DNA from: Epithemia pelagica
Lineage: Eukaryota > Protista > Bacillariophyta
NCBI GenBank assembly: GCA_946965045.2
Contig: OX337231.1
Location: forward strand, 3,596,001-3,660,000
Reading direction: 5' to 3'
Length of the DNA: 64,000 bases
Part shown: positions 1 to 64,000 of the stretch, in pieces
Numbering within the stretch: position 1 is the stretch's first letter
Layout: each line of letters begins with the position of its first letter
Made by a program: the position numbers and the translations under genes
The notes under the pieces: model-generated
What the model was told of the DNA's origin: nothing
Seen by the model: the letters and a program-made list of their open reading frames with translations, nothing else
The model's database searches: none

Positions 1-975
1 AGCTCGTGAGTGTGCCGTCCGGACCGCGGCCTTGGCAATTTGTTTGGCTTCCGACACTTGGACGCGACGGGCCTGCCACGTTTGCGTATAGTCTCGTTGC
101 TGTTGCTGCAACCGCTCCTGCCACTGTTGTGGTGGTTGTTGCGGCGTGTCATTGGACTCTTGGTTGGCTGTGGTGGTACGAGAGGCAGAGGCTGCGGCAA
201 TTTGGGCCGTGGCCTGGTCCATTTGACGCTGCAATTCCAGACACTCTTGCTCCAAGGTTTCACGTTCCAAACGCCATTCCTCTTGTTGTTGTTGTTGTGC
301 CACAAGAAGCGTCGAATTCTCCTCCTGTCGAATGGACATGGAAGTAGTCGTACTACTGTCTGTGGTGTTGGTTTGGTTCATGGTGCTGTGGACGAGAAGT
401 AGTGTTTCTTGGAGGTGTGCAATCTTGGCCGCTTGATGTTCAATTTCTTGTTGGAGGGGTTGAACATGTTGCGTTTCCCATTGGGATTGCGCCTCTTGAA
501 TGTGTGCGTCCCAGGCCAATTTCGTCGACGGTTTGGACAACCATTGTTGGTAATAGGCGTTCTGCCAGTCGGTCCCTGTCGAGTGGGGAACCTCCTCGTC
601 ATGGTCGTTTGGTTGTTGTTGTTGAAGCTGGTACAAATACTGTCGCAATGCGTCACGTTCGTGTTGCAGGGTTTGGACCATGTCTTGTAAAATGCGTGTC
701 TTGGCCTGCCAGAGCGAAGAAGAAGACGCATCGAGGTCCTCGGAGGAAGGATTTTGGGTTTCGGTGGACAGTGTACGGCGTGTCCTGCTAGAACGCAACA
801 ATGAGGAACGACCCGTCCAGTCTCCGATACGCGAGGGGGCCGTAGTCACAGGGAGTGGTGACAAGAAGGAGTGACATGGCTGCAGAATGGTTGTGGTTCT
901 CAGCAGCGACAGTAGCAGCAACAACCATACCCAATGGATGGAACCCATCATTTTGAATCGAGACCGTGTTCCCAT
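1..975 (-). CDS. Coiled-coil protein with bipartite (plastid-type) presequence, copy CC1; 3' end runs off the window
   Basis: Hand translation from ATG 975: MGTRSRFKMMGSIHWVWLLLLLSLLRTTTILQPCHS|FLSPLP...ILQDMVQTLQHERDALRQYLYQLQQ...WETQHVQPLQQEIEHQAAKIAHLQETL; frame checked near both ends and still open at base 1 (..AHSRA). Missing from the ORF track, presumably because it has no stop in the window. Inverted homolog of 28700-29801. Confidence 0.8.
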   Translation of the reverse strand, partial: MGTRSRFKMMGSIHWVWLLLLLSLLRTTTILQPCHSFLSPLPVTTAPSRIGDWTGRSSLLRSSRTRRTLSTETQNPSSEDLDASSSSLWQAKTRILQDMVQTLQHERDALRQYLYQLQQQQPNDHDEEVPHSTGTDWQNAYYQQWLSKPSTKLAWDAHIQEAQSQWETQHVQPLQQEIEHQAAKIAHLQETLLLVHSTMNQTNTTDSSTTTSMSIRQEENSTLLVAQQQQQEEWRLERETLEQECLELQRQMDQATAQIAAASASRTTTANQESNDTPQQPPQQWQERLQQQQRDYTQTWQARRVQVSEAKQIAKAAVRTAHSRA

Positions 976-1800
976 GACAAACGAGGGCTTTTGGCATGAA
1001 AAGAATGACGCAATCCTCGTTCCTCGACACACCCAACGACGATCTCTCTTTGGTATCTTTGTCAGGGATGGTTCGGAAGAGATTTTGTCGACAACCGGAG
1101 AGACAGACAGACATACAGACGCAACGACTTCCTAATTGGACGCAATAGTAGGAGTATTGTAGCAAGGGCTCTACCGTATTTTGCGGAGTCCTGTCCTCCC
1201 CCTTAGTCCTGTCCCCCCCCACTCCCCTTAAACGTACATGGGCCCCTAATTTTTTATCTGTAGCTTCTTTCTGGGCTTATGGGTTACCCCCACATTCCTC
1301 ACGTTCCGAGCTTTCTATCACACTATCTGACATTATATGGGAGTGAAGAGAAACAAGAGATACAGCATGATGGGTATTATGCTTAGGGATAAGGCTACGC
1401 ATTGAAGCACGGTCTTTCCCCTAACTGGAATAGTGCGACCAACTCTTCTCTACTACTCCGATGTTGAAGTTGACTATTAATATGAAGTTAATTGTACCTT
1501 GCGTATGGAATCTTAAGAAAAATTATCCAAAATTGCGCAGTCCTTGCATAGAAGCAATTCTCTGTTCTCTCTCGCGTTGGATCTCACATTGTGGGAAGAC
1601 TTGCGGCTTCATCGGTGCTCCTCTCTTCTCTCCTCCTTCCCTCGATTACAATTCTTACAAACAGGAGTTGATCCACTCAACGCCAATACCCTTTGCAAAC
1701 ACCTTGTAAGAGCGACAACTCTGGCGCCAATACAAGTACATTGTTCCAAGAACAAACGATTGATTCACTTTATATTTTTTCCCTTAAGCAGACTGCATCC

Positions 1801-2625
1801 ATGACAACTACACTCCTTGTTCCGCAACTCCCATCACCTGCACCCACATCTTCATCATCATCATCATCATCATCATCATCTTATACTTCCATGAACGATC
1901 CTTACAACGCAACACCTCCATCAACGGATTCTATGCCAAGGCCCTTTGCTCCAGCCGCTCGAAGAATCACTCCAGTGCCTGCCATGCTGCTCCTTCAATT
2001 GCCATTGGCAACCCCCAAGAAGCAAGTGACATTTTACCCTACGGTCCAATACATTGCTGCCGAACACAAGGTCGACGACGATGAAAATGATCTATGGTAC
2101 AATATCAATGACATGCAAGCCTTTCGTGAACAAGCGCGAGTCGAGAGCCAACAACTCCACTTGGGATTGCCAAAGACCGACTCGGAGGACACGGAGGAAA
2201 CTACTCCAACCATGAACAACAAGAACAACAAGAACAACAAGAACCCAAAAGTGGCCAAGCCTTGTACTTTGGCTGTGAATGATGCTACACGAGGATTGGA
2301 AGCTCGCTTTTGCCGAGAACGCAGTCGTCGCAAATATTTGGCCACCAAATGTGTCGTCCGAGCGCAATCGAAATTGACACCGGATCGTTTGGCTGCCCTG
2401 TCCAGTCGGTGTTCGAAATGGGCCGTAGATTTGGCTCATACCGAAGCCGTGCGCGATTATCAACGAGCCTATGGTACTACAGCATCAAAAGAATGTAACG
2501 TGGACGAGCAACCACCACACGCCCAACAACAACAATCAAGAAACCAAGTTTCCAAACGATCCTTGAATGGCTCTTCTTCTCCTCACGAGCTAGGAGACCG
2601 AAGAGTCCGTGCCCGCATCGCCTAA
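1801..2625 (+). CDS. Unknown diatom family X member 1 (RVxF-like motif, WY..FR.EAR, RGLE..C.ER.RR, RDYQRAY)
   Basis: Single-exon ORF from ATG 1801. Motif blocks KKQVTFYPTVQYI / LWYNINDMQAFREQAR / TRGLEARFCRERSRRKY / WAVDLAHTEAVRDYQRAY are shared with other loci in the window. Confidence 0.85.
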   Translation: MTTTLLVPQLPSPAPTSSSSSSSSSSSYTSMNDPYNATPPSTDSMPRPFAPAARRITPVPAMLLLQLPLATPKKQVTFYPTVQYIAAEHKVDDDENDLWYNINDMQAFREQARVESQQLHLGLPKTDSEDTEETTPTMNNKNNKNNKNPKVAKPCTLAVNDATRGLEARFCRERSRRKYLATKCVVRAQSKLTPDRLAALSSRCSKWAVDLAHTEAVRDYQRAYGTTASKECNVDEQPPHAQQQQSRNQVSKRSLNGSSSPHELGDRRVRARIA

Positions 2626-3526
2626 TCCGTTCTGGCCGATGCTGTACAAAACCAAAGTGGAACTTTTCACTGTAACACCTCCTCTAGCTAGAGATGTACT
2701 ATTATTACACACCATAGACAGGAGCAGTCTTTACCCAACTCCATTGACATGGATCGCCTATTCGCACTTCCGTATCCAAATCGTTGTTGCTTTGCGGAAC
2801 CTGGTGTCTACAAGATAGATCCTTCCAGGAACCAATACCTATCAAGAAGCATTCGCTAGAGGGTTCACTTACCGATGCTGCGTAACCTACTCCCACTAGA
2901 ATAGAGCAAGAGGCATAGATCATAGATAGATTGAGTTGATTCGTGTGAAATGTCCAGACGTGATGTTGGGAGTCGGGAGATCGTTCGCGGGCACTGGGTT
3001 CTCGTTCTCTCTTTGACCTTGCGTATTCAGTCGCAGACTCCTGCCAAAGACACACCACACACCAGACACACCACATCCAACCAACGTATGAGCAATGACC
3101 AATGACCTTGCCCAAATTGCACAAACGAAACACGAAGAAAACGAGACACGATTGCCGATCGGCGAAGAAGGAACGATTGAATTGCCTCTTCAAACTTCAA
3201 AGTGTCGGATATTGTAGTCGTCCCCGGGTTTGAATCACACATAGAAAAGGATACTCAAAAATACATAGTGCATGCTTCGCGGAGCGCGTGCGTCCGTCCA
3301 TCCATCCCCCAAATCCAGTCACTCCCAAAACCACACGAGCTCCTTGCTCCTTCCCGAAAACGACGGACACATCATTCCCTCAAAATTCGCAACCCGATCA
3401 TCACTTTTATTCTCATACATTCTTGGGACAGTGTCGCTGAACCACCCTCACAACAAAAAACAGAAAACACGTCTCTTGTGCGTTTCTGTTGTCACTCTAT
3501 CTGACTCTTGAATTGCACCTCCCCCA

Positions 3527-4591
3527 ATGGCAGCCACAGTGTTCACGTCTATTCCACTGCCTTCCTCTGCATCGACTTCATTCATGTCGTGGAGCAACCT
3601 CAATCACGTCTCATCCTTACCCCTCACCATCACCAACACAACAACAGCACCAACGACCGGTGCATTGCATTCACACTATCCAGTACGACAAGAGCAGTCT
3701 GCTCCGTCCTTTGTGCATCAACCACAACATTTCTACATTGCTTCATCGTTTCCTTGTCCAGCATCTCCATCGACTTCCATGGTGGATTGTACCTTGAGAA
3801 CGAACGCCCTTAGTGCTCCTTCCATAGTTCACAGCAGCGCTGCAACGGTCCACCCCTGGCTGCCATCCTCCTCATCCTGGAGGGACGAGCCACATCCTCA
3901 CGTTGTATCTCCCACCCCCATGTGTCCCAAAAAGAAGGTTTCCTTTGCCTCCGATGTCCAACTCATTTTGTTTCAGTCTCCCTCCCCCGAGGCATCATCA
4001 TCCTCACCGAAACTCTCGTGGTACAATGAATCGGATTTGGCACTCTTTCGAGATGAAGCACGTTTGGAATGCCGAAAATTACGACTCCATGCCTGGCAGC
4101 ATCGTCAACCACCACAGGGTGTTAACGACCACCAAACCCAAACTCCATCAGTCCCCCAACCATCATCATTCGGAGAGAATCCAACCCAACCCTGCGCTTC
4201 ATCATCTTCTTCGTCGTCCTTGTGTTCCATGGCCTTGAATGAGGAAACACGGGGATTGGAAGGTCGCATGTGTCGCGAACGGCAACGTCGTCGATATTTG
4301 GCCATTCAAGCCGTGGTCCGGGGACAACATCAAGTATCCTCCGCCGAACGATTGGCCGCCTTGTACCAACGATGTACCAAATGGGCGGCCCGATTGGCCC
4401 ATTGCGAAGGACAACGAGATTTTCAACGAGCCTATGCACTGCACCATGGCAACACGCAACAGAGTGGTGGTGGTGGCGGCGTCAAGCGGGTCCATGCCGA
4501 GGCACACCCATTTACCGAGTGTTGGTTGTCGCCCAATGATGATCCGGACGATGTCTTTAATGATCGTCGAGTACGACAACGCGTCTCGTGA
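3527..4591 (+). CDS. Unknown family X member 2
   Basis: 354-aa ORF: KKKVSFASDVQLI / SWYNESDLALFRDEAR / TRGLEGRMCRERQRRRY / WAARLAHCEGQRDFQRAY. The C-terminus DRRVRQRVS resembles DRRVRARIA of X1. Confidence 0.85.
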   Translation: MAATVFTSIPLPSSASTSFMSWSNLNHVSSLPLTITNTTTAPTTGALHSHYPVRQEQSAPSFVHQPQHFYIASSFPCPASPSTSMVDCTLRTNALSAPSIVHSSAATVHPWLPSSSSWRDEPHPHVVSPTPMCPKKKVSFASDVQLILFQSPSPEASSSSPKLSWYNESDLALFRDEARLECRKLRLHAWQHRQPPQGVNDHQTQTPSVPQPSSFGENPTQPCASSSSSSSLCSMALNEETRGLEGRMCRERQRRRYLAIQAVVRGQHQVSSAERLAALYQRCTKWAARLAHCEGQRDFQRAYALHHGNTQQSGGGGGVKRVHAEAHPFTECWLSPNDDPDDVFNDRRVRQRVS

Positions 4592-5497
4592 AGAGGCCAC
4601 GAGCTACTTGAGAGACGAACAAGATAAAGTTGGCTCAAACATCCTCTCTGTTGTCGCTTTTCGGTTGGATCAGGCAGACCACACACAAGGATGCTATAAC
4701 GATCGCACGTGGCCGGCAAACAAAGAAAAAGACATGGACCGGTACACCGGTACGGACTGCATTCTCTCTTGATCGAAAGAGAGAGGATGATCAACTATAG
4801 CTCCATTCCTAGCGGTAACGAAACTCTCCGTGATGAACGCTAGACGATTCTTTGTTTGCTGTTTCTACTATCTAGTATCAGTAGTACTGTCGGTTCTCCA
4901 TTGCAATGGGCGAAGCACAATCTCTACTTTTGCAACGGACGAAACGCAATCTCTATAGGAGTACGTCAGATGTTGGTGGCCGCTGGATATGCCTTTTCAC
5001 TCCGTGGTTTCACGCAACAAGCCAACAGACATCATCTAAGTAGCTGGATACGACTCGAACGATGGACTACCTAGGTAGGTAGGTTTACATGCTTTTCACC
5101 GATTGTACGTCCGGCAATGGAAGGGTGCAGCATCACCCACGCACTCGGAACGGATCCTGCAAGCGATCCAGAAGTGTTTGTGTCGTGACAACGAATCGAT
5201 TCGGAATTCCATTCGGTTCCACGACGCGACGGTCGACGAGGCACCACGACAAATGGTGCTGGATCATTTCACGAAGCGCTTCAACTACATCGATTTGAAC
5301 AAGTGCTTTTGAAATGAAGCGTATAGTTTTCCACCACCAAGATCTATGCATGGTACCGCAAAACGCATGAAAGAAACACACTCCAGGATCCTGATACTGT
5401 TTCGCTTGTTCCGTGAAATTTGTGGTGTTAGTTTAGTTGACCTTCCCTGCTTCCGTTTAGGAAACTATAGTTTTATATAGTTGCATTGGTTCTTGCT

Positions 5498-7288
5498 TTA
5501 TTGCGCCGTCATGTTTTCCTTGTTAATCAAATGACTGGTGGTTTCCACGAGATGCAAGACCTTGTCAATATCGGCCGCCCAATCGGACAAGACTTGTTCG
5601 GGGGATTGCGGGGCCGAAAATCGCACAATGCCTTGCGGGCGATCCATTTTGGCATAAATGACACCATCACTGACCATACTGGCCACTTCCTGTTCGGCCC
5701 GATCCACGGGCAATTGGAGCAATTGCGCCAACCGAACGAGTCGGATGCGTCGATAATACTTGGCGACAATGCGAATGTTGTGTTGAATGATCCGGCGGTG
5801 CAAGACTTGTTTCCAATGGGAGGCCAAATCATCTTGTGTGACTTGTGAGAGGGTTTCCAATTCTTCGACTTGGCCCGGCATGGGATGGGCAATAATTTCT
5901 TGTTTCAAAAAGAGTTCAATCACCTTTTGAAAGGCCGTTGGCAACTGCTCGAGTGGACTGGTATCGGCTTGAATCCGATGCATCATGTCTTGTTGTTCAT
6001 TGCCATAGGGACTGAGAGCCAAAAAGACAATGGTAGCCTTGAGAGCTTCCATTCGGTCGGTATCGTCATCGTCGTCCGGTGTCGTTGTTGTGGTGGTGGC
6101 GTCTACTTGCATTTGGGTGGTGGCAGTGGACCGTGTCGAATAAATGGCATGATAATCCTTGGCCAATTCCAAGGCATCTTTGGCATGTCGTCGATGATAC
6201 AAGGTCAACAAATGATAAAAGCGCGTCTTGTATTCTTCCATGCCTTCTTCTTGCAATTGTTTGCGCGACACCTTCCCGGCGACAATGTGCGCTCGAACAT
6301 AATCTTGTTTGGCCAAGGTCAAGCGCAATTGTTCCAAAATAAATTCCACCTTTTCTCGTTTCGATAAGGATCCAAAGGTTTCGACATGGACATCTTGCAA
6401 GGTCTCGGCGGCGCCGGCCACATCGCCCTTGGCTTCCTAGACAAACCGGACACACAAGAAGAGAGGTGGTTGTTTGGTGTCGTGTAGCAGAAAGAGGGAA
6501 ATGAATGAGGAAAAGAACATCAGAGACGCAAAAACAAAGAGAAGATAACAAGAACAACAGCATGAAGACCCAAATGAGGACAGCCAGTTGCCAATAGTAA
6601 AAGAAGATATACAGGTTGCCTGCTCAAGATAGTTTGGGTAGTTTGCATGAATCGATCGAAGAATTCGTCCCATGTATAAAATCGTTCTTGATGCGTGCTC
6701 CGCAAGTTTTGTGGATATTCCAAAAACCCAGGTTCGTAGCATACATGAACACATGCCGCAACAGAGATCACCTACCTTAATTGTGGCCAATGCGCGCGTC
6801 AATTGGGCTCGTTCTCGTTCCAAAAAGATTTTGCCAATGGTAATATCGAGCAAGGCCTTGACCAACTCGTTTCGTTTGGTTTCCTCCACCTCATTTGTGA
6901 CGGGCAGTGGTGTATAGGGTACCTCTACACACCATGGCAAGGCCGTTTGCACCAAGGCTTGGACGGCGGCGGTTTTTTGCGATCGTCGCGTACTGAGGGT
7001 TTGCAAGGTGGACAACAAGACTTCTCCCGTTGCTGAATTATCGTGACTGTGACACAAGGTCAAGGCTGTTTCACAAACCTTGACCAAGGAAGGATTGTCG
7101 TTGTGCACCCGACATTTTTTCTCCAAGGCCAACAACAAGGCTAAGGCTTCTTGCAATTGTCCGGATTCCGCCAGTTGTTGCGCTTGTGGTACCTTGGCAC
7201 TCGTTTCCGCCGAAAAATCCACGCGTTCTTCCAATTGACCACCCGATGCGGCACCACTGCTACCTGTGACACCTCCCGAAGCGAACAT
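5498..7288 (-). CDS. RPN5: 26S proteasome lid subunit RPN5/PSMD12, two exons
   Basis: Exon 1 7288-6776 (MFASGG...ERERAQLTRALATIK), GT-AG intron 6775-6437, exon 2 6436-5498 (EAKGDVAGAAETLQDVHVETFGS...EKVEFILEQLRL...RIIQHNIRIVAKYYRRI...IYAKMDRPQGIVRF...LHLVETTSHLINKENM), giving a PCI-domain C-terminus. Confidence 0.95.
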
Positions 7289-7574
7289 GTTGCTGCTGCT
7301 ACAAACGGTTGTTCGAGAAAGGAAAAGGACGACAACAAAGGTCCGAGCATTTTCGATTTGGATCCTCAAAGGTCTTGTGGGGCGGAGGTCTTCCCCCCAC
7401 CGAAACGTGACTTGTGACGTCATGTCTTTTTGTGGACTGTGTTATGTGGTTTCGAAGCGAGGCTATCTCTCCTTCTTTTGTGTTTCTTCGTGTTTGGCAG
7501 TCTCCAGAACAAAAGCGGAAACAAACCATTCTCTATTTGTTGATGCTCCAATCGAAATACACTATACTTATTCT

Positions 7575-8790
7575 TTATAGATACTGTTTGTAGATATCTT
7601 CAAAGGATCCCGTTTGTTGTTTACCACCGCCATCTAATTTCTTTTGGCCACCTCCCGTAGAGGATCCGTACAAGTCGTTCAAGGCCTTGGCCTTTTGCGA
7701 GGTTTTGCCACCCCCGCCACTTTTCAAGGCATCTTTTTCGGCCTGTTGGGCTTGGAGGGCCATTTGTTGGGCATATTCTTGAAAGCTCACATATCCGTCC
7801 TTGTCGTGATCAAAGTCTTCAAATTTGGGATAATCGGCTTCGGACAAGCCGGGATAATGACTCAAATAATTTTGCACATACATGTTGAATTCGGCGCGGG
7901 AAATGCGATCGTCGCCATCGACATCGGGTTGTTTGAATTCATCGTAATCTCGTTGGAGGGCTTCCAATTCGTGTTGGTGTTCCGTTTCTTTCAAGGCTTC
8001 TTGATACTGATTCACAAGGTAGGTCAATTCCTGAACCTGTTCCGTGAGTTTGTACACATCGTTGTAATATTGACTGTACAATTGCTTTTGTTCGCGTTGA
8101 AATTTACGCTTGGCCTTGCGCAAGACACGGTGACTGTGATACTTGCCGCCGGCCCACCAACCCACGGCGCCCGTCGCAAACAATTTCATCCAGCCGGGAC
8201 TATCCGAACCGAATCATTCGAATTATAACAGAAGTGCAATCCAATACACAAGAGGAAAATGTGCAGCGAGAAACGAGACCAACAAGCAAAACGGTAACAG
8301 ACAAGGTGCCGTGAAACAGCAAACCATTGATTCAACACAAAAAAGAAGACCAAACAGATGCAGTGGTTGAGACATTCACATAGCCATGAACGACGGCGAA
8401 TCACACTCGCAGAACCACGATCCTGGTCCCCCAAGCAAGCAACCAACCAACGACAAGTACAATTTTAGACTTGGACACTTACCCTCCACCGGCCGCAGCA
8501 TCTTGACCCATGAGTTTGTCTTGTTGTCGAGCGGCGTAGTCATGATAGAGATTGTCATTGTCATTGTATCCACCACCGCCACCACCACCATTGCCGTATT
8601 CGTCGGGATAATAATCCTCGTCTCCACCACCACCACCCGCAGCAGCACCATAGTCATTGTATTCGCCATAGGGATCCGATTGTCCCTGAACCGTGCCCAA
8701 CCACACGAGCAATAACAACGACAGCAGCACCGATGACACGATTGCGGTTCGCCTCCGAGTAGAGGAATGGGTTTGGTGAGACGACCGCAT
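7575..8790 (-). CDS. Signal-peptide / single-pass membrane protein with coiled coil and two EF-hands (gene A), two exons
   Basis: Exon 1 8790 (or 8841)-8483, phase-2 GT-AG intron 8482-8200, exon 2 8199-7575. Hydrophobic leader VLLSLLLLVWLGTVQG, acidic Tyr/Gly segment, GWWAGGKYHS, canonical loops DVDGDDRISRAEF and DHDKDGYVSFQEY. Confidence 0.85.
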
Positions 8791-9426
8791 GCGGCTGGTT
8801 CTCTTGGTCGTTGTGGCCACTGGTCTTGTCATGATGGTCATCAGACACTAGGAAAAGGTTTGCAGTCACTGTCGGATGGTCAATGGAAACAGTAAGGGAA
8901 GAGATTTGTCGACCTTTCCCAGAGATCACGTGTCAAGAGAGGATGGTGACAAGCTTGGATCTGGATCTGTCCAAGCCCTTCGTCTTCTCCGTTCGTCGAT
9001 CGCGATGGAGGGAGAAGATACGTTGCCGTGTGTGATTGTGATGGTTTGTGCGTGATGGCTCATCGTGGGAAGACACGTGGAACCTTCTTCGTCCGTCCGT
9101 CTTTACCGAACGCGTGGAAGGTGTGTAAATTGGGTCGCTCTTAGGTCGTGTTTATAGAAAAGTGACAGGTGGAAGATTTTTGCCAATGAAGATACGTACC
9201 GACACCGACATTGCTTTGCTCCGTCTCGATCGACTTGAAACGAACTCTCTTGGTCTGCTTTCTTGGATTTTCTCCGTAAACCTGCTCGCTTGGTGCAGAA
9301 AAGTCTAAGAGGAACACGAGAAAGTGAGAAGTTGCATTGATTGATTCCAACGATTTAGATTCTTCGAGAGAAAACCGATACTACGGGCCGACAATTCATC
9401 GCAATCATTGAAGGAGACAACACACC

Positions 9427-10209
9427 ATGGTCACTTTGTCATCCAAGAGTCACTCAACAGTCTCCAGTTGGCAGACAACCCTGTTTCATTCATTCCTTCG
9501 ATCGTTGGTATGGATGTTGGTTTTGAGCATGGGAGGAGTGCAAGGACAACAGTACGGTGGTGATGGTGGGAGTGACCCGTACTACGAACCCGAATACGAA
9601 CAAGACAATTTGTATTATGATTATGCCGCACGGCAAGAACAAAAGGGGTGAGTCCTAACGAACCAGAACAACAACAACAACAATGCAGCAAAGATTCTTT
9701 TGCCAAAAAAAACATCCATATCGAGACACGACCCTGCCAGTTGTTCTGAAAGGGTGTCATGTCCATTGGGCCCGTCGTTCTTTGGATCGTTCGGTCGAGG
9801 CTTTCCCAAACTGGATCATGTCACGTCTATGCGGCTCTGTCTTGTTGGATTGCTTCTCATTTTTCTGTTCTTGCATCATGCTGTGTTGTGCTTGTTTTCG
9901 TCATCTTGGTGTTTTTGCTGTGTATTCGCCTGGAGCAGCGACGGCGCCATGGCGGGTGGTGGCGGTGCCATGGGGGGCGGCGGGGGTCCCCCCACGTGGT
10001 TGGTGGCCGGTGGATCGGCCGTCATGGGATGGTGGATGGGCGGGTCCTATCATTCGCGCAAACAAAAAAAGAAGTTAACGTCCAAATTCAAGGCCGATCA
10101 AAAAGCCCTCTATCAACAATATTACGAAGATGTCTATGCCTTGCAAATACAAAATGCCGAACTCATTCAAGCCTTGGAACAAATGGGTGTCAAAATCCAA
10201 AAACAGTAA
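9427..10209 (+). CDS. Paralog of gene A lacking EF-hands (gene B), two exons
   Basis: Exon 1 9427-9647, phase-2 GT-AG intron 9648-9938, exon 2 9939-10209. Shares DNLY(Y/H)DYAARQ, GWWxGGxYHS and QKxLYxQYYxDVY with gene A. Confidence 0.85.
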
Positions 10210-10601
10210 AAATGCCCAATAACAAGAAGAAGAAGAAACACTCTATTTTTATCTCGCGAGTATAGTTGGATATCCTTTGCAGCGCACGGCAGTGCTGAAA
10301 ACTAGACAATGGTTGTACTACAATGGACTTTGTGTTTGCTGAAGAGACACAAGACGAACGGCTCCGTGTACGACGGTCTACATAGGTCCTGGTTCGCGCA
10401 ACCAGACTCAAATGCATGGCGAGCGATTGTGTCTATAGTAGGATCGTTACATCAATGTCAGACGAGTCTTTTCTGGAGTGTCCGTTCTCTCTGTTTTGAA
10501 AGGAGGTCGTACACATGGTTGCTCATGGTTCGACAAACAAGAGCAGCAAGTGAAAATTCCTAGTAGTAGTAGTCCTACCGTATTACGGATGGTAAGGTCT
10601 T

Positions 10602-11774
10602 TTAATTTCGATTCTTTCCTTTCTTTTTCTTTTTCTTCTTTTTGCCAAGGCCACGTGCCGCTTTTCGTTCTTCTTGGATGGCAAGTTTTTCGGCTTCAAT
10701 ATCTTGAACGACCGTTTCCAACAAACCCAATTGACGTTCAATCGATCCATTGCGAATCAATTCCATCATGACACGGAATTCGTCGGCCGAAAAGGTCAGA
10801 CCTCGTTTCGTCTCGACCGTACGACCCAGAGTTTCGTCGTAATTCATCTGAAAGGAACAACAAAAAAGAACAAAAACAACAAGAAAAGGGTGAGAAAAAA
10901 GACTGGAACGAACAACAGTAACAAAAGGAGCACATCCAATAGACAAGCGACGGACTCGAGTGCTGTTCCAATAATACGTTTGTGGTAGAACATGTCGTCC
11001 TTGAAGCACTATTCTTCAGACACACACATTGTTACAGCACTCGACTCCTCGCTCCATCGACGGTTTCACGATACCATTGTGATATTTGGTGTGACTCCAT
11101 ACTCGGTGGTTTGCTCAGCGTGTTCGTACCTGTCGGAGATCGACAAAGACACCAGTTCCTTTGGTTTGTACCGTCAATCGTCGTTTCTTGACCAAATCAT
11201 AATACAATTCTCCTGCCGCATTGCGTGTGACACCCTCTTTTTCATTTTCTTCTTGTCGCCAGGCACGAACGGCTTGTTTTTCCAATTGTCGACGTTCTCG
11301 ATGCGTCAGGGTGACTGATTCGTCGTCCTCGTCGTCCTCCTCCTCCGCATCGGAGGCAGACTCTTCGTCTTCTTCTTGGTCTGCAGTCTCGTCTCCGTCT
11401 TTGTCGTCTTGTGGGGTGGGTGGTGCTGGATCCCATGGTTTTCGTTTGGTAGGGGTAGCAGGTGCATCCCATGCACGTCGTTTGCTGGTGGTGGTCGATG
11501 CGGCTGTGGGAGTATCCCATGGTCGTTTGGCAGCACTGTGCCATCGAATCTGAGTCGTGGTGGTGGTGGTTGTTGTTGCAGTGGATGGACCGGATTGCAG
11601 TCGTTGTGGTGATGATGGTTGGGATACTACGGGGGACAACGGAGTCGTCATGGCAACCGGGGTGGTAGCAGCTGTGGATGCCACGCACGAAGAAACCAAA
11701 GATCGAGTGGTATTCGACGGTTGTGCAAGCAATTTGGAACCGATGGCTTTTTGATACAACAACCGGACCCACAT
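10602..11774 (-). CDS. PC4/Sub1-fold ssDNA-binding protein with mitochondrial-type presequence (PC4-A), two exons
   Basis: Exon 1 11774-11130, phase-0 intron 11129-10848, exon 2 10847-10602. Spliced domain YYDLVKKRRLTVQTKGTGVFVDLRQ|MNYDETLGRTVETKRGLTFSADEFRVMMELI matches the PC4 pattern (F.L...R.V.V..F....VDIR.......KGI.L...QF..L). Confidence 0.75.
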
Positions 11775-12411
11775 GGTGGAGTTTGTGGCAATGTTTGTTG
11801 TTCTTTAGCAGCCGCCAAGTGTTGTTGCCGTGTGATCGTTGTTTTGTTGTGCAAAGGGACCCTCTCGCCGGCCTTGTCGTCAAGCTCTCCGTCGTTCTGC
11901 AAAGAATCGAGTTCTTTGACTCGATCTCAAACTATCTTGGTTTCAGTATTGTTGTCGTCTCTAGATCGATGAACGACCCAACGAACACAACCGCAACAAC
12001 AACAACATCGCCATCTGAAGAAGGCAAAAGATACCGTTCTGTTGATTGGACGGTCCTTGGCCAGTCGCTCAAAATCAGACGCATCTGCGTCGCGTATTTC
12101 GTGGTCATTGCTACCAATGCTATCCTCTCCAGGACAATGGTGCCCAAGTATCTTTGCTATAGGCGGCAAAGATCATCCAACGAATACGCTTTTCCATCGG
12201 TTCGTGCAGTTTTCTTCTACATTTGACACACAGAGAGACTATAAACTGAAAGACTTTGGAGGTAGAATCTCCTATCCACTATACAGTTCTTTAGACTTGC
12301 CACCGCCGGGTGTGCTTCGGTGGACGGCCATGGTTTTGTTCTTGTGCCGATGGACGGTTTGCCTTCTACTTCCTAGGAAGAAGAGCCGCACTAGACCTAG
12401 AATGTATCGTT

Positions 12412-13846
12412 TTACCCTTCATTGGCGAGCGCTTCCGCTGCTGCTTGTTCCTTGGCTTCTTGTTTCTTTTGTTTCTTCCGGGCCGTTACCAAGGGTTCCA
12501 AAAAGGCCTTGTAGGCTGCCTCTTCTTGAACTCGTTGTTCTTGGAGTTTGACCTTTTGTCGTTTGTGTTTGGGCAAATGGGCCGTCTCTTGCCATTTGGC
12601 ATCGAGACGGGTCATTTCCTGTTCCAAGGTGGAGGCATGTTCTTGAATCAATTCGGCCAAGAACCGAAATTGTCGAATGTTAAAGGTAATGCCTTGCACG
12701 GTAGGGACCCACGTATTGTTGAGTTCCCAATACTACCGGAATCATCATAATAGCACAATCCAAGACAAAGAGAGAGAGAGAAATAATGGTAGAATGAGCC
12801 AAAAATCAACAAAATCCAATCGATTCATCATCATCATCCAAGAGAAACAACAAGACAAACACACACAGGCGACACCGATTGAGAGATTTCAAACCAAACA
12901 AAAACAGAAACATGTGGTGATACACACGAATCCTTCCACGCCACACACATACCTGTCGAAAATCCACGTAGACGGTATTGTTGTAGACTTCCATGGTCAT
13001 TCGTCGTCGGGGGGACAATTCAAAGTAGACAAAGCCATCGGGATTGTGTTTGACAGCAGTATCATCCAAATTGTGACCCCGATCCTGCAAGACTTGACGA
13101 AAAAAGTGTCCGGCCAAGGTGCGATCCCACGTGGGTCGGGCTTGTCCCTTTTTCTTGCGTTTCAACAAGACCTTGTCCAAGGCCAACAATTCCATACTTC
13201 TATTACTAGTATCGTCGTCGTTGTCGTCGTCGTCATCATCTGGGGAACCTCGATACGCATCAAAGGCGGACAAGGGAGACAAGCTTGTTGTTGGTGGTGG
13301 TGCCGTGGTATTGGCGGCATGGGCCAATAATTCTTCATTGTGTTCGTCCTCCAAATCGTCGTCGTCGTCGTCGTCATCATCATCGTCGTCATTATCCTCC
13401 ACTAGATCGTCCTCCTCTTTCAAAAATTCGTCCTCGTCTTCCTCCTCGTCGTCATCTTCATCATCCTTGTGGTCCTTGGCGCTCCTGTCGTCTTTTTGTT
13501 CTTTTTCTTCTTGTTCTACTGAATCGCTCGGTTTGGCGTCTGGATCCGTGCCACTTGTTGTGCTGTTGCTATTCCACCGACTGCTTTGGGATGGGACATG
13601 CCGGACCAATGGTGGTTGGTGCGGAGCATGAGGAAGCATTTTCCAGTGTTGCAGCGTGGTTGGCACGGGGCAGGTCGTTGATACCAAGGTTCGTTGTCCT
13701 CCCATCTCCTGGTGCGGCTGCTCCAAGGATCCTCCTTGTTGTTGTGGTCCGAACACGGAGGCCCGGGAACGACGCCAGGCCACCACGAACCGTTGGGAGG
13801 CCAATGGGTGTCGTCGTTGTTGTCGCAGAGCCCACAACAACGACAT
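12412..13846 (-). CDS. PC4/Sub1-fold protein with mitochondrial-type presequence (PC4-B), two exons
   Basis: Exon 1 13846-12953, phase-0 intron 12952-12733, exon 2 12732-12412. Spliced domain YFELSPRRRMTMEVYNNTVYVDFRQ|YWELNNTWVPTVQGITFNIRQFRFLAELI, followed by a coiled-coil/basic tail. Confidence 0.8.
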
Positions 13847-14922
13847 GATGATGATAATGGTTGTGTGGATGGAGCGGTTGTGGAACAGTGGCTACAGAGC
13901 GCTCGTGTAGTGTCGGTTGTTTTTTTTGTTTGCTGTTGTGTTGCTCTTTTCAAATCTGTGCCAGTACTCCACGAACCAAGAGAGCAACCCCCGAATGGAT
14001 TCGACGATCGAGCAATAACAATAACAACAACAACCACCACAAGATGTGCGGTTGTGATGGTGTGCCGCGAAGCCGAAAAGGGTGGGTATCTTCTTTGGTT
14101 TGGATTCGAACGATTGGGTCGCGTTCCGATCGCTTCAGAGTCGCGTGTTAGGATGCCAGTCATTTAAAGCCTCGGGGCGCGATGCGGTGGGTTTGATCGG
14201 ATCATCCCCCAGCGGGGGAGTTAGTGAGCTTGTGGTTAGCCTCTTATCATCTCCCGCTGGGGAATGCTCTTGCATTTGGATTTGTGACCCTTTTTGGTAA
14301 CAAACACGAGAGAACGGGGCACGACAAAGAGAGCCATTGGCATCATACAACTACTACTACAACGGTTGGAAGAAACATAGTCCTTGATCAAACGCCTCCT
14401 GTGTGTCGTGAAACAATCCACACGCTCCTCCTTATTTCTTTCGGGTGATCCAACCAACAACAATCGCTTTTTGATATACAATGACGGTACGTGAACAAAC
14501 GGATTCATGTGAATGAAAGCGGTTCGAGTACCACACACCACTGTGGTTGTGGTTGTGGTTGTTCTTGTTAGAACCAACATCCAAAAGAACGGCAATGCGT
14601 GGATCCATCGTTCCGAATGCTGCGGCATCGTTGGACCAGCTGCTTCCGGTGCACCTCCACTCACCACCACCGTGTCTATTATTTGCCTTTGTTTAATGGA
14701 TGGATTCCCTTGGATTCTGCTGGATGGTTTGCTTGTTTCTCCATGGCGCAATCCTGTTCAACATGTACATGGCATTTACCATGTCCCAAACCCAAACAAT
14801 CCTTTTTCATTACTATTTTACCAACCACAATCTACAACAATGCATGTTGCGATGTACCCATTGTTTTGTGGCATTCTCTCTCTCTCTGTTGTATATAGCC
14901 TCTTCCTCCTCTTCTTCCCAAA

Positions 14923-15588
14923 GTGGATGCGATTTTGGTTTTGGACGGCGACGGCAATCGTTTGGCGGGCAAATATTATGGTGATTTTTTGAAACAGGCC
15001 GTGGGGGACCAGTCGGCCGAAGACTTGCGGGCCGTGTTTGAAAAACAATTGCATCAAAAAATGGGTGGAACGGTCGCTCGTCCCGATGCCGCCGAAGTGG
15101 TCACCTGTCAAGGCCGAACGGCCGTCTATTGCAGCAGTGGCAACAGTGGTCCCAGTCACAATCCGCACGAAGTCCGCGTCGTGCACGTCGGACCGTCGAA
15201 TGAATCGGAATTGGTCTTGGCCTATTTGTGCGAAGGCATGTACGATGCCCTGTCCCAATTAATGGGTGGTGCCACGGATCGCGGCATGATTTTGGACAAT
15301 TTGGAACTGGTCTTTTTACTCATTGACGAACATTGCGATGGTGGTATTATACTCGAAGTGGATGGGACCAAATTGGCCAGTGCTGTCTTGTTGCGCGATG
15401 AAGAAGCCATGAATGGTGGTGGCATGGAAGACGCGGGTGGCATGCCCAAGTCGGCCGGTGGTATGCCCGCAGGTGGCGGTGGCGGCATGCCGGGCAGTGT
15501 CGCCACGAGTGATTTGACCATTGGACAAGCCTTTGAAGTGGCACGTCGACAATTCATGGCCAACATGACCTCACGGGATGGAATGTAA
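14923..15588 (+). CDS. COPZ1: Coatomer subunit zeta; 5' exon not resolved
   Basis: DAILVLDGDGNRLAGKYY...NESELVLAYL...ILDNLELVFLLIDEHCDGGIILEVD...TIGQAFEVARRQF. The ORF starts at a GTG next to an AG acceptor (14922-14923), so the true ATG is probably in a short upstream exon. Confidence 0.92.
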   Translation: MDAILVLDGDGNRLAGKYYGDFLKQAVGDQSAEDLRAVFEKQLHQKMGGTVARPDAAEVVTCQGRTAVYCSSGNSGPSHNPHEVRVVHVGPSNESELVLAYLCEGMYDALSQLMGGATDRGMILDNLELVFLLIDEHCDGGIILEVDGTKLASAVLLRDEEAMNGGGMEDAGGMPKSAGGMPAGGGGGMPGSVATSDLTIGQAFEVARRQFMANMTSRDGM

Positions 15589-15768
15589 GAACCGAACACA
15601 TTATATTTGGATAGATGGATGGATCGTCGTCGTAGGAGTGTACTAGGGTGATTGTACCAAATTTCCACCCATTCCGGAATCCTGTGCTCCATAGGATATA
15701 ATAGACACACTGTAAGACAGGGACTGTTCCATATAACTCTCTTGTGTTTCGTTTGGGTGATCCACAAC

Positions 15769-15784
15769 ACTACCGTACGGTAGT
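15769..15784. repeat. Perfect 16-bp palindrome ACTACCGTACGGTAGT
   Basis: Read directly; lies between the convergent 3' ends of COPZ1 and X3. Confidence 0.9.
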
Positions 15785-16164
15785 TTTACCACTACACTTC
15801 TACACTTCTAGTAGGACTTGTCGTCGTTGCAGTGTCTCCATGGTTCGTTTCCACGCTTGCGTTGCGTGCTAGCATGAAGAACGAAACTATGCCTTTACGC
15901 GTGTCCGACCGCAGTTCCACAGCCAACAGCTTCGTTACTTGACGAACGTTCCTAGGGTGTCCGCTGCTCGTTGGGAAAAACCATGCCAAGAGTCTACACA
16001 GTAGTCTACACAGCACTGTGCCGAGGGAACAGTACGGTTACTAGTTCCATTTGTATTACGTACAAAAGGGTGTTACAATGTTCAGGATGGTAGCGTTGAA
16101 ATGATTCCAGTATATAAATATCGTTCTTTCAGAAGAAGGAGGAGCTTTGCCAACAAGAGTCTGC

Positions 16165-18084
16165 TCATCTTGGTCCTTGTTGTTGCTGGGGAAAGGATAC
16201 TCGACGAAAGCGGGGTTGGAGAGTCTCTTCTTCTTCTTCCCCATTGGGCTTGTCGTAGCTGTCCTGGTTCATCAAGCTTGTCCTGGTAGGAGGACAAAAC
16301 AAAGACGAATAAGAAGGAGTCATCATCAAGGAGGGGCGAGTGGTACTACTGGAACCATGTCGAGAATCTGCCGTCTCGGAGCGTGGTTGAGTTGCTGAAG
16401 TTTCTTCTAGTTCTTGTTCTTTGGAAAGGGCATGAAAGCGAGTCCGTTTCAGAGGAGGACATGCCACGCGGTACTGCGGCGCTGGTCCAGGACGAGACAC
16501 AACGGGACGGTTCTGGCTGCTGCTGTTGCTGCTCTGGTCGGGCCAACTGCTGCTGCTGCCATCCAGCGGCAGGGGACGACCGTAGGCTTGTTGATAATCG
16601 CGACGGGCTTCTTCCAAGGCCAATTGCACGGCCCATCGAGAATGGTGTCGGGATGTTTGTGCCACTACAGCCGTTGTATGATCCACACTCGGAAACGCAG
16701 CACCACCACCACAAGACGACGATGATGAAGGAGACGCGCAGGGCCTTAAGGTCAAGGAGGACGATGACGACGACGTGGATTCCGAACGCAAGGATCGTGG
16801 GGGTGGCAGAGTGGGCAAGGAAACATCCGAGACTCGTCGTCGTTGTTGGGTGGTTTGACATTTTTGCCAGGTGGCGACAATGCGTTTAATGGTAATGTAT
16901 CTTCGTCGTTGACGTTCCAAACAGGCCCGTTGTTCCAATCCACGTGTTTCATCCTCCTCATCAATAGTGTGACAATAATCGGAATGATGATAACGGGACT
17001 TGGACAAACACTGACAGGTAGTGGAAGACGATCGGAGCGGTGAAAGGGGATTTTCGGAAGCGGGAGAGACAAAGGGAGTCGTGGACAAGGACAGCAAGGA
17101 ATCCGTGTCGGCTCCTCCTCCGGAAAACTTGGCTCCACTCAAGGAATGTCTACGCATTACAGTCAATGGTTTTTGTGGTGTCGGGGATCGCACTCCACTC
17201 GTTAGTGAAGACAACAACAAGGGATCCTCCTCTGGTTCTTGTTGGGTGTTGCCAGGAGACTGGGGTGTGGAACACGAGTGGTGACTGCGATTGGCACTGG
17301 CAGCTGTGTGTGCCGCCTGGGAACACGTGGGAGAAGAAGATGTCGTCGTCGTTGTTCGAGTGGAATGAATCATGGCCATGGAATGGGAACATTGTTCTCT
17401 CAAGTGTCGACAAACCTCTCGTGCTTCTTGACGAAAGCGTTCCAAATCTTGAACATTGTACCACAAGAGCGATTGCCAGTTCTCCTCCTCCTCCTCCTTG
17501 TTCGTATCCATGGGAGAGGGAGCATCCATCACGTGCTGAATGGGAGTGGCAAAGACTACGGTCTTTCGTGACACTGAAGACAGTGCAGAAGAAGACGAAG
17601 ACGATGCATCCAATGATCCAGGCCGAGGCCGTTTGCGACCTGGAGAATGGCATGTGGTGGTGGATCGAGACGGGGGAGAATTCAGGGCTGTACTGGATGC
17701 CAGAGCTGTACTCGTTGGTGAAGTCGACTCGTGCTTGGAGGATGTTGTTGTTGTTGTTCTTTTGGTAGGAGAATGGAGTCGCCATTGTCTCGGTTGTTTG
17801 GCCGGGGACACGGGTGGTTGGGGCCGAGTCCGACAAGCTTTCCAAATTTCCTTGAGAATGATGCGTTCTTGATATTCATCAATTTGCGTGGTATACAATT
17901 CCTGGAGTTTGGCTGCCATGGTGGTAGTAGAAGTCTTTTGGCAAGAAGGTGTTGGTGTGGTGGTGGTGGAAGGGGCCGACCACCAAATGGCGGAGGAGGA
18001 TGAGGAGTTGGATCGATGATGGTGGGTGTGATGGTCCTCCCACTCTTCGTCTTCGTCGGACAGCCGAGGAGGTGCAACAGTCAT
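16165..18084 (-). CDS. Unknown family X member 3 (long, Ser/Thr-rich)
   Basis: RKTVVFATPIQHV / LLWYNVQDLERFRQEAR / TRGLEQRACLERQRRRY / WAVQLALEEARRDYQQAY. ATG 18084 is the likely start (ORF track starts at 18123). Confidence 0.85.
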   Translation of the reverse strand: MTVAPPRLSDEDEEWEDHHTHHHRSNSSSSSAIWWSAPSTTTTPTPSCQKTSTTTMAAKLQELYTTQIDEYQERIILKEIWKACRTRPQPPVSPAKQPRQWRLHSPTKRTTTTTSSKHESTSPTSTALASSTALNSPPSRSTTTCHSPGRKRPRPGSLDASSSSSSALSSVSRKTVVFATPIQHVMDAPSPMDTNKEEEEENWQSLLWYNVQDLERFRQEAREVCRHLREQCSHSMAMIHSTRTTTTTSSSPTCSQAAHTAASANRSHHSCSTPQSPGNTQQEPEEDPLLLSSLTSGVRSPTPQKPLTVMRRHSLSGAKFSGGGADTDSLLSLSTTPFVSPASENPLSPLRSSSTTCQCLSKSRYHHSDYCHTIDEEDETRGLEQRACLERQRRRYITIKRIVATWQKCQTTQQRRRVSDVSLPTLPPPRSLRSESTSSSSSSLTLRPCASPSSSSSCGGGAAFPSVDHTTAVVAQTSRHHSRWAVQLALEEARRDYQQAYGRPLPLDGSSSSWPDQSSNSSSQNRPVVSRPGPAPQYRVACPPLKRTRFHALSKEQELEETSATQPRSETADSRHGSSSTTRPSLMMTPSYSSLFCPPTRTSLMNQDSYDKPNGEEEEETLQPRFRRVSFPQQQQGPR

Positions 18085-20794
18085 GATGGAAACGAGATTG
18101 CGAGTACAAACAAAACGAAACAAAGAATCAAAACGAAGGGAGGTATCGATTCATGGACCAACACCAACAATGGAAGTAGCGTGCTTCTTGTTGTTGGTTT
18201 CCAAGCAACAACACTTTCTCCAAAACTGGCAATTGAAAACTGGCAATCCAGCAGCCCTTGTGTTGTGTTTCAATAGGATTTTTTCGTTGGTAAGAGCGTT
18301 TTTGGTTGCTTCTCTCTCTGGTTGTGTGACCTTCAAGAGTTGCTGTCGAACCGAGTCTTTTCGTTTGTGTGTGTGTGCGCGCAAGTCGGGAGGCACAAAA
18401 GACCCTCTCAATACAAAGTGGTAGTAGTCTTTGTGGGTAATCACCAATAACACCCCAACAACGAACAATCAATCAATCAAGGACTGCGGTTTGTCGTTGT
18501 TGATAAGGTGATGTCAAATACGAATATCAAAGCACGTGCCATTCATCCAGGTTCTTGGTGTGCAGCTGGGCGATCCAGATCGTGTGTTTCCGGCTCCTGC
18601 TGTTCAGATCGAGAAACCAACAATGGTGTGCCTCTTGCTGCTGTTGTGGTTGTTGGTTCGCTTTGCCGCTGCTTGAAACAAGCGGACTGCGTCCAAAGCT
18701 CACTACCGACAGGGCCAGCGAGTGTGACTCCAACAAGATGGTGTGTGGTTGTGTAAAAAATTGGTTGTCTCTGTTCCTGGACAAAGCACCGCCAACAAAC
18801 GCCAATGTATGGTGGATTGACAGCTCTCTTGCCTCTGTGATGATGGTGTTTGGGAATCTGGAGAAGGGTGAGAAAGGTTCTGGCGGAAAGACACTGTGGT
18901 TTCGTGGACTGGAGAGATAAATCACGCGGCTCCCAAAGAATCTGGATGGAGAGATGATTATTACTCGCGGCCGTTGTCCGTCTTGGTCGTTGCTGTTGGG
19001 TGAAAAATTCGTTGGTGCATCGTCGGGTTGGCGCACAGGTTTCTTCCTTCGTCTACTCTTTCACTCACAGTGGTACTGAACGTAACAGTCATGGTCACCG
19101 GATTTGTGGGTTTCTTTTCTGTGTCGTTTGGCTCCGCCCTACAAATTTTTGTTGAACGTTGAAACCGAAACTTAACAGCTTTTGTACCTTTGGGGCTCGG
19201 AGGGCAATTCCAATTTTTACTCTCTAGGTCCGATTTGACTCCATAAGTCATGTAGGAACATGACTAGAGGGCAATTCGAAAAAGGTGGATGGAAGTTTTT
19301 CACTCGTGTTCCTTGGATGTTCGACGAATAAGTACCTTCCACCACGATCAGACGGATACATACAGACCGAAAGTTACGGAGCAGTTATACGACTAGCTCC
19401 CCCATCTATGATAAATTCTATCTATCCATAAGTCGAGGTGCGCAGCGCGTGCCTTGTGTCGCATTCGCTCCCTTCCAGCCATCTGCCTTTGTTCGTTGTT
19501 CGTCGTGTCTGGATCAGTCTGTCCGTCGCGGAAACCAGAAATCTGATGTTTCCCCACTAGCAATGGTAGCTATGGTATCTTTCTCTAGCTCTAGGTACTC
19601 CTAGTGGAGACAATGACATCCTCCTGCACTTCTCTTCATCTCATAGGAAGGGAAATAGGAGTCTCTTCCTCCTCCTCTTCATCCCTTTATCATTTCTATG
19701 ATACAAGATGGTTTATTTGCTGCGGGTGACAAGTGACAACGGCATCCTCCGATCATGGATGTACCGGGACAATTTGGAACGAGTGAGATTCTTACCGAGC
19801 GCGATCCTTTCGTTGTAGGAAAGGAGCCATACCAATTATTGTTTTTCGGACTCAATTCTTTGGAACGATAGACATCATGATACACATGATACCGATAGAA
19901 AAGAACGACCCTTTTTGTCTGGCCGGGATGGTAGTGTCGTTGTTTGTATTAATACTGTCATGCTTCGTCTTATTGTTTCAATCTTCGATCCGACGCTCGA
20001 GTCTCCAAATGGGAATCTTGCATAATACTCTACTCCGACAAAGTACGAGTAGCTCGTAGTAGGAGTTCTGATAGTTGATACGAGTATAGAAGAAACCCGG
20101 CATGAGTGTTATGTTGCGGCACACATGTTTGTGGTGTCATTGTTGTCATTGGCTTCTGGTTTATGACGCACTCCATGTTTTTTGAGTTCCTTTGTCCATT
20201 CTTATATAGCCCTTTCGATGTTTGTCATACGCCCATTCAATTTGGGGGATTTGGGGGAGTTCGATCGCTCGTTCGTCGTTCCGCCATGCTGTGCAGCTCA
20301 CAACATCATGTTCCAAGCCCACATACACGATTCTTCTTTTGGTGTGTGATCTTGTCTGTTTTGTTTGGATTGATGGATTTGTGGTGTGATATTGTCCAAT
20401 CATCTGTTTTCTGTTATTGTCCCTCTCTCCAAAACGGGGTTCTAGTTTTCTCTCATTCGGGTTTGGTCTTGAAAACAGAGAGCAAGAGACAGAGAACGTG
20501 GGTACTAGATTGACGGCATTCACGAGAATCCTCCTCCTTGCGATCCCACCCATACACACAACATTCGCGACAACAATCCCCTCTCTAAGGCTATCGCCAC
20601 CATGCACTTGGAACAAAAAAGGAAATCAAATTGACGCATACACGTTTGCCGTTTGGATTCGCTCTCATAAAAAAACGAAAACAACAAACACTACACACAC
20701 GCACTGTCAGTATTGATTCCACTCTCCAACGTCTCTGTGTTCCATTGCGTTCATCTCCCATTCTTCTTGCTCCGTTGTATCATCATCATCAATC

Positions 20795-22315
20795 ATGGTT
20801 TGGGACACCACGTGGACCGAACCAACAACAACAGCACGATCAGCAGCATCGTTGCACCCATACGACTATGACGACAAGACGGATCCAACCACCATGATGA
20901 GTAATTGTGTTCGTGACTTGTATTGGACTCATATTGACCAAGATCAAGAACGCATCATGCTCCAGGAAATTTGGCAACAACAAGAACAACAGGAACAACA
21001 ACCAGTTTCTCCCACAAGAACCACCACCACAACCACATCGAGAACGACACGCCCCCACTGTCCGACGCCTTCTCCGCCGCCGCCTTGTTTGCGACGAACT
21101 TCCACCAGCACAAGCTCTTCTTCGTCTTCGTCTTCGTCTTCGTCGTCTTCACTGTCCAATAGCACCAACACGCCTAGTAGCAGTGCCGACTCTTGGCAAC
21201 GACCATCGTGTTTGGTATTCTCCAACGACCCTTCTCGTGGTGGTGGTCACAAAGAAAAGAACCCAGCACAGGCCAGCACCCGTCCCGACCAAACAACCAC
21301 AACAACACGCGCGCACAAGCGTACCGTCCACTTTGATATCCACATTCGCTGGATTCCGTCCCCCTCTCCCTTGGAGCAGCAGCAGCAAGTGTCGGCCTCA
21401 CAAGACCCCTACTCCCCAGACGACACCAACGATAACCAGGACACCGCCCGCCGCCATGCCTTGTGGTATACGGTTCCCGAATTGATTCAGTTTCGCCACG
21501 AAGCACGAGTCTTGTGTCGCCAATTGCGCCTGCAACAACAACAACAACAAAAGTCGACGTTGCGACGAAAACGACCGCGAGACTCTCACCACACGACGGT
21601 CCGGCCAGCACCCATGATGGCCGAGTGGCCACTGTCCAGTAGGAGCACCATCACCACCCAATCGTCCAACCATGAGGATTTGAAGGAGGATCGTACTACT
21701 ACTAAAAATACCACCACCACAACAACACGCGGCTTGGAACAACGAGCCTGTTTGGAACGACAACGACGACGGTACGTGACCTTACAAAATGTCGTGACCA
21801 CCTACCGTCAATGGCGGCGGAGGTACACCAACCACCGCCCACCACCACAAGACAACGACGACAAGGACGGTGGTGATTGGAAGCGTCGGATTGCATCGTG
21901 GTCCACGTGGGCAGTCCGATTGGCACAATTGGAAGCGCAACGAGATTACGAACGGGCCTATGGAACCAAGCCGCAGCAGCAGCCTCGTGACAAGAACAAC
22001 TCGATCCGTACCTCGGCATCTTTTGCTTCTTCCAGGACCAACACTACGACGACGAAGCAGCCGGAGCATCCCATTCCCTCCATTTTATGGGTTCCCGTTA
22101 CTGACAGTACGACGATGGATGGCGATGTGTTGGAGCATGGATTGTCTCCCCACAACAACGATACGGTTGGCGAGAGGAACGCTTGGAAAGACACCACCAC
22201 GGATTGCCCCTACGTATCTCTTCATGAGAAAGAAAATCATGATAATGATGATGAGGAGGAGGAAGAGGATTCGTTGGATCGTTTGTGTCGGCACAAACGA
22301 CCACGCTGCATCTAA
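20795..22315 (+). CDS. Unknown family X member 4
   Basis: KRTVHFDIHIRWI / LWYTVPELIQFRHEAR / TRGLEQRACLERQRRRY / WAVRLAQLEAQRDYERAY; basic C-terminus RHKRPRCI. Confidence 0.85.
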   Translation: MVWDTTWTEPTTTARSAASLHPYDYDDKTDPTTMMSNCVRDLYWTHIDQDQERIMLQEIWQQQEQQEQQPVSPTRTTTTTTSRTTRPHCPTPSPPPPCLRRTSTSTSSSSSSSSSSSSSLSNSTNTPSSSADSWQRPSCLVFSNDPSRGGGHKEKNPAQASTRPDQTTTTTRAHKRTVHFDIHIRWIPSPSPLEQQQQVSASQDPYSPDDTNDNQDTARRHALWYTVPELIQFRHEARVLCRQLRLQQQQQQKSTLRRKRPRDSHHTTVRPAPMMAEWPLSSRSTITTQSSNHEDLKEDRTTTKNTTTTTTRGLEQRACLERQRRRYVTLQNVVTTYRQWRRRYTNHRPPPQDNDDKDGGDWKRRIASWSTWAVRLAQLEAQRDYERAYGTKPQQQPRDKNNSIRTSASFASSRTNTTTTKQPEHPIPSILWVPVTDSTTMDGDVLEHGLSPHNNDTVGERNAWKDTTTDCPYVSLHEKENHDNDDEEEEEDSLDRLCRHKRPRCI

Positions 22316-22329
22316 TAGAGCGAGGTACA

Positions 22330-23100
22330 AACCAATGGACTGGGACACGGGGCCATGTTCCTCTTTATTTGCTTGCAAAGGTCCCACAACCAAAGAAGAA
22401 AACACAGGAGAGGCTCCTACGTGTTTTCGAGAATCGCGAGTGTCCAAAACACAACATAATAGGAAATGACGCATCCATGGCAAAATCGCCAGGAGAGGGT
22501 TTGGTCCTCTAGTGTTGATAGAGACATCTATAGCTATAGTAGGAAATGTGTACCTAACGATCCAATGGCGGTCGGGAATGGCTTTGAGTGTAACACTCTA
22601 TGGTTTATACTGTTTTGCCACTGTATGGCAATCTTGGACCGGAATTGTGAAAGGCAACCTCGTCTTATTGTAGTCCATATCGTGCTCTTGTAGAACTTGG
22701 TAGTGCTGGGATGTTTTCCTCCATGAGAGATTTTTCGACTACGCCGCCGGCTCCTCCAAGGATCCCCGAGTTTGTCGCAGTCCTGGAGGTTCCGAAACTC
22801 ATCGTTTCTACGTCCTCCCATTGGTTGTGAAGAGTACTATTCATGAATGATGCAAACCATTGACGTACGTGTGCGGTCTTCTTGTACTCCTATGTTCTAC
22901 GCAAAGTCGCGAACCAAAAGACGACCAAGTTCCTGCAACCATTGAAGCGCGTGTCTCATGGCAAGCATATTCTGATCTTGCCCCCCTTTTTGCTGCATCA
23001 CGAATTTGTGTAAAGCGTCTCAAGAGGATACATGGGAGGTTCATCACTTTGATTGACTGGGGGTGCGGTTTGTTCCATCCTCCGCCCCTGTGTGTCCAAC
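22330..23100. repeat. Duplicated intergenic block of the tandem array (homologous to about 25620-26270 and 31090-31380)
   Basis: Shared strings such as GGAGAGGGTTTGGTCCTC..GTGTTGATAGA..C..T, AACGATCCAATGG.GG and TGAATGATGCAAACCATTGAC recur at these places. Confidence 0.85.
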
Positions 23101-23155
23101 CACTGTGGAACCACAAACGAGCTTGCTGTCTTATTGGTTCAAGCTATTCTTATTA

Positions 23156-25186
23156 TTATTCTTTCTTGTGCAGGTGTGGTTGTTCTGGAGCTTTGGTTTT
23201 GTTCGGCAGTGTGTGTTGTTGTTGCTGCATCTTCTTTTTCAGGTTGCCTCGTCCAATATGGTGGACAAAGTCGATTTGATTCAACAGTTCTATCCGTTCG
23301 GGTGTCAATCGTGCTGTTTTGGTGCCTCTTCTCGCTGCAGTAGTAGTGCTGGTTGCGGAGTCCTTTCGTGACGACACGTATCGTTTGTAGGCCTTGCGTT
23401 GCATGGCCACCCATTCGCCCAAGGGTGGATTGTCGGGATACACGTGAGGGACCAAACAATGCCCATGGGTGGCATGATAGTCGACCAATTCTTGATACCG
23501 TTTGTGCCAAGCAGCTTCCAAGGGATTCCACTCAAAGCCAGGTACTTGTTCCAGCAAGCGAATCCGTTCTGGTGTAATGGGACGAATCACCGCCACGTTC
23601 TTGGTCGGGAGGATGGTCGTCGTCGCCGCCGTCGTCGCGCCATGGTTGTCGTCCTCTTGTTGATGCTGTTGATGATAGGCCCGACGTTGATTGTTCAACC
23701 ATTCGGATAAACTGCTCCCTTCGGGGATTTTCACATGACCATTCTGTTGGACAAAGGCCACGAGTTGTTGATAGTGTTGCTTCCAGGCGGTCTCATGAGG
23801 ATCCCAATCAAAGCCAATCGAATTCAATCGCTGCATCCGATCGAGTGTCAAGACGGGTCCCGAGATGGAAGGCTGTTTCTTGTTCTTGTTGTTGTGGCTG
23901 GCCTCGGTCTCTACAGTCTCCGACGAATGCTGTGATTGTTGTTGTTGTTGCTGTTGATAGTTGATGTAGGCCTGGCGTTGGGTTGCGACCCACGGTGCCA
24001 AAACTGGATACTCCTTGGATCGAATGGGGACTCGACAATGACCATGTTCCTTTTGATAGGCTACCAATTCTAGAAACTTGAGGTTCCATCGAGCATCCAA
24101 GACATTGATTTCAAAGTCCAATCGTTCTAACAAACGAACACGTCGTTTGGTCAAGGCGGCAGTCTTCCATCGACCACGACCACCCGGTTGTTGTTGTCGT
24201 TTGCCCAATTTGTAATTTCGAAAGGACTGACGTTCAATCTTGACCCACTTTCCCAATTCTGGATTGTCGGCATAGGTAGGAGGCACCAAACAATGTCCAT
24301 GTTTGTGATAGTAATCTACCAATTCAATGTATCGTTCAAACCATTGGTTAAAGACACGCCAGGAAATCTTCAGATGGTCCAACTTTTCTTGACGTTCCAA
24401 CGTCATGGTCGTTTGGGGGTTTCCTTCTTTCCAATGGCAAAATTCTCTACGTTGCTGCTGAAGCCACGTTTTGAGAGTGGGATGGTCCTTCCAAATGGCC
24501 TCGAGATCGATCAATTCGTTTTCTGCTTTTTCTTGTTGCTTGACACACTCGGCCAGTTTTTCATATTGACGACTCCATTCTGTCGTATTCTTCTTCTCCT
24601 TGTGGTTCCCAACGTTTTGGGTGTTGTTGTTGTCGTCGTCGTTGGATGCATGGTTGGGTTCCGCATCGAACGTAGTAGTATCAGTGTTGTTGTTGGTTGC
24701 TGTTGCTGCTGGGAGGGACGAAACGTGCCGTGTCGTAGCAGGAGTACCAGAAAAGGATGGGGATGAAAATGGCTGCTGCAACCAATCACAACAACAACTC
24801 AAGTGTTGCCTCCTCTCAAACGACGACAATAGTGGTGGTGGCTGTTGCAACTGCCAACCATTTCTTGTCAACAACCGAGTCCAAGAAGAAGAAAAGGAAG
24901 AAGAAGAAGAAGATCGTTTCGAGCGAGTATCATGAGCATTCTTCAAGAAGGTGGTTGTTTGCGGCAGAGCACTGAAAGATAGAGTAGAAGTAGAAGTACA
25001 GAAGTAAACGTTTCTGCTTGTCGTTGTCGTCACAGCGAAACTACTTCTTTGTTGTGTGGCCCACCACCTCAAGAATGTCGTCAACGACCCGCGGTGATGT
25101 TGTTCGTCGTGGTGTGAACCGAGCCATTGCCGCCGTCGTGGATTCACTGCTGTGCCAAGAAGCTTATTGTTATGATGGAATCTCAT
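23156..25186 (-). CDS. Stand-alone helicase-associated (HA, PF03457-like) repeat protein HA1, five repeats, long Arg/Ser-rich N-terminal leader
   Basis: Repeats such as WFERYIELVDYYHKHGHCLVPPTYADNPELGKWVKIER, WNLKFLELVAYQKEHGHCRVP and WHKRYQELVDYHATHGHCLVP, each followed by an LT.ER..LL...F.W type helix. No helicase motifs. ATG 25186 (MRFHH) is the likely start. Confidence 0.9.
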   Translation of the reverse strand: MRFHHNNKLLGTAVNPRRRQWLGSHHDEQHHRGSLTTFLRWWATQQRSSFAVTTTTSRNVYFCTSTSTLSFSALPQTTTFLKNAHDTRSKRSSSSSSFSSSWTRLLTRNGWQLQQPPPLLSSFERRQHLSCCCDWLQQPFSSPSFSGTPATTRHVSSLPAATATNNNTDTTTFDAEPNHASNDDDNNNTQNVGNHKEKKNTTEWSRQYEKLAECVKQQEKAENELIDLEAIWKDHPTLKTWLQQQRREFCHWKEGNPQTTMTLERQEKLDHLKISWRVFNQWFERYIELVDYYHKHGHCLVPPTYADNPELGKWVKIERQSFRNYKLGKRQQQPGGRGRWKTAALTKRRVRLLERLDFEINVLDARWNLKFLELVAYQKEHGHCRVPIRSKEYPVLAPWVATQRQAYINYQQQQQQQSQHSSETVETEASHNNKNKKQPSISGPVLTLDRMQRLNSIGFDWDPHETAWKQHYQQLVAFVQQNGHVKIPEGSSLSEWLNNQRRAYHQQHQQEDDNHGATTAATTTILPTKNVAVIRPITPERIRLLEQVPGFEWNPLEAAWHKRYQELVDYHATHGHCLVPHVYPDNPPLGEWVAMQRKAYKRYVSSRKDSATSTTTAARRGTKTARLTPERIELLNQIDFVHHIGRGNLKKKMQQQQHTLPNKTKAPEQPHLHKKE

Positions 25187-25459
25187 TTTGGTTCCGATGC
25201 TCTTTTTCTCTCTCGCTCTTTTGGACACGAAAGACGAACATGGACCCGGCTCGTTTTCAAGGAGAGAAAGTGTCCAACCTTCACAGGAAAGCGGCATGGA
25301 TCAACCGCAAGAAGTGTGGTCGTGCAACATAATATTATATGCCAGACTGCGAATTTACAGCAAGCAATCTATCCGCGACTCCGATGGGGTTTCAGCAACT
25401 CTAACCCTATTGTCTTTGTTATGCTTGTGGTTTTCTGTTGTTTTGTTCGTCTTTTGTGA

Positions 25460-25620
25460 AGATGCCAAAGATATCATCGCTTTGGGCGTCGAAAGAAGAC
25501 AGGATCGTCTATCAGTATACAAGCTAGATGCCGAAAGCCCTCTTTTGTCTTGGGAAAACGGTCTCGATTCATGATGGGTTCCATCAATTGTGGGTGTGGT
25601 GGTTGTTGTTGGTGCTGGGC
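25460..25620 (+). pseudogene. 5' fragment of the coiled-coil (CC) gene with the start codon mutated
   Basis: GCCGAAAGCCCTCTTTTGTC-TTG-GGAAAACGGTCTCGATTCATGATGGGTTCCATC matches the CC1/CC2 start, with TTG at 25550 where they have ATG. The sequence then jumps into the block found downstream of X4. Confidence 0.8.
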
Positions 25621-26311
25621 CTGGAGAGGGTTTGGTCCTCGTGTGTTGATAGACACCTCTGTAGCTAGCAGATACGTGTGAAATGAACGATCCAATGGCG
25701 GCCGCCAGGAAGCATGGAATGGTTCTATGGCTATCACTCTAGTTTACCGTTTCACCACTGTCTGGCAATCTTCGATTCGATTGCAGCCTCGTATTAGTTG
25801 TAGTCCATCTCGCGCTCTGGTACGTTCACGACGATTCATTCGCCCAGTAAGAAGGAACTTGGTAGCCCCGGAATGAATGTGAGAAAAAGGCCACGCCTGG
25901 TAGCCTGTCCCTTCTCACAGTCCTGAGGTTCCGAAACTCATTGCCCTCCAAAGGCTCTTCCCATCGGTTGTCGACAGTCATATGCATTCCTGAATGATGC
26001 AAACCATTGACTTGTGCGCGGTGCTCTTGTACTCGTATGCTCTTCACAAAATCGAGAACCAAACAACGACCAAGTTCTTGCAACCATTGAATGGTGGGTC
26101 TCATTGCAAGCATATTCTGACCTTGTCCCCTTTCCGGCATCGCGAATGTTTATGGATTGGAGGTCCGTCACTTTTTTGACAGCGGGTGCTATTTGTTTCA
26201 TCCTCCACCCATGTTTGCGCATCCTCCACCCATGTTTATGCGTTCGGATCCACCAACCACTATGGAACCACAACTGAACTCGCTGGTATTGTCGTATTGG
26301 TTCAAGGAGTC

Positions 26312-28288
26312 CTATTCTTTTTCTTCTCCTTCTTCTTTCTTGTACAGACAAGGCTGCTCTGGAGCTTTTGTTTTCTCCGGTGGTGCTTGTTGTTGTTGTT
26401 GCTTCTTTTTTCTCATGTTGTCTCGTCCAGTTTGGTGGAAAAAGTCGATTTGATTCAACAGTTCGATCCGTTCGGGTGTCAATCGTGCCGTTCTGGGCCC
26501 TTCTCTTGCTGCAGCAGAAGAGGTAGTGGTTGGGGATACGTCCTTTCGTGATGACACATGATGTTTGTAGGCCCTGCGTTGATCGTACACCCACAACCCA
26601 AAGGGTGGATTGTCGGGATACACGTGAGGGACCAAACAATGCCCATGGGTGGCATGATAGTCGACCAATTCTTGATACCGTTTCTGCCAAGCAGTTTCCA
26701 AGGGATTCCACTCAAAGCCCGGAACTTGTTCCAACAAGCGAATCCGTTCCGGTGTAATGAAAGGACCCTTTACCACGTTCTTCGTGGAGCCATGCTTCTC
26801 GTCCTCTTCTTGTTGTTGCTGATGCTGTCGTTGATGATAGGCGTGGCGTTGCTTGTACAGCCACATGGCTAAACTACTGGTAATGCCCTCTTTGGGGATT
26901 TTCACATGACCATGCCGTTTGGCAAAAGCCACGAGTTGTTGATAGTGTTGCTGCCAGGCGGTCTCCAAAGGATCCCAATCAAAGCCAATCGAATTCAATC
27001 GTTGCATCCGATCGGGTGTCAAGACGGTTCCCGAGTTTAAAGACTTCCTTTTGTTCTTGTTTTTGTTGCTGGCCTCGGTCTTCACAGTCGACAAATGCTG
27101 TGATTGTTGTTGTTGTTGATAGTTCATGTAGACTTTACGTTGGGTTTTGACCCACTCTGCCAAGACGGGATACTCCTTGGATCGATCGGGGACCCGACAA
27201 TGACCATGGTGTTTTTGATAGGCTACCAATTCTCGAAACTTGAGGTTCCATCGAGCATCCAAGACATTTATTTCAAAGTCCAATCGATCAAACAAACGAA
27301 CACGTCGTTTGGTCAAGGCAGTCCATCGACGACGACCACTACCCGGCTGTTGTTGTCGTTTGCCCAATTTGTAATTTCGAAAGGACTGTCGTTGCATTTT
27401 GACCCACTTTCCCAGTTCCGGATTGTCTTCATAGGTAGGAGGCACCAAACAATGCCCATGTTTGTGATGGTAGTCTACCAATTCAATGTATCGATCAAAC
27501 CATTGGTTAAAGACACGCCAGGGAATCTTGAAATGATCCAACTTTTCTTGACGTTCCAACGTCATGGTCGTTTGGGGGTTTCCTTCTTTCCAAAGGCAAA
27601 AGTCTCTACGTTGTTGCTGGAGCCACGTTTTGAGAGTGGGATGGTCCTTACAAATGGCCTCGAGATCGACTGATTCATTTTCTTGTTGTTTTCCTTGTTG
27701 TTGCTTGACGCACTCGGCCAGTTTCTGGTACAGACGATTCCATTCGTCCTGGTGGTTCTCGTTGTTGTTTTTCTGACCAGTGTCGTCGTCCTTGAATTCG
27801 AGGTCGTCCTTTTTTCTTGTGGATTCATCCGCATGGAACAAGACCTTGTCTGTGTCATGGTTTGTCATTCTTTGTACGGAGGATGAGGAGAAGCAGTGTC
27901 TTGTTGTCGTCCGATGATACAAGACTGGAGATGGACGTGAGTGTCGCCCATGCCAACCAAACAAAAAGAAGGGGGGAGGAGGAGTGCTTCTTGGAAACAG
28001 CGACGACGACGGCAGTCGCTGTGACTGCCAACCGTTCCATAACAAACGGATCCATAAGAAGGACGAGGATGGGTTCGAGAAGAGAGGAGTGACTGTCTCT
28101 TTCCAGGTGATTTTTCTCGTAGCGCTTGTCGTAGTAGTACTATTGGTACAGGATCTTACGAATATGTCGTCGTTTCTGCCTGTTTTTACGAGGCTCCTTC
28201 TTTTGTTTGTTGTGGTCCTCCACAAGAACAAGAAGGTTCGTAGTACTTGTCGTTTTTGTGGATCGAACCAAAGCAATTGCCGACTCAT
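26312..28288 (-). CDS. Stand-alone HA-repeat protein HA2, five repeats, mitochondrial-type leader
   Basis: Close paralog of HA1 (e.g. KDHPTLKTWLQQQRR, WFDRYIELVDYHHKHGHCLVPPTYEDNPELGKWV). The leader ends TTRHCFSSSSV. ATG 28288 (MSRQLLWFDPQ) or 28309. Confidence 0.9.
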   Translation of the reverse strand: MSRQLLWFDPQKRQVLRTFLFLWRTTTNKRRSLVKTGRNDDIFVRSCTNSTTTTSATRKITWKETVTPLFSNPSSSFLWIRLLWNGWQSQRLPSSSLFPRSTPPPPFFLFGWHGRHSRPSPVLYHRTTTRHCFSSSSVQRMTNHDTDKVLFHADESTRKKDDLEFKDDDTGQKNNNENHQDEWNRLYQKLAECVKQQQGKQQENESVDLEAICKDHPTLKTWLQQQRRDFCLWKEGNPQTTMTLERQEKLDHFKIPWRVFNQWFDRYIELVDYHHKHGHCLVPPTYEDNPELGKWVKMQRQSFRNYKLGKRQQQPGSGRRRWTALTKRRVRLFDRLDFEINVLDARWNLKFRELVAYQKHHGHCRVPDRSKEYPVLAEWVKTQRKVYMNYQQQQQSQHLSTVKTEASNKNKNKRKSLNSGTVLTPDRMQRLNSIGFDWDPLETAWQQHYQQLVAFAKRHGHVKIPKEGITSSLAMWLYKQRHAYHQRQHQQQQEEDEKHGSTKNVVKGPFITPERIRLLEQVPGFEWNPLETAWQKRYQELVDYHATHGHCLVPHVYPDNPPFGLWVYDQRRAYKHHVSSRKDVSPTTTSSAAAREGPRTARLTPERIELLNQIDFFHQTGRDNMRKKKQQQQQAPPEKTKAPEQPCLYKKEEGEEKE

Positions 28289-28699
28289 TCTGCTCCACAT
28301 GCACCTCATTCTTCCAACGATCTGTCTCTGTCTCTCTGTCTGTCTCTGTCTCTCTTTGTCTCTTTTGTTGCCACGCGTTCTCGGACCTTTTTCGTTCTTT
28401 GGAAGGAGAGTCTATCCCGACAACAACAACAAGAGAAAACAAAAAAGATACCGACTGAACCCTCTAAAACGCAAATCAAATAGCTATCGCTGATAGATCG
28501 CTTTTAATGTAAACTACTCCTAGGAGTACTATGGGACGTGAATAGACAAGATGATAGCAAGCATAGTTGGATCGCGGTCAATCTTCAGTCATGCTTTTGT
28601 CATCTTTCGTCTCTTCTTTGTGGTCGAGTTTTGGGACAAAGATACAAACGAGAGATCGTTGGGTGTCAAGAGAAGACAGGCCGAAAGCCCTCTTTTATC

Positions 28700-29801
28700 A
28701 TGGGACGACGGTCTCGATTCATGATGACTTCCATCAGTTGGATGTGGTGGTTGCTAATGCTGGAAACAGGGACCATTCTGCAGACATGTCATTCCTTGTT
28801 GTCGCCGCTCCACCCCTCGAACGTGGTGGTTCGATCCTCCATCTTTGACGGAACGACGGGTCGTTCATTGTTCCCTTCTAGCAGCACGCCCCGTAAACTG
28901 ACTCACGATCATCAAAATCCCTCCGAGGACCTCGATGCGTCTTCTTCTTCGCTCTGGCCGGCCAAGACACGCATTTTGCAAGACATGGTACAAACCCTGC
29001 AGCACGAACGTGACGCATTGCGACATCGATTGCACCAGCTTCAACAACAACCACCAACCGACAATAACGGCCATGACGAGGAGGTTCCCAACTCGACAGG
29101 GACCGACTGGCAAGACGCCTATTACCAACAATGGTTGTCGAAACCGTCCACAAAAGTGGCCTGGGACGCCCACATTCGAGAGGCGCAATCCCAATGGGAA
29201 ACCCAACATGTTCGACCCCTCCAACAAGATTGCGCACCTCCAACAACAACAACAACAACAAGCACTACTTCTCGTCCACAGCACCACGAACCAAACCAAA
29301 ACCACGGACAGTAGTACGAATACTACCATGGGATTGGTAAAGAGTTCGACGCTTCTTGTGGCACAACAACAACTACTACAACAAGAGGAATGGCGTTTGG
29401 AACGTAAAACCTTGGAACACGAGTGTCTGGAATTGCAGCGTCAACTGGACCAGGCCACAGCCCAAATTGCCGCAGCCTCGGCCTCTCGTACCACCACAGC
29501 AAACCAAGAGTTCAGTGACACGCAACAACAACAACACTGGCAGGAGCGGTTGAGAGAACAGCAACAAGAATATACGCAAACTTGGCAAGCTCGTCGCGTC
29601 CAAGTGTCGGAAGCCAAACAAATTGCCAAGGCCGCTGTCCGGACGGCACAATCACGAGCCCATGAAGCGGTATCGACCTGGCATGCTGCCCAACAGGAAT
29701 TGTTTCAACAAAAACAAGAATTGCAACACTTGCAACAAGACGAATGGCAAGAACAAGAACAACAAAATGACAATGAGGATGACAAGGAACAAGAACCGTG
29801 A
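28700..29801 (+). pseudogene. Frameshifted copy CC2 of the coiled-coil gene
   Basis: ATG 28700 (MGRRSRFMM...CHSLLSP). Relative to CC1 it lacks 23 nt at 29229/29230, which splits it into ORFs 28538-29314 and 28935-29801. Confidence 0.8.
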
Positions 29802-30039
29802 CGAGCAGGAGAGCTGTCTGGTGGTAACACCAGGATATAATAGAGGCCAACAAGGTTGTTTTTGCACACACCATGGATTGGTCCACTCTAGCACGTATAC
29901 GAAAAAACACTGGGAGACACATTGGATTGCTTTCTTTTCCCCAATCTAATTATGGGCTTCCCCAGCGAACGAAAAGTTTCGGGAAAGCGTTGTCGGTTGC
30001 CGTGTTCATTCAAGAAAGAGCGGAAGAGAGAGAGAGAGA

Positions 30040-31085
30040 GAGAGCATTGGAAAAATCAGATTCAGCAAGCTTGGCAAAATGAATTGACCATTGCTCTTGT
30101 TTGATCCACAACAACAACAACTACAACAATTATTTTTTTCTTGTGGAGGTGGTGGAGGATGACGACCCCAAGAAAAGGAGCCAAAGCATGAAAAATCAAG
30201 TGTGGAAGAACAAGAAGACTGTCACTCCTCTCTGCTCGACCCCACCGTACTACTGCTCTGACCACCACAACGCGTGGTATGGAACAACGAGCCTGTTTGG
30301 AACGACAACGACGACGGAACGTGACCTTACTAAATGTAGTGACAACATGCTGTCAATGGTGGAGGCAACGACAACCACCACCATCACTGCAGACCAAAAA
30401 CGACCAACCACCACCAAAATTCACGACGACGACGGTTGTTGGATGCGTCGGATTACATCGTGATCCATGAGGGCGGTCCGATTGGCACAATTGGAACCGC
30501 AACGAGATTACGAACGGACCTATGGAACCAAGCAACAACAACTCGATCCGTACCTCGGGATCTTCTTCTTCTTCTTCTTCTTCTTCTTCTTTCAGGACCA
30601 ACACCACGAAGACGATAACGTCTCCTCACAAGCAACAGCAGCAAGAGCATCTTATTCCCTCCATTTCATGGGTTCCTATTATTTCACGATGGATGGCGAC
30701 ATGTTAGAGCATGGATTGTCTCTCAAGAACAACAACAAGAACACGGTGAATAGGAGGATCGCTTGGAAACACACCACCAAGGATTGTTGCAACCTTCTTC
30801 ATGATGAGAAAGATATACATGATGATGATAATGAGGAGGCGGAGGAGCTTCCCATTCGTTCCATTTTATGGGGTCTTGTCACTGGCAGTACGCTTTGTTG
30901 GAGCATGGATTGTCTCCCAACAACAACGACACGATAGACAGGAGGAACACAAGGAAAGACACGACCAAGGATTGGCGCTACGTTTTCCTCGTCATGAGAG
31001 AGAGAATCGCGATAATGATGATATTCAGGAGGAGGAGGATTCGTTGGATCGTTTGTGTCGGCACAAACGACCACGTTGCATCTAA
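30040..31085 (+). pseudogene. Chimeric pseudogene: inverted HA-gene 5' end fused to the 3' half of a family X gene
   Basis: About 30075-30200 matches the HA2/HA3 start on the opposite strand. From about 30265 it follows X4 (RGMEQRACLERQRRR...RDYERTY...RHKRPRCI) with a frameshift, a TGG>TGA stop at 30461 and a duplicated C-terminal segment. Confidence 0.8.
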
Positions 31086-31344
31086 TAGAATGAGGAAAAA
31101 CACAACAACAGACTGGAACACATGGCATGTTCCTCTTTATTTGTTTCCAAAGGCTCCAGAACCAAAGAAGAAAACACAGCAGAGGCCCCTACGTTTTCGA
31201 GAATCGCTAGTGTCCAAAACACAACAATAGGAAATGACGCATCCATGGCGGATAGCCTCGAGAGGATTTGGTCCTCGAGTGTTGATAGAGACATCTACGG
31301 TATAGCTAGTAGGAACTGTGTACCTAACGATCCAATGGTGGTCG

Positions 31345-32015
31345 ACAGAGGTTCATCACTTTATTGACAGTGGGTGCTGTTTGTTCGTTCCATCCTCCCA
31401 AAAAAAATACAAAAAATCCCAGAAAAATAACATGTCGGTTGTCGGTTGCCGATTCGGTTTCTGCTTGTTGTTGTTGTTGTTGCTTTACGCACTTGGTTAG
31501 TTTCTTGTACAAACGATTCCATTCGTCCTGGTGGTGATTGGAGTCGTTGGTTCGCACGATTTTTTTCGGACCGGTGTCGTCGTCCTTCTTTCTTATGGAT
31601 TCTTTGGCATCGAGCAAACCCTGTTTGTGTCATGGTTTGTCATTCTTCTTACGGAGGATGAGGAGAAGCATTGTCTTCCCATGCCAACCAAAAAAGAAGG
31701 GGGAGAAGTGCTTCTTGGAAACAACGACGACAACAGTCGGTGCGACTGCCAGCCATTCCACAACAAACGGATCCACAAGAAGGAGGATGGTGAATTCGAG
31801 AAGAAAGGAATGACAGTCATCTTCTTCCAGGTGATTCTTGTTGTATTCGCGCTTGTCATATTACTATTGGTACAGGATCCGACGAATGCCTCGTTGCTGC
31901 CTGTTGTCGCGAGGCTCCTTCTATTGTTTGCTGTGGTCGTCCTCTTCCTCCACAAGAACCAGAAGGACCGTATTAGTTGTTGTTGTGGATCGAACCAAAG
32001 CAATTATCGATTCAT
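31345..32015 (-). pseudogene. Truncated HA-repeat pseudogene HA3
   Basis: ATG 32015, codon 4 TAA where HA2 has CAA, one frameshift. The sequence stops after EWNRLYKKLTKCVKQQ and joins the HA 3'-flank (CACCCACTGTCAATAAAGTGATGAACCTC). Confidence 0.85.
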
Positions 32016-32884
32016 TCTGCTCTATACTTGCACCTCATTCTTCCAACACTCTCTCTCCTTTGTTGCCACGCCTTCTTTCGTTCTATTATAGAAGGAGAGT
32101 CCATCCATTCACATTCCTCACAGGGGGAAAAGCGGCACCACCGACAACAAACAAAACACAAAAGGAAGAAATAAAAAAGATACCCTCGAAACATGACTGA
32201 ACCCTCTAAAACGGGAATCAAATAGGTGTCGTTGATACAAGAAGGATAGATCGCTTCTAATCACATAGGAGTAGCAAAAGCCTAACTATGTGATAGTCAC
32301 CGCTCAAGAACAAAACAAACCGATGGTGGAACAAGGGTGTGGAAGAAACGGTAGAACCATTACGGACCTCTCTCTATAAGTATCCGTATTTCCAAATCTG
32401 CCCCAAACGAGAGAATGTGGTCCATGGGCACGGACAAAAGGCGTTTGAGACAGCATATACTGGAGTATATTTTTTGCGTTGTTCTGGAAAGCCAAATCAT
32501 CATCAAGAGAGAGAAAACTCGAAGTGCCAACGCATTCCTGGAGTATAGGAACAAATAAGATTCACAGGAACGAAAGAGGGTTTGGCGGTTACAACGAGCT
32601 AGACCAGAAAAAGACACTGTATAAGAAAGGATAATGGCGTGTGGTTTGCAATGATACTTCCACAACGAGAATCCAGTTGTTCCAGCTGCTTATCGTGAAT
32701 CCTATACAGCAGTACCATGCTGTATTTTACAGGTTTGTCTGTTTGTCCCTCCATCCATGCAGTGGTTCTTCCCTCTGGCCCTTTTGCATGAGTCTGATAT
32801 ATTGTACGACTGACCGATCCACAGTGAGAAGCATACATGAGCGAACCACACAAGGAACATACTTGTGTTCTCTCATGGCGGTAA

Positions 32885-34531
32885 TTATTCAATGCCCACT
32901 TGTTGCAACAAGTCCATCCGTTCTGGATTCATGTCTCGTTTGCGCAGCAACGCTCGTTGTCGTTTGATCCATTCGCTCAAGGCGATATTCTCGGCACCCA
33001 GGTGGGAAATTCGAACATGACCATGGCGGTTTCGGTAGGCCACCAATTTCTCATAGTGGTGCATCCAACTGTCTTGATTGGGTTCCAAGACGAGGCCAAT
33101 CTCGTGCAATTTGCGCAACCGTTCATCCGTCAAGCGAGGAGGTTTCAACTTTGCAGCCTTGTCGTCCGTTTGTTGTTGCTGGCGTTCTTGTTGAACTCGT
33201 TGCTTGTAAAATCGTCGTTGTTCATGGACCCACGTGGCCAATTCCAAATCTTGAGTAATTGTGGGAACACTGCCCCGTCCATGACGTTGCATATAGGCCA
33301 TCATGTTTTCATAATGCTGGTTCCAGGCCTGTTCGTTTGGATCCCATTCAAACTTAATTTGTTCCAATTGTCGAATCCGCCATTTCGACAAGCGATAGTG
33401 ATTGTTGGAATAGGGTTCCGATTCGTCCTCATCGCTGGCAGCCGTTTGGGGTTTGGACTGTTCTTGTTCTTGATGATACTGATATTTTTGATAAATTTTG
33501 CGTTGGGTGCAGACCCAGGCGCCCAGGGCCTCATTCGGTGCATAGTGTTTGGGGACGAGGCAATTGCCATGCTCCTTCTTGTAGGCCACCAGTTCTCGAA
33601 ATTTTTGCTTCCATCGACCATCAAAGATATCCATTTCAAAGTCCAATCGATCCAACATGTTGGCGTGTTGTTTGGTCATGGCCGGGCCACTCGAACGATT
33701 CGCCGGTTTCTTGTCCAACATCAAGTTTCGATACAATCGCCGTTGAGTCTGGACCCACTTTGCCAATTCGGGATTCTCGGCATACGAAGCAGGCACCATG
33801 CAATCTCCATGTTGTTGAGAATATTCCTCCAATTCCATGTATCGATGAAACCATTCGTCATCAAAGACGCGCCAGGGAATCTTGAGATGGTCCAACTTTT
33901 CTTGACGCTCCAACGTCATGGTCGCTTTGCGTTTGCCTTCTTTCCAATCACGAAAGTCTGTTTTTTGTTGCTGCAACCACGGTTTGAGAGTCGGATGGTC
34001 CTTCCAAATGACTTCCAGATTGACCGATTTGCGTTTTCCGGCTGCTTGTTGTTTCACACACTGGGCCAGTGTCTCGTATTGTCGACTCCATTCCGTCTCG
34101 TCCTTCGTGTCCTTTGTTGGCGTGGTCTCGGTCGTTTTCGCTCGTTGGGTCGTCTTCTTCTTCTTGGTGGGGGTGTCGGGCTCGCCGGTTGTATCGGAAG
34201 AAGAAGAAGAAAAGTGCGATACTGCCGTCAATGCCACTCCCTTTTGTGGCCGCAATGGGGACAAGTGCAGTGTTGGAACGATTTTCCCATGGTCGTCGAA
34301 CCATGTTTGCGGATTCCACCATGGAGTTTGACACCAGGATTTGAGGTGATTTCGTCTTGCCGCAGCAGCAGCGGTGCTGGTCGACCAGAGTCTTCTTTGT
34401 AGAATGGTCACGAATGGGAGGATTCTTTTACATGGAATGGCCCTGGTTGTGGTGATAGTACTAGTCCATACGCAGAGCGTCCCTTGTCGTGGACGGGGGA
34501 GTGGCCAACGTTTGGGTAGCATGTTCGTCAT
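32885..34531 (-). CDS. Stand-alone HA-repeat protein HA4 (more diverged), five repeats, mitochondrial-type leader
   Basis: WFHRYMELEEYSQQHGDCMVP, WKQKFRELVAYKKEHGNCLVP, WNQHYENMMAYMQRHG, WMHHYEKLVAYRNRHGHV. Leader MTNMLPKRWPLPRPRQ...LQRRLWSTSTAAAA. Start at 34531 is inferred. Confidence 0.88.
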   Translation of the reverse strand: MTNMLPKRWPLPRPRQGTLCVWTSTITTTRAIPCKRILPFVTILQRRLWSTSTAAAAARRNHLKSWCQTPWWNPQTWFDDHGKIVPTLHLSPLRPQKGVALTAVSHFSSSSSDTTGEPDTPTKKKKTTQRAKTTETTPTKDTKDETEWSRQYETLAQCVKQQAAGKRKSVNLEVIWKDHPTLKPWLQQQKTDFRDWKEGKRKATMTLERQEKLDHLKIPWRVFDDEWFHRYMELEEYSQQHGDCMVPASYAENPELAKWVQTQRRLYRNLMLDKKPANRSSGPAMTKQHANMLDRLDFEMDIFDGRWKQKFRELVAYKKEHGNCLVPKHYAPNEALGAWVCTQRKIYQKYQYHQEQEQSKPQTAASDEDESEPYSNNHYRLSKWRIRQLEQIKFEWDPNEQAWNQHYENMMAYMQRHGRGSVPTITQDLELATWVHEQRRFYKQRVQQERQQQQTDDKAAKLKPPRLTDERLRKLHEIGLVLEPNQDSWMHHYEKLVAYRNRHGHVRISHLGAENIALSEWIKRQRALLRKRDMNPERMDLLQQVGIE

Positions 34532-35040
34532 GGTGTTGGATCCACAGAAATCGACACCCGATCCAAAAAAAGGTCCAACCAAGAACTTTGACGCACTGAT
34601 ACAAGAGGATCTGGAACACACCGAGACTTCACGTATCAAAGGCCAGAGAGAGAAATTGCCACTACGACAACGACAGCGTTTCAGGCGTGTTGGAGATGGT
34701 CCTCGTCGGCCGCACACAGAATGTCCATTGCCGTTTTGCAGGAAATCGCAAAGATCTCTCTCAAGAAAAATTCTTTGGTGATTATGTCGCAGCCACAGTA
34801 TATGAGTACCGGTTGGCGAGTTGACCGACATTCCAAACAGCGAAGTTGCGACATCGCTCACATTTTGTCAAGAATCGGCATTAGTGATTTTTGTGAGCAA
34901 ACGGAGACTCCTCAAGCGTTGTCTGCGCAGAGAGAGAACGAGCAAGGGTGGAACGAGTTGGAGCGCTTCGGTATAGGAAGCAAGAACTAGCAACGCAATC
35001 CACAGGCTATAGCACCAAGCAAGAAGAACTGCGCTCAACG

Positions 35041-36222
35041 ATGGCGAACCAAGAAGTATTGGAGGACGAACCATCGTGGAGCAGCCACAACAGCAACAGC
35101 AACAGCAGCAACGTCTATCATTTGGCACCCGACCAGCCAACCCAAACAGACTCGGTGCCACACATCCTTGCATCGAAACCGAATGAGCATACGGTAGGAA
35201 CGCCCTCCAAGTCACCATCACCAACAGGCGAATCGCCGCACGGCATGGAATCCTATTTATTACTGGGTCCACCACCACCACCATCACTCCCCACAAAAGG
35301 CCACCATGCCAATCCGTTTCGCGTCTATTACAAAACGTGCCATTCTCTCTGCGGTAGTGTCGTGACCAGTCCCTGGTTTCAACACTTTATTTTGGCGCTC
35401 ATTACCATCAATTCCATCTTGACCGCCTTGCAAACATACGAGTTTGTCCAAGACAATCTCCTCTGGCAACAACGATTGGATCAAGTCGATACCATATTAT
35501 TGATTCTGTTTACCGTCGAACTGGTCTTGCATCTCTTTTATTATGGATTTATCACCTTTTTGTCCAATGCCTGGTTGGTCTTTGATTTGTTGATTGTCAC
35601 CGTCTCGTGGGCCTGTGCCGCCTTGACCATCATGCGATCCTTTCGCATTGTCCGGACCGTTCGATTCATGACCCATGTCCGAGAAATTCAACAATTGGTC
35701 GAAGCCCTGTGGAATGTCGTGCCGCGCATGTTTGCCATTTTTACCTTTTTGTTACTCGTCTACTTTGTCTTTGCCGTCTTGTTGACCGACTTGTTTCAAA
35801 CGGCCTACCAAGATGGCATTACCAGCGAGGATCACTTTTCGCGATTGGACGTGACGGCCTTTACCTTGTTGCAATTCATGTTTTTGGACGATTGGAGTGG
35901 GTTGACCAAGGAATTAATGGTGGCCCATCCCTGGGCCTGGATCCCCATTTTGGCCTTTATCATTCTCTGTACCTTTATTGTTGTCAATCTCATTATTGCC
36001 GTCATTTGCGATGCGGTACAAGCCTTGCAAACGGATGAAATGGCCACGCACTTGAAGCACTTGCAAACGGTCACGATTCAAGCCATTCAACAGGCTCATG
36101 CCCAGGATCAAGACGAACGACGACAACTCGAAATCAAGGTCAATCAACTCTTGCAACTCTTGCAACAACAACAACAACAACAATCGCAACAACCACAACC
36201 ACAACCGCGACCACAACAGTAA
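35041..36222 (+). CDS. Single-domain voltage-gated cation channel (BacNav-like / EukCatA-type)
   Basis: Six TM segments, S4 IMRSFRIVRTVRF, pore TLLQFMFLDDWSGL, S6 FIVVNLIIAVICDAV, C-terminal coiled coil. Intronless. Confidence 0.9.
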   Translation: MANQEVLEDEPSWSSHNSNSNSSNVYHLAPDQPTQTDSVPHILASKPNEHTVGTPSKSPSPTGESPHGMESYLLLGPPPPPSLPTKGHHANPFRVYYKTCHSLCGSVVTSPWFQHFILALITINSILTALQTYEFVQDNLLWQQRLDQVDTILLILFTVELVLHLFYYGFITFLSNAWLVFDLLIVTVSWACAALTIMRSFRIVRTVRFMTHVREIQQLVEALWNVVPRMFAIFTFLLLVYFVFAVLLTDLFQTAYQDGITSEDHFSRLDVTAFTLLQFMFLDDWSGLTKELMVAHPWAWIPILAFIILCTFIVVNLIIAVICDAVQALQTDEMATHLKHLQTVTIQAIQQAHAQDQDERRQLEIKVNQLLQLLQQQQQQQSQQPQPQPRPQQ

Positions 36223-36664
36223 TCACCACCACCAGCACAATCGCAAGCAACTCAACCACCAGGCATTCCGCCAGCATCCTCCAACAACAACAACAATAAT
36301 AATAATCTGTAGGAGAAACAACGCAACGATCTGTACGAGAAACAACAACAACATGTTGACGAAACATTGGTGCAAAACACGAAATGCTCTAGAGGACACC
36401 AGCAGTCCCGTCCATACTTTTGTGGAGAACGTGTATCCTGCACCAACCAAACACATACGTTTGTGGATCATACTAGGGTATATCTCTACATTGTAGTCTC
36501 TCTAGTATTCAAACACAGTCAACTACATAGGAAAAGACAACCGAGTTGGCGTCCACAAGGACACTCTCTCAAACTCCAGACCTTGCGACAGAATAGGCTG
36601 AGGCTTTCTGGAAACTCGCATGGTTCCATAGTGTCTGTGGAGTGCTTCAATGCCAGTCTATGTG

Positions 36665-39600
36665 TTATGCCTTGTCCTTGGACCGTTGAGGGTTTTGATC
36701 CTTCCACAATTGAATGTTGCGTTTCACCATGTTCATCCATTGGGTCTTCATTTCCCGGTTGGCGTCCTGATTCGGACGAACCCAGCTGGGAAAGACTTGC
36801 TTGTACAGGAACTTACGATCGACACGAGCCCAGTGTTGCCGTAGGGCTGCCGCACTGTCCACTCCGGCGTGGGCCAATGCTGCCACCAATAAGGTAGCCT
36901 TGGGAGAGGGAGTTTTGCGTGTCACTATTGAGGGTGGGTCATTCCAAACGTCGTTCCAATCCTGAAATTCCACCAAGACCTTGCCTTCCAAGAGATATCG
37001 GGCAAACCACCGAAAGGAATCGTCCGACACAAAGTGTTGCGACGTTGCCTTGGGTGTTGCTGTGGTAGAGCTTTGCAACAAGGGATACATTTCGACTTGA
37101 ATGGGGGATATTTCCCAATTGTGATTGCCAAATTTGGTTTGTACACTACAGACCATCTTGTCTTGGTCCTCGTCGTACTTGGGGACGGGTGTTGGCAGCG
37201 GATCTCCCAACTTTAACAACCGACTTCCCTTGGCCAACAAACCCAACCAGGACGGTTCCAGGGGTGTGATTGTTTTGACAGTGGCAATGGGCGTCCCATC
37301 CTTGGCCTTTTTTCGTACCACACTATCAAAGCAAATCCATTTGGGCAGTTGTCGTGGATCTCTCGAATAGACCACGCTGTTCCGGTCCATCCACAGGGGC
37401 TCGGTGAGTTTGGAAGAGCAACTCAAGTAGGCCGATCGGAGACTGGAGGTATACGGACCCGGAGGAATGGATCCCAGTGGAGCCAGCATGGCGACATTGT
37501 CCAACAAACCGGATGCAATGGCTTGACACAACAATTGCTCCTGTACCTTGTTGGGTGGTTTCATGGAACTCAAAAAGCCACCCGTCTTGGCCGCAATGCT
37601 ATTCTCGGCTGCGGTGAGACGTTTCTTGGCCAGACGGGCCAAATGTGTGCGCATCTTTTGAATTCGTGCCATGACAACCGGGTGCAAGCCATGTTCCTCA
37701 CAAAACTTGCGACAGGCCACCTTTTCCGCCATGCCTCCAGCTCCTCGTCCAGCATACGTGTAGGCACCAACGGCCAGGACTCCCGCCAACACATCACCGC
37801 CACGATGCGACCAACCATGACCCTGCTTCTTTTTCTTTGTCGTTTCGTGATTGTCATCAATCTCATCCCCTGGATCGTCCTGGTCCTCGGACGGGCTGGT
37901 TTCTGACTCTCCCTCAGTGCCTTGTTGACCTGAAAGGACAAACGGATTAGACTCGGAAAGGAGGGCCACCATGACAATGGCATAATCCAGAACACCTGCT
38001 TCCGCCGCTACGAGGAGCATTTTCCCATATCGAACACCTAGTGGAAGCTTGGCAACCGCAGCACCAAGCGGGGTGATTTCGCCATCGCCCGTCAAGTGTG
38101 AGGCGGCGGTTGTATTAGCATTGGTATCGACACACCCCAAATTGGCCAATAGCTGAATGGCAGATTCCAACTGATCCTTCCCTGGTGGTGTGGGAAAGGG
38201 AAACTCGGCCACATTGGAAATCCGCATAGCCTTCATGGCCAAGACGACATCTTCCAAGGGACGCGTCAATACCTCGGGCAAGGCAAAGTCATCCATGTGT
38301 CGCCCATACATGGAACTGGAATAGAGACGATAACAATGACCGGGACCTGTCCGACCCGCCCGTCCGGCCCGTTGGTCTGCCGCCGCTTTGGAAATCCACA
38401 TGATATCGTAGGAGGCAATACCAGTGCCTGTGTTGTAATTGCGGCATTTTTGACGCCCCGTGTCAACCACATAGGAAATGCCCGGAATCGTAATACTCTA
38501 AACATGAAACACGCAACAACGACGAGCAGTTTAAATGAAAAAGGAATCGAACAAAGAAGAATACAGTCAGTCAGTGCGTTTTGCAATACCTACCCACGGT
38601 TGCATCAAACAGAGCCACATCAGGAATGAACATACCGTTTCGGCAATGTTGGTCGCCACGACAATGAGTCGATGTCCGTCTGGAACGGGTTCAAAGACTT
38701 TGGCTTGTTCCTCTGTAGACAACATGGAATACAAGGGAAGTATAATGGGTTTCAAGGGAATCGTGCCGTCGTCGTCGCCCTGTGGTTTGGACACTGACAA
38801 CGGGTTGTCTGTTTGGTCAAATGCTTCTTCTTTTTCTTGGTCCGCTGCTGCCGCAAACAGTTCTCCATCGACTTCCTCATCGTCCATATCCCGAAGAAAT
38901 TGGTCGTCCCCGTCTGTCGCTTGTTGTTTCATGATGGAATCCACTTGGGGACGGGTTCGATTGGTTGCACGCCTGCTACTACTAGTACCAAGGAGGGCGG
39001 TTTCCAGCCGTTGTACCATGCGAACAATTTCTTGTTGACCCGTCAAAAAGACGAGAATGCCACCCGGTGGTAATTTGGCATGAATTTTACAAACCTTGGA
39101 AAAGGCCGCATCTTCATACTCGTCCAATACCGTCACCTTGTTGTGATGAACCGTTACGGGAAAAGTTCGTCCGGGAATCTTGAGCACGACGGGTGGTTGA
39201 GGCAATCGGGCGAACAATTTGGGATTGTCGGTAAAATCGGAAACCCGCAAGGTGGCACTCATAATCACCACCTTGAGGGGTGGCAACCAGGACGAGGACT
39301 TGTCACCACTATTCTGTTGTTGGGCCTGTTGTCGACGGAGGGGTATGGTCAGACTGAGCAATCCAATGAGGGCATCGGTATTCAAATTCCGTTCATGGGC
39401 TTCATCAATGCAAATGACGGAATACTGACGCAACAACAAGTCGGACTGAATTTCTTGCAACAAGATTCCATCCGTCATGAATTTGATCCGTGTCGACGGA
39501 CCTAATCCAGCCGTTTCGTATCGGGTTTGGTAGGCGACCAAATTGCCACCAGCCTTCCTGTTGTTGTTAGTACTACTTGTATTGGAAGGAATGGAGTGTC

Positions 39601-41473
39601 CAGTGCCGTGTCCCATTTCATGACAGACGCGTTTGGCCGTGGACACGGCTGCCACACGACGAGGTTGGGTAATCCCAATCATGAATTGTTGTGGTGAGGG
39701 TGTTGTTGTTGTTGCCTCCTCCTCTTTCTCGAAGGAAGTATTGTGGTTGCGGGGGCCGTTGCTGGGTGCTGGTCGCTGTTGCAGGGTAAATCCCGCTTCG
39801 TAGAGAAATTGAGGAACTTGGGTACTCTTTCCGGATCCCGTTTCACCGCAGACAATGGTCACGTCGTGATTCCGAATGGCATCGACGAGTTCAAATTCCA
39901 TGGCGGCCACGGGCAATTCGTACCGTGCCACTTGAAGTGCGGGGGATCGATTCAGTGGCGGAGGAAGGGGCCATGCCGAAGACGAGGAGGTTTTCTGTTG
40001 GTGATTGACCTTGGCAGAATGTGTCCCTGTGGTTGTTGTTGTGGTTGTGGTCGAGAGTGGAATGGGCGTTCCGGGTTGATACGAGGGATGATGGGCAAAG
40101 GCGGCAGCAATGTCTTGTTCCTCGTCGCTGGGTGAATCCTCCTTGTCCTTTTCTTCCGTGGTATCCATTTTGTCTTCATCATGGTCCTTCTTTTCGGTTG
40201 GAGTGGTGATGAGTTTGGGAAGTGATGATTGCTGCAGTGATTGTTGTTTGTGTTGGAGTGCAGAAAAGGAGGCCATCATTTGGGCCGCCACTGACAGTGA
40301 CGACGAGGTTGTGGAATTGTTCTTGTTCTTGTTGGTATCTCGTGATGGTGGCACGGGGTCGGAAGGATTGTCTGTTTTGGATTCCATATCCTCATCATCA
40401 TCGTCGTTGTCCTTGTCGTCCTTGTCGTCGTCCCTTGGATGGGTCCTGTGGGTTTCGGCATTGCGTTGCGAATCCACATGATTTGTTTGGTCCCTAGTGT
40501 CCGTATTGTCCAGTATACGCAAATCCTTGGACTTGGTCGTTGTACCAGGGCCCTGGTCGGTGTGGTTGTGGTTGTGGCTGGATGGTGCGGGGTGCAACTT
40601 TGATGGTTGGTAATCGTCGTCGTCATTGTCTTGTTGTTGTTGTGGACGTGAAGAAGAACAGACGGGGCGTTTGCGTTTGCGACTTGGTTTGTTGTGGTGG
40701 TGGGAGGGCAACGTGTCGGTCGTCGTGCGAGGTGAGGATGGTGGTACGGGTTGCTCGTTCGATTGAGAGTGCGGCTCCATTGTAGTTTTGTCCTCCTTCT
40801 TCTTGTCGTCGTCGTTGTTGTTGTTTTTGTCTGGGAGTGATTTCAGCCCCCGACTCGTTGGATCGTTTTCTACTGTTGTGGTGGTATACAACAAGTCGCG
40901 TTCCTGTGATGTCAAGGCCAGCAATTGTTGCTCCTTGCGGAGCGCCTGTTGGACTTGTTGTTTGACCGTGGGAACTTGTCCCAAGGTGGCCGAGGATTGC
41001 AACAAGTGTCGTTGACTGTTGGTCAAGGTTGCGTGTTGCTGCAATTTCGTATACAAGGCTTGACGTCGTTGCTTTTGCTGTCGTCGATCTTGCAATTGTT
41101 GCAATTTGCGACGCTGTTGTTTTTGCAAGTGACACGCCGCTTGAACTTCGTCGGCCGTCAATTCGATCTCCTTCTTTTTCTGGTGCTTCTTCTTGTCGGG
41201 CAAGACAATCAAGGCATTAGGATCTTGATCGTAGACAGCATTGGACTCTGGATTGTGCGTGTCGTGGTTGGAGTTTGTGGCGTCCTTGTCCTTGTCGTTG
41301 TCGTCGTAGGGTTGTTTCGACGACGACGACGCCACGAGTTGGCGCAATCGCTCGAGTTCTTGTTCTTCCTTCGTGTCGTCGTCATCGTCATTGTCATGGT
41401 TCGTCATGCGACGTTGCGAGACCGACCGGTAGTTGCGAACCGTTTTCGAGGGCAAGGCCTTGGAACGACGCAT
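36665..41473 (-). CDS. DHX37: DEAH-box RNA helicase DHX37/Dhr1, two exons
   Basis: Motifs GETGSGKSTQVPQFLYEAG, TQPRRVAA, MTDGILL, DEAHER, MSATL, LVFLTGQQEI, ATNIAET|SITIPG (intron 38635-38498), QRAGRAGRTGPGHCYRLYSS, plus HA2/OB C-terminal region. Confidence 0.93.
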
Positions 41474-41482
41474 GGTATCTGA

Positions 41483-41530
41483 TGGTTATGGTTATGGTTA
41501 TGGTTATGGTTATGGTTATGGTTATGGTTT
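41483..41530. repeat. Hexamer microsatellite (TGGTTA)7 plus one imperfect unit
   Basis: Read directly; begins 10 nt upstream of the DHX37 ATG. Confidence 0.95.
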
Positions 41531-42094
41531 ATGGATCGATTGGAAGGGGGTTGGATGGAATGAGACAAAGAAAAAAAGTAATGCAATGAATGGCTCTCGA
41601 GTGGTCGCAGAAAGGGTGGTTCTTGGGTCGATCAAAAAGTATCGGTCGCATATATTATGGAGGCTATCCCGTATCCCGTTTTGCCCAACCTCTAAAAAGG
41701 AGAGAGACCATGGGACAACGACTTTTGGAACGACACACACAACAATCTAGAAGAGCGAGAATGATAATCTACAGTAGGAGTGGAAACAGCCAACACGGGC
41801 CAGAACCGAACTATATGAATCGGTGTACACAATCCACAGGAAGTACATAAGGTGATGCAAATCACCCACAGGCGGCAGCAATAACAGACACAGTTCGTTG
41901 GCAATGCAGGACGAGTGTGAAATAGACATTCTGCGATTCTTCTTGTTATTAGTAGTATTGTTATGACGGAAACGGAAATGTGTTGTTATGAGAATGACTG
42001 TATGATCGTGTGAAACAATTCCATCCAAAACACAAAACACGAATGTATCTTTTGTACAAGAGATGGATTTGGTCCAAAACGAAAAGAACCTACA

Positions 42095-45000
42095 CTACCA
42101 TTGCATCCCTTGTCCTTCTTCTTGTTGTTGTTGGCCTTTGGGTGATTGGGGTCCATACAAGAAGGCCGGACTGCGTTGAAGGAGATTCTTTGTCTGCACC
42201 GCCAAAACATGTGGTGGTGGTGGAGGTGGAGGAACCATAGGTCTTTGGAACGGTCCGTTTGTCCCCACCGCCACGACACCAGGAGGAGGGCTGGTCATGG
42301 GTTCCCACAACCCCGCAAAGCGCTGTTCGGCCATGGACAGACAATACACAATGGACTGGAGGGACGACAAGGCGCTAGGACTTGTCTTCATCATTTTGGG
42401 CAAGTCTCCCGTTTCGTGCAAATACTCCACCACAACCGACAAGCCTTGCATGGCCCACGTGGCACTCACGACATCGTCTCGACCCCCACCCACAATGGTT
42501 CCCGTCGTACCACCCTGCACGGCAAATTCCCACAAGACTTGGACCAAGGCCAAAAACACTGTCTTGGTACACACTTGTTCTTGCACAAAGGCCAAGCCCG
42601 ACGAAGCCAAGGCGGCAAGGCAGGCCACGGAGGAACTCAAGGTAAAGACACCGTACTTGTACCCATCTCCGCCCCGTCGATACAAGGTATTGACGAGCAA
42701 CTGGACAATCTTGGGAATGGTGGTTTCAATTTGACGCAACAAGGTATAACTCATCACGTCCTCACTCCATAATGACGTCGATCGACAGGTCAAGAGAATG
42801 GCCATGGCAGCCTTGAGACTTTGATAGGAGTGACCAATTTCCACCAAGGGTGCCAACAGGGACACCACCGTGCCTTGTTGACACAAGAGGGGAACGGCGG
42901 CATCCACTTGGGCCAAATTCAACAAACAGGTAATGGCCCAGGATGGGGTGGGAGTCTTCCATTGCAAGGGATCCGGTCCCGCGTCTTCCAGACTGGCCAA
43001 GATAGGAACCAGAACCCCGGCGTGGATCAAGGACAGGGCATTTTCGGGAGATTCCGCCAAGAGAGCCAGGGCGGCGACGCACTTGTAGGTGGCAGTGTGG
43101 CCCGACTTGTTGTTGTCGTTGTTATTGTCACGTTTGGATTCGGACGACACTGTATTTTCATTCTCCTGTGGTGTGTCTGTGGATGATGCCACATGGACCA
43201 ATACGGGGACCACATCCTGTCGTTGGACCATGGGTTTTTGATTGCGTTTGTCGGCGGCCAAACTCCAGAGAATGGAACCCGCCTTGGATTGAAGTTCCCC
43301 CGACTCGGTTGTCATGAGATGCAGGACTTGGGACACGAGACCCGGATACCGGAACAGCGGACCCTTGATATTGTATCCAATGGCCAAATTGGACAGGACC
43401 GTACAGGCTGCGAGACGCGTTTCTGGGCGAAAGCCATCCTGGGTCGACAGTTCGTGGCCCATTCCATGGTTGGTCGACAAGGGCGATAGAGCGGACTGTG
43501 GCGGAATCGAGAATCCCTTCAAAATAGCCAACAAGGCCGGCAAGACGCCAGGAGTGATAAAAATCTCCTTCTTGTATTGTTTGGAAACGGACAAGTTCAT
43601 GAGTGTCAAACACGCCGAGTGTGCCACAAAGTCCTTGGTCGATGAAAATTCGCTCATCGTGTCCCTAGTGTTGGTCCGTCTCATCAACAAACCAAATTGC
43701 GACGTGGCTTGCCACAAGACATGTCCCAGGATCTGCAACAAGCCTGGAAAGGACGCCAGGGGAACATCGTTGGTGGTGAGAACCGACAAGTTTTTGAGCG
43801 TCGTCAAGGCATGAAGGCACAAGGTTCGATCGTTGGTCGCTTCATTGTCGTCCTTGACCAGGACCACAAGTTCTTTCAAGGTCTCCATCACACTGGTACT
43901 GCGCGCTACTTTCGACTTGGCTTCCGAGGAACCACAACTCAAATTCATGAGAGTCACACAAGCATGGAGCCGGGCTTGTTCCGTCACTTGCGGGTTCGGT
44001 CGTTGGGGAGTCCCACTCCACCATGGTTGTGTCATTCGAGTAGTAGTAGTAGTCGTCGTACTTGTATCGTGGGTTCCACCACGAGCAATCCAAGCCAAGG
44101 CGGAAAGCAATCCCAATTCGGGCGACAACAAAAAGGTATCCATGGCTTGATGACAGGACAAGGTTCGAATGACTTGACAGGCCGTTTCATGGGCCGCCCA
44201 CAGTGGATCCTGTGGGTCACACCCACGATGCGAGGTCAAGGTGGATGCCACCAATTTCAAAATGCCACTCTTATTCGTGGCATAGGGTGTTGTGTGATCG
44301 TAAGAATGATTCTTGTGGTGGTGAATCGTGAACCAATGCAACTGATGGGACGACTTGGCATGTTGGGCCAAGAAGCGCAACATGAGACACACGAGGCGGG
44401 GTGACTGAGTGTCGTAAATGGCTTGTACCATATCATCCAAACAATACTGATAGTGTTGATAGGCCACACGTTCCAAATCGTCATAGGTTGTCAAGGACTC
44501 CCACGAAGATACAACGGCATGTTGCTGCTGCTGCTGTTGTGGAGGATAATACAGCTGGTTACCCCATCGAAATACGGGCAGGGTCCGTGTCGCCGTCGTC
44601 GTCGCTCCGGACAATGGACTGGATGGTTCGGATGCAAAGGAAAAGGAGGGACCCATGGGATCAAAGGTGGACGAGGAAGGAGGAGCGTTGAGAAAGGGCA
44701 AGAGGTTGCGTTTGCAAGATTCCTTGTCCTTCTTATCTGGACCATCTGCCTCTGCTGCATTCGTATCAGTGTCTTCTTCATCAAAGGCTTGACTCCGTGA
44801 AATGACCCAATCCTCCTGGTCCGACTCATCATCCTCTGGATTCTCCTCGTTCTCGACAGTATTGTCACTATCAATGGACACATCCTCTTGATTCTCCTCG
44901 TTCTCGTCGTCGTCATCATTGTCACCATCAATGGAAACATCCTCCTCCTCCAACAAGGAATCATCGTCCGAATGATTCATGGTGGTATTCGCACCTCGAG

Positions 45001-45478
45001 GAGACATTGTCGTGTGTGGCGTGGGTTCTTGAAAGATTGGACGAAGAACTGGATCATTGGACAATGGTGTGGTGGTTGTTGGAGTCGAAACAGGACTGGA
45101 GGCCTGGATTGCCACGGCGGCGCCACCATCCCCCAAAGTCTGCACATGTGGTGCTGGTGCTGGTGGTGCCGCGAGAGGGTCCACATTTTCGACATTGTCA
45201 ATCTCCACCGACAAGGGTCGTGGAGGCGTCGTAGTTATGTTGTTGTTGTTGTGGATGTGATTGTGGTTGGCCGGGTTATTTTGGTTGGGAGGAGTGTCCT
45301 GGACGTACCATGCAGCCGCAGCCGCAGTGTCTTGTGGTGCTTCTTCTGGTTGTTCCTGGATAACGTCAATGTCTTCGTCGTGAGGAGGAGCCTCGTCGTC
45401 TTCAGGAACAAAGTCGAGACAATTCACCAGACCATGATCGAGATCGGTTTCCAAACAATATTTGGAACGAGGAGGCAT
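42095..45478 (-). CDS. Armadillo-repeat protein with long disordered acidic N-terminus
   Basis: 1127-aa ORF with recurring ARM-type helices (ACVTLMNLS, ALTTLKNLS, ACLTLMNLS, ACTVLSNLA, AGSILWSLA, AITCLLNLA). Confidence 0.85.
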   Translation of the reverse strand: MPPRSKYCLETDLDHGLVNCLDFVPEDDEAPPHDEDIDVIQEQPEEAPQDTAAAAAWYVQDTPPNQNNPANHNHIHNNNNITTTPPRPLSVEIDNVENVDPLAAPPAPAPHVQTLGDGGAAVAIQASSPVSTPTTTTPLSNDPVLRPIFQEPTPHTTMSPRGANTTMNHSDDDSLLEEEDVSIDGDNDDDDENEENQEDVSIDSDNTVENEENPEDDESDQEDWVISRSQAFDEEDTDTNAAEADGPDKKDKESCKRNLLPFLNAPPSSSTFDPMGPSFSFASEPSSPLSGATTTATRTLPVFRWGNQLYYPPQQQQQQHAVVSSWESLTTYDDLERVAYQHYQYCLDDMVQAIYDTQSPRLVCLMLRFLAQHAKSSHQLHWFTIHHHKNHSYDHTTPYATNKSGILKLVASTLTSHRGCDPQDPLWAAHETACQVIRTLSCHQAMDTFLLSPELGLLSALAWIARGGTHDTSTTTTTTTRMTQPWWSGTPQRPNPQVTEQARLHACVTLMNLSCGSSEAKSKVARSTSVMETLKELVVLVKDDNEATNDRTLCLHALTTLKNLSVLTTNDVPLASFPGLLQILGHVLWQATSQFGLLMRRTNTRDTMSEFSSTKDFVAHSACLTLMNLSVSKQYKKEIFITPGVLPALLAILKGFSIPPQSALSPLSTNHGMGHELSTQDGFRPETRLAACTVLSNLAIGYNIKGPLFRYPGLVSQVLHLMTTESGELQSKAGSILWSLAADKRNQKPMVQRQDVVPVLVHVASSTDTPQENENTVSSESKRDNNNDNNKSGHTATYKCVAALALLAESPENALSLIHAGVLVPILASLEDAGPDPLQWKTPTPSWAITCLLNLAQVDAAVPLLCQQGTVVSLLAPLVEIGHSYQSLKAAMAILLTCRSTSLWSEDVMSYTLLRQIETTIPKIVQLLVNTLYRRGGDGYKYGVFTLSSSVACLAALASSGLAFVQEQVCTKTVFLALVQVLWEFAVQGGTTGTIVGGGRDDVVSATWAMQGLSVVVEYLHETGDLPKMMKTSPSALSSLQSIVYCLSMAEQRFAGLWEPMTSPPPGVVAVGTNGPFQRPMVPPPPPPPHVLAVQTKNLLQRSPAFLYGPQSPKGQQQQEEGQGMQW

Positions 45479-48400
45479 GACACTTTGTGTTTTTATGATA
45501 CGGAGGAGTGGTGGCTGGGAGAGGGTGTGGGTTTTTTCAAATTAGATTTTTATGACTGTCAAGGTACGGATGCGTTTTGAATCTCCTTCTTGTTTGTGGG
45601 ATGACGATGATGACAGAGCCGTAGAGGTATGCAAGAGCGAGGGGGCAAGACTGAATTCGATCGGAAAAGGCGACGATTGCCGCAAGCAACCAGAAGCTTG
45701 GTGATATGGCCTTTGGTGGCAAGTGCGGCCTCTAGAGTAGTCGCTTGTTGGACAATGTCCTTGTCTCGCCGTTCAACCGATGAACCAGACAAGTAGGTAG
45801 GAGAGATTGCAATCGTACTTGTGATTGTCTAAGTGTTTGTGTGAATGCCAAGACAATGGCCAAAGCGCAGGCTGTTCTTGTGTCAAGGAATCGTAGTAGT
45901 AGCAGCTGTAGCAATGAGACGACCTCAAGACATGTCGTCGTTATTGTCGTTGTCGTTAATGTTGTTTTTGTCGTTGTTGGGGAATGGGTTCTTCCTCCTG
46001 TTGTTGTTGGAGAGACGACATGATTTCAGATGCAAGCAAGTCGTAGCAATCGTATTCACCTGACAGTAGACAGGACTTGACCAGGACAAACGACACATGT
46101 GAAAGAAACGAACTGAACGACAGGGAATGGACGATGGCCTTGTCTGCGTTGTATTGTTACTCTTGGTAACATAGGCAACACAACGACATTTCACATGCTA
46201 TGATTCAAAAAGGTCTTGGAAAAACAAAAAAGAACAATTAGAAGGGTGACCAGTGGAGGGAGAAACCCATCTGCACCGTTGTTGTTTCGGCTCGCAAGTA
46301 AGATAGTATTCTTGTTGGATCGGTTGGACCGTTGCTCATGGTCGGGATCGGACATCATCCTTCCTATGGATAAGTAGCGAAATGGAGGCAATTTCTCCTT
46401 CCAAGGCCGCCCGGACGAGAATCCGTTGTGTAAGTAATCGATTGTGTGATCAATCCGAATGGCGGCCGGCGATGGTATACTTGCGACCGAAACTAGTTAA
46501 GCCCATGAATCGTGCCAACCATTCACTATAGGACAGTGTGTACAAAAATTTGGCGATATCCCACCACATGACTGAAGTCTCCCACGACCAGAACCAGAAA
46601 ACCAGAAGCTTCCGCTTCTCCTCGCCAGTGCACCAATTACCAATCCAATCCATCCACAACAACACACACCATGGGATCTCTCAAACTACGGTAGAGCTAA
46701 GGTCTGGATATCTCTCCCTTGTGGTTCCAAATACTATCAAGACTCAATGTCATGCATGCCATTGCTCTTATTGGTTCCGATGAATCTGCTGGATACAAAG
46801 GAACAAAGAACGCTGTTTTCAGTTGCAGATTGAGGGACCCGTGAGCAAAAAAACAAAAGAAAGAATGATGGTGTCTCTGCTCGTTCCGGATCCTGTGCAT
46901 TCCATGGCAAAAAGGTCTCGTAACTTATGATACCTGGTGCGCCATGGAGCGTCAAACTGGTTAAATCCATGTCTCTCCGTCTTTGTAACACCCAAGAGAA
47001 CACTGTACCATCCAGGATTCCATGGCATGATTGGCTCACTTCGACCTGGAGCTACTATCAAGTCGAGGCCCGAGGCAGTGGACAAGGCAAAAATGCGGGC
47101 CTTCCGTGACAACGACAAGGAGGAGAAGCACCAGTCCCAACGTTCTTGCGTCCAATGGAAAGTTCTCCGACAAGCCAATCAGAGTTCCTCCTTGGACAAT
47201 CATCCACACGGACTCGATCAAAAACGCTTGTCCATCTCTTTTTTATTGGGAATATGGAGAGACGGCCCCCATTCGAAAGCCACGTCGTAATGTGCGGCAT
47301 CCGACCACGTGTGGTGTATCCATTCCAGCATTGGATTCACCGGTGGACACTCCAAGATTCATGGAGTTGTCTCGGTGTCCAACGGTCAAGGAAAGGAGAA
47401 CATGAAGACGAGTTCCAAGTGTGGTATCCTTGATGAGCTCGAGATTTATTCTACTGGCGCAGTTCCGTAGTCGAAACCCGTCTTCGTTCCACGAGGATAC
47501 ACGAGTGTTTTGTCATGACAGGGCAAGATGTTTTCTGGAACCGCGGACAAGGCTGGTCATTTTATGTTGTGGTATCATTTTGGAGGAGAATGGGTACCTT
47601 GGAACGTTGTCCCCGTTTACAATATACCATGGACCTTTTTTTCAATGGACCATGGACGCGACATTGCCTTTTCAGCCTTGTGTGTGTATGTGTGTGTGTT
47701 CCATGGCTTAGTGTTGAGGTGGGGGGCGTCCAAGGAACCACAGTACGGTTCAGCCGTGTTCCACAAATTCGGTTCACGGCGGTCGGTGGGCATCCAAGAA
47801 GCCACACACAGGTGTAGCTTTAGCTTGCTTCCTCGAAACTGTTTTGTTCCAACGCTAGATTCCATTTCTCCTGGTATTGTACCCTTTCCATTCTCATAGA
47901 ATCATGTGTAAGATATGTACACACACATTCAAAGCCCAGTAGATTGTCGGTGTAGCCTCGACTTGGTGGTTTTCGTTGGGGACCAGGGCGTCAACGTTTC
48001 CAGTGGTATCAAGAGTGTAGCAGATGCAATCTTTCAAAAACAAGAGGTCCTGTGGGCCAGAGACCGTCTTGATGATGGTGGTCCCTCTTGTAAAGTCGAA
48101 TCATCGTCACGTTGCAAACAAAAAACAACAAGTAACAGCAATCGGTCTCCATCTCTCATTTCATGAAGGAAGAGGTCATTGGGGACTTGACAGAGGCCAC
48201 TACGAACCGGAACCATGAACCATCCCCATCGCCGTTGGGAAGTTTGAAGTTTGCTCGGGTCACACGCTTTCTTGGCGGGGGTGGTTCCGAATGGGGTATT
48301 TCCGGGTTCCTTGGCGTGAAGGAGCTTCGAAGAATCCTTTGCCTCCAGCCGGGCGAACCACACCCCACTCTTCACTCTTCGTATTCGTCGCCAGCAGTGT

Positions 48401-48665
48401 CTTGCTGTCAACGGTCTCGAAGGATTCTGATTCGACGACTGGTTCTGATTCGTGCGTTTTTCACAACGCGAAAACGAGAACACCACACCCACACATCAAA
48501 CGACACCCAAAGCGTTGTGGATGCAATTCTCGTTCCATTCATTTTCATAAAAAAGACCAAACGCACTTGGCGTCTGTTGCTCTCTGAAAAAACTCAATTT
48601 GTGTGTGTCAAAAAGACAACAACACTGAATCTTCTCTCTCGAATCTACATACACAAGTCTCTCTC

Positions 48666-48959
48666 ATGATGGTCATTCTAACTCTCTTGGTTTCCTCGAC
48701 ACTGCTATTGGAAGTTGGTTTGGTGCTTGGCATTCAGCGATGCAAACACGAACCAAAGGATCAACCAGAACATGGTGATCACCATCATCCGGAACACGAG
48801 CTTCAACGTCTCTTTCCGTGGTCGTCTCGTTCCGCGTCCTCCTCTCACAATCATTCTACATGGGAACCGTATGATCCCTCGGTCTCTCGTGCCTACCGAT
48901 TGGGCGCCACTGCTACCATCCCCGAAGATCGATCTGTCTGCTTTTCTCGTGATTCTTAA
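48666..48959 (+). other. Possible small secreted His-rich ORF or N-terminal gene remnant
   Basis: MMVILTLLVSSTLLLEVGLVLG followed by KHEPKDQPEHGDHHHPEHELQ. No other support. Confidence 0.25.
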
Positions 48960-50209
48960 GCCTACACCCCAAGGTTTGCATGGCACGTTGGAGTCTGTCT
49001 CTCTCTCTATGGGATCGTTTGCGTTTTCCTTCTCTCGTCAAGAGAGATTGTATGAGAATCATAATGATTTCCGGAGCCTCGAAAAGGGAACCAACTGTGG
49101 ATTGGGTGCCTGGGCAGAATCCTGTTTCAAGGACTGTCGCAGTGTACTGCAACATTTCATCCGGTAACCATGGGTATGCGCAACCGTACCAAGCTTTGCT
49201 CTGCTCGAGAGTGCATTGTCCTAGACAACACATACCAAACCGTTTGGATCTCTCAAGTCACTCGTGGTGTTGCATCTTCTCTCTCCATTGGGCATACTGT
49301 ACGATCTAGACCAGTTTATTTGTTTACCTTCAATTCATAAGGAACTGTACTACTAGAAGAAAGGAAATTGTATTGTTTGGACGTTAGGTTTGTTTCCTCT
49401 CCGAATAGTTTCGAGATTGATGCGACGCACCACACAAAAGTACCATCCAAGTCTTTTCTCTCGATACCTCCAAAAGATTGAATAGAAACAAAAATTGAAC
49501 TTCTTGACGTCTCCTTTCGTCATACAAACGAAACACTGGGAAACGACAGGAGAGTCGTTGTCACCACACAACAACAAAGGACCATTCACTCATCGGTATA
49601 CCACCAAGTCCCATGTGGTTGCCGCAGGACTCCTCTGCTCCGACGAGATTTACCTACCTACCGGCAATCGATACTCAATACTACTTCTTTTCGTTCGCAG
49701 TTACGATTGCAAGTATATTGATGGAGCCAAACTTGGCGGCGGCAACTCGAACCGACCGAGTGATCACCATCTCAACGGGAGCCATTGGGGTTTGCCTTCT
49801 TGTGTATGGAACTAAAGAGAATCGAAAACGGGGACCAGAACGAGTGCAAGGATTTGCGTGAGTCGAACACTCGTGGTTCCCTGCCTATAGCGGTTGCATG
49901 TGTCGTAGTGCTACACTCTGTTCTTTGGCGACAGGCTATTCTAGTTTATGCGATCTGTGGAATCTTTGTTCCATCTCCTTGTTGGTAGTGCGTATGGATA
50001 TTTATGACTCTGCAACACCGGGATCCACTCTCGAATGTTACAGGGTCCATCTCATAGCACACTCGGAGGAGGATGTCAACAATGGACTCCAAGTCCATCG
50101 TCTCCCCTCCACCAACAACATGCATCGTTTGGGGTGACCGCGGTTCGCCTTCGTGTCATCATCGTCTACCTGGTCGACTGGTCCTCCCGTCTCTCTCTCT
50201 GTCTTTTTA

Positions 50210-51757
50210 TTAGTAATCCATGACACTGGCCACCCGCCAATCATTGCGGGGTGGTACCGTGTCCGTATCACTCTTGGGACTACGGCGTCGGCCGCTACGA
50301 CTGCTGCCACGACTGTTTGTACTGCCACGACTATTGGGAGTCGAGGCTGGACTGGCCCGTCGTTGTCCTCGTCCTTTGCGAGGTGCCTTGGCGGTGGTTG
50401 GTTTGCGGGTCACTTTCACCTTTTTGGGTGGAGCCTTGGGTTTGGTCTTGGCGGGTGCCGTGGTCTTGCGGTGAGCCTTGTTGTTGTTGCGGCGAGCCCG
50501 TTTGGTGGGTGGCGTTTCCAGGGCCGCTTCACTACTGTCTTCGGCCGCATCCGACGAGAGTTGTGGTTCGGTGTAACTCACGATGCGTTTTCGAGAGGCG
50601 CGAGTGCTGCCGCGGTTGTTTTGCGGAGAACTACAATTCGTAGTTTGTTTGGCCGTTTTGGATGGCTCCGCCGCCTTTTGGGATGGTTCTCGAGCCGAGT
50701 GTCGTCGGGGACTGGTGCGTCGCGGAGGCGAATCCTCCAATTCCTCTTGGTCATGTTCCGATTGGTCCTTCGCTTCCTCCTCATGATCTTGCACTTCTTT
50801 TTCTTTCTCCTTGCGCACTTTTTTGCGAGCCTCTTGCTTCCCAGTACCCTTCGTTTTCTTCATGGTGTTTGGCTTTGGTTCGGGACTGGTGCGTCGCGGA
50901 GGCGAATCCTCCAATTCCTCCTGGTCATGTTCCGATTGGTCCTTCGCTTCATCCTCATGATCTTGCACTTCTTCCTCTTTCTCCTTGCGCACTTTTTTGC
51001 GAGCCTGTTGGGTCCCAATACCCTTCTTGCTCTTCTTCTTGTTAGGCTTTGGTTCGGGACTGGTGCGTTGCAGAGGCGAATCCTCCAATTCCTCTTGGTC
51101 ATGTTCCGATTGGTCCTTCTCCTCCTCCTCATGATCTTTCACTTCTTCCTCTTTTTCCTTGCGCACTTTTTTGCGAGCCTCTTGTTTCCCCGTACCCTTC
51201 GTTTTCTTCTTGTTGTGGTTCGGTTTTGGTTCGGGACTGGTGCGTCGTCGGGGACTGGTGCGTCGCAGAGGTGGCGAGTCCTCCCGTTCCTCCTCGTCCT
51301 CGTTTTCACAATCGTCGTCGTCCGGTTCTTCGTCCTTCTCTGCTTCGGGTTCCGACTCGAGTTCCCGCTCCTGCTGTGGGGATTTCGGTTTCGTGTTTTG
51401 TTTCGCCGCAGCAGCCGAACGTCCTCGTTTGGAATTCTTTTTCCCTGTGTGGGGTTGACTTGCCGTCTTAGGGGACTCTTCTTCGGGACTACTGGATGCC
51501 GGTGATTTCTCCTGGGGTTCCTCCTCCGCTACGACGGAATCCAGAGAAGAGAGAGACGACGCATCATGACTGCTGCTGCCCGGAGACGTGGGAAGCGTCG
51601 CAGTTTCCTGTGGATCGTCCAATGATTCCGGCACGACACGACCCTTCGTTTTCGTTGTCTTGTTGTTGTTATTGTTGTTGTTGGTAGCCGTTGCCGCGCG
51701 CTTCTTCTTGATTTGGGCCATGGTGGTATTCTTTGTCGTACGACGTGGTCGCGGCAT
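50210..51757 (-). CDS. Highly charged low-complexity protein with internal 58-aa repeats, probably nuclear
   Basis: 515-aa ORF, K/E/R/S/P-rich, three tandem repeats, many SP/TP sites, motif RASRKRIVSYTEPQL. Confidence 0.75.
   Translation of the reverse strand: MPRPRRTTKNTTMAQIKKKRAATATNNNNNNNKTTKTKGRVVPESLDDPQETATLPTSPGSSSHDASSLSSLDSVVAEEEPQEKSPASSSPEEESPKTASQPHTGKKNSKRGRSAAAAKQNTKPKSPQQERELESEPEAEKDEEPDDDDCENEDEEEREDSPPLRRTSPRRRTSPEPKPNHNKKKTKGTGKQEARKKVRKEKEEEVKDHEEEEKDQSEHDQEELEDSPLQRTSPEPKPNKKKSKKGIGTQQARKKVRKEKEEEVQDHEDEAKDQSEHDQEELEDSPPRRTSPEPKPNTMKKTKGTGKQEARKKVRKEKEKEVQDHEEEAKDQSEHDQEELEDSPPRRTSPRRHSAREPSQKAAEPSKTAKQTTNCSSPQNNRGSTRASRKRIVSYTEPQLSSDAAEDSSEAALETPPTKRARRNNNKAHRKTTAPAKTKPKAPPKKVKVTRKPTTAKAPRKGRGQRRASPASTPNSRGSTNSRGSSRSGRRRSPKSDTDTVPPRNDWRVASVMDY
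50710..51290. repeat. Coding tandem repeat, 174/174/177-bp units plus a partial fourth
   Basis: Anchor GACTGGTGCGT starts at 50710, 50884, 51058 and 51235. Confidence 0.95.
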
Positions 51758-52640
51758 GGTGCGTTCGTATTTTTAGCGAGTAATGTTTCCGGACGGGTGG
51801 ATCACCAACAAAAACACAACGGCCTGTCCTAGAAGAAGGTGCCAAAGGAATTCAGTCTTGGTGGTGAGAGAAGAGGAATCGAGGAACGTGTGGTCTTTCA
51901 CGGACCGACAGGAGAGAAAGTGTCATTTGTGGTACCGCCCCGCTGGTTGAGTTTTTTCTTGGTTTGCCACACACACTCCCGTCACTCCTGAAACGGTACA
52001 GACCCAACACCCAACGTACCTTTGTCCAAGTCTCTCCAAATCTCGTGTGTTGTCAATCGCCAACACCGAAAATGAAAGGTGGGTGCATCCAAACCTGAAA
52101 ATGGTGTGCGGTGTGGTGGGTGTGTTTTTGTGTGTGCCTTCACACACACACAACGTGCTTGGGGGGTCTCGGGTGTTTTGTTGGCACGAAGATTTCAAAA
52201 GTGGAAAAGTTGCTGCCAAGAGCCGGCCGGCGTGGCGCGTGACAGATCGAGTCGCACATGAGTCACTATTGCGTTGCGAAGCACCAAGATTCGCTTCGTC
52301 ATGGTTCCCCAAAAAAGATACGCTTCGCTCTCTCGTGGCATCAATGTTTCTATAGCAACACGAGATTATTCTATCCATTGCATCTTGCATCCTCTTTCTT
52401 GGTAAGCAGCCACGAGACGGTGCAGAAACTAGATGGAATGTGGTGGTCTTCTTCTTCTTCTTCTTCTCCGCGTAAACCGTGAACCCAAAGCAAAAAATGG
52501 TTCCCAGTGTCGACACTGGAGGAACGGGCGACCCTGCCTCATTCGTTCCACGCACGTGCCAAAAAGATCTTGTTTTCCTCACGATCTAATGTGTTCTTCT
52601 TGCATAATACAGACGCTCTCCTCCGTCTCTGACACTACCA

Positions 52641-53272
52641 ATGGTGACCTTGCAACTTCCGGAACACTATGGTTATGTCATTTTGACCACGGTGGTGGGT
52701 CAATTTGTCACGGGTCAAATTTTGGGTGGCACCGTCATGATGGCCCGCAACAAATTCAATGTGCCCTATCCCAACATGTATGCGACACCGGGTTATCACA
52801 AGGAAGCCGATGCCTTTAATCGCGTTCAACGGGGCCATCAAAACATGCTCGAAACCTTGGATACCTTTTCTCTCCTGGCGTTGATTGGAGGACTCAAGTA
52901 CGTGATGTGTTGTGTGTGTCGTCGAGGTTGTTGCTGCTACTATACGATTCGGTAGCTTGTGTATGCCAGTGTCGACCACAAGAGACTTGGGCGCGCCCTG
53001 ACCCACTTGTATGGTTTGCGTGTTTGGTTGCTGCTTTTCTTCGATTGGTTGTGGTGGTATTGTGTTGGACACACAGAAATCCCATTGTGTGTTCCATTTC
53101 GTCCGTCTTGTATTTGGGAGGATGCATCTTGTACCAAATGGGTTATGCCGATACGGCCAAGGATGTCAAGACGGCACGATATGCCAAGGGTGGCATGATC
53201 AAATTTGTCGGACTCTTGAGTGCCTTGGGTTGTACCATTAATTTGGCCGGAAGTCTCAACCAGTGGTGGTAA
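52641..53272 (+). CDS. MAPEG-family protein (microsomal glutathione S-transferase 3-like), two exons
   Basis: Exon 1 52641-52897, intron 52898-53076, exon 2 53077-53272. ARNKFNVPYPNMYA...FNRVQRGHQNMLE...GGLK|NPIVCS...GYAD. Confidence 0.92.
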
Positions 53273-53928
53273 CAAGTAAGAAGAAACGACACTCTAGGAC
53301 GACGACGACGACGACAAGGACAGTATGAGGTGGTGGTGGTGTGTGTTGGTGAATGACACGGTTCCAACGGTACCACGAGTTGCTCAGAAACAGAAACGCA
53401 AAACAACTCTAGAGGATGAAGAATACCTACCTACACGCTCTTGTAGGCATACGACAGTCGCTCGACTGTGCCGTCTTGTGCTCTTCTTTTGGTAGGAACT
53501 TGAGAGCCGGTTCTTATTGTGCTCCTCCTTGGATGAATGAAAATGACAGTGCACATCCAGACACTCGTCTCTTCCGAATAACTTGTTGGGGGCAGAAAAC
53601 TCACCGACAGGATACGTTCCCACACGTGTGCTGGAAGAACTATACTGTCGGCAGGGTGGTCCTCCTTGTCCAGTCGGACAATCGCTCAAAGAGAGCATCC
53701 TTGCCAAAGCACTGGAATCTGCCCGTTGAAAAAATGGATCGGTCCAAGGGGCATCGTGCGGCTGGAAGCAATCGTTCGACTACGAACGATGGGCGACGAC
53801 GACAACCCGAGCGCGGGGATGGAACCGGACCCGTCCCATGTGGAATCTTTCTATCCTATACGCGGACCGTCGTCGCAGGCCGCCCATATGGTGAGATGCG
53901 TACGACGACGAGATGCAGGTATGATCCA

Positions 53929-53991
53929 CCGACAGGACCAGCGTCAACCAACGCTGGTCCATCCGCCGACAGGACCAGCGTCAACCAACGC
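53929..53991. repeat. Two 26-bp direct repeats (period 37)
   Basis: CCGACAGGACCAGCGTCAACCAACGC at 53929 and 53966. Confidence 0.9.
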
Positions 53992-54311
53992 AAGGTCCAT
54001 TGCGGTGCGTTGGGTGGGCGCGCCGCAAGACACTCTCTATGCATATATACCCAACACCACTACTACAACGATTGGCGAGCCGGGAGAACACTCCACAAAA
54101 CTACGGGCGTTGTGGAATACTGAGTACGGTATCGTGTGTCGTCCTACTATGATTCTGCCTAAGGAAACTGCACTTTGGATATAACTACGACACGAGCAAT
54201 AATGGAGCCTTTCGGTACCCATCAATGCACCGCCGCCGCTGTTTCCATGGCACACGGGTGCGAGAGAGAGCGATTGGCCAAGAAAAGCTCGTCACGAGAA
54301 ACATGACAAGA

Positions 54312-56792
54312 TTAGGAAAGATCATCGGCAGAAACCACGTCTTGCTTTACATCTTGCGAAATTTCCTCCGAAGCAGCACCGACTTGCTTCACGTCTTGCA
54401 AACACGGCTGCGAGTTTTGGATTCCCTTGGCGTAGGCCATTTTGTAAGTGACAAAAATCGAGACGGCAAAGGCCAAGACCGTCACAACAATGCCCACGGC
54501 CAACCCAACCGTGTTGACACCATCATCATCGTCCTTGTCGTCTCCTTGGTCGGGATCCGACGAGAGCAGATCGGCCAGGGGAATCCGGTCCTCTTGACGG
54601 TCCAGGACCACAATCGACGCGGCATCGGGTGTCGTCTCGGGCACCCAGGCCAGATTGAGCGCTTGCGCCATGACACTGCCGAGACTCGTCAGTTTCTCTC
54701 CCACGGGGACGGCACACTGGTGATTTGGACAATTGGTCACACGAACCGTCACGGCCAGCGGCACGACACCTTCGTCTTGTTGGTGATTGAGCATGCGAAG
54801 TTGCACATGTTGCGCCTCGACGCCCAATTCCTTCGCCACGGCGGGTTGCACGGCCGTATAGAGCTTGTCGAGCACCACAAATTCGGGTGCCCCAATAAAG
54901 TCCACCTCTTGAGATTCGGCGGAGGACGGTGGGTTGGCCTCGAGCAGATAGTGTGCCGTAATGTGCACAGTTCCGGCACTTGGTGGGTTGGGCAAGACGG
55001 TTCGAGGACAGGCTGGCACACCCGTCAAATTGGTGGCGGGTGGCAACAAACGGAAAAAGGTGGTGGTATCACCTTCGATACTCACATCGGGATGCATGAG
55101 TTGGACCAAATCTTCCAAAATCAAATCGGGTCGAATTCTTCCGAGATCCCAATACGTGTTGCCCTGGACGCCATGTGCCTGGTCGAGCGCCAGGACGGAC
55201 CCACACCGCAGGGCGAGGAACTGCGAAAAAATGTCGCGGTTTGGATGGAACAGCAATTCATCGGCCCCCGTGAGTTTGAAATTGCACGAGGCCGACCAAC
55301 AATTGGCGCCAATGCCCGCGGCAATCCAATAATCGGCCCATTCAAACAATTCCAGGTACTGTTGAATGGGCACACTGCACCGCGTGTCGCTCGTCCCGGA
55401 CGGACAAACGCCACAGCCCGATCCACAGACCGCGTCCTGGATGGAATTGTCGGAATTGCGGTAATTTACATTGGCATCCCGCAGAAACTGTCCAATGTAG
55501 GTCGATCCGACTGTGATCATCCAACTGTTGCGAGCCGCCTCGTTCCAAGTGCCGGGCTTGCCGAGCATGACGCTGGGACGATACTGCGCCGTGGCGGCCA
55601 ATTCCTTGGCCCGCAGGTAGCGCGTTTCAATGAGATCAAACAGACTATTCCCGGTACTTTCGGATCCGACCAGGAGGGCCATGAGTTTCATGAGCTCGGC
55701 CCGGCCCAAGGGTGTTTCTTCTCCCGGGTCTGCGTCGAGAAACTGTCGGGCCGCAATCTTGGGGTCCGTGGCATGATCGCCGAGCGATCGCGGCTCGGTG
55801 ATCAAGACATCGGGAAAGCCACCGGGCAAATCATTGAGGCGATGATAAATGGGATCGCGGTTGGATGCGGCCTTGCGTTCCACGAAGACTTGTAGCATGT
55901 CGTCGCCGCCACACGTGCCGGTACGGCCCAGCAATACGACACTTTGGGGCAACTGACTATCAAAAAACAACTCGTACGAGAGACTGGTCGGTCGCGCCGA
56001 GGCCTCGCCGTTGGACAAAATCCAGAGAGTTCCCCCTTGCACCCACTCGGGGACCGAAGCAAAGACACCCAAGGCTTGTTCGAGGGCATCGACTGGGGCC
56101 TTGGTGTCGTCGGCCGGATAGATGCAGGCCGTTTCTTGAAGGACACAGAAAGCAGTGTCGGAAGGCGTACAATCGGCATCCACCAGCTGGAGGGTAAAGC
56201 CGGTTCCCACAAGGTGTCCTACTCCCCCCCCAAACCTTATCGTCAGGAGCGTGGACGGTTGTCCATTGAGCGCCACTGTGAGAGGCTGCAGGACTCCATC
56301 GGCTACATCGGTCAGTACTTCAGGCGCTCCGTCGCTGAGAAATCGGGTCGATTCAATGGCCACCACCTTGGATCGCTGTCCCATGTGGTAGAGTTTGGTG
56401 AGTGTGTTGGGCATTTGGACCATGACGGACGAGACGGGGACATGAAGAATGGTGGATCCGACCCACTCGGCCGACAGGGCGGGAACGGGACACCCGCATC
56501 GAACCAAGACCACCTTTTGGTGCGTCGCCGTCATCCACGGACCGCGCGTCGGCCACGATTGTTCCAACAAGACATGGGTATTGGCATACTCCAATCGCGT
56601 CACGCTACTCGCATGGTCCATGGAAATCTTGGTGGCAAAGTGGTCCACATTTGGATCACAATTCACCACACGGTGAGCGCAGCTATCACGATTGTCCAAA
56701 ATGGGAGTCGTATCCTCAGACGACACGGTCCCAGCAGCAGCTAGCAACAGGAGGGAGGTCAAGGTGCTGGAACCAACAAGACAAAGACGCAT
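54312..56792 (-). CDS. CBA1-like / ABC-type B12-siderophore solute-binding-fold protein with signal peptide, insertion and C-terminal TM anchor
   Basis: Signal peptide; CDPNVDHFATK, VVLVRCGCPVP, HVPVSSV, EETPLGRAELMK, SLFDLIETRY, IGQFLRDANVNY, NTYWDLGRIRPDLILEDLVQLMHP; TM VGLAVGIVVTVLAFAVSIFVTY. Intronless. Confidence 0.8.
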   Translation of the reverse strand: MRLCLVGSSTLTSLLLLAAAGTVSSEDTTPILDNRDSCAHRVVNCDPNVDHFATKISMDHASSVTRLEYANTHVLLEQSWPTRGPWMTATHQKVVLVRCGCPVPALSAEWVGSTILHVPVSSVMVQMPNTLTKLYHMGQRSKVVAIESTRFLSDGAPEVLTDVADGVLQPLTVALNGQPSTLLTIRFGGGVGHLVGTGFTLQLVDADCTPSDTAFCVLQETACIYPADDTKAPVDALEQALGVFASVPEWVQGGTLWILSNGEASARPTSLSYELFFDSQLPQSVVLLGRTGTCGGDDMLQVFVERKAASNRDPIYHRLNDLPGGFPDVLITEPRSLGDHATDPKIAARQFLDADPGEETPLGRAELMKLMALLVGSESTGNSLFDLIETRYLRAKELAATAQYRPSVMLGKPGTWNEAARNSWMITVGSTYIGQFLRDANVNYRNSDNSIQDAVCGSGCGVCPSGTSDTRCSVPIQQYLELFEWADYWIAAGIGANCWSASCNFKLTGADELLFHPNRDIFSQFLALRCGSVLALDQAHGVQGNTYWDLGRIRPDLILEDLVQLMHPDVSIEGDTTTFFRLLPPATNLTGVPACPRTVLPNPPSAGTVHITAHYLLEANPPSSAESQEVDFIGAPEFVVLDKLYTAVQPAVAKELGVEAQHVQLRMLNHQQDEGVVPLAVTVRVTNCPNHQCAVPVGEKLTSLGSVMAQALNLAWVPETTPDAASIVVLDRQEDRIPLADLLSSDPDQGDDKDDDDGVNTVGLAVGIVVTVLAFAVSIFVTYKMAYAKGIQNSQPCLQDVKQVGAASEEISQDVKQDVVSADDLS

Positions 56793-58310
56793 GGTAAGTT
56801 AAGGTTATTTTGCTTGGTACAGGACGACGACGGCAGAAAGGATAGAGAGGACGAGGACGAGGAGTCGAGGAGAGATGTGCTTCTTGTGTGCTTGTTGTGG
56901 TCCAACTTCACGTTCCAGTATCCACAGAGAGAGAGAGAGGAACCAATGAGAAATGAGTATGAGTAGGCTGTCTCCTTGCATGGCGAGAGACAAAAGATAC
57001 GGCGAGAGGCCATTTTTGGTTCTTCTTCGGCTCTTTTTGGTTTGTGGCTCAGAGAGAGACAAGACAGAAGTGTGAGAAATAAAGGGCTTTTTCTCAATGT
57101 GGTACGAAAAAGTGTTCGCATTGTTGGCTCGCTCGGCGGACTCTTTGGGGAGCTTCGAAGGAGAGGGGCGGAATGTAGCGAGATCTATTGAAACGACCCG
57201 GAATTACCCCACCATCTCCCCAAAGCGTGTGGCGAGCGATCCAACGCCTCTCTCGACGCTCGAGCATCAGACGATCTGGTCGAAGCTGTCCACAGCAGTA
57301 ATCAGGTAGAGTATAGGAGTACCTCTTTCGAGTTCTCTCTCTCTCTCGAGCAATGGAGTCCATGGTTCCCGTTCGTAGTAGTACTCGCCTCTGTCAAGGT
57401 ATCGCTATATGAAACTTTGCTAGTATTGGACGTGTGAGAAGAAGAATAGGGTAAGGTACACCCAAAAGGCCTTGATTATTAGGAGTATTGTACACCCACT
57501 CGTTTCGGCAAACGGGTGGGTCTTTCGCGAACAACAATAACAGTAGTAATAGGATGATCCTTTTGCAACAATGAGCAAGTCGAACGGCGACGGCGGACAT
57601 CCAAAGTCTACTTCCATTGGGCTTTTTAGCATTTGACTACTTTATTCTGCGAAATGGACAACGCCAACTTCCACAGTTCCCATGCATGTTCCATCAGCTG
57701 TGTTTGCGGTCCTCCTCCAGGCCAAAGCAACACCATGAGCTCGTTCCGAACAAGGTTGGTCCTTTTCGACCTGCAAATTCTGGTATTATGTACTTCTAGT
57801 AGAGACTAGACACACATGTGGAATGTGGGACCATATGAAAGACAACATATTCTAGAGTAGGTAGCTCTAGGGAGACATGCTAGATACAACATGTTACGAA
57901 GATGTATGTGTATGTCGGCCGAATCGTGCACTGGCTCGTTGGAACACGCAAGACACAGACACGAATGTTTAACCCCGCTGTTTTGGTACGACTGCCCAGT
58001 CTGTAAGCAATTCAAAACTGTTCCGACTCAACGGATATGGTTGGTCTTGGTCACGTACGTCGACCGATTCAAAGGACCCAAAGTCGGCCCACAAAGTCCA
58101 AAACCCAAACGGCAACGGACGCATCCGCTAGATTCCCATTACATGCATTCATCTGGGGCATTGGATTGGAATACAGAGCAGGACGATTCTACTTTTCTGG
58201 TTCATTCTCTTGATTTTCGTTTCCTTTCACCAACACAATTCAATCGGCTCTTCCTCTTCTATTGCACAACGAAGATTGAGAGAGTGTTTGGTTCCGACAC
58301 CACACACAAC

Positions 58311-60377
58311 ATGATTACGATCCACAGTGTTGGTTCGGCTCGAACCGTCGGGTTCCCACTCCTCCTGTTGCTGCTGCTTGCTCTAGTAGTGAAAGAGACC
58401 AATGCCAGGCTGTCGCAAGAGGAATTGCTGCAACGGGTCGCTTCCATCGTACCCAACATGGAGGCAAGTGATTGTGTCCATGTGGATGCCTACAAAACGG
58501 AGGACGACGAATCGGATGCAGATTGGTTCGATGTCATGAAGGACTTGGAGGCCACGGAAATTGTCCCCTGGCAACACTTGTGTTCGGCCTGCATCCCAAA
58601 ACAAAACCTCCAACGTCTCGCCCAACACGAAACGATCCAAGGATTCATTGTGGCACCACCACCCATGGAAGCATCGTCATTGTCCTACCATCCCTATCCA
58701 GCCCAATCGGGCTCGGTAGGCAAGGAGGCTGCTCAAGCCACCATGGCCGATATTGCTCGCAAACGATTCAACGTGGATGGTTCCGATGTCAAGGTGTGTA
58801 TTTTTTCCAATTCCTTTGATTGTCGGGAGGGGGACGACAGTTACGAGGCGGACATTGCTTCGGGAGACCTTCCACCGGGTATTGAAATCTTTTTTGAAGG
58901 CAATTGTACCGTCTTGGAAGCCGGAAATAGCGAAACGGTCGATGAAGGACGGGCCATGGCCCAAATCATTCACGATGTCGCACCGGGTGCGCAATTGGCA
59001 TTTTTTGCCACGGGCTCAACCCTTGTCTCGTATACCAATCGGGCCGCGCTCGTTCCAGAAAAGGGCTGTGACGTTGTCGTGGACGATGTGGTCGCTTTCA
59101 CCGAACTCTATTTCCAACGCGATGTACTGAGTCAAGAAATTCGTCGTGTCGTGACACACGAGGAAATTCCTTGGATTTCAGCCGCCGGTAATTTGCATGG
59201 ACAATGGTACGAAACCAAGTTTCATCCCATTCGTACCGATGAGGGACAAATTTGTCACAATTTTGCGGTCGACCCGGACAAGGACATGCCGCAATTGACG
59301 CAAAATTTTACCATCTTTCTCCGAAGGTGGCAAATCTTTTTACAATGGGACCAGCCCTCCATTTATGCTTCGGCACACGTTCCTCCCCCCTTGGACATTG
59401 TCGCCAGTGTCGCGTTTGAGGGAAGTACCCGGCGTGGTCGACCCTTGCGATTATCCACGGCAAATTTCACATCCTTGGGCGATGACATGGCTGGATTTCC
59501 GGGACTTGTCCTAACGTATCCTGCGACCTCCCTTTTTCTTTTTTCTCGTCCCTTTGAAATCCAGATGCAACTCAAAGTGTGTGTGAATAGTGGCAAGTGG
59601 CCCAAGAATTTCAAGTGGTTCTTCCAGGCGTTGTTCAATGACACTACTACATCGAACATTCCCTTTGCCAGTGCCGTGCCGAATGCCACCTCGGGAGAAA
59701 CCTTTGGTCATGTCAACCTGGATGAATCGGTCATTGTTGGGGCCGTCAACGTGGAGGAGACTCCCGTCTTTAGTGGCGAGTTGCCTCAAATACGAAACTT
59801 TTCCTCGTCGGGTGGATCGCAACGGACCTTGGCCGACAATGGACGGCGGCTCAAGGAACCCGAAATTCCCCTCAATCCCAACGTGTGTGGACCCGACAAT
59901 ATCCCCACCACCTTTTTTGGAAGGGTCGATAATCGATTTACGGGAACCTCGGCGGCGGCACCGGTACTGGCGGGAATTGCTGCCCTCATGCTACAAGCCA
60001 ATCCCTCGTTGAAACCGGATCAACTTCTGGAGATACTGCAAGACACGGCCATTGATATGGACGATCCCACCACCACCATCACCACATCCTACCAAGACTA
60101 CCACAAACGAAGGACCAGCATTGCTCCATATCATTCGTTTGAGGAGGATTGGGTAGATCCCAGTTTTGATGTAGGATTTGACTTTAAAACGGGATTTGGC
60201 TTTGTCGACGCCAACAAGGCGGTCGAAGCCGCAGTCACGGGCAAAAAGGGGGGCAAAGGGGGCAAGAAAAGCCCACGGAGTGATGGTGGTGGAAGAGGCA
60301 AAAAGAAGAAGAGAAGAAAACGACGAGGACCCATGCACTACAGACCACGACGACAAATGAAATCGAAATGGAGCTAA
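58311..60377 (+). CDS. Secreted subtilase, bacterial S8/S53-like subgroup (DEGRAM type)
   Basis: Signal peptide LLLLLLLALVV; VDGSDVKVCIFSNSF, DEGRAMAQIIHDVAPGA, VVVDDV, SAAGN, GTSAAAP, GFGFVDANKAV; polybasic tail. ATG 58311. Intronless. Confidence 0.88.
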   Translation: MITIHSVGSARTVGFPLLLLLLLALVVKETNARLSQEELLQRVASIVPNMEASDCVHVDAYKTEDDESDADWFDVMKDLEATEIVPWQHLCSACIPKQNLQRLAQHETIQGFIVAPPPMEASSLSYHPYPAQSGSVGKEAAQATMADIARKRFNVDGSDVKVCIFSNSFDCREGDDSYEADIASGDLPPGIEIFFEGNCTVLEAGNSETVDEGRAMAQIIHDVAPGAQLAFFATGSTLVSYTNRAALVPEKGCDVVVDDVVAFTELYFQRDVLSQEIRRVVTHEEIPWISAAGNLHGQWYETKFHPIRTDEGQICHNFAVDPDKDMPQLTQNFTIFLRRWQIFLQWDQPSIYASAHVPPPLDIVASVAFEGSTRRGRPLRLSTANFTSLGDDMAGFPGLVLTYPATSLFLFSRPFEIQMQLKVCVNSGKWPKNFKWFFQALFNDTTTSNIPFASAVPNATSGETFGHVNLDESVIVGAVNVEETPVFSGELPQIRNFSSSGGSQRTLADNGRRLKEPEIPLNPNVCGPDNIPTTFFGRVDNRFTGTSAAAPVLAGIAALMLQANPSLKPDQLLEILQDTAIDMDDPTTTITTSYQDYHKRRTSIAPYHSFEEDWVDPSFDVGFDFKTGFGFVDANKAVEAAVTGKKGGKGGKKSPRSDGGGRGKKKKRRKRRGPMHYRPRRQMKSKWS

Positions 60378-60899
60378 AAAAATCCATAGACCAATTTCAG
60401 ATTGATGGAACGAATGCCAAACGAAACATGGGCAATGAGAGGAGTCTACATCAACGGGAAGACAACTTGTGAAACTACGTAAAAAGTACTTTATAGTAAG
60501 CCAATGCATACAATCGTTTGACTGTCGGCATCGATGTGTGGTAGGGTGTCGTGGGGCAATCTTGTTCCATGATGAGTCTCCCATTTGGTAACGGGAGGGA
60601 ACAGAGATCTGTGGCACGGAAAGCACAGTCTAGGGCAACATGGATGCGCTGAGACAGGTCATTGACGCTTGACATGTGAAGAGCTGCGGTAATGCGACAT
60701 CAAGAAAGACTATTATCCATCCAAGTACGAGGGGCAAGCTCTAAAAAGAAAGCCTGTCCTCTTTATAAGGTGATACGCTATGATGAATCATAAAATGAGT
60801 ATAAAAAGGACCCAGTTTGGTTGACTATGGATGTACTCCTACTACGGTCGGAGAATCGAGGTCTGTTGTCCCCAGCATCAGATCAATGAACACTTGACT

Positions 60900-61710
60900 C
60901 TAGACGTCTTCTAACCACATGGTATCCGTATCATCCAAGTGTTTGCACAATTCGGCAGCCTCTGGAAGAAACCAATAAAGTTCTGCCTCCTCCAATCCTT
61001 CAATATCTTCCACCACCGCCAAGTCGTTCTCGTTTCGGAATGGTTGGGGATCACCACCATTCAAGGGAATGGGTTGCAAGTCCTGCATGGGAGGGGCGTT
61101 GGTGTCACGAGAACGACGACGGGTCGAACAGTTGGGTCCGTTTTGTTGTGCCCGTTGCAAGGCAATTCGTCGGTGCCGCAAGGCCTGTCCGCCAAAACCA
61201 CAAGAGAGAGAGAGACATGTTGGTCTACATTCGTGGAAGCAAGTTTCATTGACTTCTCTATTGGGTGTCTGACTGCTTACCTGCGACACTTTCATTCGAG
61301 CTTCCGTGTGGGATACTTCGTAAAACTCTCCCGTGTCCGTGTCCAGATCTACAAAGCGACCGCCCGTATCCTGAACGAGAGACACAACCTCATCAGTGAT
61401 GCGGATTTTATCTGTTGGACCACCCAAAGAGAGAGACAGAGAGCGTTCCGAAAGATGTTGTCAGTCAAGTGGCTCAGATGGAATCTAGACGCCAAGCATC
61501 CAGTTTGGCCGTACCTTTGTTCTTCGTGGCCGCGGAATATGAAGCCACATACGACGCTATGATTCTCCGAAAGGCTTGGTTGCCCTGGCGCCCATAGGTA
61601 CCTTTGCCTCGTCCTAGCAACACGTCCACGTTCTTGAGAACAATCGAATTAGAGGAAGACGAGGATGTACTTTTCCCAGTCAAGTTAAACGACGAAGAAG
61701 ATGATGACAT
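60900..61710 (-). CDS. DUF6824-like diatom protein, three exons
   Basis: Exons 61710-61515, 61411-61281 and 61184-60900 joined by GT-AG introns give DVLLGRGKGTYGRQGNQAFRRII...KNK|DKIRITDEVVSLVQDTGGRFV...EVSHTEARMKVSQ|ALRHRR. Confidence 0.85.
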
Positions 61711-62942
61711 GATGGGCCTTCTCACTTGGTTTTACCCATTTACCGACAGTTCCCGACCGATATCACACCGCTTGTCGAGAACCGAGAATTCGTATCGGAT
61801 CAACAAGGCCGACCGGCAAAGATGAAAAAGATCCACGTCGTCTGTCGGCAAAGCGTGTTGGTTTCCTGGTTTGAATGAAGATCGATACTACCCAAATACT
61901 AGATGCAAACAAAGGGTCGTCCAAGGTGCCCTTTTCTTTGTTATGGTTCATTCGATCTCCAAACTCCAAACATACATGTGTGTCGCTGCGTGCTGCGCGT
62001 GGGCTGTGGCTGCTGCTGTCGTTGTGGGAAGATTCACGTGTTTCGTGTTCGAGTGCCCCCCAACAAAACGCCTCAGAGTTTCACGGAGTGCAGAACGGCA
62101 TTCATTGGGTTTTTAGTTGTGACAAGCACAAAGCTATGCCTGCCCATTATTTGGGAGTGTGGCCTAGCTAGGAGTATTGTAGCACATAGACATTGCGCTA
62201 TGTGTTGTTGTTGTTGATTGCTGCTTGTTGGAGATTTTGGGTCTCTCTTCTGCAAGACCACACGAGGACGATACGAACAGTTCGTAGGTCCACCATGAAC
62301 CATGAATGTTGATATTTGGTTCCAGAGCTCCTGCCGTAGGTTGCTGAACCAATCTTTGTGCCGGCGCCCCAGCAAACAGCTGTCGGAACCCAGCCACGTG
62401 ACATTTGTCTTGTTTGCTGTCTAGTAGAACATCGAATGCAGCCCAGTGGGTCGCTAGACACCCATGCACCGAGCGACCAATATCGAGGTTCCAATCAGTT
62501 GCATTTCATGGTACGTCAACAGGGAAGTACACTTTGTATTCTCTCTTCCTTGTCTCACCCAACAAACAAGATCCAATCCTCAGTCTAAATGCACGGCCTA
62601 CCGAGGATACACTGACGACTGCTGATCATCTTTGCCAGGCCAAGCTTTTTGATTTGGACTGGCTAGTGTCGAACTAGTTGCAAACAAGTCTTTTTCTCCC
62701 ATTGCATTGCCGTTTTGTTCGTCGTTGCAGTCGAGTCGGAACCTCCCTCCGACAAGAAGAACTGCAGATGCAGACCCAAACACCGACATGGCAGCGGTTT
62801 GACGCACGAGAGCGAGGGAGAGAGTCCTTGAATATGCAAACGGTCAAGGCCCTGATTGATTCCATCCGACGGTCCATCCCTTCTTTCGGCAATAGACGTA
62901 CAGTGGAAATCCTTGGAAACGTTCCAGCAACAAAGACATGAC

Positions 62943-63650
62943 ATGAATGCTCCTGATTTGGCGACAGAACGTGTCTTGGCGTTCCTTTGACCCTACTTAC
63001 AACCCATTGCCATTGCCGCATCTATGTGACACTCGACTGTCATCGTCTCCCTGTGCGACGGATGGACAAACCCTGTTGATGCGAAACATGAATCAATTCA
63101 TTGCAAAGATCTTTCCATTTGGATCTCTGCAGTGAGGGGTTCATTGGGTTGTTCACACCAAGTAATTATCCATTGCTCTTGGATATCAAACATACGGAGA
63201 CCCTTGCAGGAAAGATACGATGGAGCCAAATGAATAGACATATTTTGCGTAAGATCCAAGCAGTTGTCAGATTGCTGTCAAGGCAGGTGAGCAAACTATT
63301 CATCCCCGAGATGTCGAATCAAGTCTTTCGAAGGGCACGTCCAGCAAGGCCAAGAACAGGTTCTCAAAGAGAAGGACGGTCGATTCGTCGTTGAAACCGG
63401 GATGTCATTCAAGATTTACCAGTACCATGTACCTGTACTTGCAAGCACAAACCAATGTGGACAGCGACGGCACACCAGGTCACTTGATGCCGTTATAATC
63501 ATTTTGAGAACTCTGCCAGAAGCGGTGTGAAAGCCTGATGAAGACGGGCGTCACTGCATCCACTAGTATCGCCAAGCAACATTCATGAGTGTGCCAGAAA
63601 GGGTTGTTCATCTCTCCTGTCGTCCAATCAGTGACTCATTGATCCTTACA
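62943..63650 (+). pseudogene. Possible decayed coding remnant, weakly ankyrin-like
   Basis: Protein-like segments broken by stops and frameshifts, e.g. VLAFL*PYLQPIAIAASM* and LRTLPEAV*KPDEDGRHCIH. Confidence 0.3.
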
Positions 63651-64000
63651 TAGCAAACAGCCCAATTTGCAGCATGGATCGGAGCCACCAGCACCACCGA
63701 AGAATGATAAGCGTGATAGGCCATTGCAGCCTAGTCTTGGAAGCGGCCTAGCCACCCTGTACTTGTCCGCCTAGGCCGATGCAAGGCAGCCTCTGTTTGA
63801 TACAATCGAATACCACCGCAGTTCTATGGAAAAGTTCAAGAGTTCCCATCACATTCATACATTCATCCCCCTGTAGTCATGTTTTTGGTTCGGTTCGCTG
63901 AGCCATATATGTAGTTCTCGTTTGGAGGCTTTGACCAGTCAAGAATGTTTTCTCGGGCAAACAACCCGTGCCTATGGATGAAGCTGGACGCAGCATCTCT

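Follow-up and report, generated by a model that had tools for sequence, protein, structure and literature searches.

The diatom Epithemia pelagica carries, in a window of 64,000 nucleotides (contig OX337231.1, positions 3,596,001 to 3,660,000), four intact genes X1, X2, X3 and X4 of a family that is real, undescribed, expanded and without annotation. The best single reading of its conserved sequence blocks is that the proteins are regulators of PP1, a reading that we hold tentatively and with slightly less than even confidence. PP1 works via interchangeable regulatory subunits and, to our knowledge, nearly all that have been described belong to animals, yeast or plants; our literature searches turned up no report of a diatom PP1 regulator of the RVxF type. 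As primary producers of the sea diatoms are of major importance, and a large part of their proteome has no names. The family is a concrete and cheaply testable entry to diatom phosphatase signalling, and should the PP1 reading fail, it would still represent a widespread, conserved and probably nuclear basic domain that deserves a family definition.

Family members in the window

Translation and a six-frame motif scan placed the RVxF motifs of X1-X4 exactly where the initial annotation had located them, and confirmed the hydrophobic pairs and the WY, RGLE and WA blocks that it had described. The features are listed below, together with a fragment that was delimited by blastn, the ORF list and three-frame translation.

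1801-2625, plus strand: X1, intact member, 274 aa
2017-2034, plus strand: X1 RVxF, KKQVTF
2044-2055, plus strand: X1 PhiPhi, VQYI
2095-2160, plus strand: X1 WY helix
2287-2358, plus strand: X1 TRGLE...RR.Y block
2419-2472, plus strand: X1 WA block
2599-2616, plus strand: X1 C-terminal RRVRAR
3527-4591, plus strand: X2, intact member, 354 aa
3929-3946, plus strand: X2 RVxF, KKKVSF
3956-3967, plus strand: X2 PhiPhi, VQLI
4019-4084, plus strand: X2 WY helix
4247-4318, plus strand: X2 TRGLE...RR.Y block
4382-4435, plus strand: X2 WA block
4565-4582, plus strand: X2 C-terminal RRVRQR
16165-18084, minus strand: X3, intact member, 639 aa counted from the first ATG
17568-17551, minus strand: X3 RVxF, RKTVVF, then IQHV at +4 to +7
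17463-17398, minus strand: X3 WY helix
16947-16876, minus strand: X3 TRGLE...RR.Y block
16635-16582, minus strand: X3 WA block
within 16212-16165, minus strand: X3 C-terminus, RFRRVSF
20795-22315, plus strand: X4, intact member, 506 aa
21317-21334, plus strand: X4 RVxF, KRTVHF
21344-21355, plus strand: X4 PhiPhi, IRWI
21464-21529, plus strand: X4 WY helix
21725-21796, plus strand: X4 TRGLE...RR.Y block
21908-21961, plus strand: X4 WA..LA..E..RD(Y/F)..AY block
22289-22306, plus strand: X4 C-terminal RHKRPR
30261-31344, plus strand: pseudogene fragment, copy of the X4 3' half with some 260 bp of downstream sequence

The four proteins are paralogs, as follows from BLASTP (X1-X2 7e-23, X1-X4 1e-9, X3-X4 2e-9, X1-X3 about 2e-6) and from a four-way alignment with 39 invariant columns at 27-37% protein identity. 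They have in common K/R-K/R-x-V-x-F, V/I-x-Phi-Phi, the WY helix, the RGLE helix and the WA...AY helix; in X3 some 150 aa of low-complexity sequence separate the WY helix from RGLE. Contigs from polyA RNA libraries lie on X1 (1972-2208 and 2538-2698), and one such contig lies on X2 (3867-4153). The locus L002 contains an ortholog or allele of X1 that is 97% identical, as well as a copy of X2. A comparison of the two X2 sequences gave a dN/dS of 0.38, and nearly every change lies outside the blocks: one affects the WY helix, whereas the RVxF-PhiPhi string and the stretch from RGLE to AY are identical. Purifying selection acts on the conserved blocks. In another diatom an X3-like ortholog adjoins an X1/X2-like gene, and the X4 ortholog P0003 (508 aa) shares a foreign contig with P0001.

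The initial annotation had counted five members. The fifth stretch shares 77-85% DNA identity, with gaps, with X4 (blastn), and carries an RGME block (30273-30314) and, in a different frame, a damaged WA block; its tail is duplicated internally. Frameshifts interrupt it, an in-frame stop immediately precedes the WA block, and neither the ORF list nor the three-frame translation revealed an RVxF or a WY block. Therefore, the window holds four intact members and one pseudogene fragment.

Family size and range

The proposal that the family is expanded and unannotated is borne out. At E<=1e-3, and with both the N- and the C-terminal block required, it comprises at least 496 clusters at 50% identity. 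Pfam scans, run on X1-X4, on 146 full-length members and on 116 N-terminal blocks, yielded no consistent match; no Pfam family recurred in more than 5 of the 146 members, and no DNA-binding family scored well. Members with names are diatom "hypothetical proteins". A word search with X1 retrieved 2 relatives only and one with the 146-sequence alignment, swamped by low-complexity words, 3 matches, while the relative P0030 yielded 46, all unnamed or 'hypothetical'. Family members are present among MMETSP transcripts, and a scan of viral contigs with a small family alignment found no relatives. The taxonomic range is thin, because look-ups of three clusters led to one MMETSP transcript and to a single species with a name, Epithemia clementina, and produced no homolog in any model diatom. 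Apparently, the family is confined to diatoms and known so far from few named records.

The conserved module and its predicted fold

The conserved part of the proteins is a module of about 150 aa, in which six parts follow one another in fixed order. A basic RVxF motif, [RK][RHK]-V-[RSQHT]-F-[AS]-[ED], is followed by the PhiPhi pair at +6/+7 and by S-P-L with an acidic linker. The fourth part is an invariant Trp-Tyr and, 3 residues on, an amphipathic helix of six turns that bears an Arg ladder (W+10, +14, +18 and +21). The fifth is a very basic helical hairpin, TRGLE.R.C.ERQRRKY ... WA..LA..EA.RDY..AY, which packs with the first helix as a three-helix bundle. The last is a C-terminal RRVRxR, a motif that adds to the blocks listed initially and that gives substance to the basic C-termini remarked upon at that time: it occurs within the last 30 aa of 92 of the 146 members, versus 0 in shuffled tails. 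The RRVRxR tail is consistent with a nuclear location of the proteins. In addition, the family has three conserved Cys.

AF2 monomer models of X1 and of the relative P0019 have the helix begin at W+3, and in P0019 the stretch 21-165 was modelled as a single confident unit (pTM 0.60). The RVxF-PhiPhi stretch, although without secondary structure, reached a pLDDT of 84 in X1 and of 90-92 in P0019. Such values are unusual for a free docking peptide, suggest that in the models the string rests on the protein's own helices, and point towards V and F serving the protein's own fold, which the initial annotation had named as a counter-sign. Fold searches with two models (Foldseek against PDB, VIA-wide and the Atlas fold search) returned generic helical hairpins only (Z<=6.7), and a whole-module profile had no match among PDB sequences. 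The module is a domain without known fold, with neither a Pfam nor a solved-fold match. Metal binding, suggested by a weak CsoR-like match (Z 6.3) and the three conserved Cys, was set aside, as the match lies at background level.

Conservation of the RVxF-PhiPhi-W string

Published RVxF forms are [HKR][ACHKMNQRSTV]V[CHKNQRST][FW] and, wider, [KRL][KRSTAMVHNQ][VI]{FIMYDP}[FW] (PMC3792071). X1-X4 all match the published consensus, and among 135 non-redundant members (pairwise identity <=50%) the strict form fits 90 and the wider form 103. Family-wide conservation of V and F had been set beforehand as one test of the initial proposal, and it is observed, with V in 129 of the 135 members (96%) and F/W in all of them (100%). 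Position -4 is R/K in 83%. The x position is never D, E, P, Y, M or I, and falls within the forbidden set {FIMYDP} in 1/135. Positions +1 to +3 are often acidic, with D/E in 46% at +2. The PhiPhi pair shows V/I/L in 61% at +6 and I/V/L in 46% at +7 (YI, LI, HV and WI in X1-X4, respectively). The Trp is invariant at a median of 26 residues from F (21 in X1), while the linker between PhiPhi and W varies from 19 to 62 residues. A conserved Arg was looked for between PhiPhi and W and not found; the stretch is acidic and the basic share peaks at 23%, at W-4. In order and spacing, RVxF, PhiPhi, W and helix agree with the RVxF-PhiPhi-R-W string of known PP1 cofactors, whereas the Arg motif is missing.

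Possible PP1 docking and alternative explanations

If the family indeed regulates PP1, the N-terminal string would dock the catalytic subunit, with V and F in the RVxF pocket and PhiPhi adding a strand to beta-14. As in Phactr1, neurabin and PPP1R15, the Trp would reach the hydrophobic groove together with the helix that follows, which also belongs to the family's own bundle. That basic three-helix bundle would select the substrate, choose a site on nucleic acid or chromatin, or block the acidic groove, and nuclear targeting of the complex would fall to the RRVRxR tail. A phospho-switch could be formed by the SP site and the acidic linker. In favour of this reading are the conservation of V and F, the agreement of the string's layout with that of known cofactors, and the nearest named neighbours, namely a KNL1 peptide among PDB sequences and PF10488 proteins among language-model clusters. 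Several considerations go against it. The KNL1 match is not significant, the language-model scores lie below the tool's 0.9 line, and Pfam's PP1c_bdg does not match. In known strings the Arg motif binds D71 of PP1, and in the family this motif is absent and the linker acidic. In the AF2 models the string is ordered in the monomer. Finally, RVxF-like strings are frequent in proteins and the family was chosen in the first place owing to such a string.

The same observations could mean that V-x-F and V-x-VI form a structural strap of the protein's own fold, lying in a groove of the three-helix bundle that the Ala stripe of the WA helix would line. In that case the proteins would be nuclear, very basic, diatom-specific factors that bind nucleic acid or chromatin, with a coincidental likeness to RVxF and no link to PP1. 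We consider this possible, though rather doubtful. It would account for the ordered string within one confident unit and for the extremely basic conserved residues (Arg ladder, ERQRRKY and NLS-like tail), and it agrees with the absence of both a Pfam PP1c_bdg match and the Arg motif required for the PP1 C-terminal groove. However, mean-field DCA (Neff 165) put 26 inter-helix pairs and only 2 weak string-helix pairs among its top 80; the top pair, 37-101, was discarded as an artefact of an invariant column. Moreover, a solvent-facing x should admit D/E, which none of the 135 members has although the residues just after the motif are often acidic, and packing on an Arg-rich domain leaves the conserved basic residues before V unexplained. 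The variable PhiPhi-to-W linker and the lack of a match to any DNA- or RNA-binding family or fold (Pfam, Foldseek, VIA) likewise count against a strap.

It is improbable that the family is the diatom counterpart of PPP1R15/GADD34/DP71L, in which the string would bind PP1 and the post-W helix and the hairpin would recruit phosphorylated eIF2-alpha, giving the family a part in tuning the integrated stress response. For three query parts, the named language-model clusters that come nearest are giant-virus PF10488 PP1c_bdg proteins (0.84 for whole X1; 0.89 and 0.89 for the N-terminal part of the relative P0012; 0.84 and 0.82 for the C-terminal part of P0019), and the viral proteins, of roughly 70 aa, are similar in size and likewise consist of a short string with helices. 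Nevertheless, none of these scores reaches the tool's threshold of 0.9, and shared-feature counts, at 101-165, fall short of 170. The PF10488 HMM found 0/146 full-length members at E<=1 and 0/116 N-terminal blocks at E<=10, nor did it match X1-X4; the PDB profile searches contained no PPP1R15 chain and the viral contigs no relatives. A single cytosolic housekeeping role would also sit poorly with the NLS-like tail and with divergent paralog clusters that number in the hundreds. The notion that the ORFs are not genes and that the blocks stem from repeated non-coding or transposon DNA could appeal to the low complexity of the regions, the pseudogene copy and the transposase genes beside relatives in other diatoms, but is for practical purposes refuted by the 496 clusters in other assemblies and transcriptomes, the confident AF2 model and the dN/dS of 0.38, and is further contradicted by four long open frames across all blocks and by conservation at the protein level with invariant motif columns.

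Comparison with known PP1 cofactors

A profile of the N-terminal block run against 177,635 distinct PDB sequences had as its best, though not significant, match (E 0.33) the segment RRVSFADTIKVF of KNL1 (CASC5; 6czo chain B), which can be laid against the family consensus RRVrFaetveVi so that V, F and PhiPhi coincide. This KNL1 peptide has reportedly been crystallised on PP1 (Bajaj 2018). KNL1 also uses an upstream SILK motif and lacks both the WY helix and the RGLE/WA domain; the resemblance is one of motifs and not of homology. The PF10488 proteins (PPP1R15/GADD34, HSV ICP34.5, ASFV DP71L and giant-virus relatives) share the short module of RVxF, PhiPhi, Trp and helices, whereas the extra helical hairpin, the three conserved Cys and the NLS-like tail are particular to the diatom family.

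In layout the family resembles Phactr1-4, neurabin/spinophilin, PNUTS and PPP1R15A/B. As in these cofactors, a basic RVxF is followed by PhiPhi after 5-8 residues and by a Trp some 20-26 residues after F, with a 5-6-turn amphipathic helix three residues later. For instance, Phactr1 has F522, PhiPhi at 527-530, W542 and a helix at 545-565 (PMC7599070), and in neurabin a five-turn helix comes after the string (PMC12185105). There is, however, no detectable sequence homology to these RVxF-PhiPhi-R-W cofactors. The diatom proteins have S-P-L and an acidic linker in place of the Arg motif, their string is ordered in the AF2 monomer models, and it leads into a basic three-helix bundle and not into an RPEL, PDZ, TFIIS or eIF2-binding region. 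It is conceivable, if unlikely, that the family constitutes a class of its own, the fifth, among PP1 cofactors with an RVxF-PhiPhi-W string, and one specific to its lineage. The Arg-ladder helix and the basic bundle would then remodel the PP1 grooves, and the expansion to hundreds of divergent paralog clusters would have diversified the nuclear PP1 holoenzymes of diatoms in a way that animals, fungi and plants do not show.

Genes and copies in the window

The intact genes X1 to X4, which carry the RVxF-PhiPhi, WY, RGLE and WA blocks in this order, and a fifth copy are located as follows:

1801-2625, + strand: X1, 274 aa, long open frame with the ordered blocks
3527-4591, + strand: X2, 354 aa, long open frame with the ordered blocks
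16165-18084, - strand: X3, 639 aa counted from the first ATG, with the ordered blocks
20795-22315, + strand: X4, 506 aa, long open frame with the ordered blocks
30261-31344: fifth copy, duplicated at the DNA level from the 3' half of X4 and the next 260 bp or so downstream

The motifs quoted in the initial annotation were all recovered in place by translation and motif scan, and outside the blocks the four proteins are indeed of low complexity, being rich in Ser, Thr and Gln. BLASTP relates X1 to X2 (E 7e-23), X1 to X4 (1e-9) and X3 to X4 (2e-9), and the alignment of the four has 39 invariant columns, including the V and F of RVxF, W-Y, R-G-L-E and W-A; judged by these similarities, the four are homologous beyond doubt. 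An additional N-terminal block, LY.T.ID..QERI.L.EIW, is present in X3 (17929-17860, - strand) and X4 (20900-20965) but absent in X1 and X2, and a similar block, ELYQTKIDEHQETIMIEEIM, is found in an X3-like gene of another diatom (contig L003, 5338-6723, - strand). The block sets apart a subfamily that has gained a helix-like motif.

A family of five members had been proposed. Four are intact, but the fifth copy is a pseudogene fragment. Its DNA is 77-85% identical to X4, with gaps; an RGME block, a damaged WA block and the tail lie in three separate frames, a stop precedes the damaged WA block, and the tail contains an internal duplication. Neither the ORF list nor frame translation revealed any resemblance to the RVxF and WY blocks upstream. 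A long T-rich run at 30540-30600 of the fragment reads as a Phe run in one frame, where X4 has a Gln/Ser-rich linker. In addition, short stretches downstream of X4 have counterparts of 80-81% identity about 3 kb beyond them (22489-22572 / 25619-25701 and 22773-22990 / 25912-26133). These resemble leftovers of a segmental duplication in the X4 region, distinct from the 30261-31344 copy.

Distribution, conservation and expression

The X1-X4 proteins constitute a real, widespread and unannotated diatom family. A word-index search gave two relatives, and an exhaustive profile search over 1.84 billion representatives gave 496 clusters at E<=1e-3, of which 244 pass <=1e-10 and 23 pass <=1e-30; most are 160-300 aa long and have both N- and C-terminal blocks. 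The records that carry a name are from the diatom Epithemia clementina ('hypothetical protein') and from one MMETSP transcript; the remainder come from marine metagenomes, metatranscriptomes and ENA assemblies, and X1 falls among Bacillariophyta clusters in the Atlas. Pfam has no match for the four proteins and no consistent match among 146 members (0/146). The earlier description as an expanded, unannotated family holds.

X1 and X2 stand in tandem in a 95-97% identical assembly (L002), and an X3-like and an X1/X2-like gene lie within 5 kb in the more distant diatom of L003; the cluster is therefore old in part. A comparison of X2 with its counterpart in L002 gives a dN/dS of 0.38. Neither the RVxF-PhiPhi string nor the ~70-aa stretch from RGLE to AY has changed; of the replacements, one lies in the WY helix and 22 lie outside the blocks. 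Contigs from polyA-selected marine RNA libraries lie on X1 (1972-2208 and 2538-2698) and X2 (3867-4153), which weakly suggests that both are expressed; no joints were seen in these contigs. PiggyBac-type transposase genes (PF13843 DDE_Tnp_1_7) occur within a few kb of family members in another diatom assembly (L001:1770-3992 and L003:1-1976), with an RVT_2 retroelement nearby. Mobile elements may have helped to spread the family.

A helical module and a basic tail

AlphaFold2 models of X1 (mean pLDDT 67.6) and of P0019, a compact family member (mean pLDDT 84.2, pTM 0.60), agree on three helices, WY, RGLE and WA. Mean-field DCA (194 sequences, Neff 165) placed 26 inter-helix pairs in the top 80, which supports a predicted three-helix bundle. 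The first helix has a conserved hydrophobic heptad and an Arg ladder at W+10, +14, +18 and +21, the second the invariant R-G-L-E and E-R-Q-R-R-K-Y, and the third a conserved Ala stripe. Each helix also carries a conserved Cys, kept in 78-89% of the members (in X1 C116, C171 and C204 of 274 aa, window ~2146, 2311 and 2410, with equivalents in X2-X4); a metal site or redox switch is possible. Foldseek against PDB, the Atlas fold search and exhaustive VIA (best Z 6.7, generic hairpins) gave no informative fold match, and CsoR-like matches were at background level; the helical domain is without known relative.

The basic C-termini noted initially can be sharpened to a further conserved block, RRVRxR(L/V), present within the last 30 residues of 92/146 members versus 0 in shuffled tails. 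At the end of X3 (16212-16165) RFRRVSF takes its place, a second RVxF-like string.

A candidate PP1 docking string

On sequence grounds the best single explanation, tentative as it is, is that these proteins are regulators of PP1 (protein phosphatase 1). A lack of V and F conservation across the family had been named beforehand as refuting this reading, yet among 135 non-redundant members with an N-terminus V is found in 96% and F/W in 100%. Upstream of V, [RK] occupies -4 in 83% and [RHK] -3 in 61%; the x position is R/S/Q/H/T, never D, E, P, Y, M or I; F is followed by [AS] at +1 and [DE] at +2 (46%), and the PhiPhi positions hold V/I/L at +6 (61%) and I/V/L at +7 (46%). The motif agrees with both published RVxF definitions (PMC3792071): 90/135 members match the strict form and 103/135 the wider form. 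An invariant Trp typically lies 26 residues beyond F (median; quartiles 24-29), or 21 residues in X1, and the first modelled helix begins three residues past it.

Among 177,635 distinct PDB sequences, the N-block profile matched best to KNL1, in its RVSF-PhiPhi stretch (6czo_B, E 0.33); this peptide is reported to have been crystallised with PP1 (Bajaj et al. 2018). Moreover, by language-model features the nearest named clusters to whole X1, to an N-terminal part and to a C-terminal part of other members were all Pfam PF10488 PP1c_bdg, with scores of 0.82-0.89, under the tool's 0.9 line. These two independent, motif-level pointers agree, and as an argument from sequence the case for a docking string is as good as such evidence gets.

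The single structural indicator runs counter to docking, and one string element, the Arg, is missing. Free docking peptides usually have low model confidence, whereas the RVxF-PhiPhi stretch, which lacks secondary structure, reaches pLDDT 84 (X1) and 90-92 (P0019) in the monomer models, which suggests that it is packed on the protein's own helices; V and F used in the protein's own fold had been named beforehand as a second outcome that would speak against the PP1 reading. The main rival, rather doubtful in our estimate, builds on these values: the stretch would serve as a structural strap within a basic nuclear domain that binds nucleic acid or chromatin. DCA placed just two weak string-helix pairs among its top 80, a result that speaks neither for nor against such packing because the key columns are invariant. 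A PPP1R15-like role in eIF2-alpha dephosphorylation, a special case of PP1 regulation, is very improbable: no member matched PF10488 even at E<=10, PDB profile searches returned no PPP1R15 chain and IMG/VR no viral relative, so that these searches do not detect the family as belonging to PPP1R15/DP71L.

Comparison with known PP1 cofactors

The RVxF-PhiPhi-R-W string is common to four families, Phactr, neurabin/spinophilin, PNUTS and PPP1R15, and in neurabin it is followed by a five-turn helix (PMC12185105). The diatom proteins differ in the linker between PhiPhi and Trp, where S-P-L and an acidic run stand in place of the Arg motif, which is absent (basic share at most 23%). The order and spacing of RVxF, PhiPhi, Trp and helix are those described for the cofactors with this string, and if the X1-X4 family does regulate PP1, it would be a new addition to a known class of regulators, non-homologous to those already described.

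Follow-up and report, generated by a model that had tools for sequence, protein, structure and literature searches.

A tandem pair of spliced genes with PC4-like domains and presequence-like leaders in the diatom Epithemia pelagica

Gene models, transcription and start codons

Two tandem genes, A and B, are neighbours on the minus strand of the window (the whole stretch of 64,000 nucleotides that was analysed). Each has two exons, and in each a PC4-like domain is interrupted by the intron. This is the arrangement of adjacent same-strand genes that was originally predicted, and it is borne out by the coordinates and by exon-by-exon profile matches. The models are given below; genes and exons are from translation, and introns are from the sequence and from joints in contigs of public run X4.

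11774..10602, minus strand: gene A, two exons, 296 aa
11130..11774, minus strand: gene A exon 1, 215 aa, ends VDLRQ; leader, basic-Trp repeats, acidic tract and N-terminal half of the PC4 domain (N-half)
10848..11129, minus strand: gene A intron, 282 nt, GT..AG, phase 0, GTACGA...TTTCAG
10602..10847, minus strand: gene A exon 2, 81 aa, then a stop codon; PC4 domain, C-terminal half (C-half), followed by a long helix and K8 tail
13846..12412, minus strand: gene B, two exons, 404 aa
12953..13846, minus strand: gene B exon 1, 298 aa, ends VDFRQ; Arg-rich leader, long acidic tract, KRKKKG and PC4 N-half
12733..12952, minus strand: gene B intron, 220 nt, GT..AG, phase 0, GTATGT...CCGGTAG
12412..12732, minus strand: gene B exon 2, 106 aa, then a stop codon; PC4 C-half and long helical tail

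Run X4 is read as RNA-like; this reading is an inference, the library type not being on record. X4 depth is near zero in introns and intergenic bins (0 and 0.66 in the bins of the gene A intron), and the introns are covered without a break by contigs of the DNA-like runs X1-X3. In gene A, an X4 contig joins 10847 to 11130 and omits 282 bases, which have CT..AC ends on the plus strand. In gene B, 12732 is joined to 12953 with the omission of 220 bases; the shorter side of this joint has 201 letters. X4 covers positions 11130-11430 of gene A exon 1, on the contig joined to exon 2, and its contigs over gene B exon 1 span 12953-13346, 13546-13739 and 13822-14026. Both genes are transcribed and precisely spliced. 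Every exon length is divisible by 3, which puts the introns of both genes in phase 0; they lie directly after D(L/F)RQ, just as predicted, and the X4 joints are exact. Two further joints, 11345 to 13434 and 13231 to 14023, were rejected as splicing: they involve GAC/GAT-type repeats, have short sides, and are present in the DNA-like runs too, which marks them as low-complexity artefacts. No RNA family in Rfam matches the region 10300-14300. The gene call published for this contig runs through the intron and has no Pfam domain; the locus is thus an example of a domain hidden from ORF-based annotation.

The upstream regions of both genes are free of ATG:

11775..12005, minus strand: probable 5' UTR of gene A, 231 nt without ATG (ATG scan; X4 contig over 11801-11964)
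13847..14160, minus strand: probable 5' UTR and promoter of gene B, 314 nt without ATG (ATG scan; X4 contig)

Of all positions on the minus strand of the window, just 4.3% have an ATG-free upstream stretch of at least 180 nt. An in-frame stop lies 11 codons upstream of the gene A ATG, with no nearer ATG, and another lies 19 codons upstream of the gene B ATG. The X4 contig 13822-14026 spans the gene B ATG and reaches upstream of it; the next gene upstream of B is divergent and starts near 14923. Codons 4-45 of gene A are without X4 cover, and contigs cannot show transcript ends. In both genes the leader is opened by the first AUG. Given the ATG-free upstream stretches, the in-frame stops and the X4 cover of the gene B leader, both leaders are very probably translated.

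Leaders and other regions outside the domain

The two proteins share an order of parts: a leader, the motif QIRWHS (residues 75-80 of A) or SRWNS (residues 89-93 of B), an acidic tract, the two PC4 halves and a basic helical tail. The translations agree in this with the original description. The regions upstream of the domain are as follows.

11517..11774, minus strand: gene A leader, residues 1-86, acid-free and Ser/Thr-rich, starts MWVRLLYQKAIGSKLL; first D/E at residue 87
11430..11549, minus strand: gene A basic-Trp repeats IRWHS, KRPWD, KRRAWD and KRKPWD, including a bipartite-NLS-like KRR-x10-KRK; no family match
11277..11432, minus strand: gene A acidic tract, approximately residues 115-166
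13724..13846, minus strand: gene B leader, residues 1-41, acid-free, starts MSLLWALRQQRRHPLASQRFVVAWRRSRAS; first D/E at residue 42
13172..13549, minus strand: gene B acidic tract, approximately residues 100-225

The gene A leader has a net charge of +4 over its first 30 residues and a hydrophobic WVRLL/VRLLY pattern at residues 2-7. The first 30 residues of gene B contain seven Arg and no D/E, and the segment ASQRFVVAWRR has a hydrophobic moment of 0.58. A TOM20-like pattern (hydrophobic-x-x-hydrophobic-hydrophobic) is present within residues 1-7 of both. The highest 8-residue Kyte-Doolittle means are low (1.76 in A, 1.11 in B), which argues that neither leader has a signal-peptide core; plastid or ER targeting was rejected, as the hydrophobic h-region is absent from both N-termini. 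The leaders are alike in character, with no sequence similarity between them. It should be noted that the crude leader test is also passed by 3 out of 20 further long ORFs of the window (~15%). NLS-like clusters are found in both proteins: KRR-x10-KRK and the K8 tail in A, and KRKKKG in B.

The PC4 domain and the relationship of the two genes

The domain is divided between the exons as listed here, with the methods that detect each piece.

11130..11222, minus strand: gene A PC4 N-half, residues 185-215 (BLASTP, local HMM, match to gene B)
10716..10847, minus strand: gene A PC4 C-half, exon 2 residues 1-44 (BLASTP, local HMM)
12953..13045, minus strand: gene B PC4 N-half, residues 268-298 (Pfam, phmmer, local HMM)
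12637..12732, minus strand: gene B PC4 C-half, exon 2 residues 1-32 (Pfam, BLASTP, local HMM)

The Pfam family PF02229 has a gathering cut-off of 25 bits for the whole domain (roughly 52 positions); here the pieces were scored exon by exon. The end of gene B exon 1 matches profile positions 1-24 (16.9 bits, E 0.0044), and residues 1-26 of exon 2 match positions 25-50 (12.3 bits, E 0.12). These matches complement each other exactly; of all Pfam families, PF02229 is the sole one matched by the 40-residue junction pieces of B. A rough sum of the two scores, ~29 bits, would exceed 25. The HMMER comparison with PF02229 suggested at the outset thus recovers complementary halves in the exon pieces of B. 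It gives no direct match for A: the exons of A, searched singly against Pfam, have no PC4 match, and the membership of A therefore rests on a protein designated P0002 and on paralogy with B.

P0002 is a 393-aa protein (from a Logan contig of 1309 nt) with four tandem PC4 domains. It matches PF02229 four times (E 6e-82), and its repeats match the solved structures of MoSub1 and human PC4. It was found by phmmer with the last 84 residues of gene B exon 1 (E 4.4e-10) and is the single significant true match among 1.84 billion representatives; the second match, P0003, a bacterial SpaA-repeat protein, is spurious. By BLASTP, the N-half of gene A aligns to all four P0002 repeats (best E 3e-5), and every one of these alignments stops at D-x-R-(E/Q); the C-half of gene A also matches P0002 (E 8e-5). 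The BLASTP alignments of the gene B C-half begin at P0002 residues 62 and 147, immediately past the stretch to which the end of exon 1 aligns. All four exon pieces are thus in register with the correct halves of the P0002 repeats.

A local HMM was built from the repeats of P0002, and each exon piece was compared with 500 shuffles. The N-half of A scores 21.3 bits (profile 1-40) and its C-half 18.3 bits (profile 43-82); the N-half of B scores 25.4 bits (within profile 1-40) and its C-half 9.6 bits (profile 41-72). In each of the four cases, none of the 500 shuffles scores as high. The PC4 similarity of A and B is well beyond chance, and the predicted PC4-like domain is present in both, on the PF02229 halves in B, the P0002 register and the shuffles.

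The DNA-contact residues of human PC4 are taken here to be R70, F77, R86 and W89, together with a K/R-G-I-S-L turn. This numbering is in line with the W89Y entry 4usg and with reference 66 of PMC7549692. The corresponding positions are kept in gene B (R281, Y288, R297, the Trp at exon 2 residue 2, and the turn Q-G-I-T-F) and partly kept in gene A (R198, R214 and the turn R-G-L-T-F). Gene A has K205 where human PC4 has F77, and no aromatic residue in register with W89; without both stacking aromatics it may bind DNA poorly or differently.

AF2 models of the second exons only have a hairpin and, after it, the domain helix. Exon 2 of gene A is modelled with strands at 2-4 and 9-11 and helices at 21-32 and 35-66 (mean pLDDT 75.5), and exon 2 of gene B with a hairpin and helices at 19-31, 33-51 and 55-105 (mean pLDDT 88). 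Foldseek finds no match in the PDB for the gene A exon 2 model, as is expected of half a domain, and with phmmer the exon pieces retrieve chance-level rows only from the PDB sequences. Overall, it is highly likely that A and B are new, divergent members of the known PC4/Sub1 family.

The N-halves of A and B are 37% identical (E 5e-7), the C-halves are similar at E 4e-6, and the intron cuts both genes at the same position in the domain. Judged by these sequences, A and B are old, strongly diverged paralogues. Differences between samples comprise 12 synonymous and 8 non-synonymous changes. All four in the PC4 core of gene B are synonymous, as are both variants in gene A exon 2, and the one indel is an in-frame change of 3 nt at 13212, in the acidic tract of gene B. 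The domain core is under purifying selection.

Searches for closer relatives gave little. Word-index protein searches (with A exon 1, and with residues 200-298 of B under E limits of 0.01 and of 10) return just P0001, which is the read-through ORF of the window itself. Two metagenome scans found no close relatives, and the ESM Atlas holds no usable look-alike of either first exon. No orthologue, in other diatoms or elsewhere, was found in the sequence searches run, and no search gave a phage or bacterial relative. Outside the core of ~70 aa, neither protein has detectable similarity to anything searched.

Cellular compartment, mechanism and known systems

The nucleus is the default compartment of the family, and a purely nuclear location is the reading favoured here, with modest confidence. 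A and B would then be ordinary Sub1/PC4-type chromatin or transcription cofactors, with disordered, basic, Ser/Thr-rich N-termini that resemble presequences by composition only. A nuclear location is given for human PC4, MoSub1 and plant relatives in PMC7549692 and PMC9039731. The characterised PF02229 proteins found in the literature are all nuclear, phage or bacterial. A and B have NLS-like motifs, and an acidic tract beside a basic cluster upstream of the domain, which is the layout of human PC4; the crude leader test is passed by ~15% of other long ORFs. It fits less well with the extreme N-termini, which are hydrophobic and basic, not simply polar or disordered, and unlike the acidic N-terminus of P0002, or with a presequence-like character common to two leaders that have no remaining sequence similarity.

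In the alternative reading, A and B are imported into the mitochondrion via presequences, perhaps with dual targeting, and would act there as ssDNA-binding, nucleoid, recombination or repair factors in the manner of Whirly in plant organelles. Mitochondrial targeting, alone or dual with the nucleus, is plausible but less likely than not, with better odds for B than for A. The mitochondrion-targeted look of the original prediction is consistent with the N-termini: they are basic and acid-free (A to residue 86, B to residue 41; in B with seven Arg in the first 30 and a moment of 0.58), carry the TOM20-like pattern in residues 1-7, have no signal-peptide core and are very probably translated. The nuclear-type relative P0002 has an acidic, NLS-bearing N-terminus and no such leader, and other branches of the PC4-like superfamily, Whirly and MRP1/2, act in organelles (PMC7549692). 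The look is weakened by the background of 3/20 in the crude test, by the NLS-like clusters and PC4-style acidic tract of both proteins, and by the acid-free region of A, which at 86 aa far exceeds the usual presequence length. The literature, searched for PC4 or PF02229 in connection with diatoms or mitochondria, gave nothing relevant beyond the superfamily review and no organellar PF02229 protein, and no orthologue was found to show conservation of the leader. Some other compartment is improbable. It is very improbable that A and B are decaying duplicates or mis-modelled ORFs without function: they have no relatives found outside the domain core, they contain long low-complexity tracts, and A has lost both DNA-stacking aromatics, but both are transcribed and exactly spliced, with intact reading frames, ATG-free 5' leaders, a synonymous excess and an in-frame indel.

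The locus most probably represents tandem PC4/Sub1 paralogues (PF02229) with the 'type II' PC4-like fold, in which one ancestral phase-0 intron has been kept in both genes, between D-x-R-Q and the next aromatic residue. The mechanism of the family is reviewed in PMC7549692. By analogy with it, each protein would supply one four-strand-plus-helix unit, and two units would dimerise by helix swapping; the two beta-sheet channels of the dimer would bind single-stranded or melted DNA with no sequence preference. The upstream acidic tract probably has a damping or regulatory effect on binding, comparable to that of the Ser/acid-rich region in human PC4, and the additional long helices, together with the basic tails, probably serve oligomerisation and unspecific nucleic-acid contacts. 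A more specific proposal, which we consider unlikely, is that A and B form a mitochondrial or dual-targeted PC4 system working as an asymmetric heterodimer, in which B supplies a full ssDNA channel and A an altered one that has lost its stacking aromatics. If true, this would give both the first organellar PF02229 protein and the first type II PC4 domain that is heteromeric.

If the leaders drive import, diatom mitochondria use a different PC4-like branch from those of plants (Whirly) and kinetoplastids (MRP1/2). This would be a third independent recruitment of the PC4-like fold to organelle genomes, and would provide a candidate factor for the poorly known diatom mitochondrial nucleoid. If they do not, A and B are simply two Sub1-like nuclear genes in tandem, fast-evolving and specific to their lineage, and the locus illustrates how common basic N-termini without acidic residues are in this genome.

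PC4/Sub1 proteins are among the best-studied small ssDNA-binding cofactors. A and B have the same domain as human PC4/SUB1, yeast Sub1 and Magnaporthe MoSub1, with a conserved Arg, D-x-R-(E/Q) and K/R-G-I/L-S/T-F/L, and likewise have an acidic tract and basic cluster upstream of it. Both positions of the DNA-stacking aromatics are retained in gene B (Y288 corresponds to F77, a Trp to W89); gene A lacks the stacking aromatics and has two extra loop residues. Both differ from the known proteins in their acid-free, presequence-like N-terminal extension of 41-86 aa, in their very long acidic tracts, and in a helical, basic tail of 30-70 aa after the domain helix. The N-halves of A and B share 30-44% identity with the domains of P0002; however, P0002 has four domains per chain instead of one, and an acidic, NLS-bearing N-terminus without a leader.

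Whirly (plant organelles) and MRP1/MRP2 (kinetoplastid mitochondria) have 'type I' PC4-like folds of the same structural superfamily and provide the organelle precedent (PMC7549692). They have two repeats per chain and form tetramers, whereas A and B have one repeat per protein. Membership in the Whirly family (PF08536) was rejected on this ground and because the exon pieces, searched against Pfam at E up to 10, match neither Whirly nor any other family besides PC4. The PC4-like protein of phage T5 and bacterial YdbC/DUF2128 are type II dimeric ssDNA binders (PMC7549692, PMC3575825); in contrast to these, A and B are spliced eukaryotic genes, and their best matches are eukaryotic domains of the Sub1/PC4 type.

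Structure and expression of the tandem genes

The region 10602-13846 holds two genes, A and B, both on the minus strand according to sequence and translation. Their parts (window positions) are listed here.

Features of gene A and gene B
11774..11130, minus strand: gene A exon 1, 215 aa, C-terminal VDLRQ
11430-11549 (residues 76-115), minus strand: gene A basic-Trp units IRWHS, KRPWDTP, KRRAWDAP and KRKPWDPAP
11129..10848, minus strand: gene A intron, 282 nt, GTACGA...TTTCAG
10847..10602, minus strand: gene A exon 2, 81 aa + stop
13846..12953, minus strand: gene B exon 1, 298 aa, C-terminal VDFRQ
12952..12733, minus strand: gene B intron, 220 nt, GTATGT...CCGGTAG
12732..12412, minus strand: gene B exon 2, 106 aa + stop

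The lengths of all four exons are divisible by three, and both introns are therefore phase 0; the predicted spliced products are 296 aa (gene A) and 404 aa (gene B). The original prediction placed a phase-0 intron immediately 3' of D(L/F)RQ, and this is seen in both genes. The public gene call on ENA ERZ21939226 ctg1324l runs through the gene A intron and carries no Pfam domain; the PC4 domain is thus invisible to ORF-style annotation.

The locus is present as contigs in four public runs of a single study, X1-X4. In X1-X3, introns and intergenic DNA are covered, as expected of DNA. X4 depth is near nil in both introns and in intergenic bins, and its contigs connect 10847 to 11130 (282 omitted) and 12732 to 12953 (220 omitted; the shorter side is 201 letters). 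Read on the plus strand, both joints have CT..AC ends, equivalent to GT..AG in gene orientation. X4, whose record gives no library type, is probably RNA, judging from its depth and joints.

The N-terminal acid-free, basic leaders of both proteins are very probably translated, since the sequence upstream of each start looks like a 5' UTR kept free of upstream AUGs. It lacks ATG in every frame for 231 nt (gene A) and 314 nt (gene B); upstream ATG-free runs of at least 180 nt are found at just 4.3% of the window's minus-strand positions. In-frame stops lie 11 (gene A) and 19 codons (gene B) before the first ATG, with no ATG between. The gene B leader, ATG and 180 nt upstream fall inside X4 contigs 13546-13739 and 13822-14026. 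An X4 contig spans 11801-11964, 5' of the gene A ATG; X4 depth is 2-6, so a gap over codons 4-45 proves nothing.

About 1 kb of intergenic DNA separates gene B from a divergent ORF (14923-15588, plus strand; start near 14923) with a clathrin-adaptor small-chain domain (PF01217, E 1.5e-6). Elsewhere in the window, large ORFs at 36665-41473 (minus strand) match DEAD/DEAH, HA2 ratchet and OB_NTP_bind, and are probably one DEAH-box helicase gene broken by an intron or frame change. An 828-aa ORF at 57891-60377 (plus strand) has a subtilase (Peptidase_S8) match near its C-terminus (E 8.8e-9).

A PC4 domain divided by an intron

Membership of the PC4/Sub1 family (PF02229) was assessed exon by exon. 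Whole-exon Pfam searches gave a weak PC4 match, for gene B exon 1 only. When 40-residue pieces either side of the gene B splice site were used, exon 1 matched profile positions 1-24 with its last 24 residues (16.9 bits, E 0.0044) and exon 2 matched positions 25-50 with its first 26 (12.3 bits, E 0.12). These part-matches run on from one another across the splice site with no gap or overlap in profile positions, and the pieces matched no other Pfam family. A phmmer search of 1.84 billion representatives with the last 84 residues of gene B exon 1 found one real match, P0002 (E 4.4e-10). This protein, from a 1309-nt Logan contig, has four PF02229 domains in tandem (E 6e-82), and its repeats match solved chains of MoSub1 and human PC4.

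All four exon pieces are in register with the P0002 repeats. Both exon 1 pieces stop at D-x-R-(E/Q) of the repeat; gene B exon 2 begins at the very next residue, and gene A exon 2 has two additional loop residues. A local profile built from the four repeats was scored against each piece and 500 shuffles of it; no shuffle (0/500 in each case) equalled the real score.

Matches of exon pieces to the local profile
Gene A exon 1: positions 1-40, 21.3 bits
Gene A exon 2: positions 43-82, 18.3 bits
Gene B exon 1: positions 6-40, 25.4 bits
Gene B exon 2: positions 41-72, 9.6 bits

The predicted intron-split PC4-like domain is thus borne out by the PF02229 part-matches for gene B, and by the P0002 alignment and local profile for both genes. 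Judged from sequence, genes A and B add two new and strongly diverged members to a known family.

By pairwise comparison they are also paralogues (one alignment of 35 residues at 37% identity, E 5e-7, and one of 67 at 28%, E 4e-6), with no recognisable similarity beyond the PC4 domain; their common intron position suggests that they arose by an ancient tandem duplication. Both genes are under constraint. Of 20 coding differences between samples, 12 are synonymous and 8 non-synonymous; all four in the gene B PC4 core are synonymous, and the one indel is 3 nt, in the Asp tract.

Gene B also occurs as a second haplotype or strain in contigs of X2, X3 and X4 (12431-13346), which differs at about 18 single bases and lacks 3 nt, in frame, at 13212. 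Among the contigs listed, those spanning the gene B leader (13536-13812) are free of differences. Contigs of X1-X3 omit 77 bases at 12332-12410, just 3' of the gene B stop codon, probably a haplotype deletion in 3' UTR or intergenic DNA.

Protein architecture and compartment

Both proteins have the expected order of leader, acidic tract, PC4 domain and helical tail. Gene A begins with 86 acid-free, Ser/Thr-rich residues and four spaced basic-Trp units. Its acidic tract (about 115-166) lies between these units and the domain, and a long helix plus a K8 tail complete the protein. In gene B, the first 41 residues are acid-free (7 Arg within the first 30); a Pro/His/Gln-rich stretch runs to SRWNS. 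The acidic tract that comes next is very long (about 100-225) and is followed by KRKKKG and RPTWD, after which the domain and two more helices take the chain to its C-terminus. SRWNS (residues 89-93) and RPTWD (237-241) are related to the gene A basic-Trp units, for which no family or motif match was found in either gene. AF2 models of exon 2 alone back the helices (mean pLDDT 75.5 for gene A, 88 for gene B; the gene B tail exceeds 90).

The N-termini are hydrophobic, basic and acid-free, with a hydrophobic-x-x-hydrophobic-hydrophobic pattern inside residues 1-7; the gene B leader includes a strongly amphipathic stretch (hydrophobic moment 0.58). The leaders are alike in character despite having no sequence similarity, whereas the nuclear-type relative P0002 has an acidic, NLS-bearing N-terminus instead. 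Plastid import in diatoms requires a signal peptide, and neither N-terminus has a signal-peptide-type hydrophobic core. These features favour mitochondrial import, alone or dual, which we nevertheless consider rather doubtful. A crude leader criterion (residues 1-30 free of D/E, net charge at least +3) is also passed by 3 of 20 other long ORFs of the window, and literature searches found no organellar PF02229 protein. Both proteins carry NLS-like clusters (KRR-x10-KRK and the K8 tail in gene A; KRKK in gene B), and an acidic tract and basic cluster ahead of the domain is the nuclear PC4 order. Protein-sequence and metagenome searches found no orthologues in which leader conservation could be followed. 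We lean slightly towards confinement to the nucleus.

Functional residues and comparison with the PC4 family

Residues were mapped through P0002 onto the human PC4 chain, with numbering (F77, W89) that is backed by the W89Y entry 4usg and reference 66 of PMC7549692. Gene B retains R281 (Arg of K-M-R) and R297 (Arg of D-I-R), has an aromatic, Y288, at F77, and has Trp, exon 2 residue 2, exactly at W89. In gene A, both arginines and the turn (R-G-L-T-F) are conserved; Lys replaces F77, and no aromatic is in register with W89.

Type II PC4 domains consist of four strands and a helix and form helix-swapped homodimers, in which stacking by aromatic residues and contacts from basic ones hold two stretches of ssDNA or melted duplex in antiparallel orientation; ATP-independent unwinding can be driven by multimerisation (PMC7549692). 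By analogy, gene B would form such a dimer and bind ssDNA or melted duplex. Gene A is without the stacking aromatics and so, more speculatively, may bind differently or serve as a partner of gene B. With one repeat per chain and no Whirly profile match, neither is a Whirly protein. Within the PC4 family, both are unusual in their leaders, long acidic tracts and helical tails; P0002 has an unusual architecture of another kind, with four PC4 domains in a single chain as against one in gene A or gene B.
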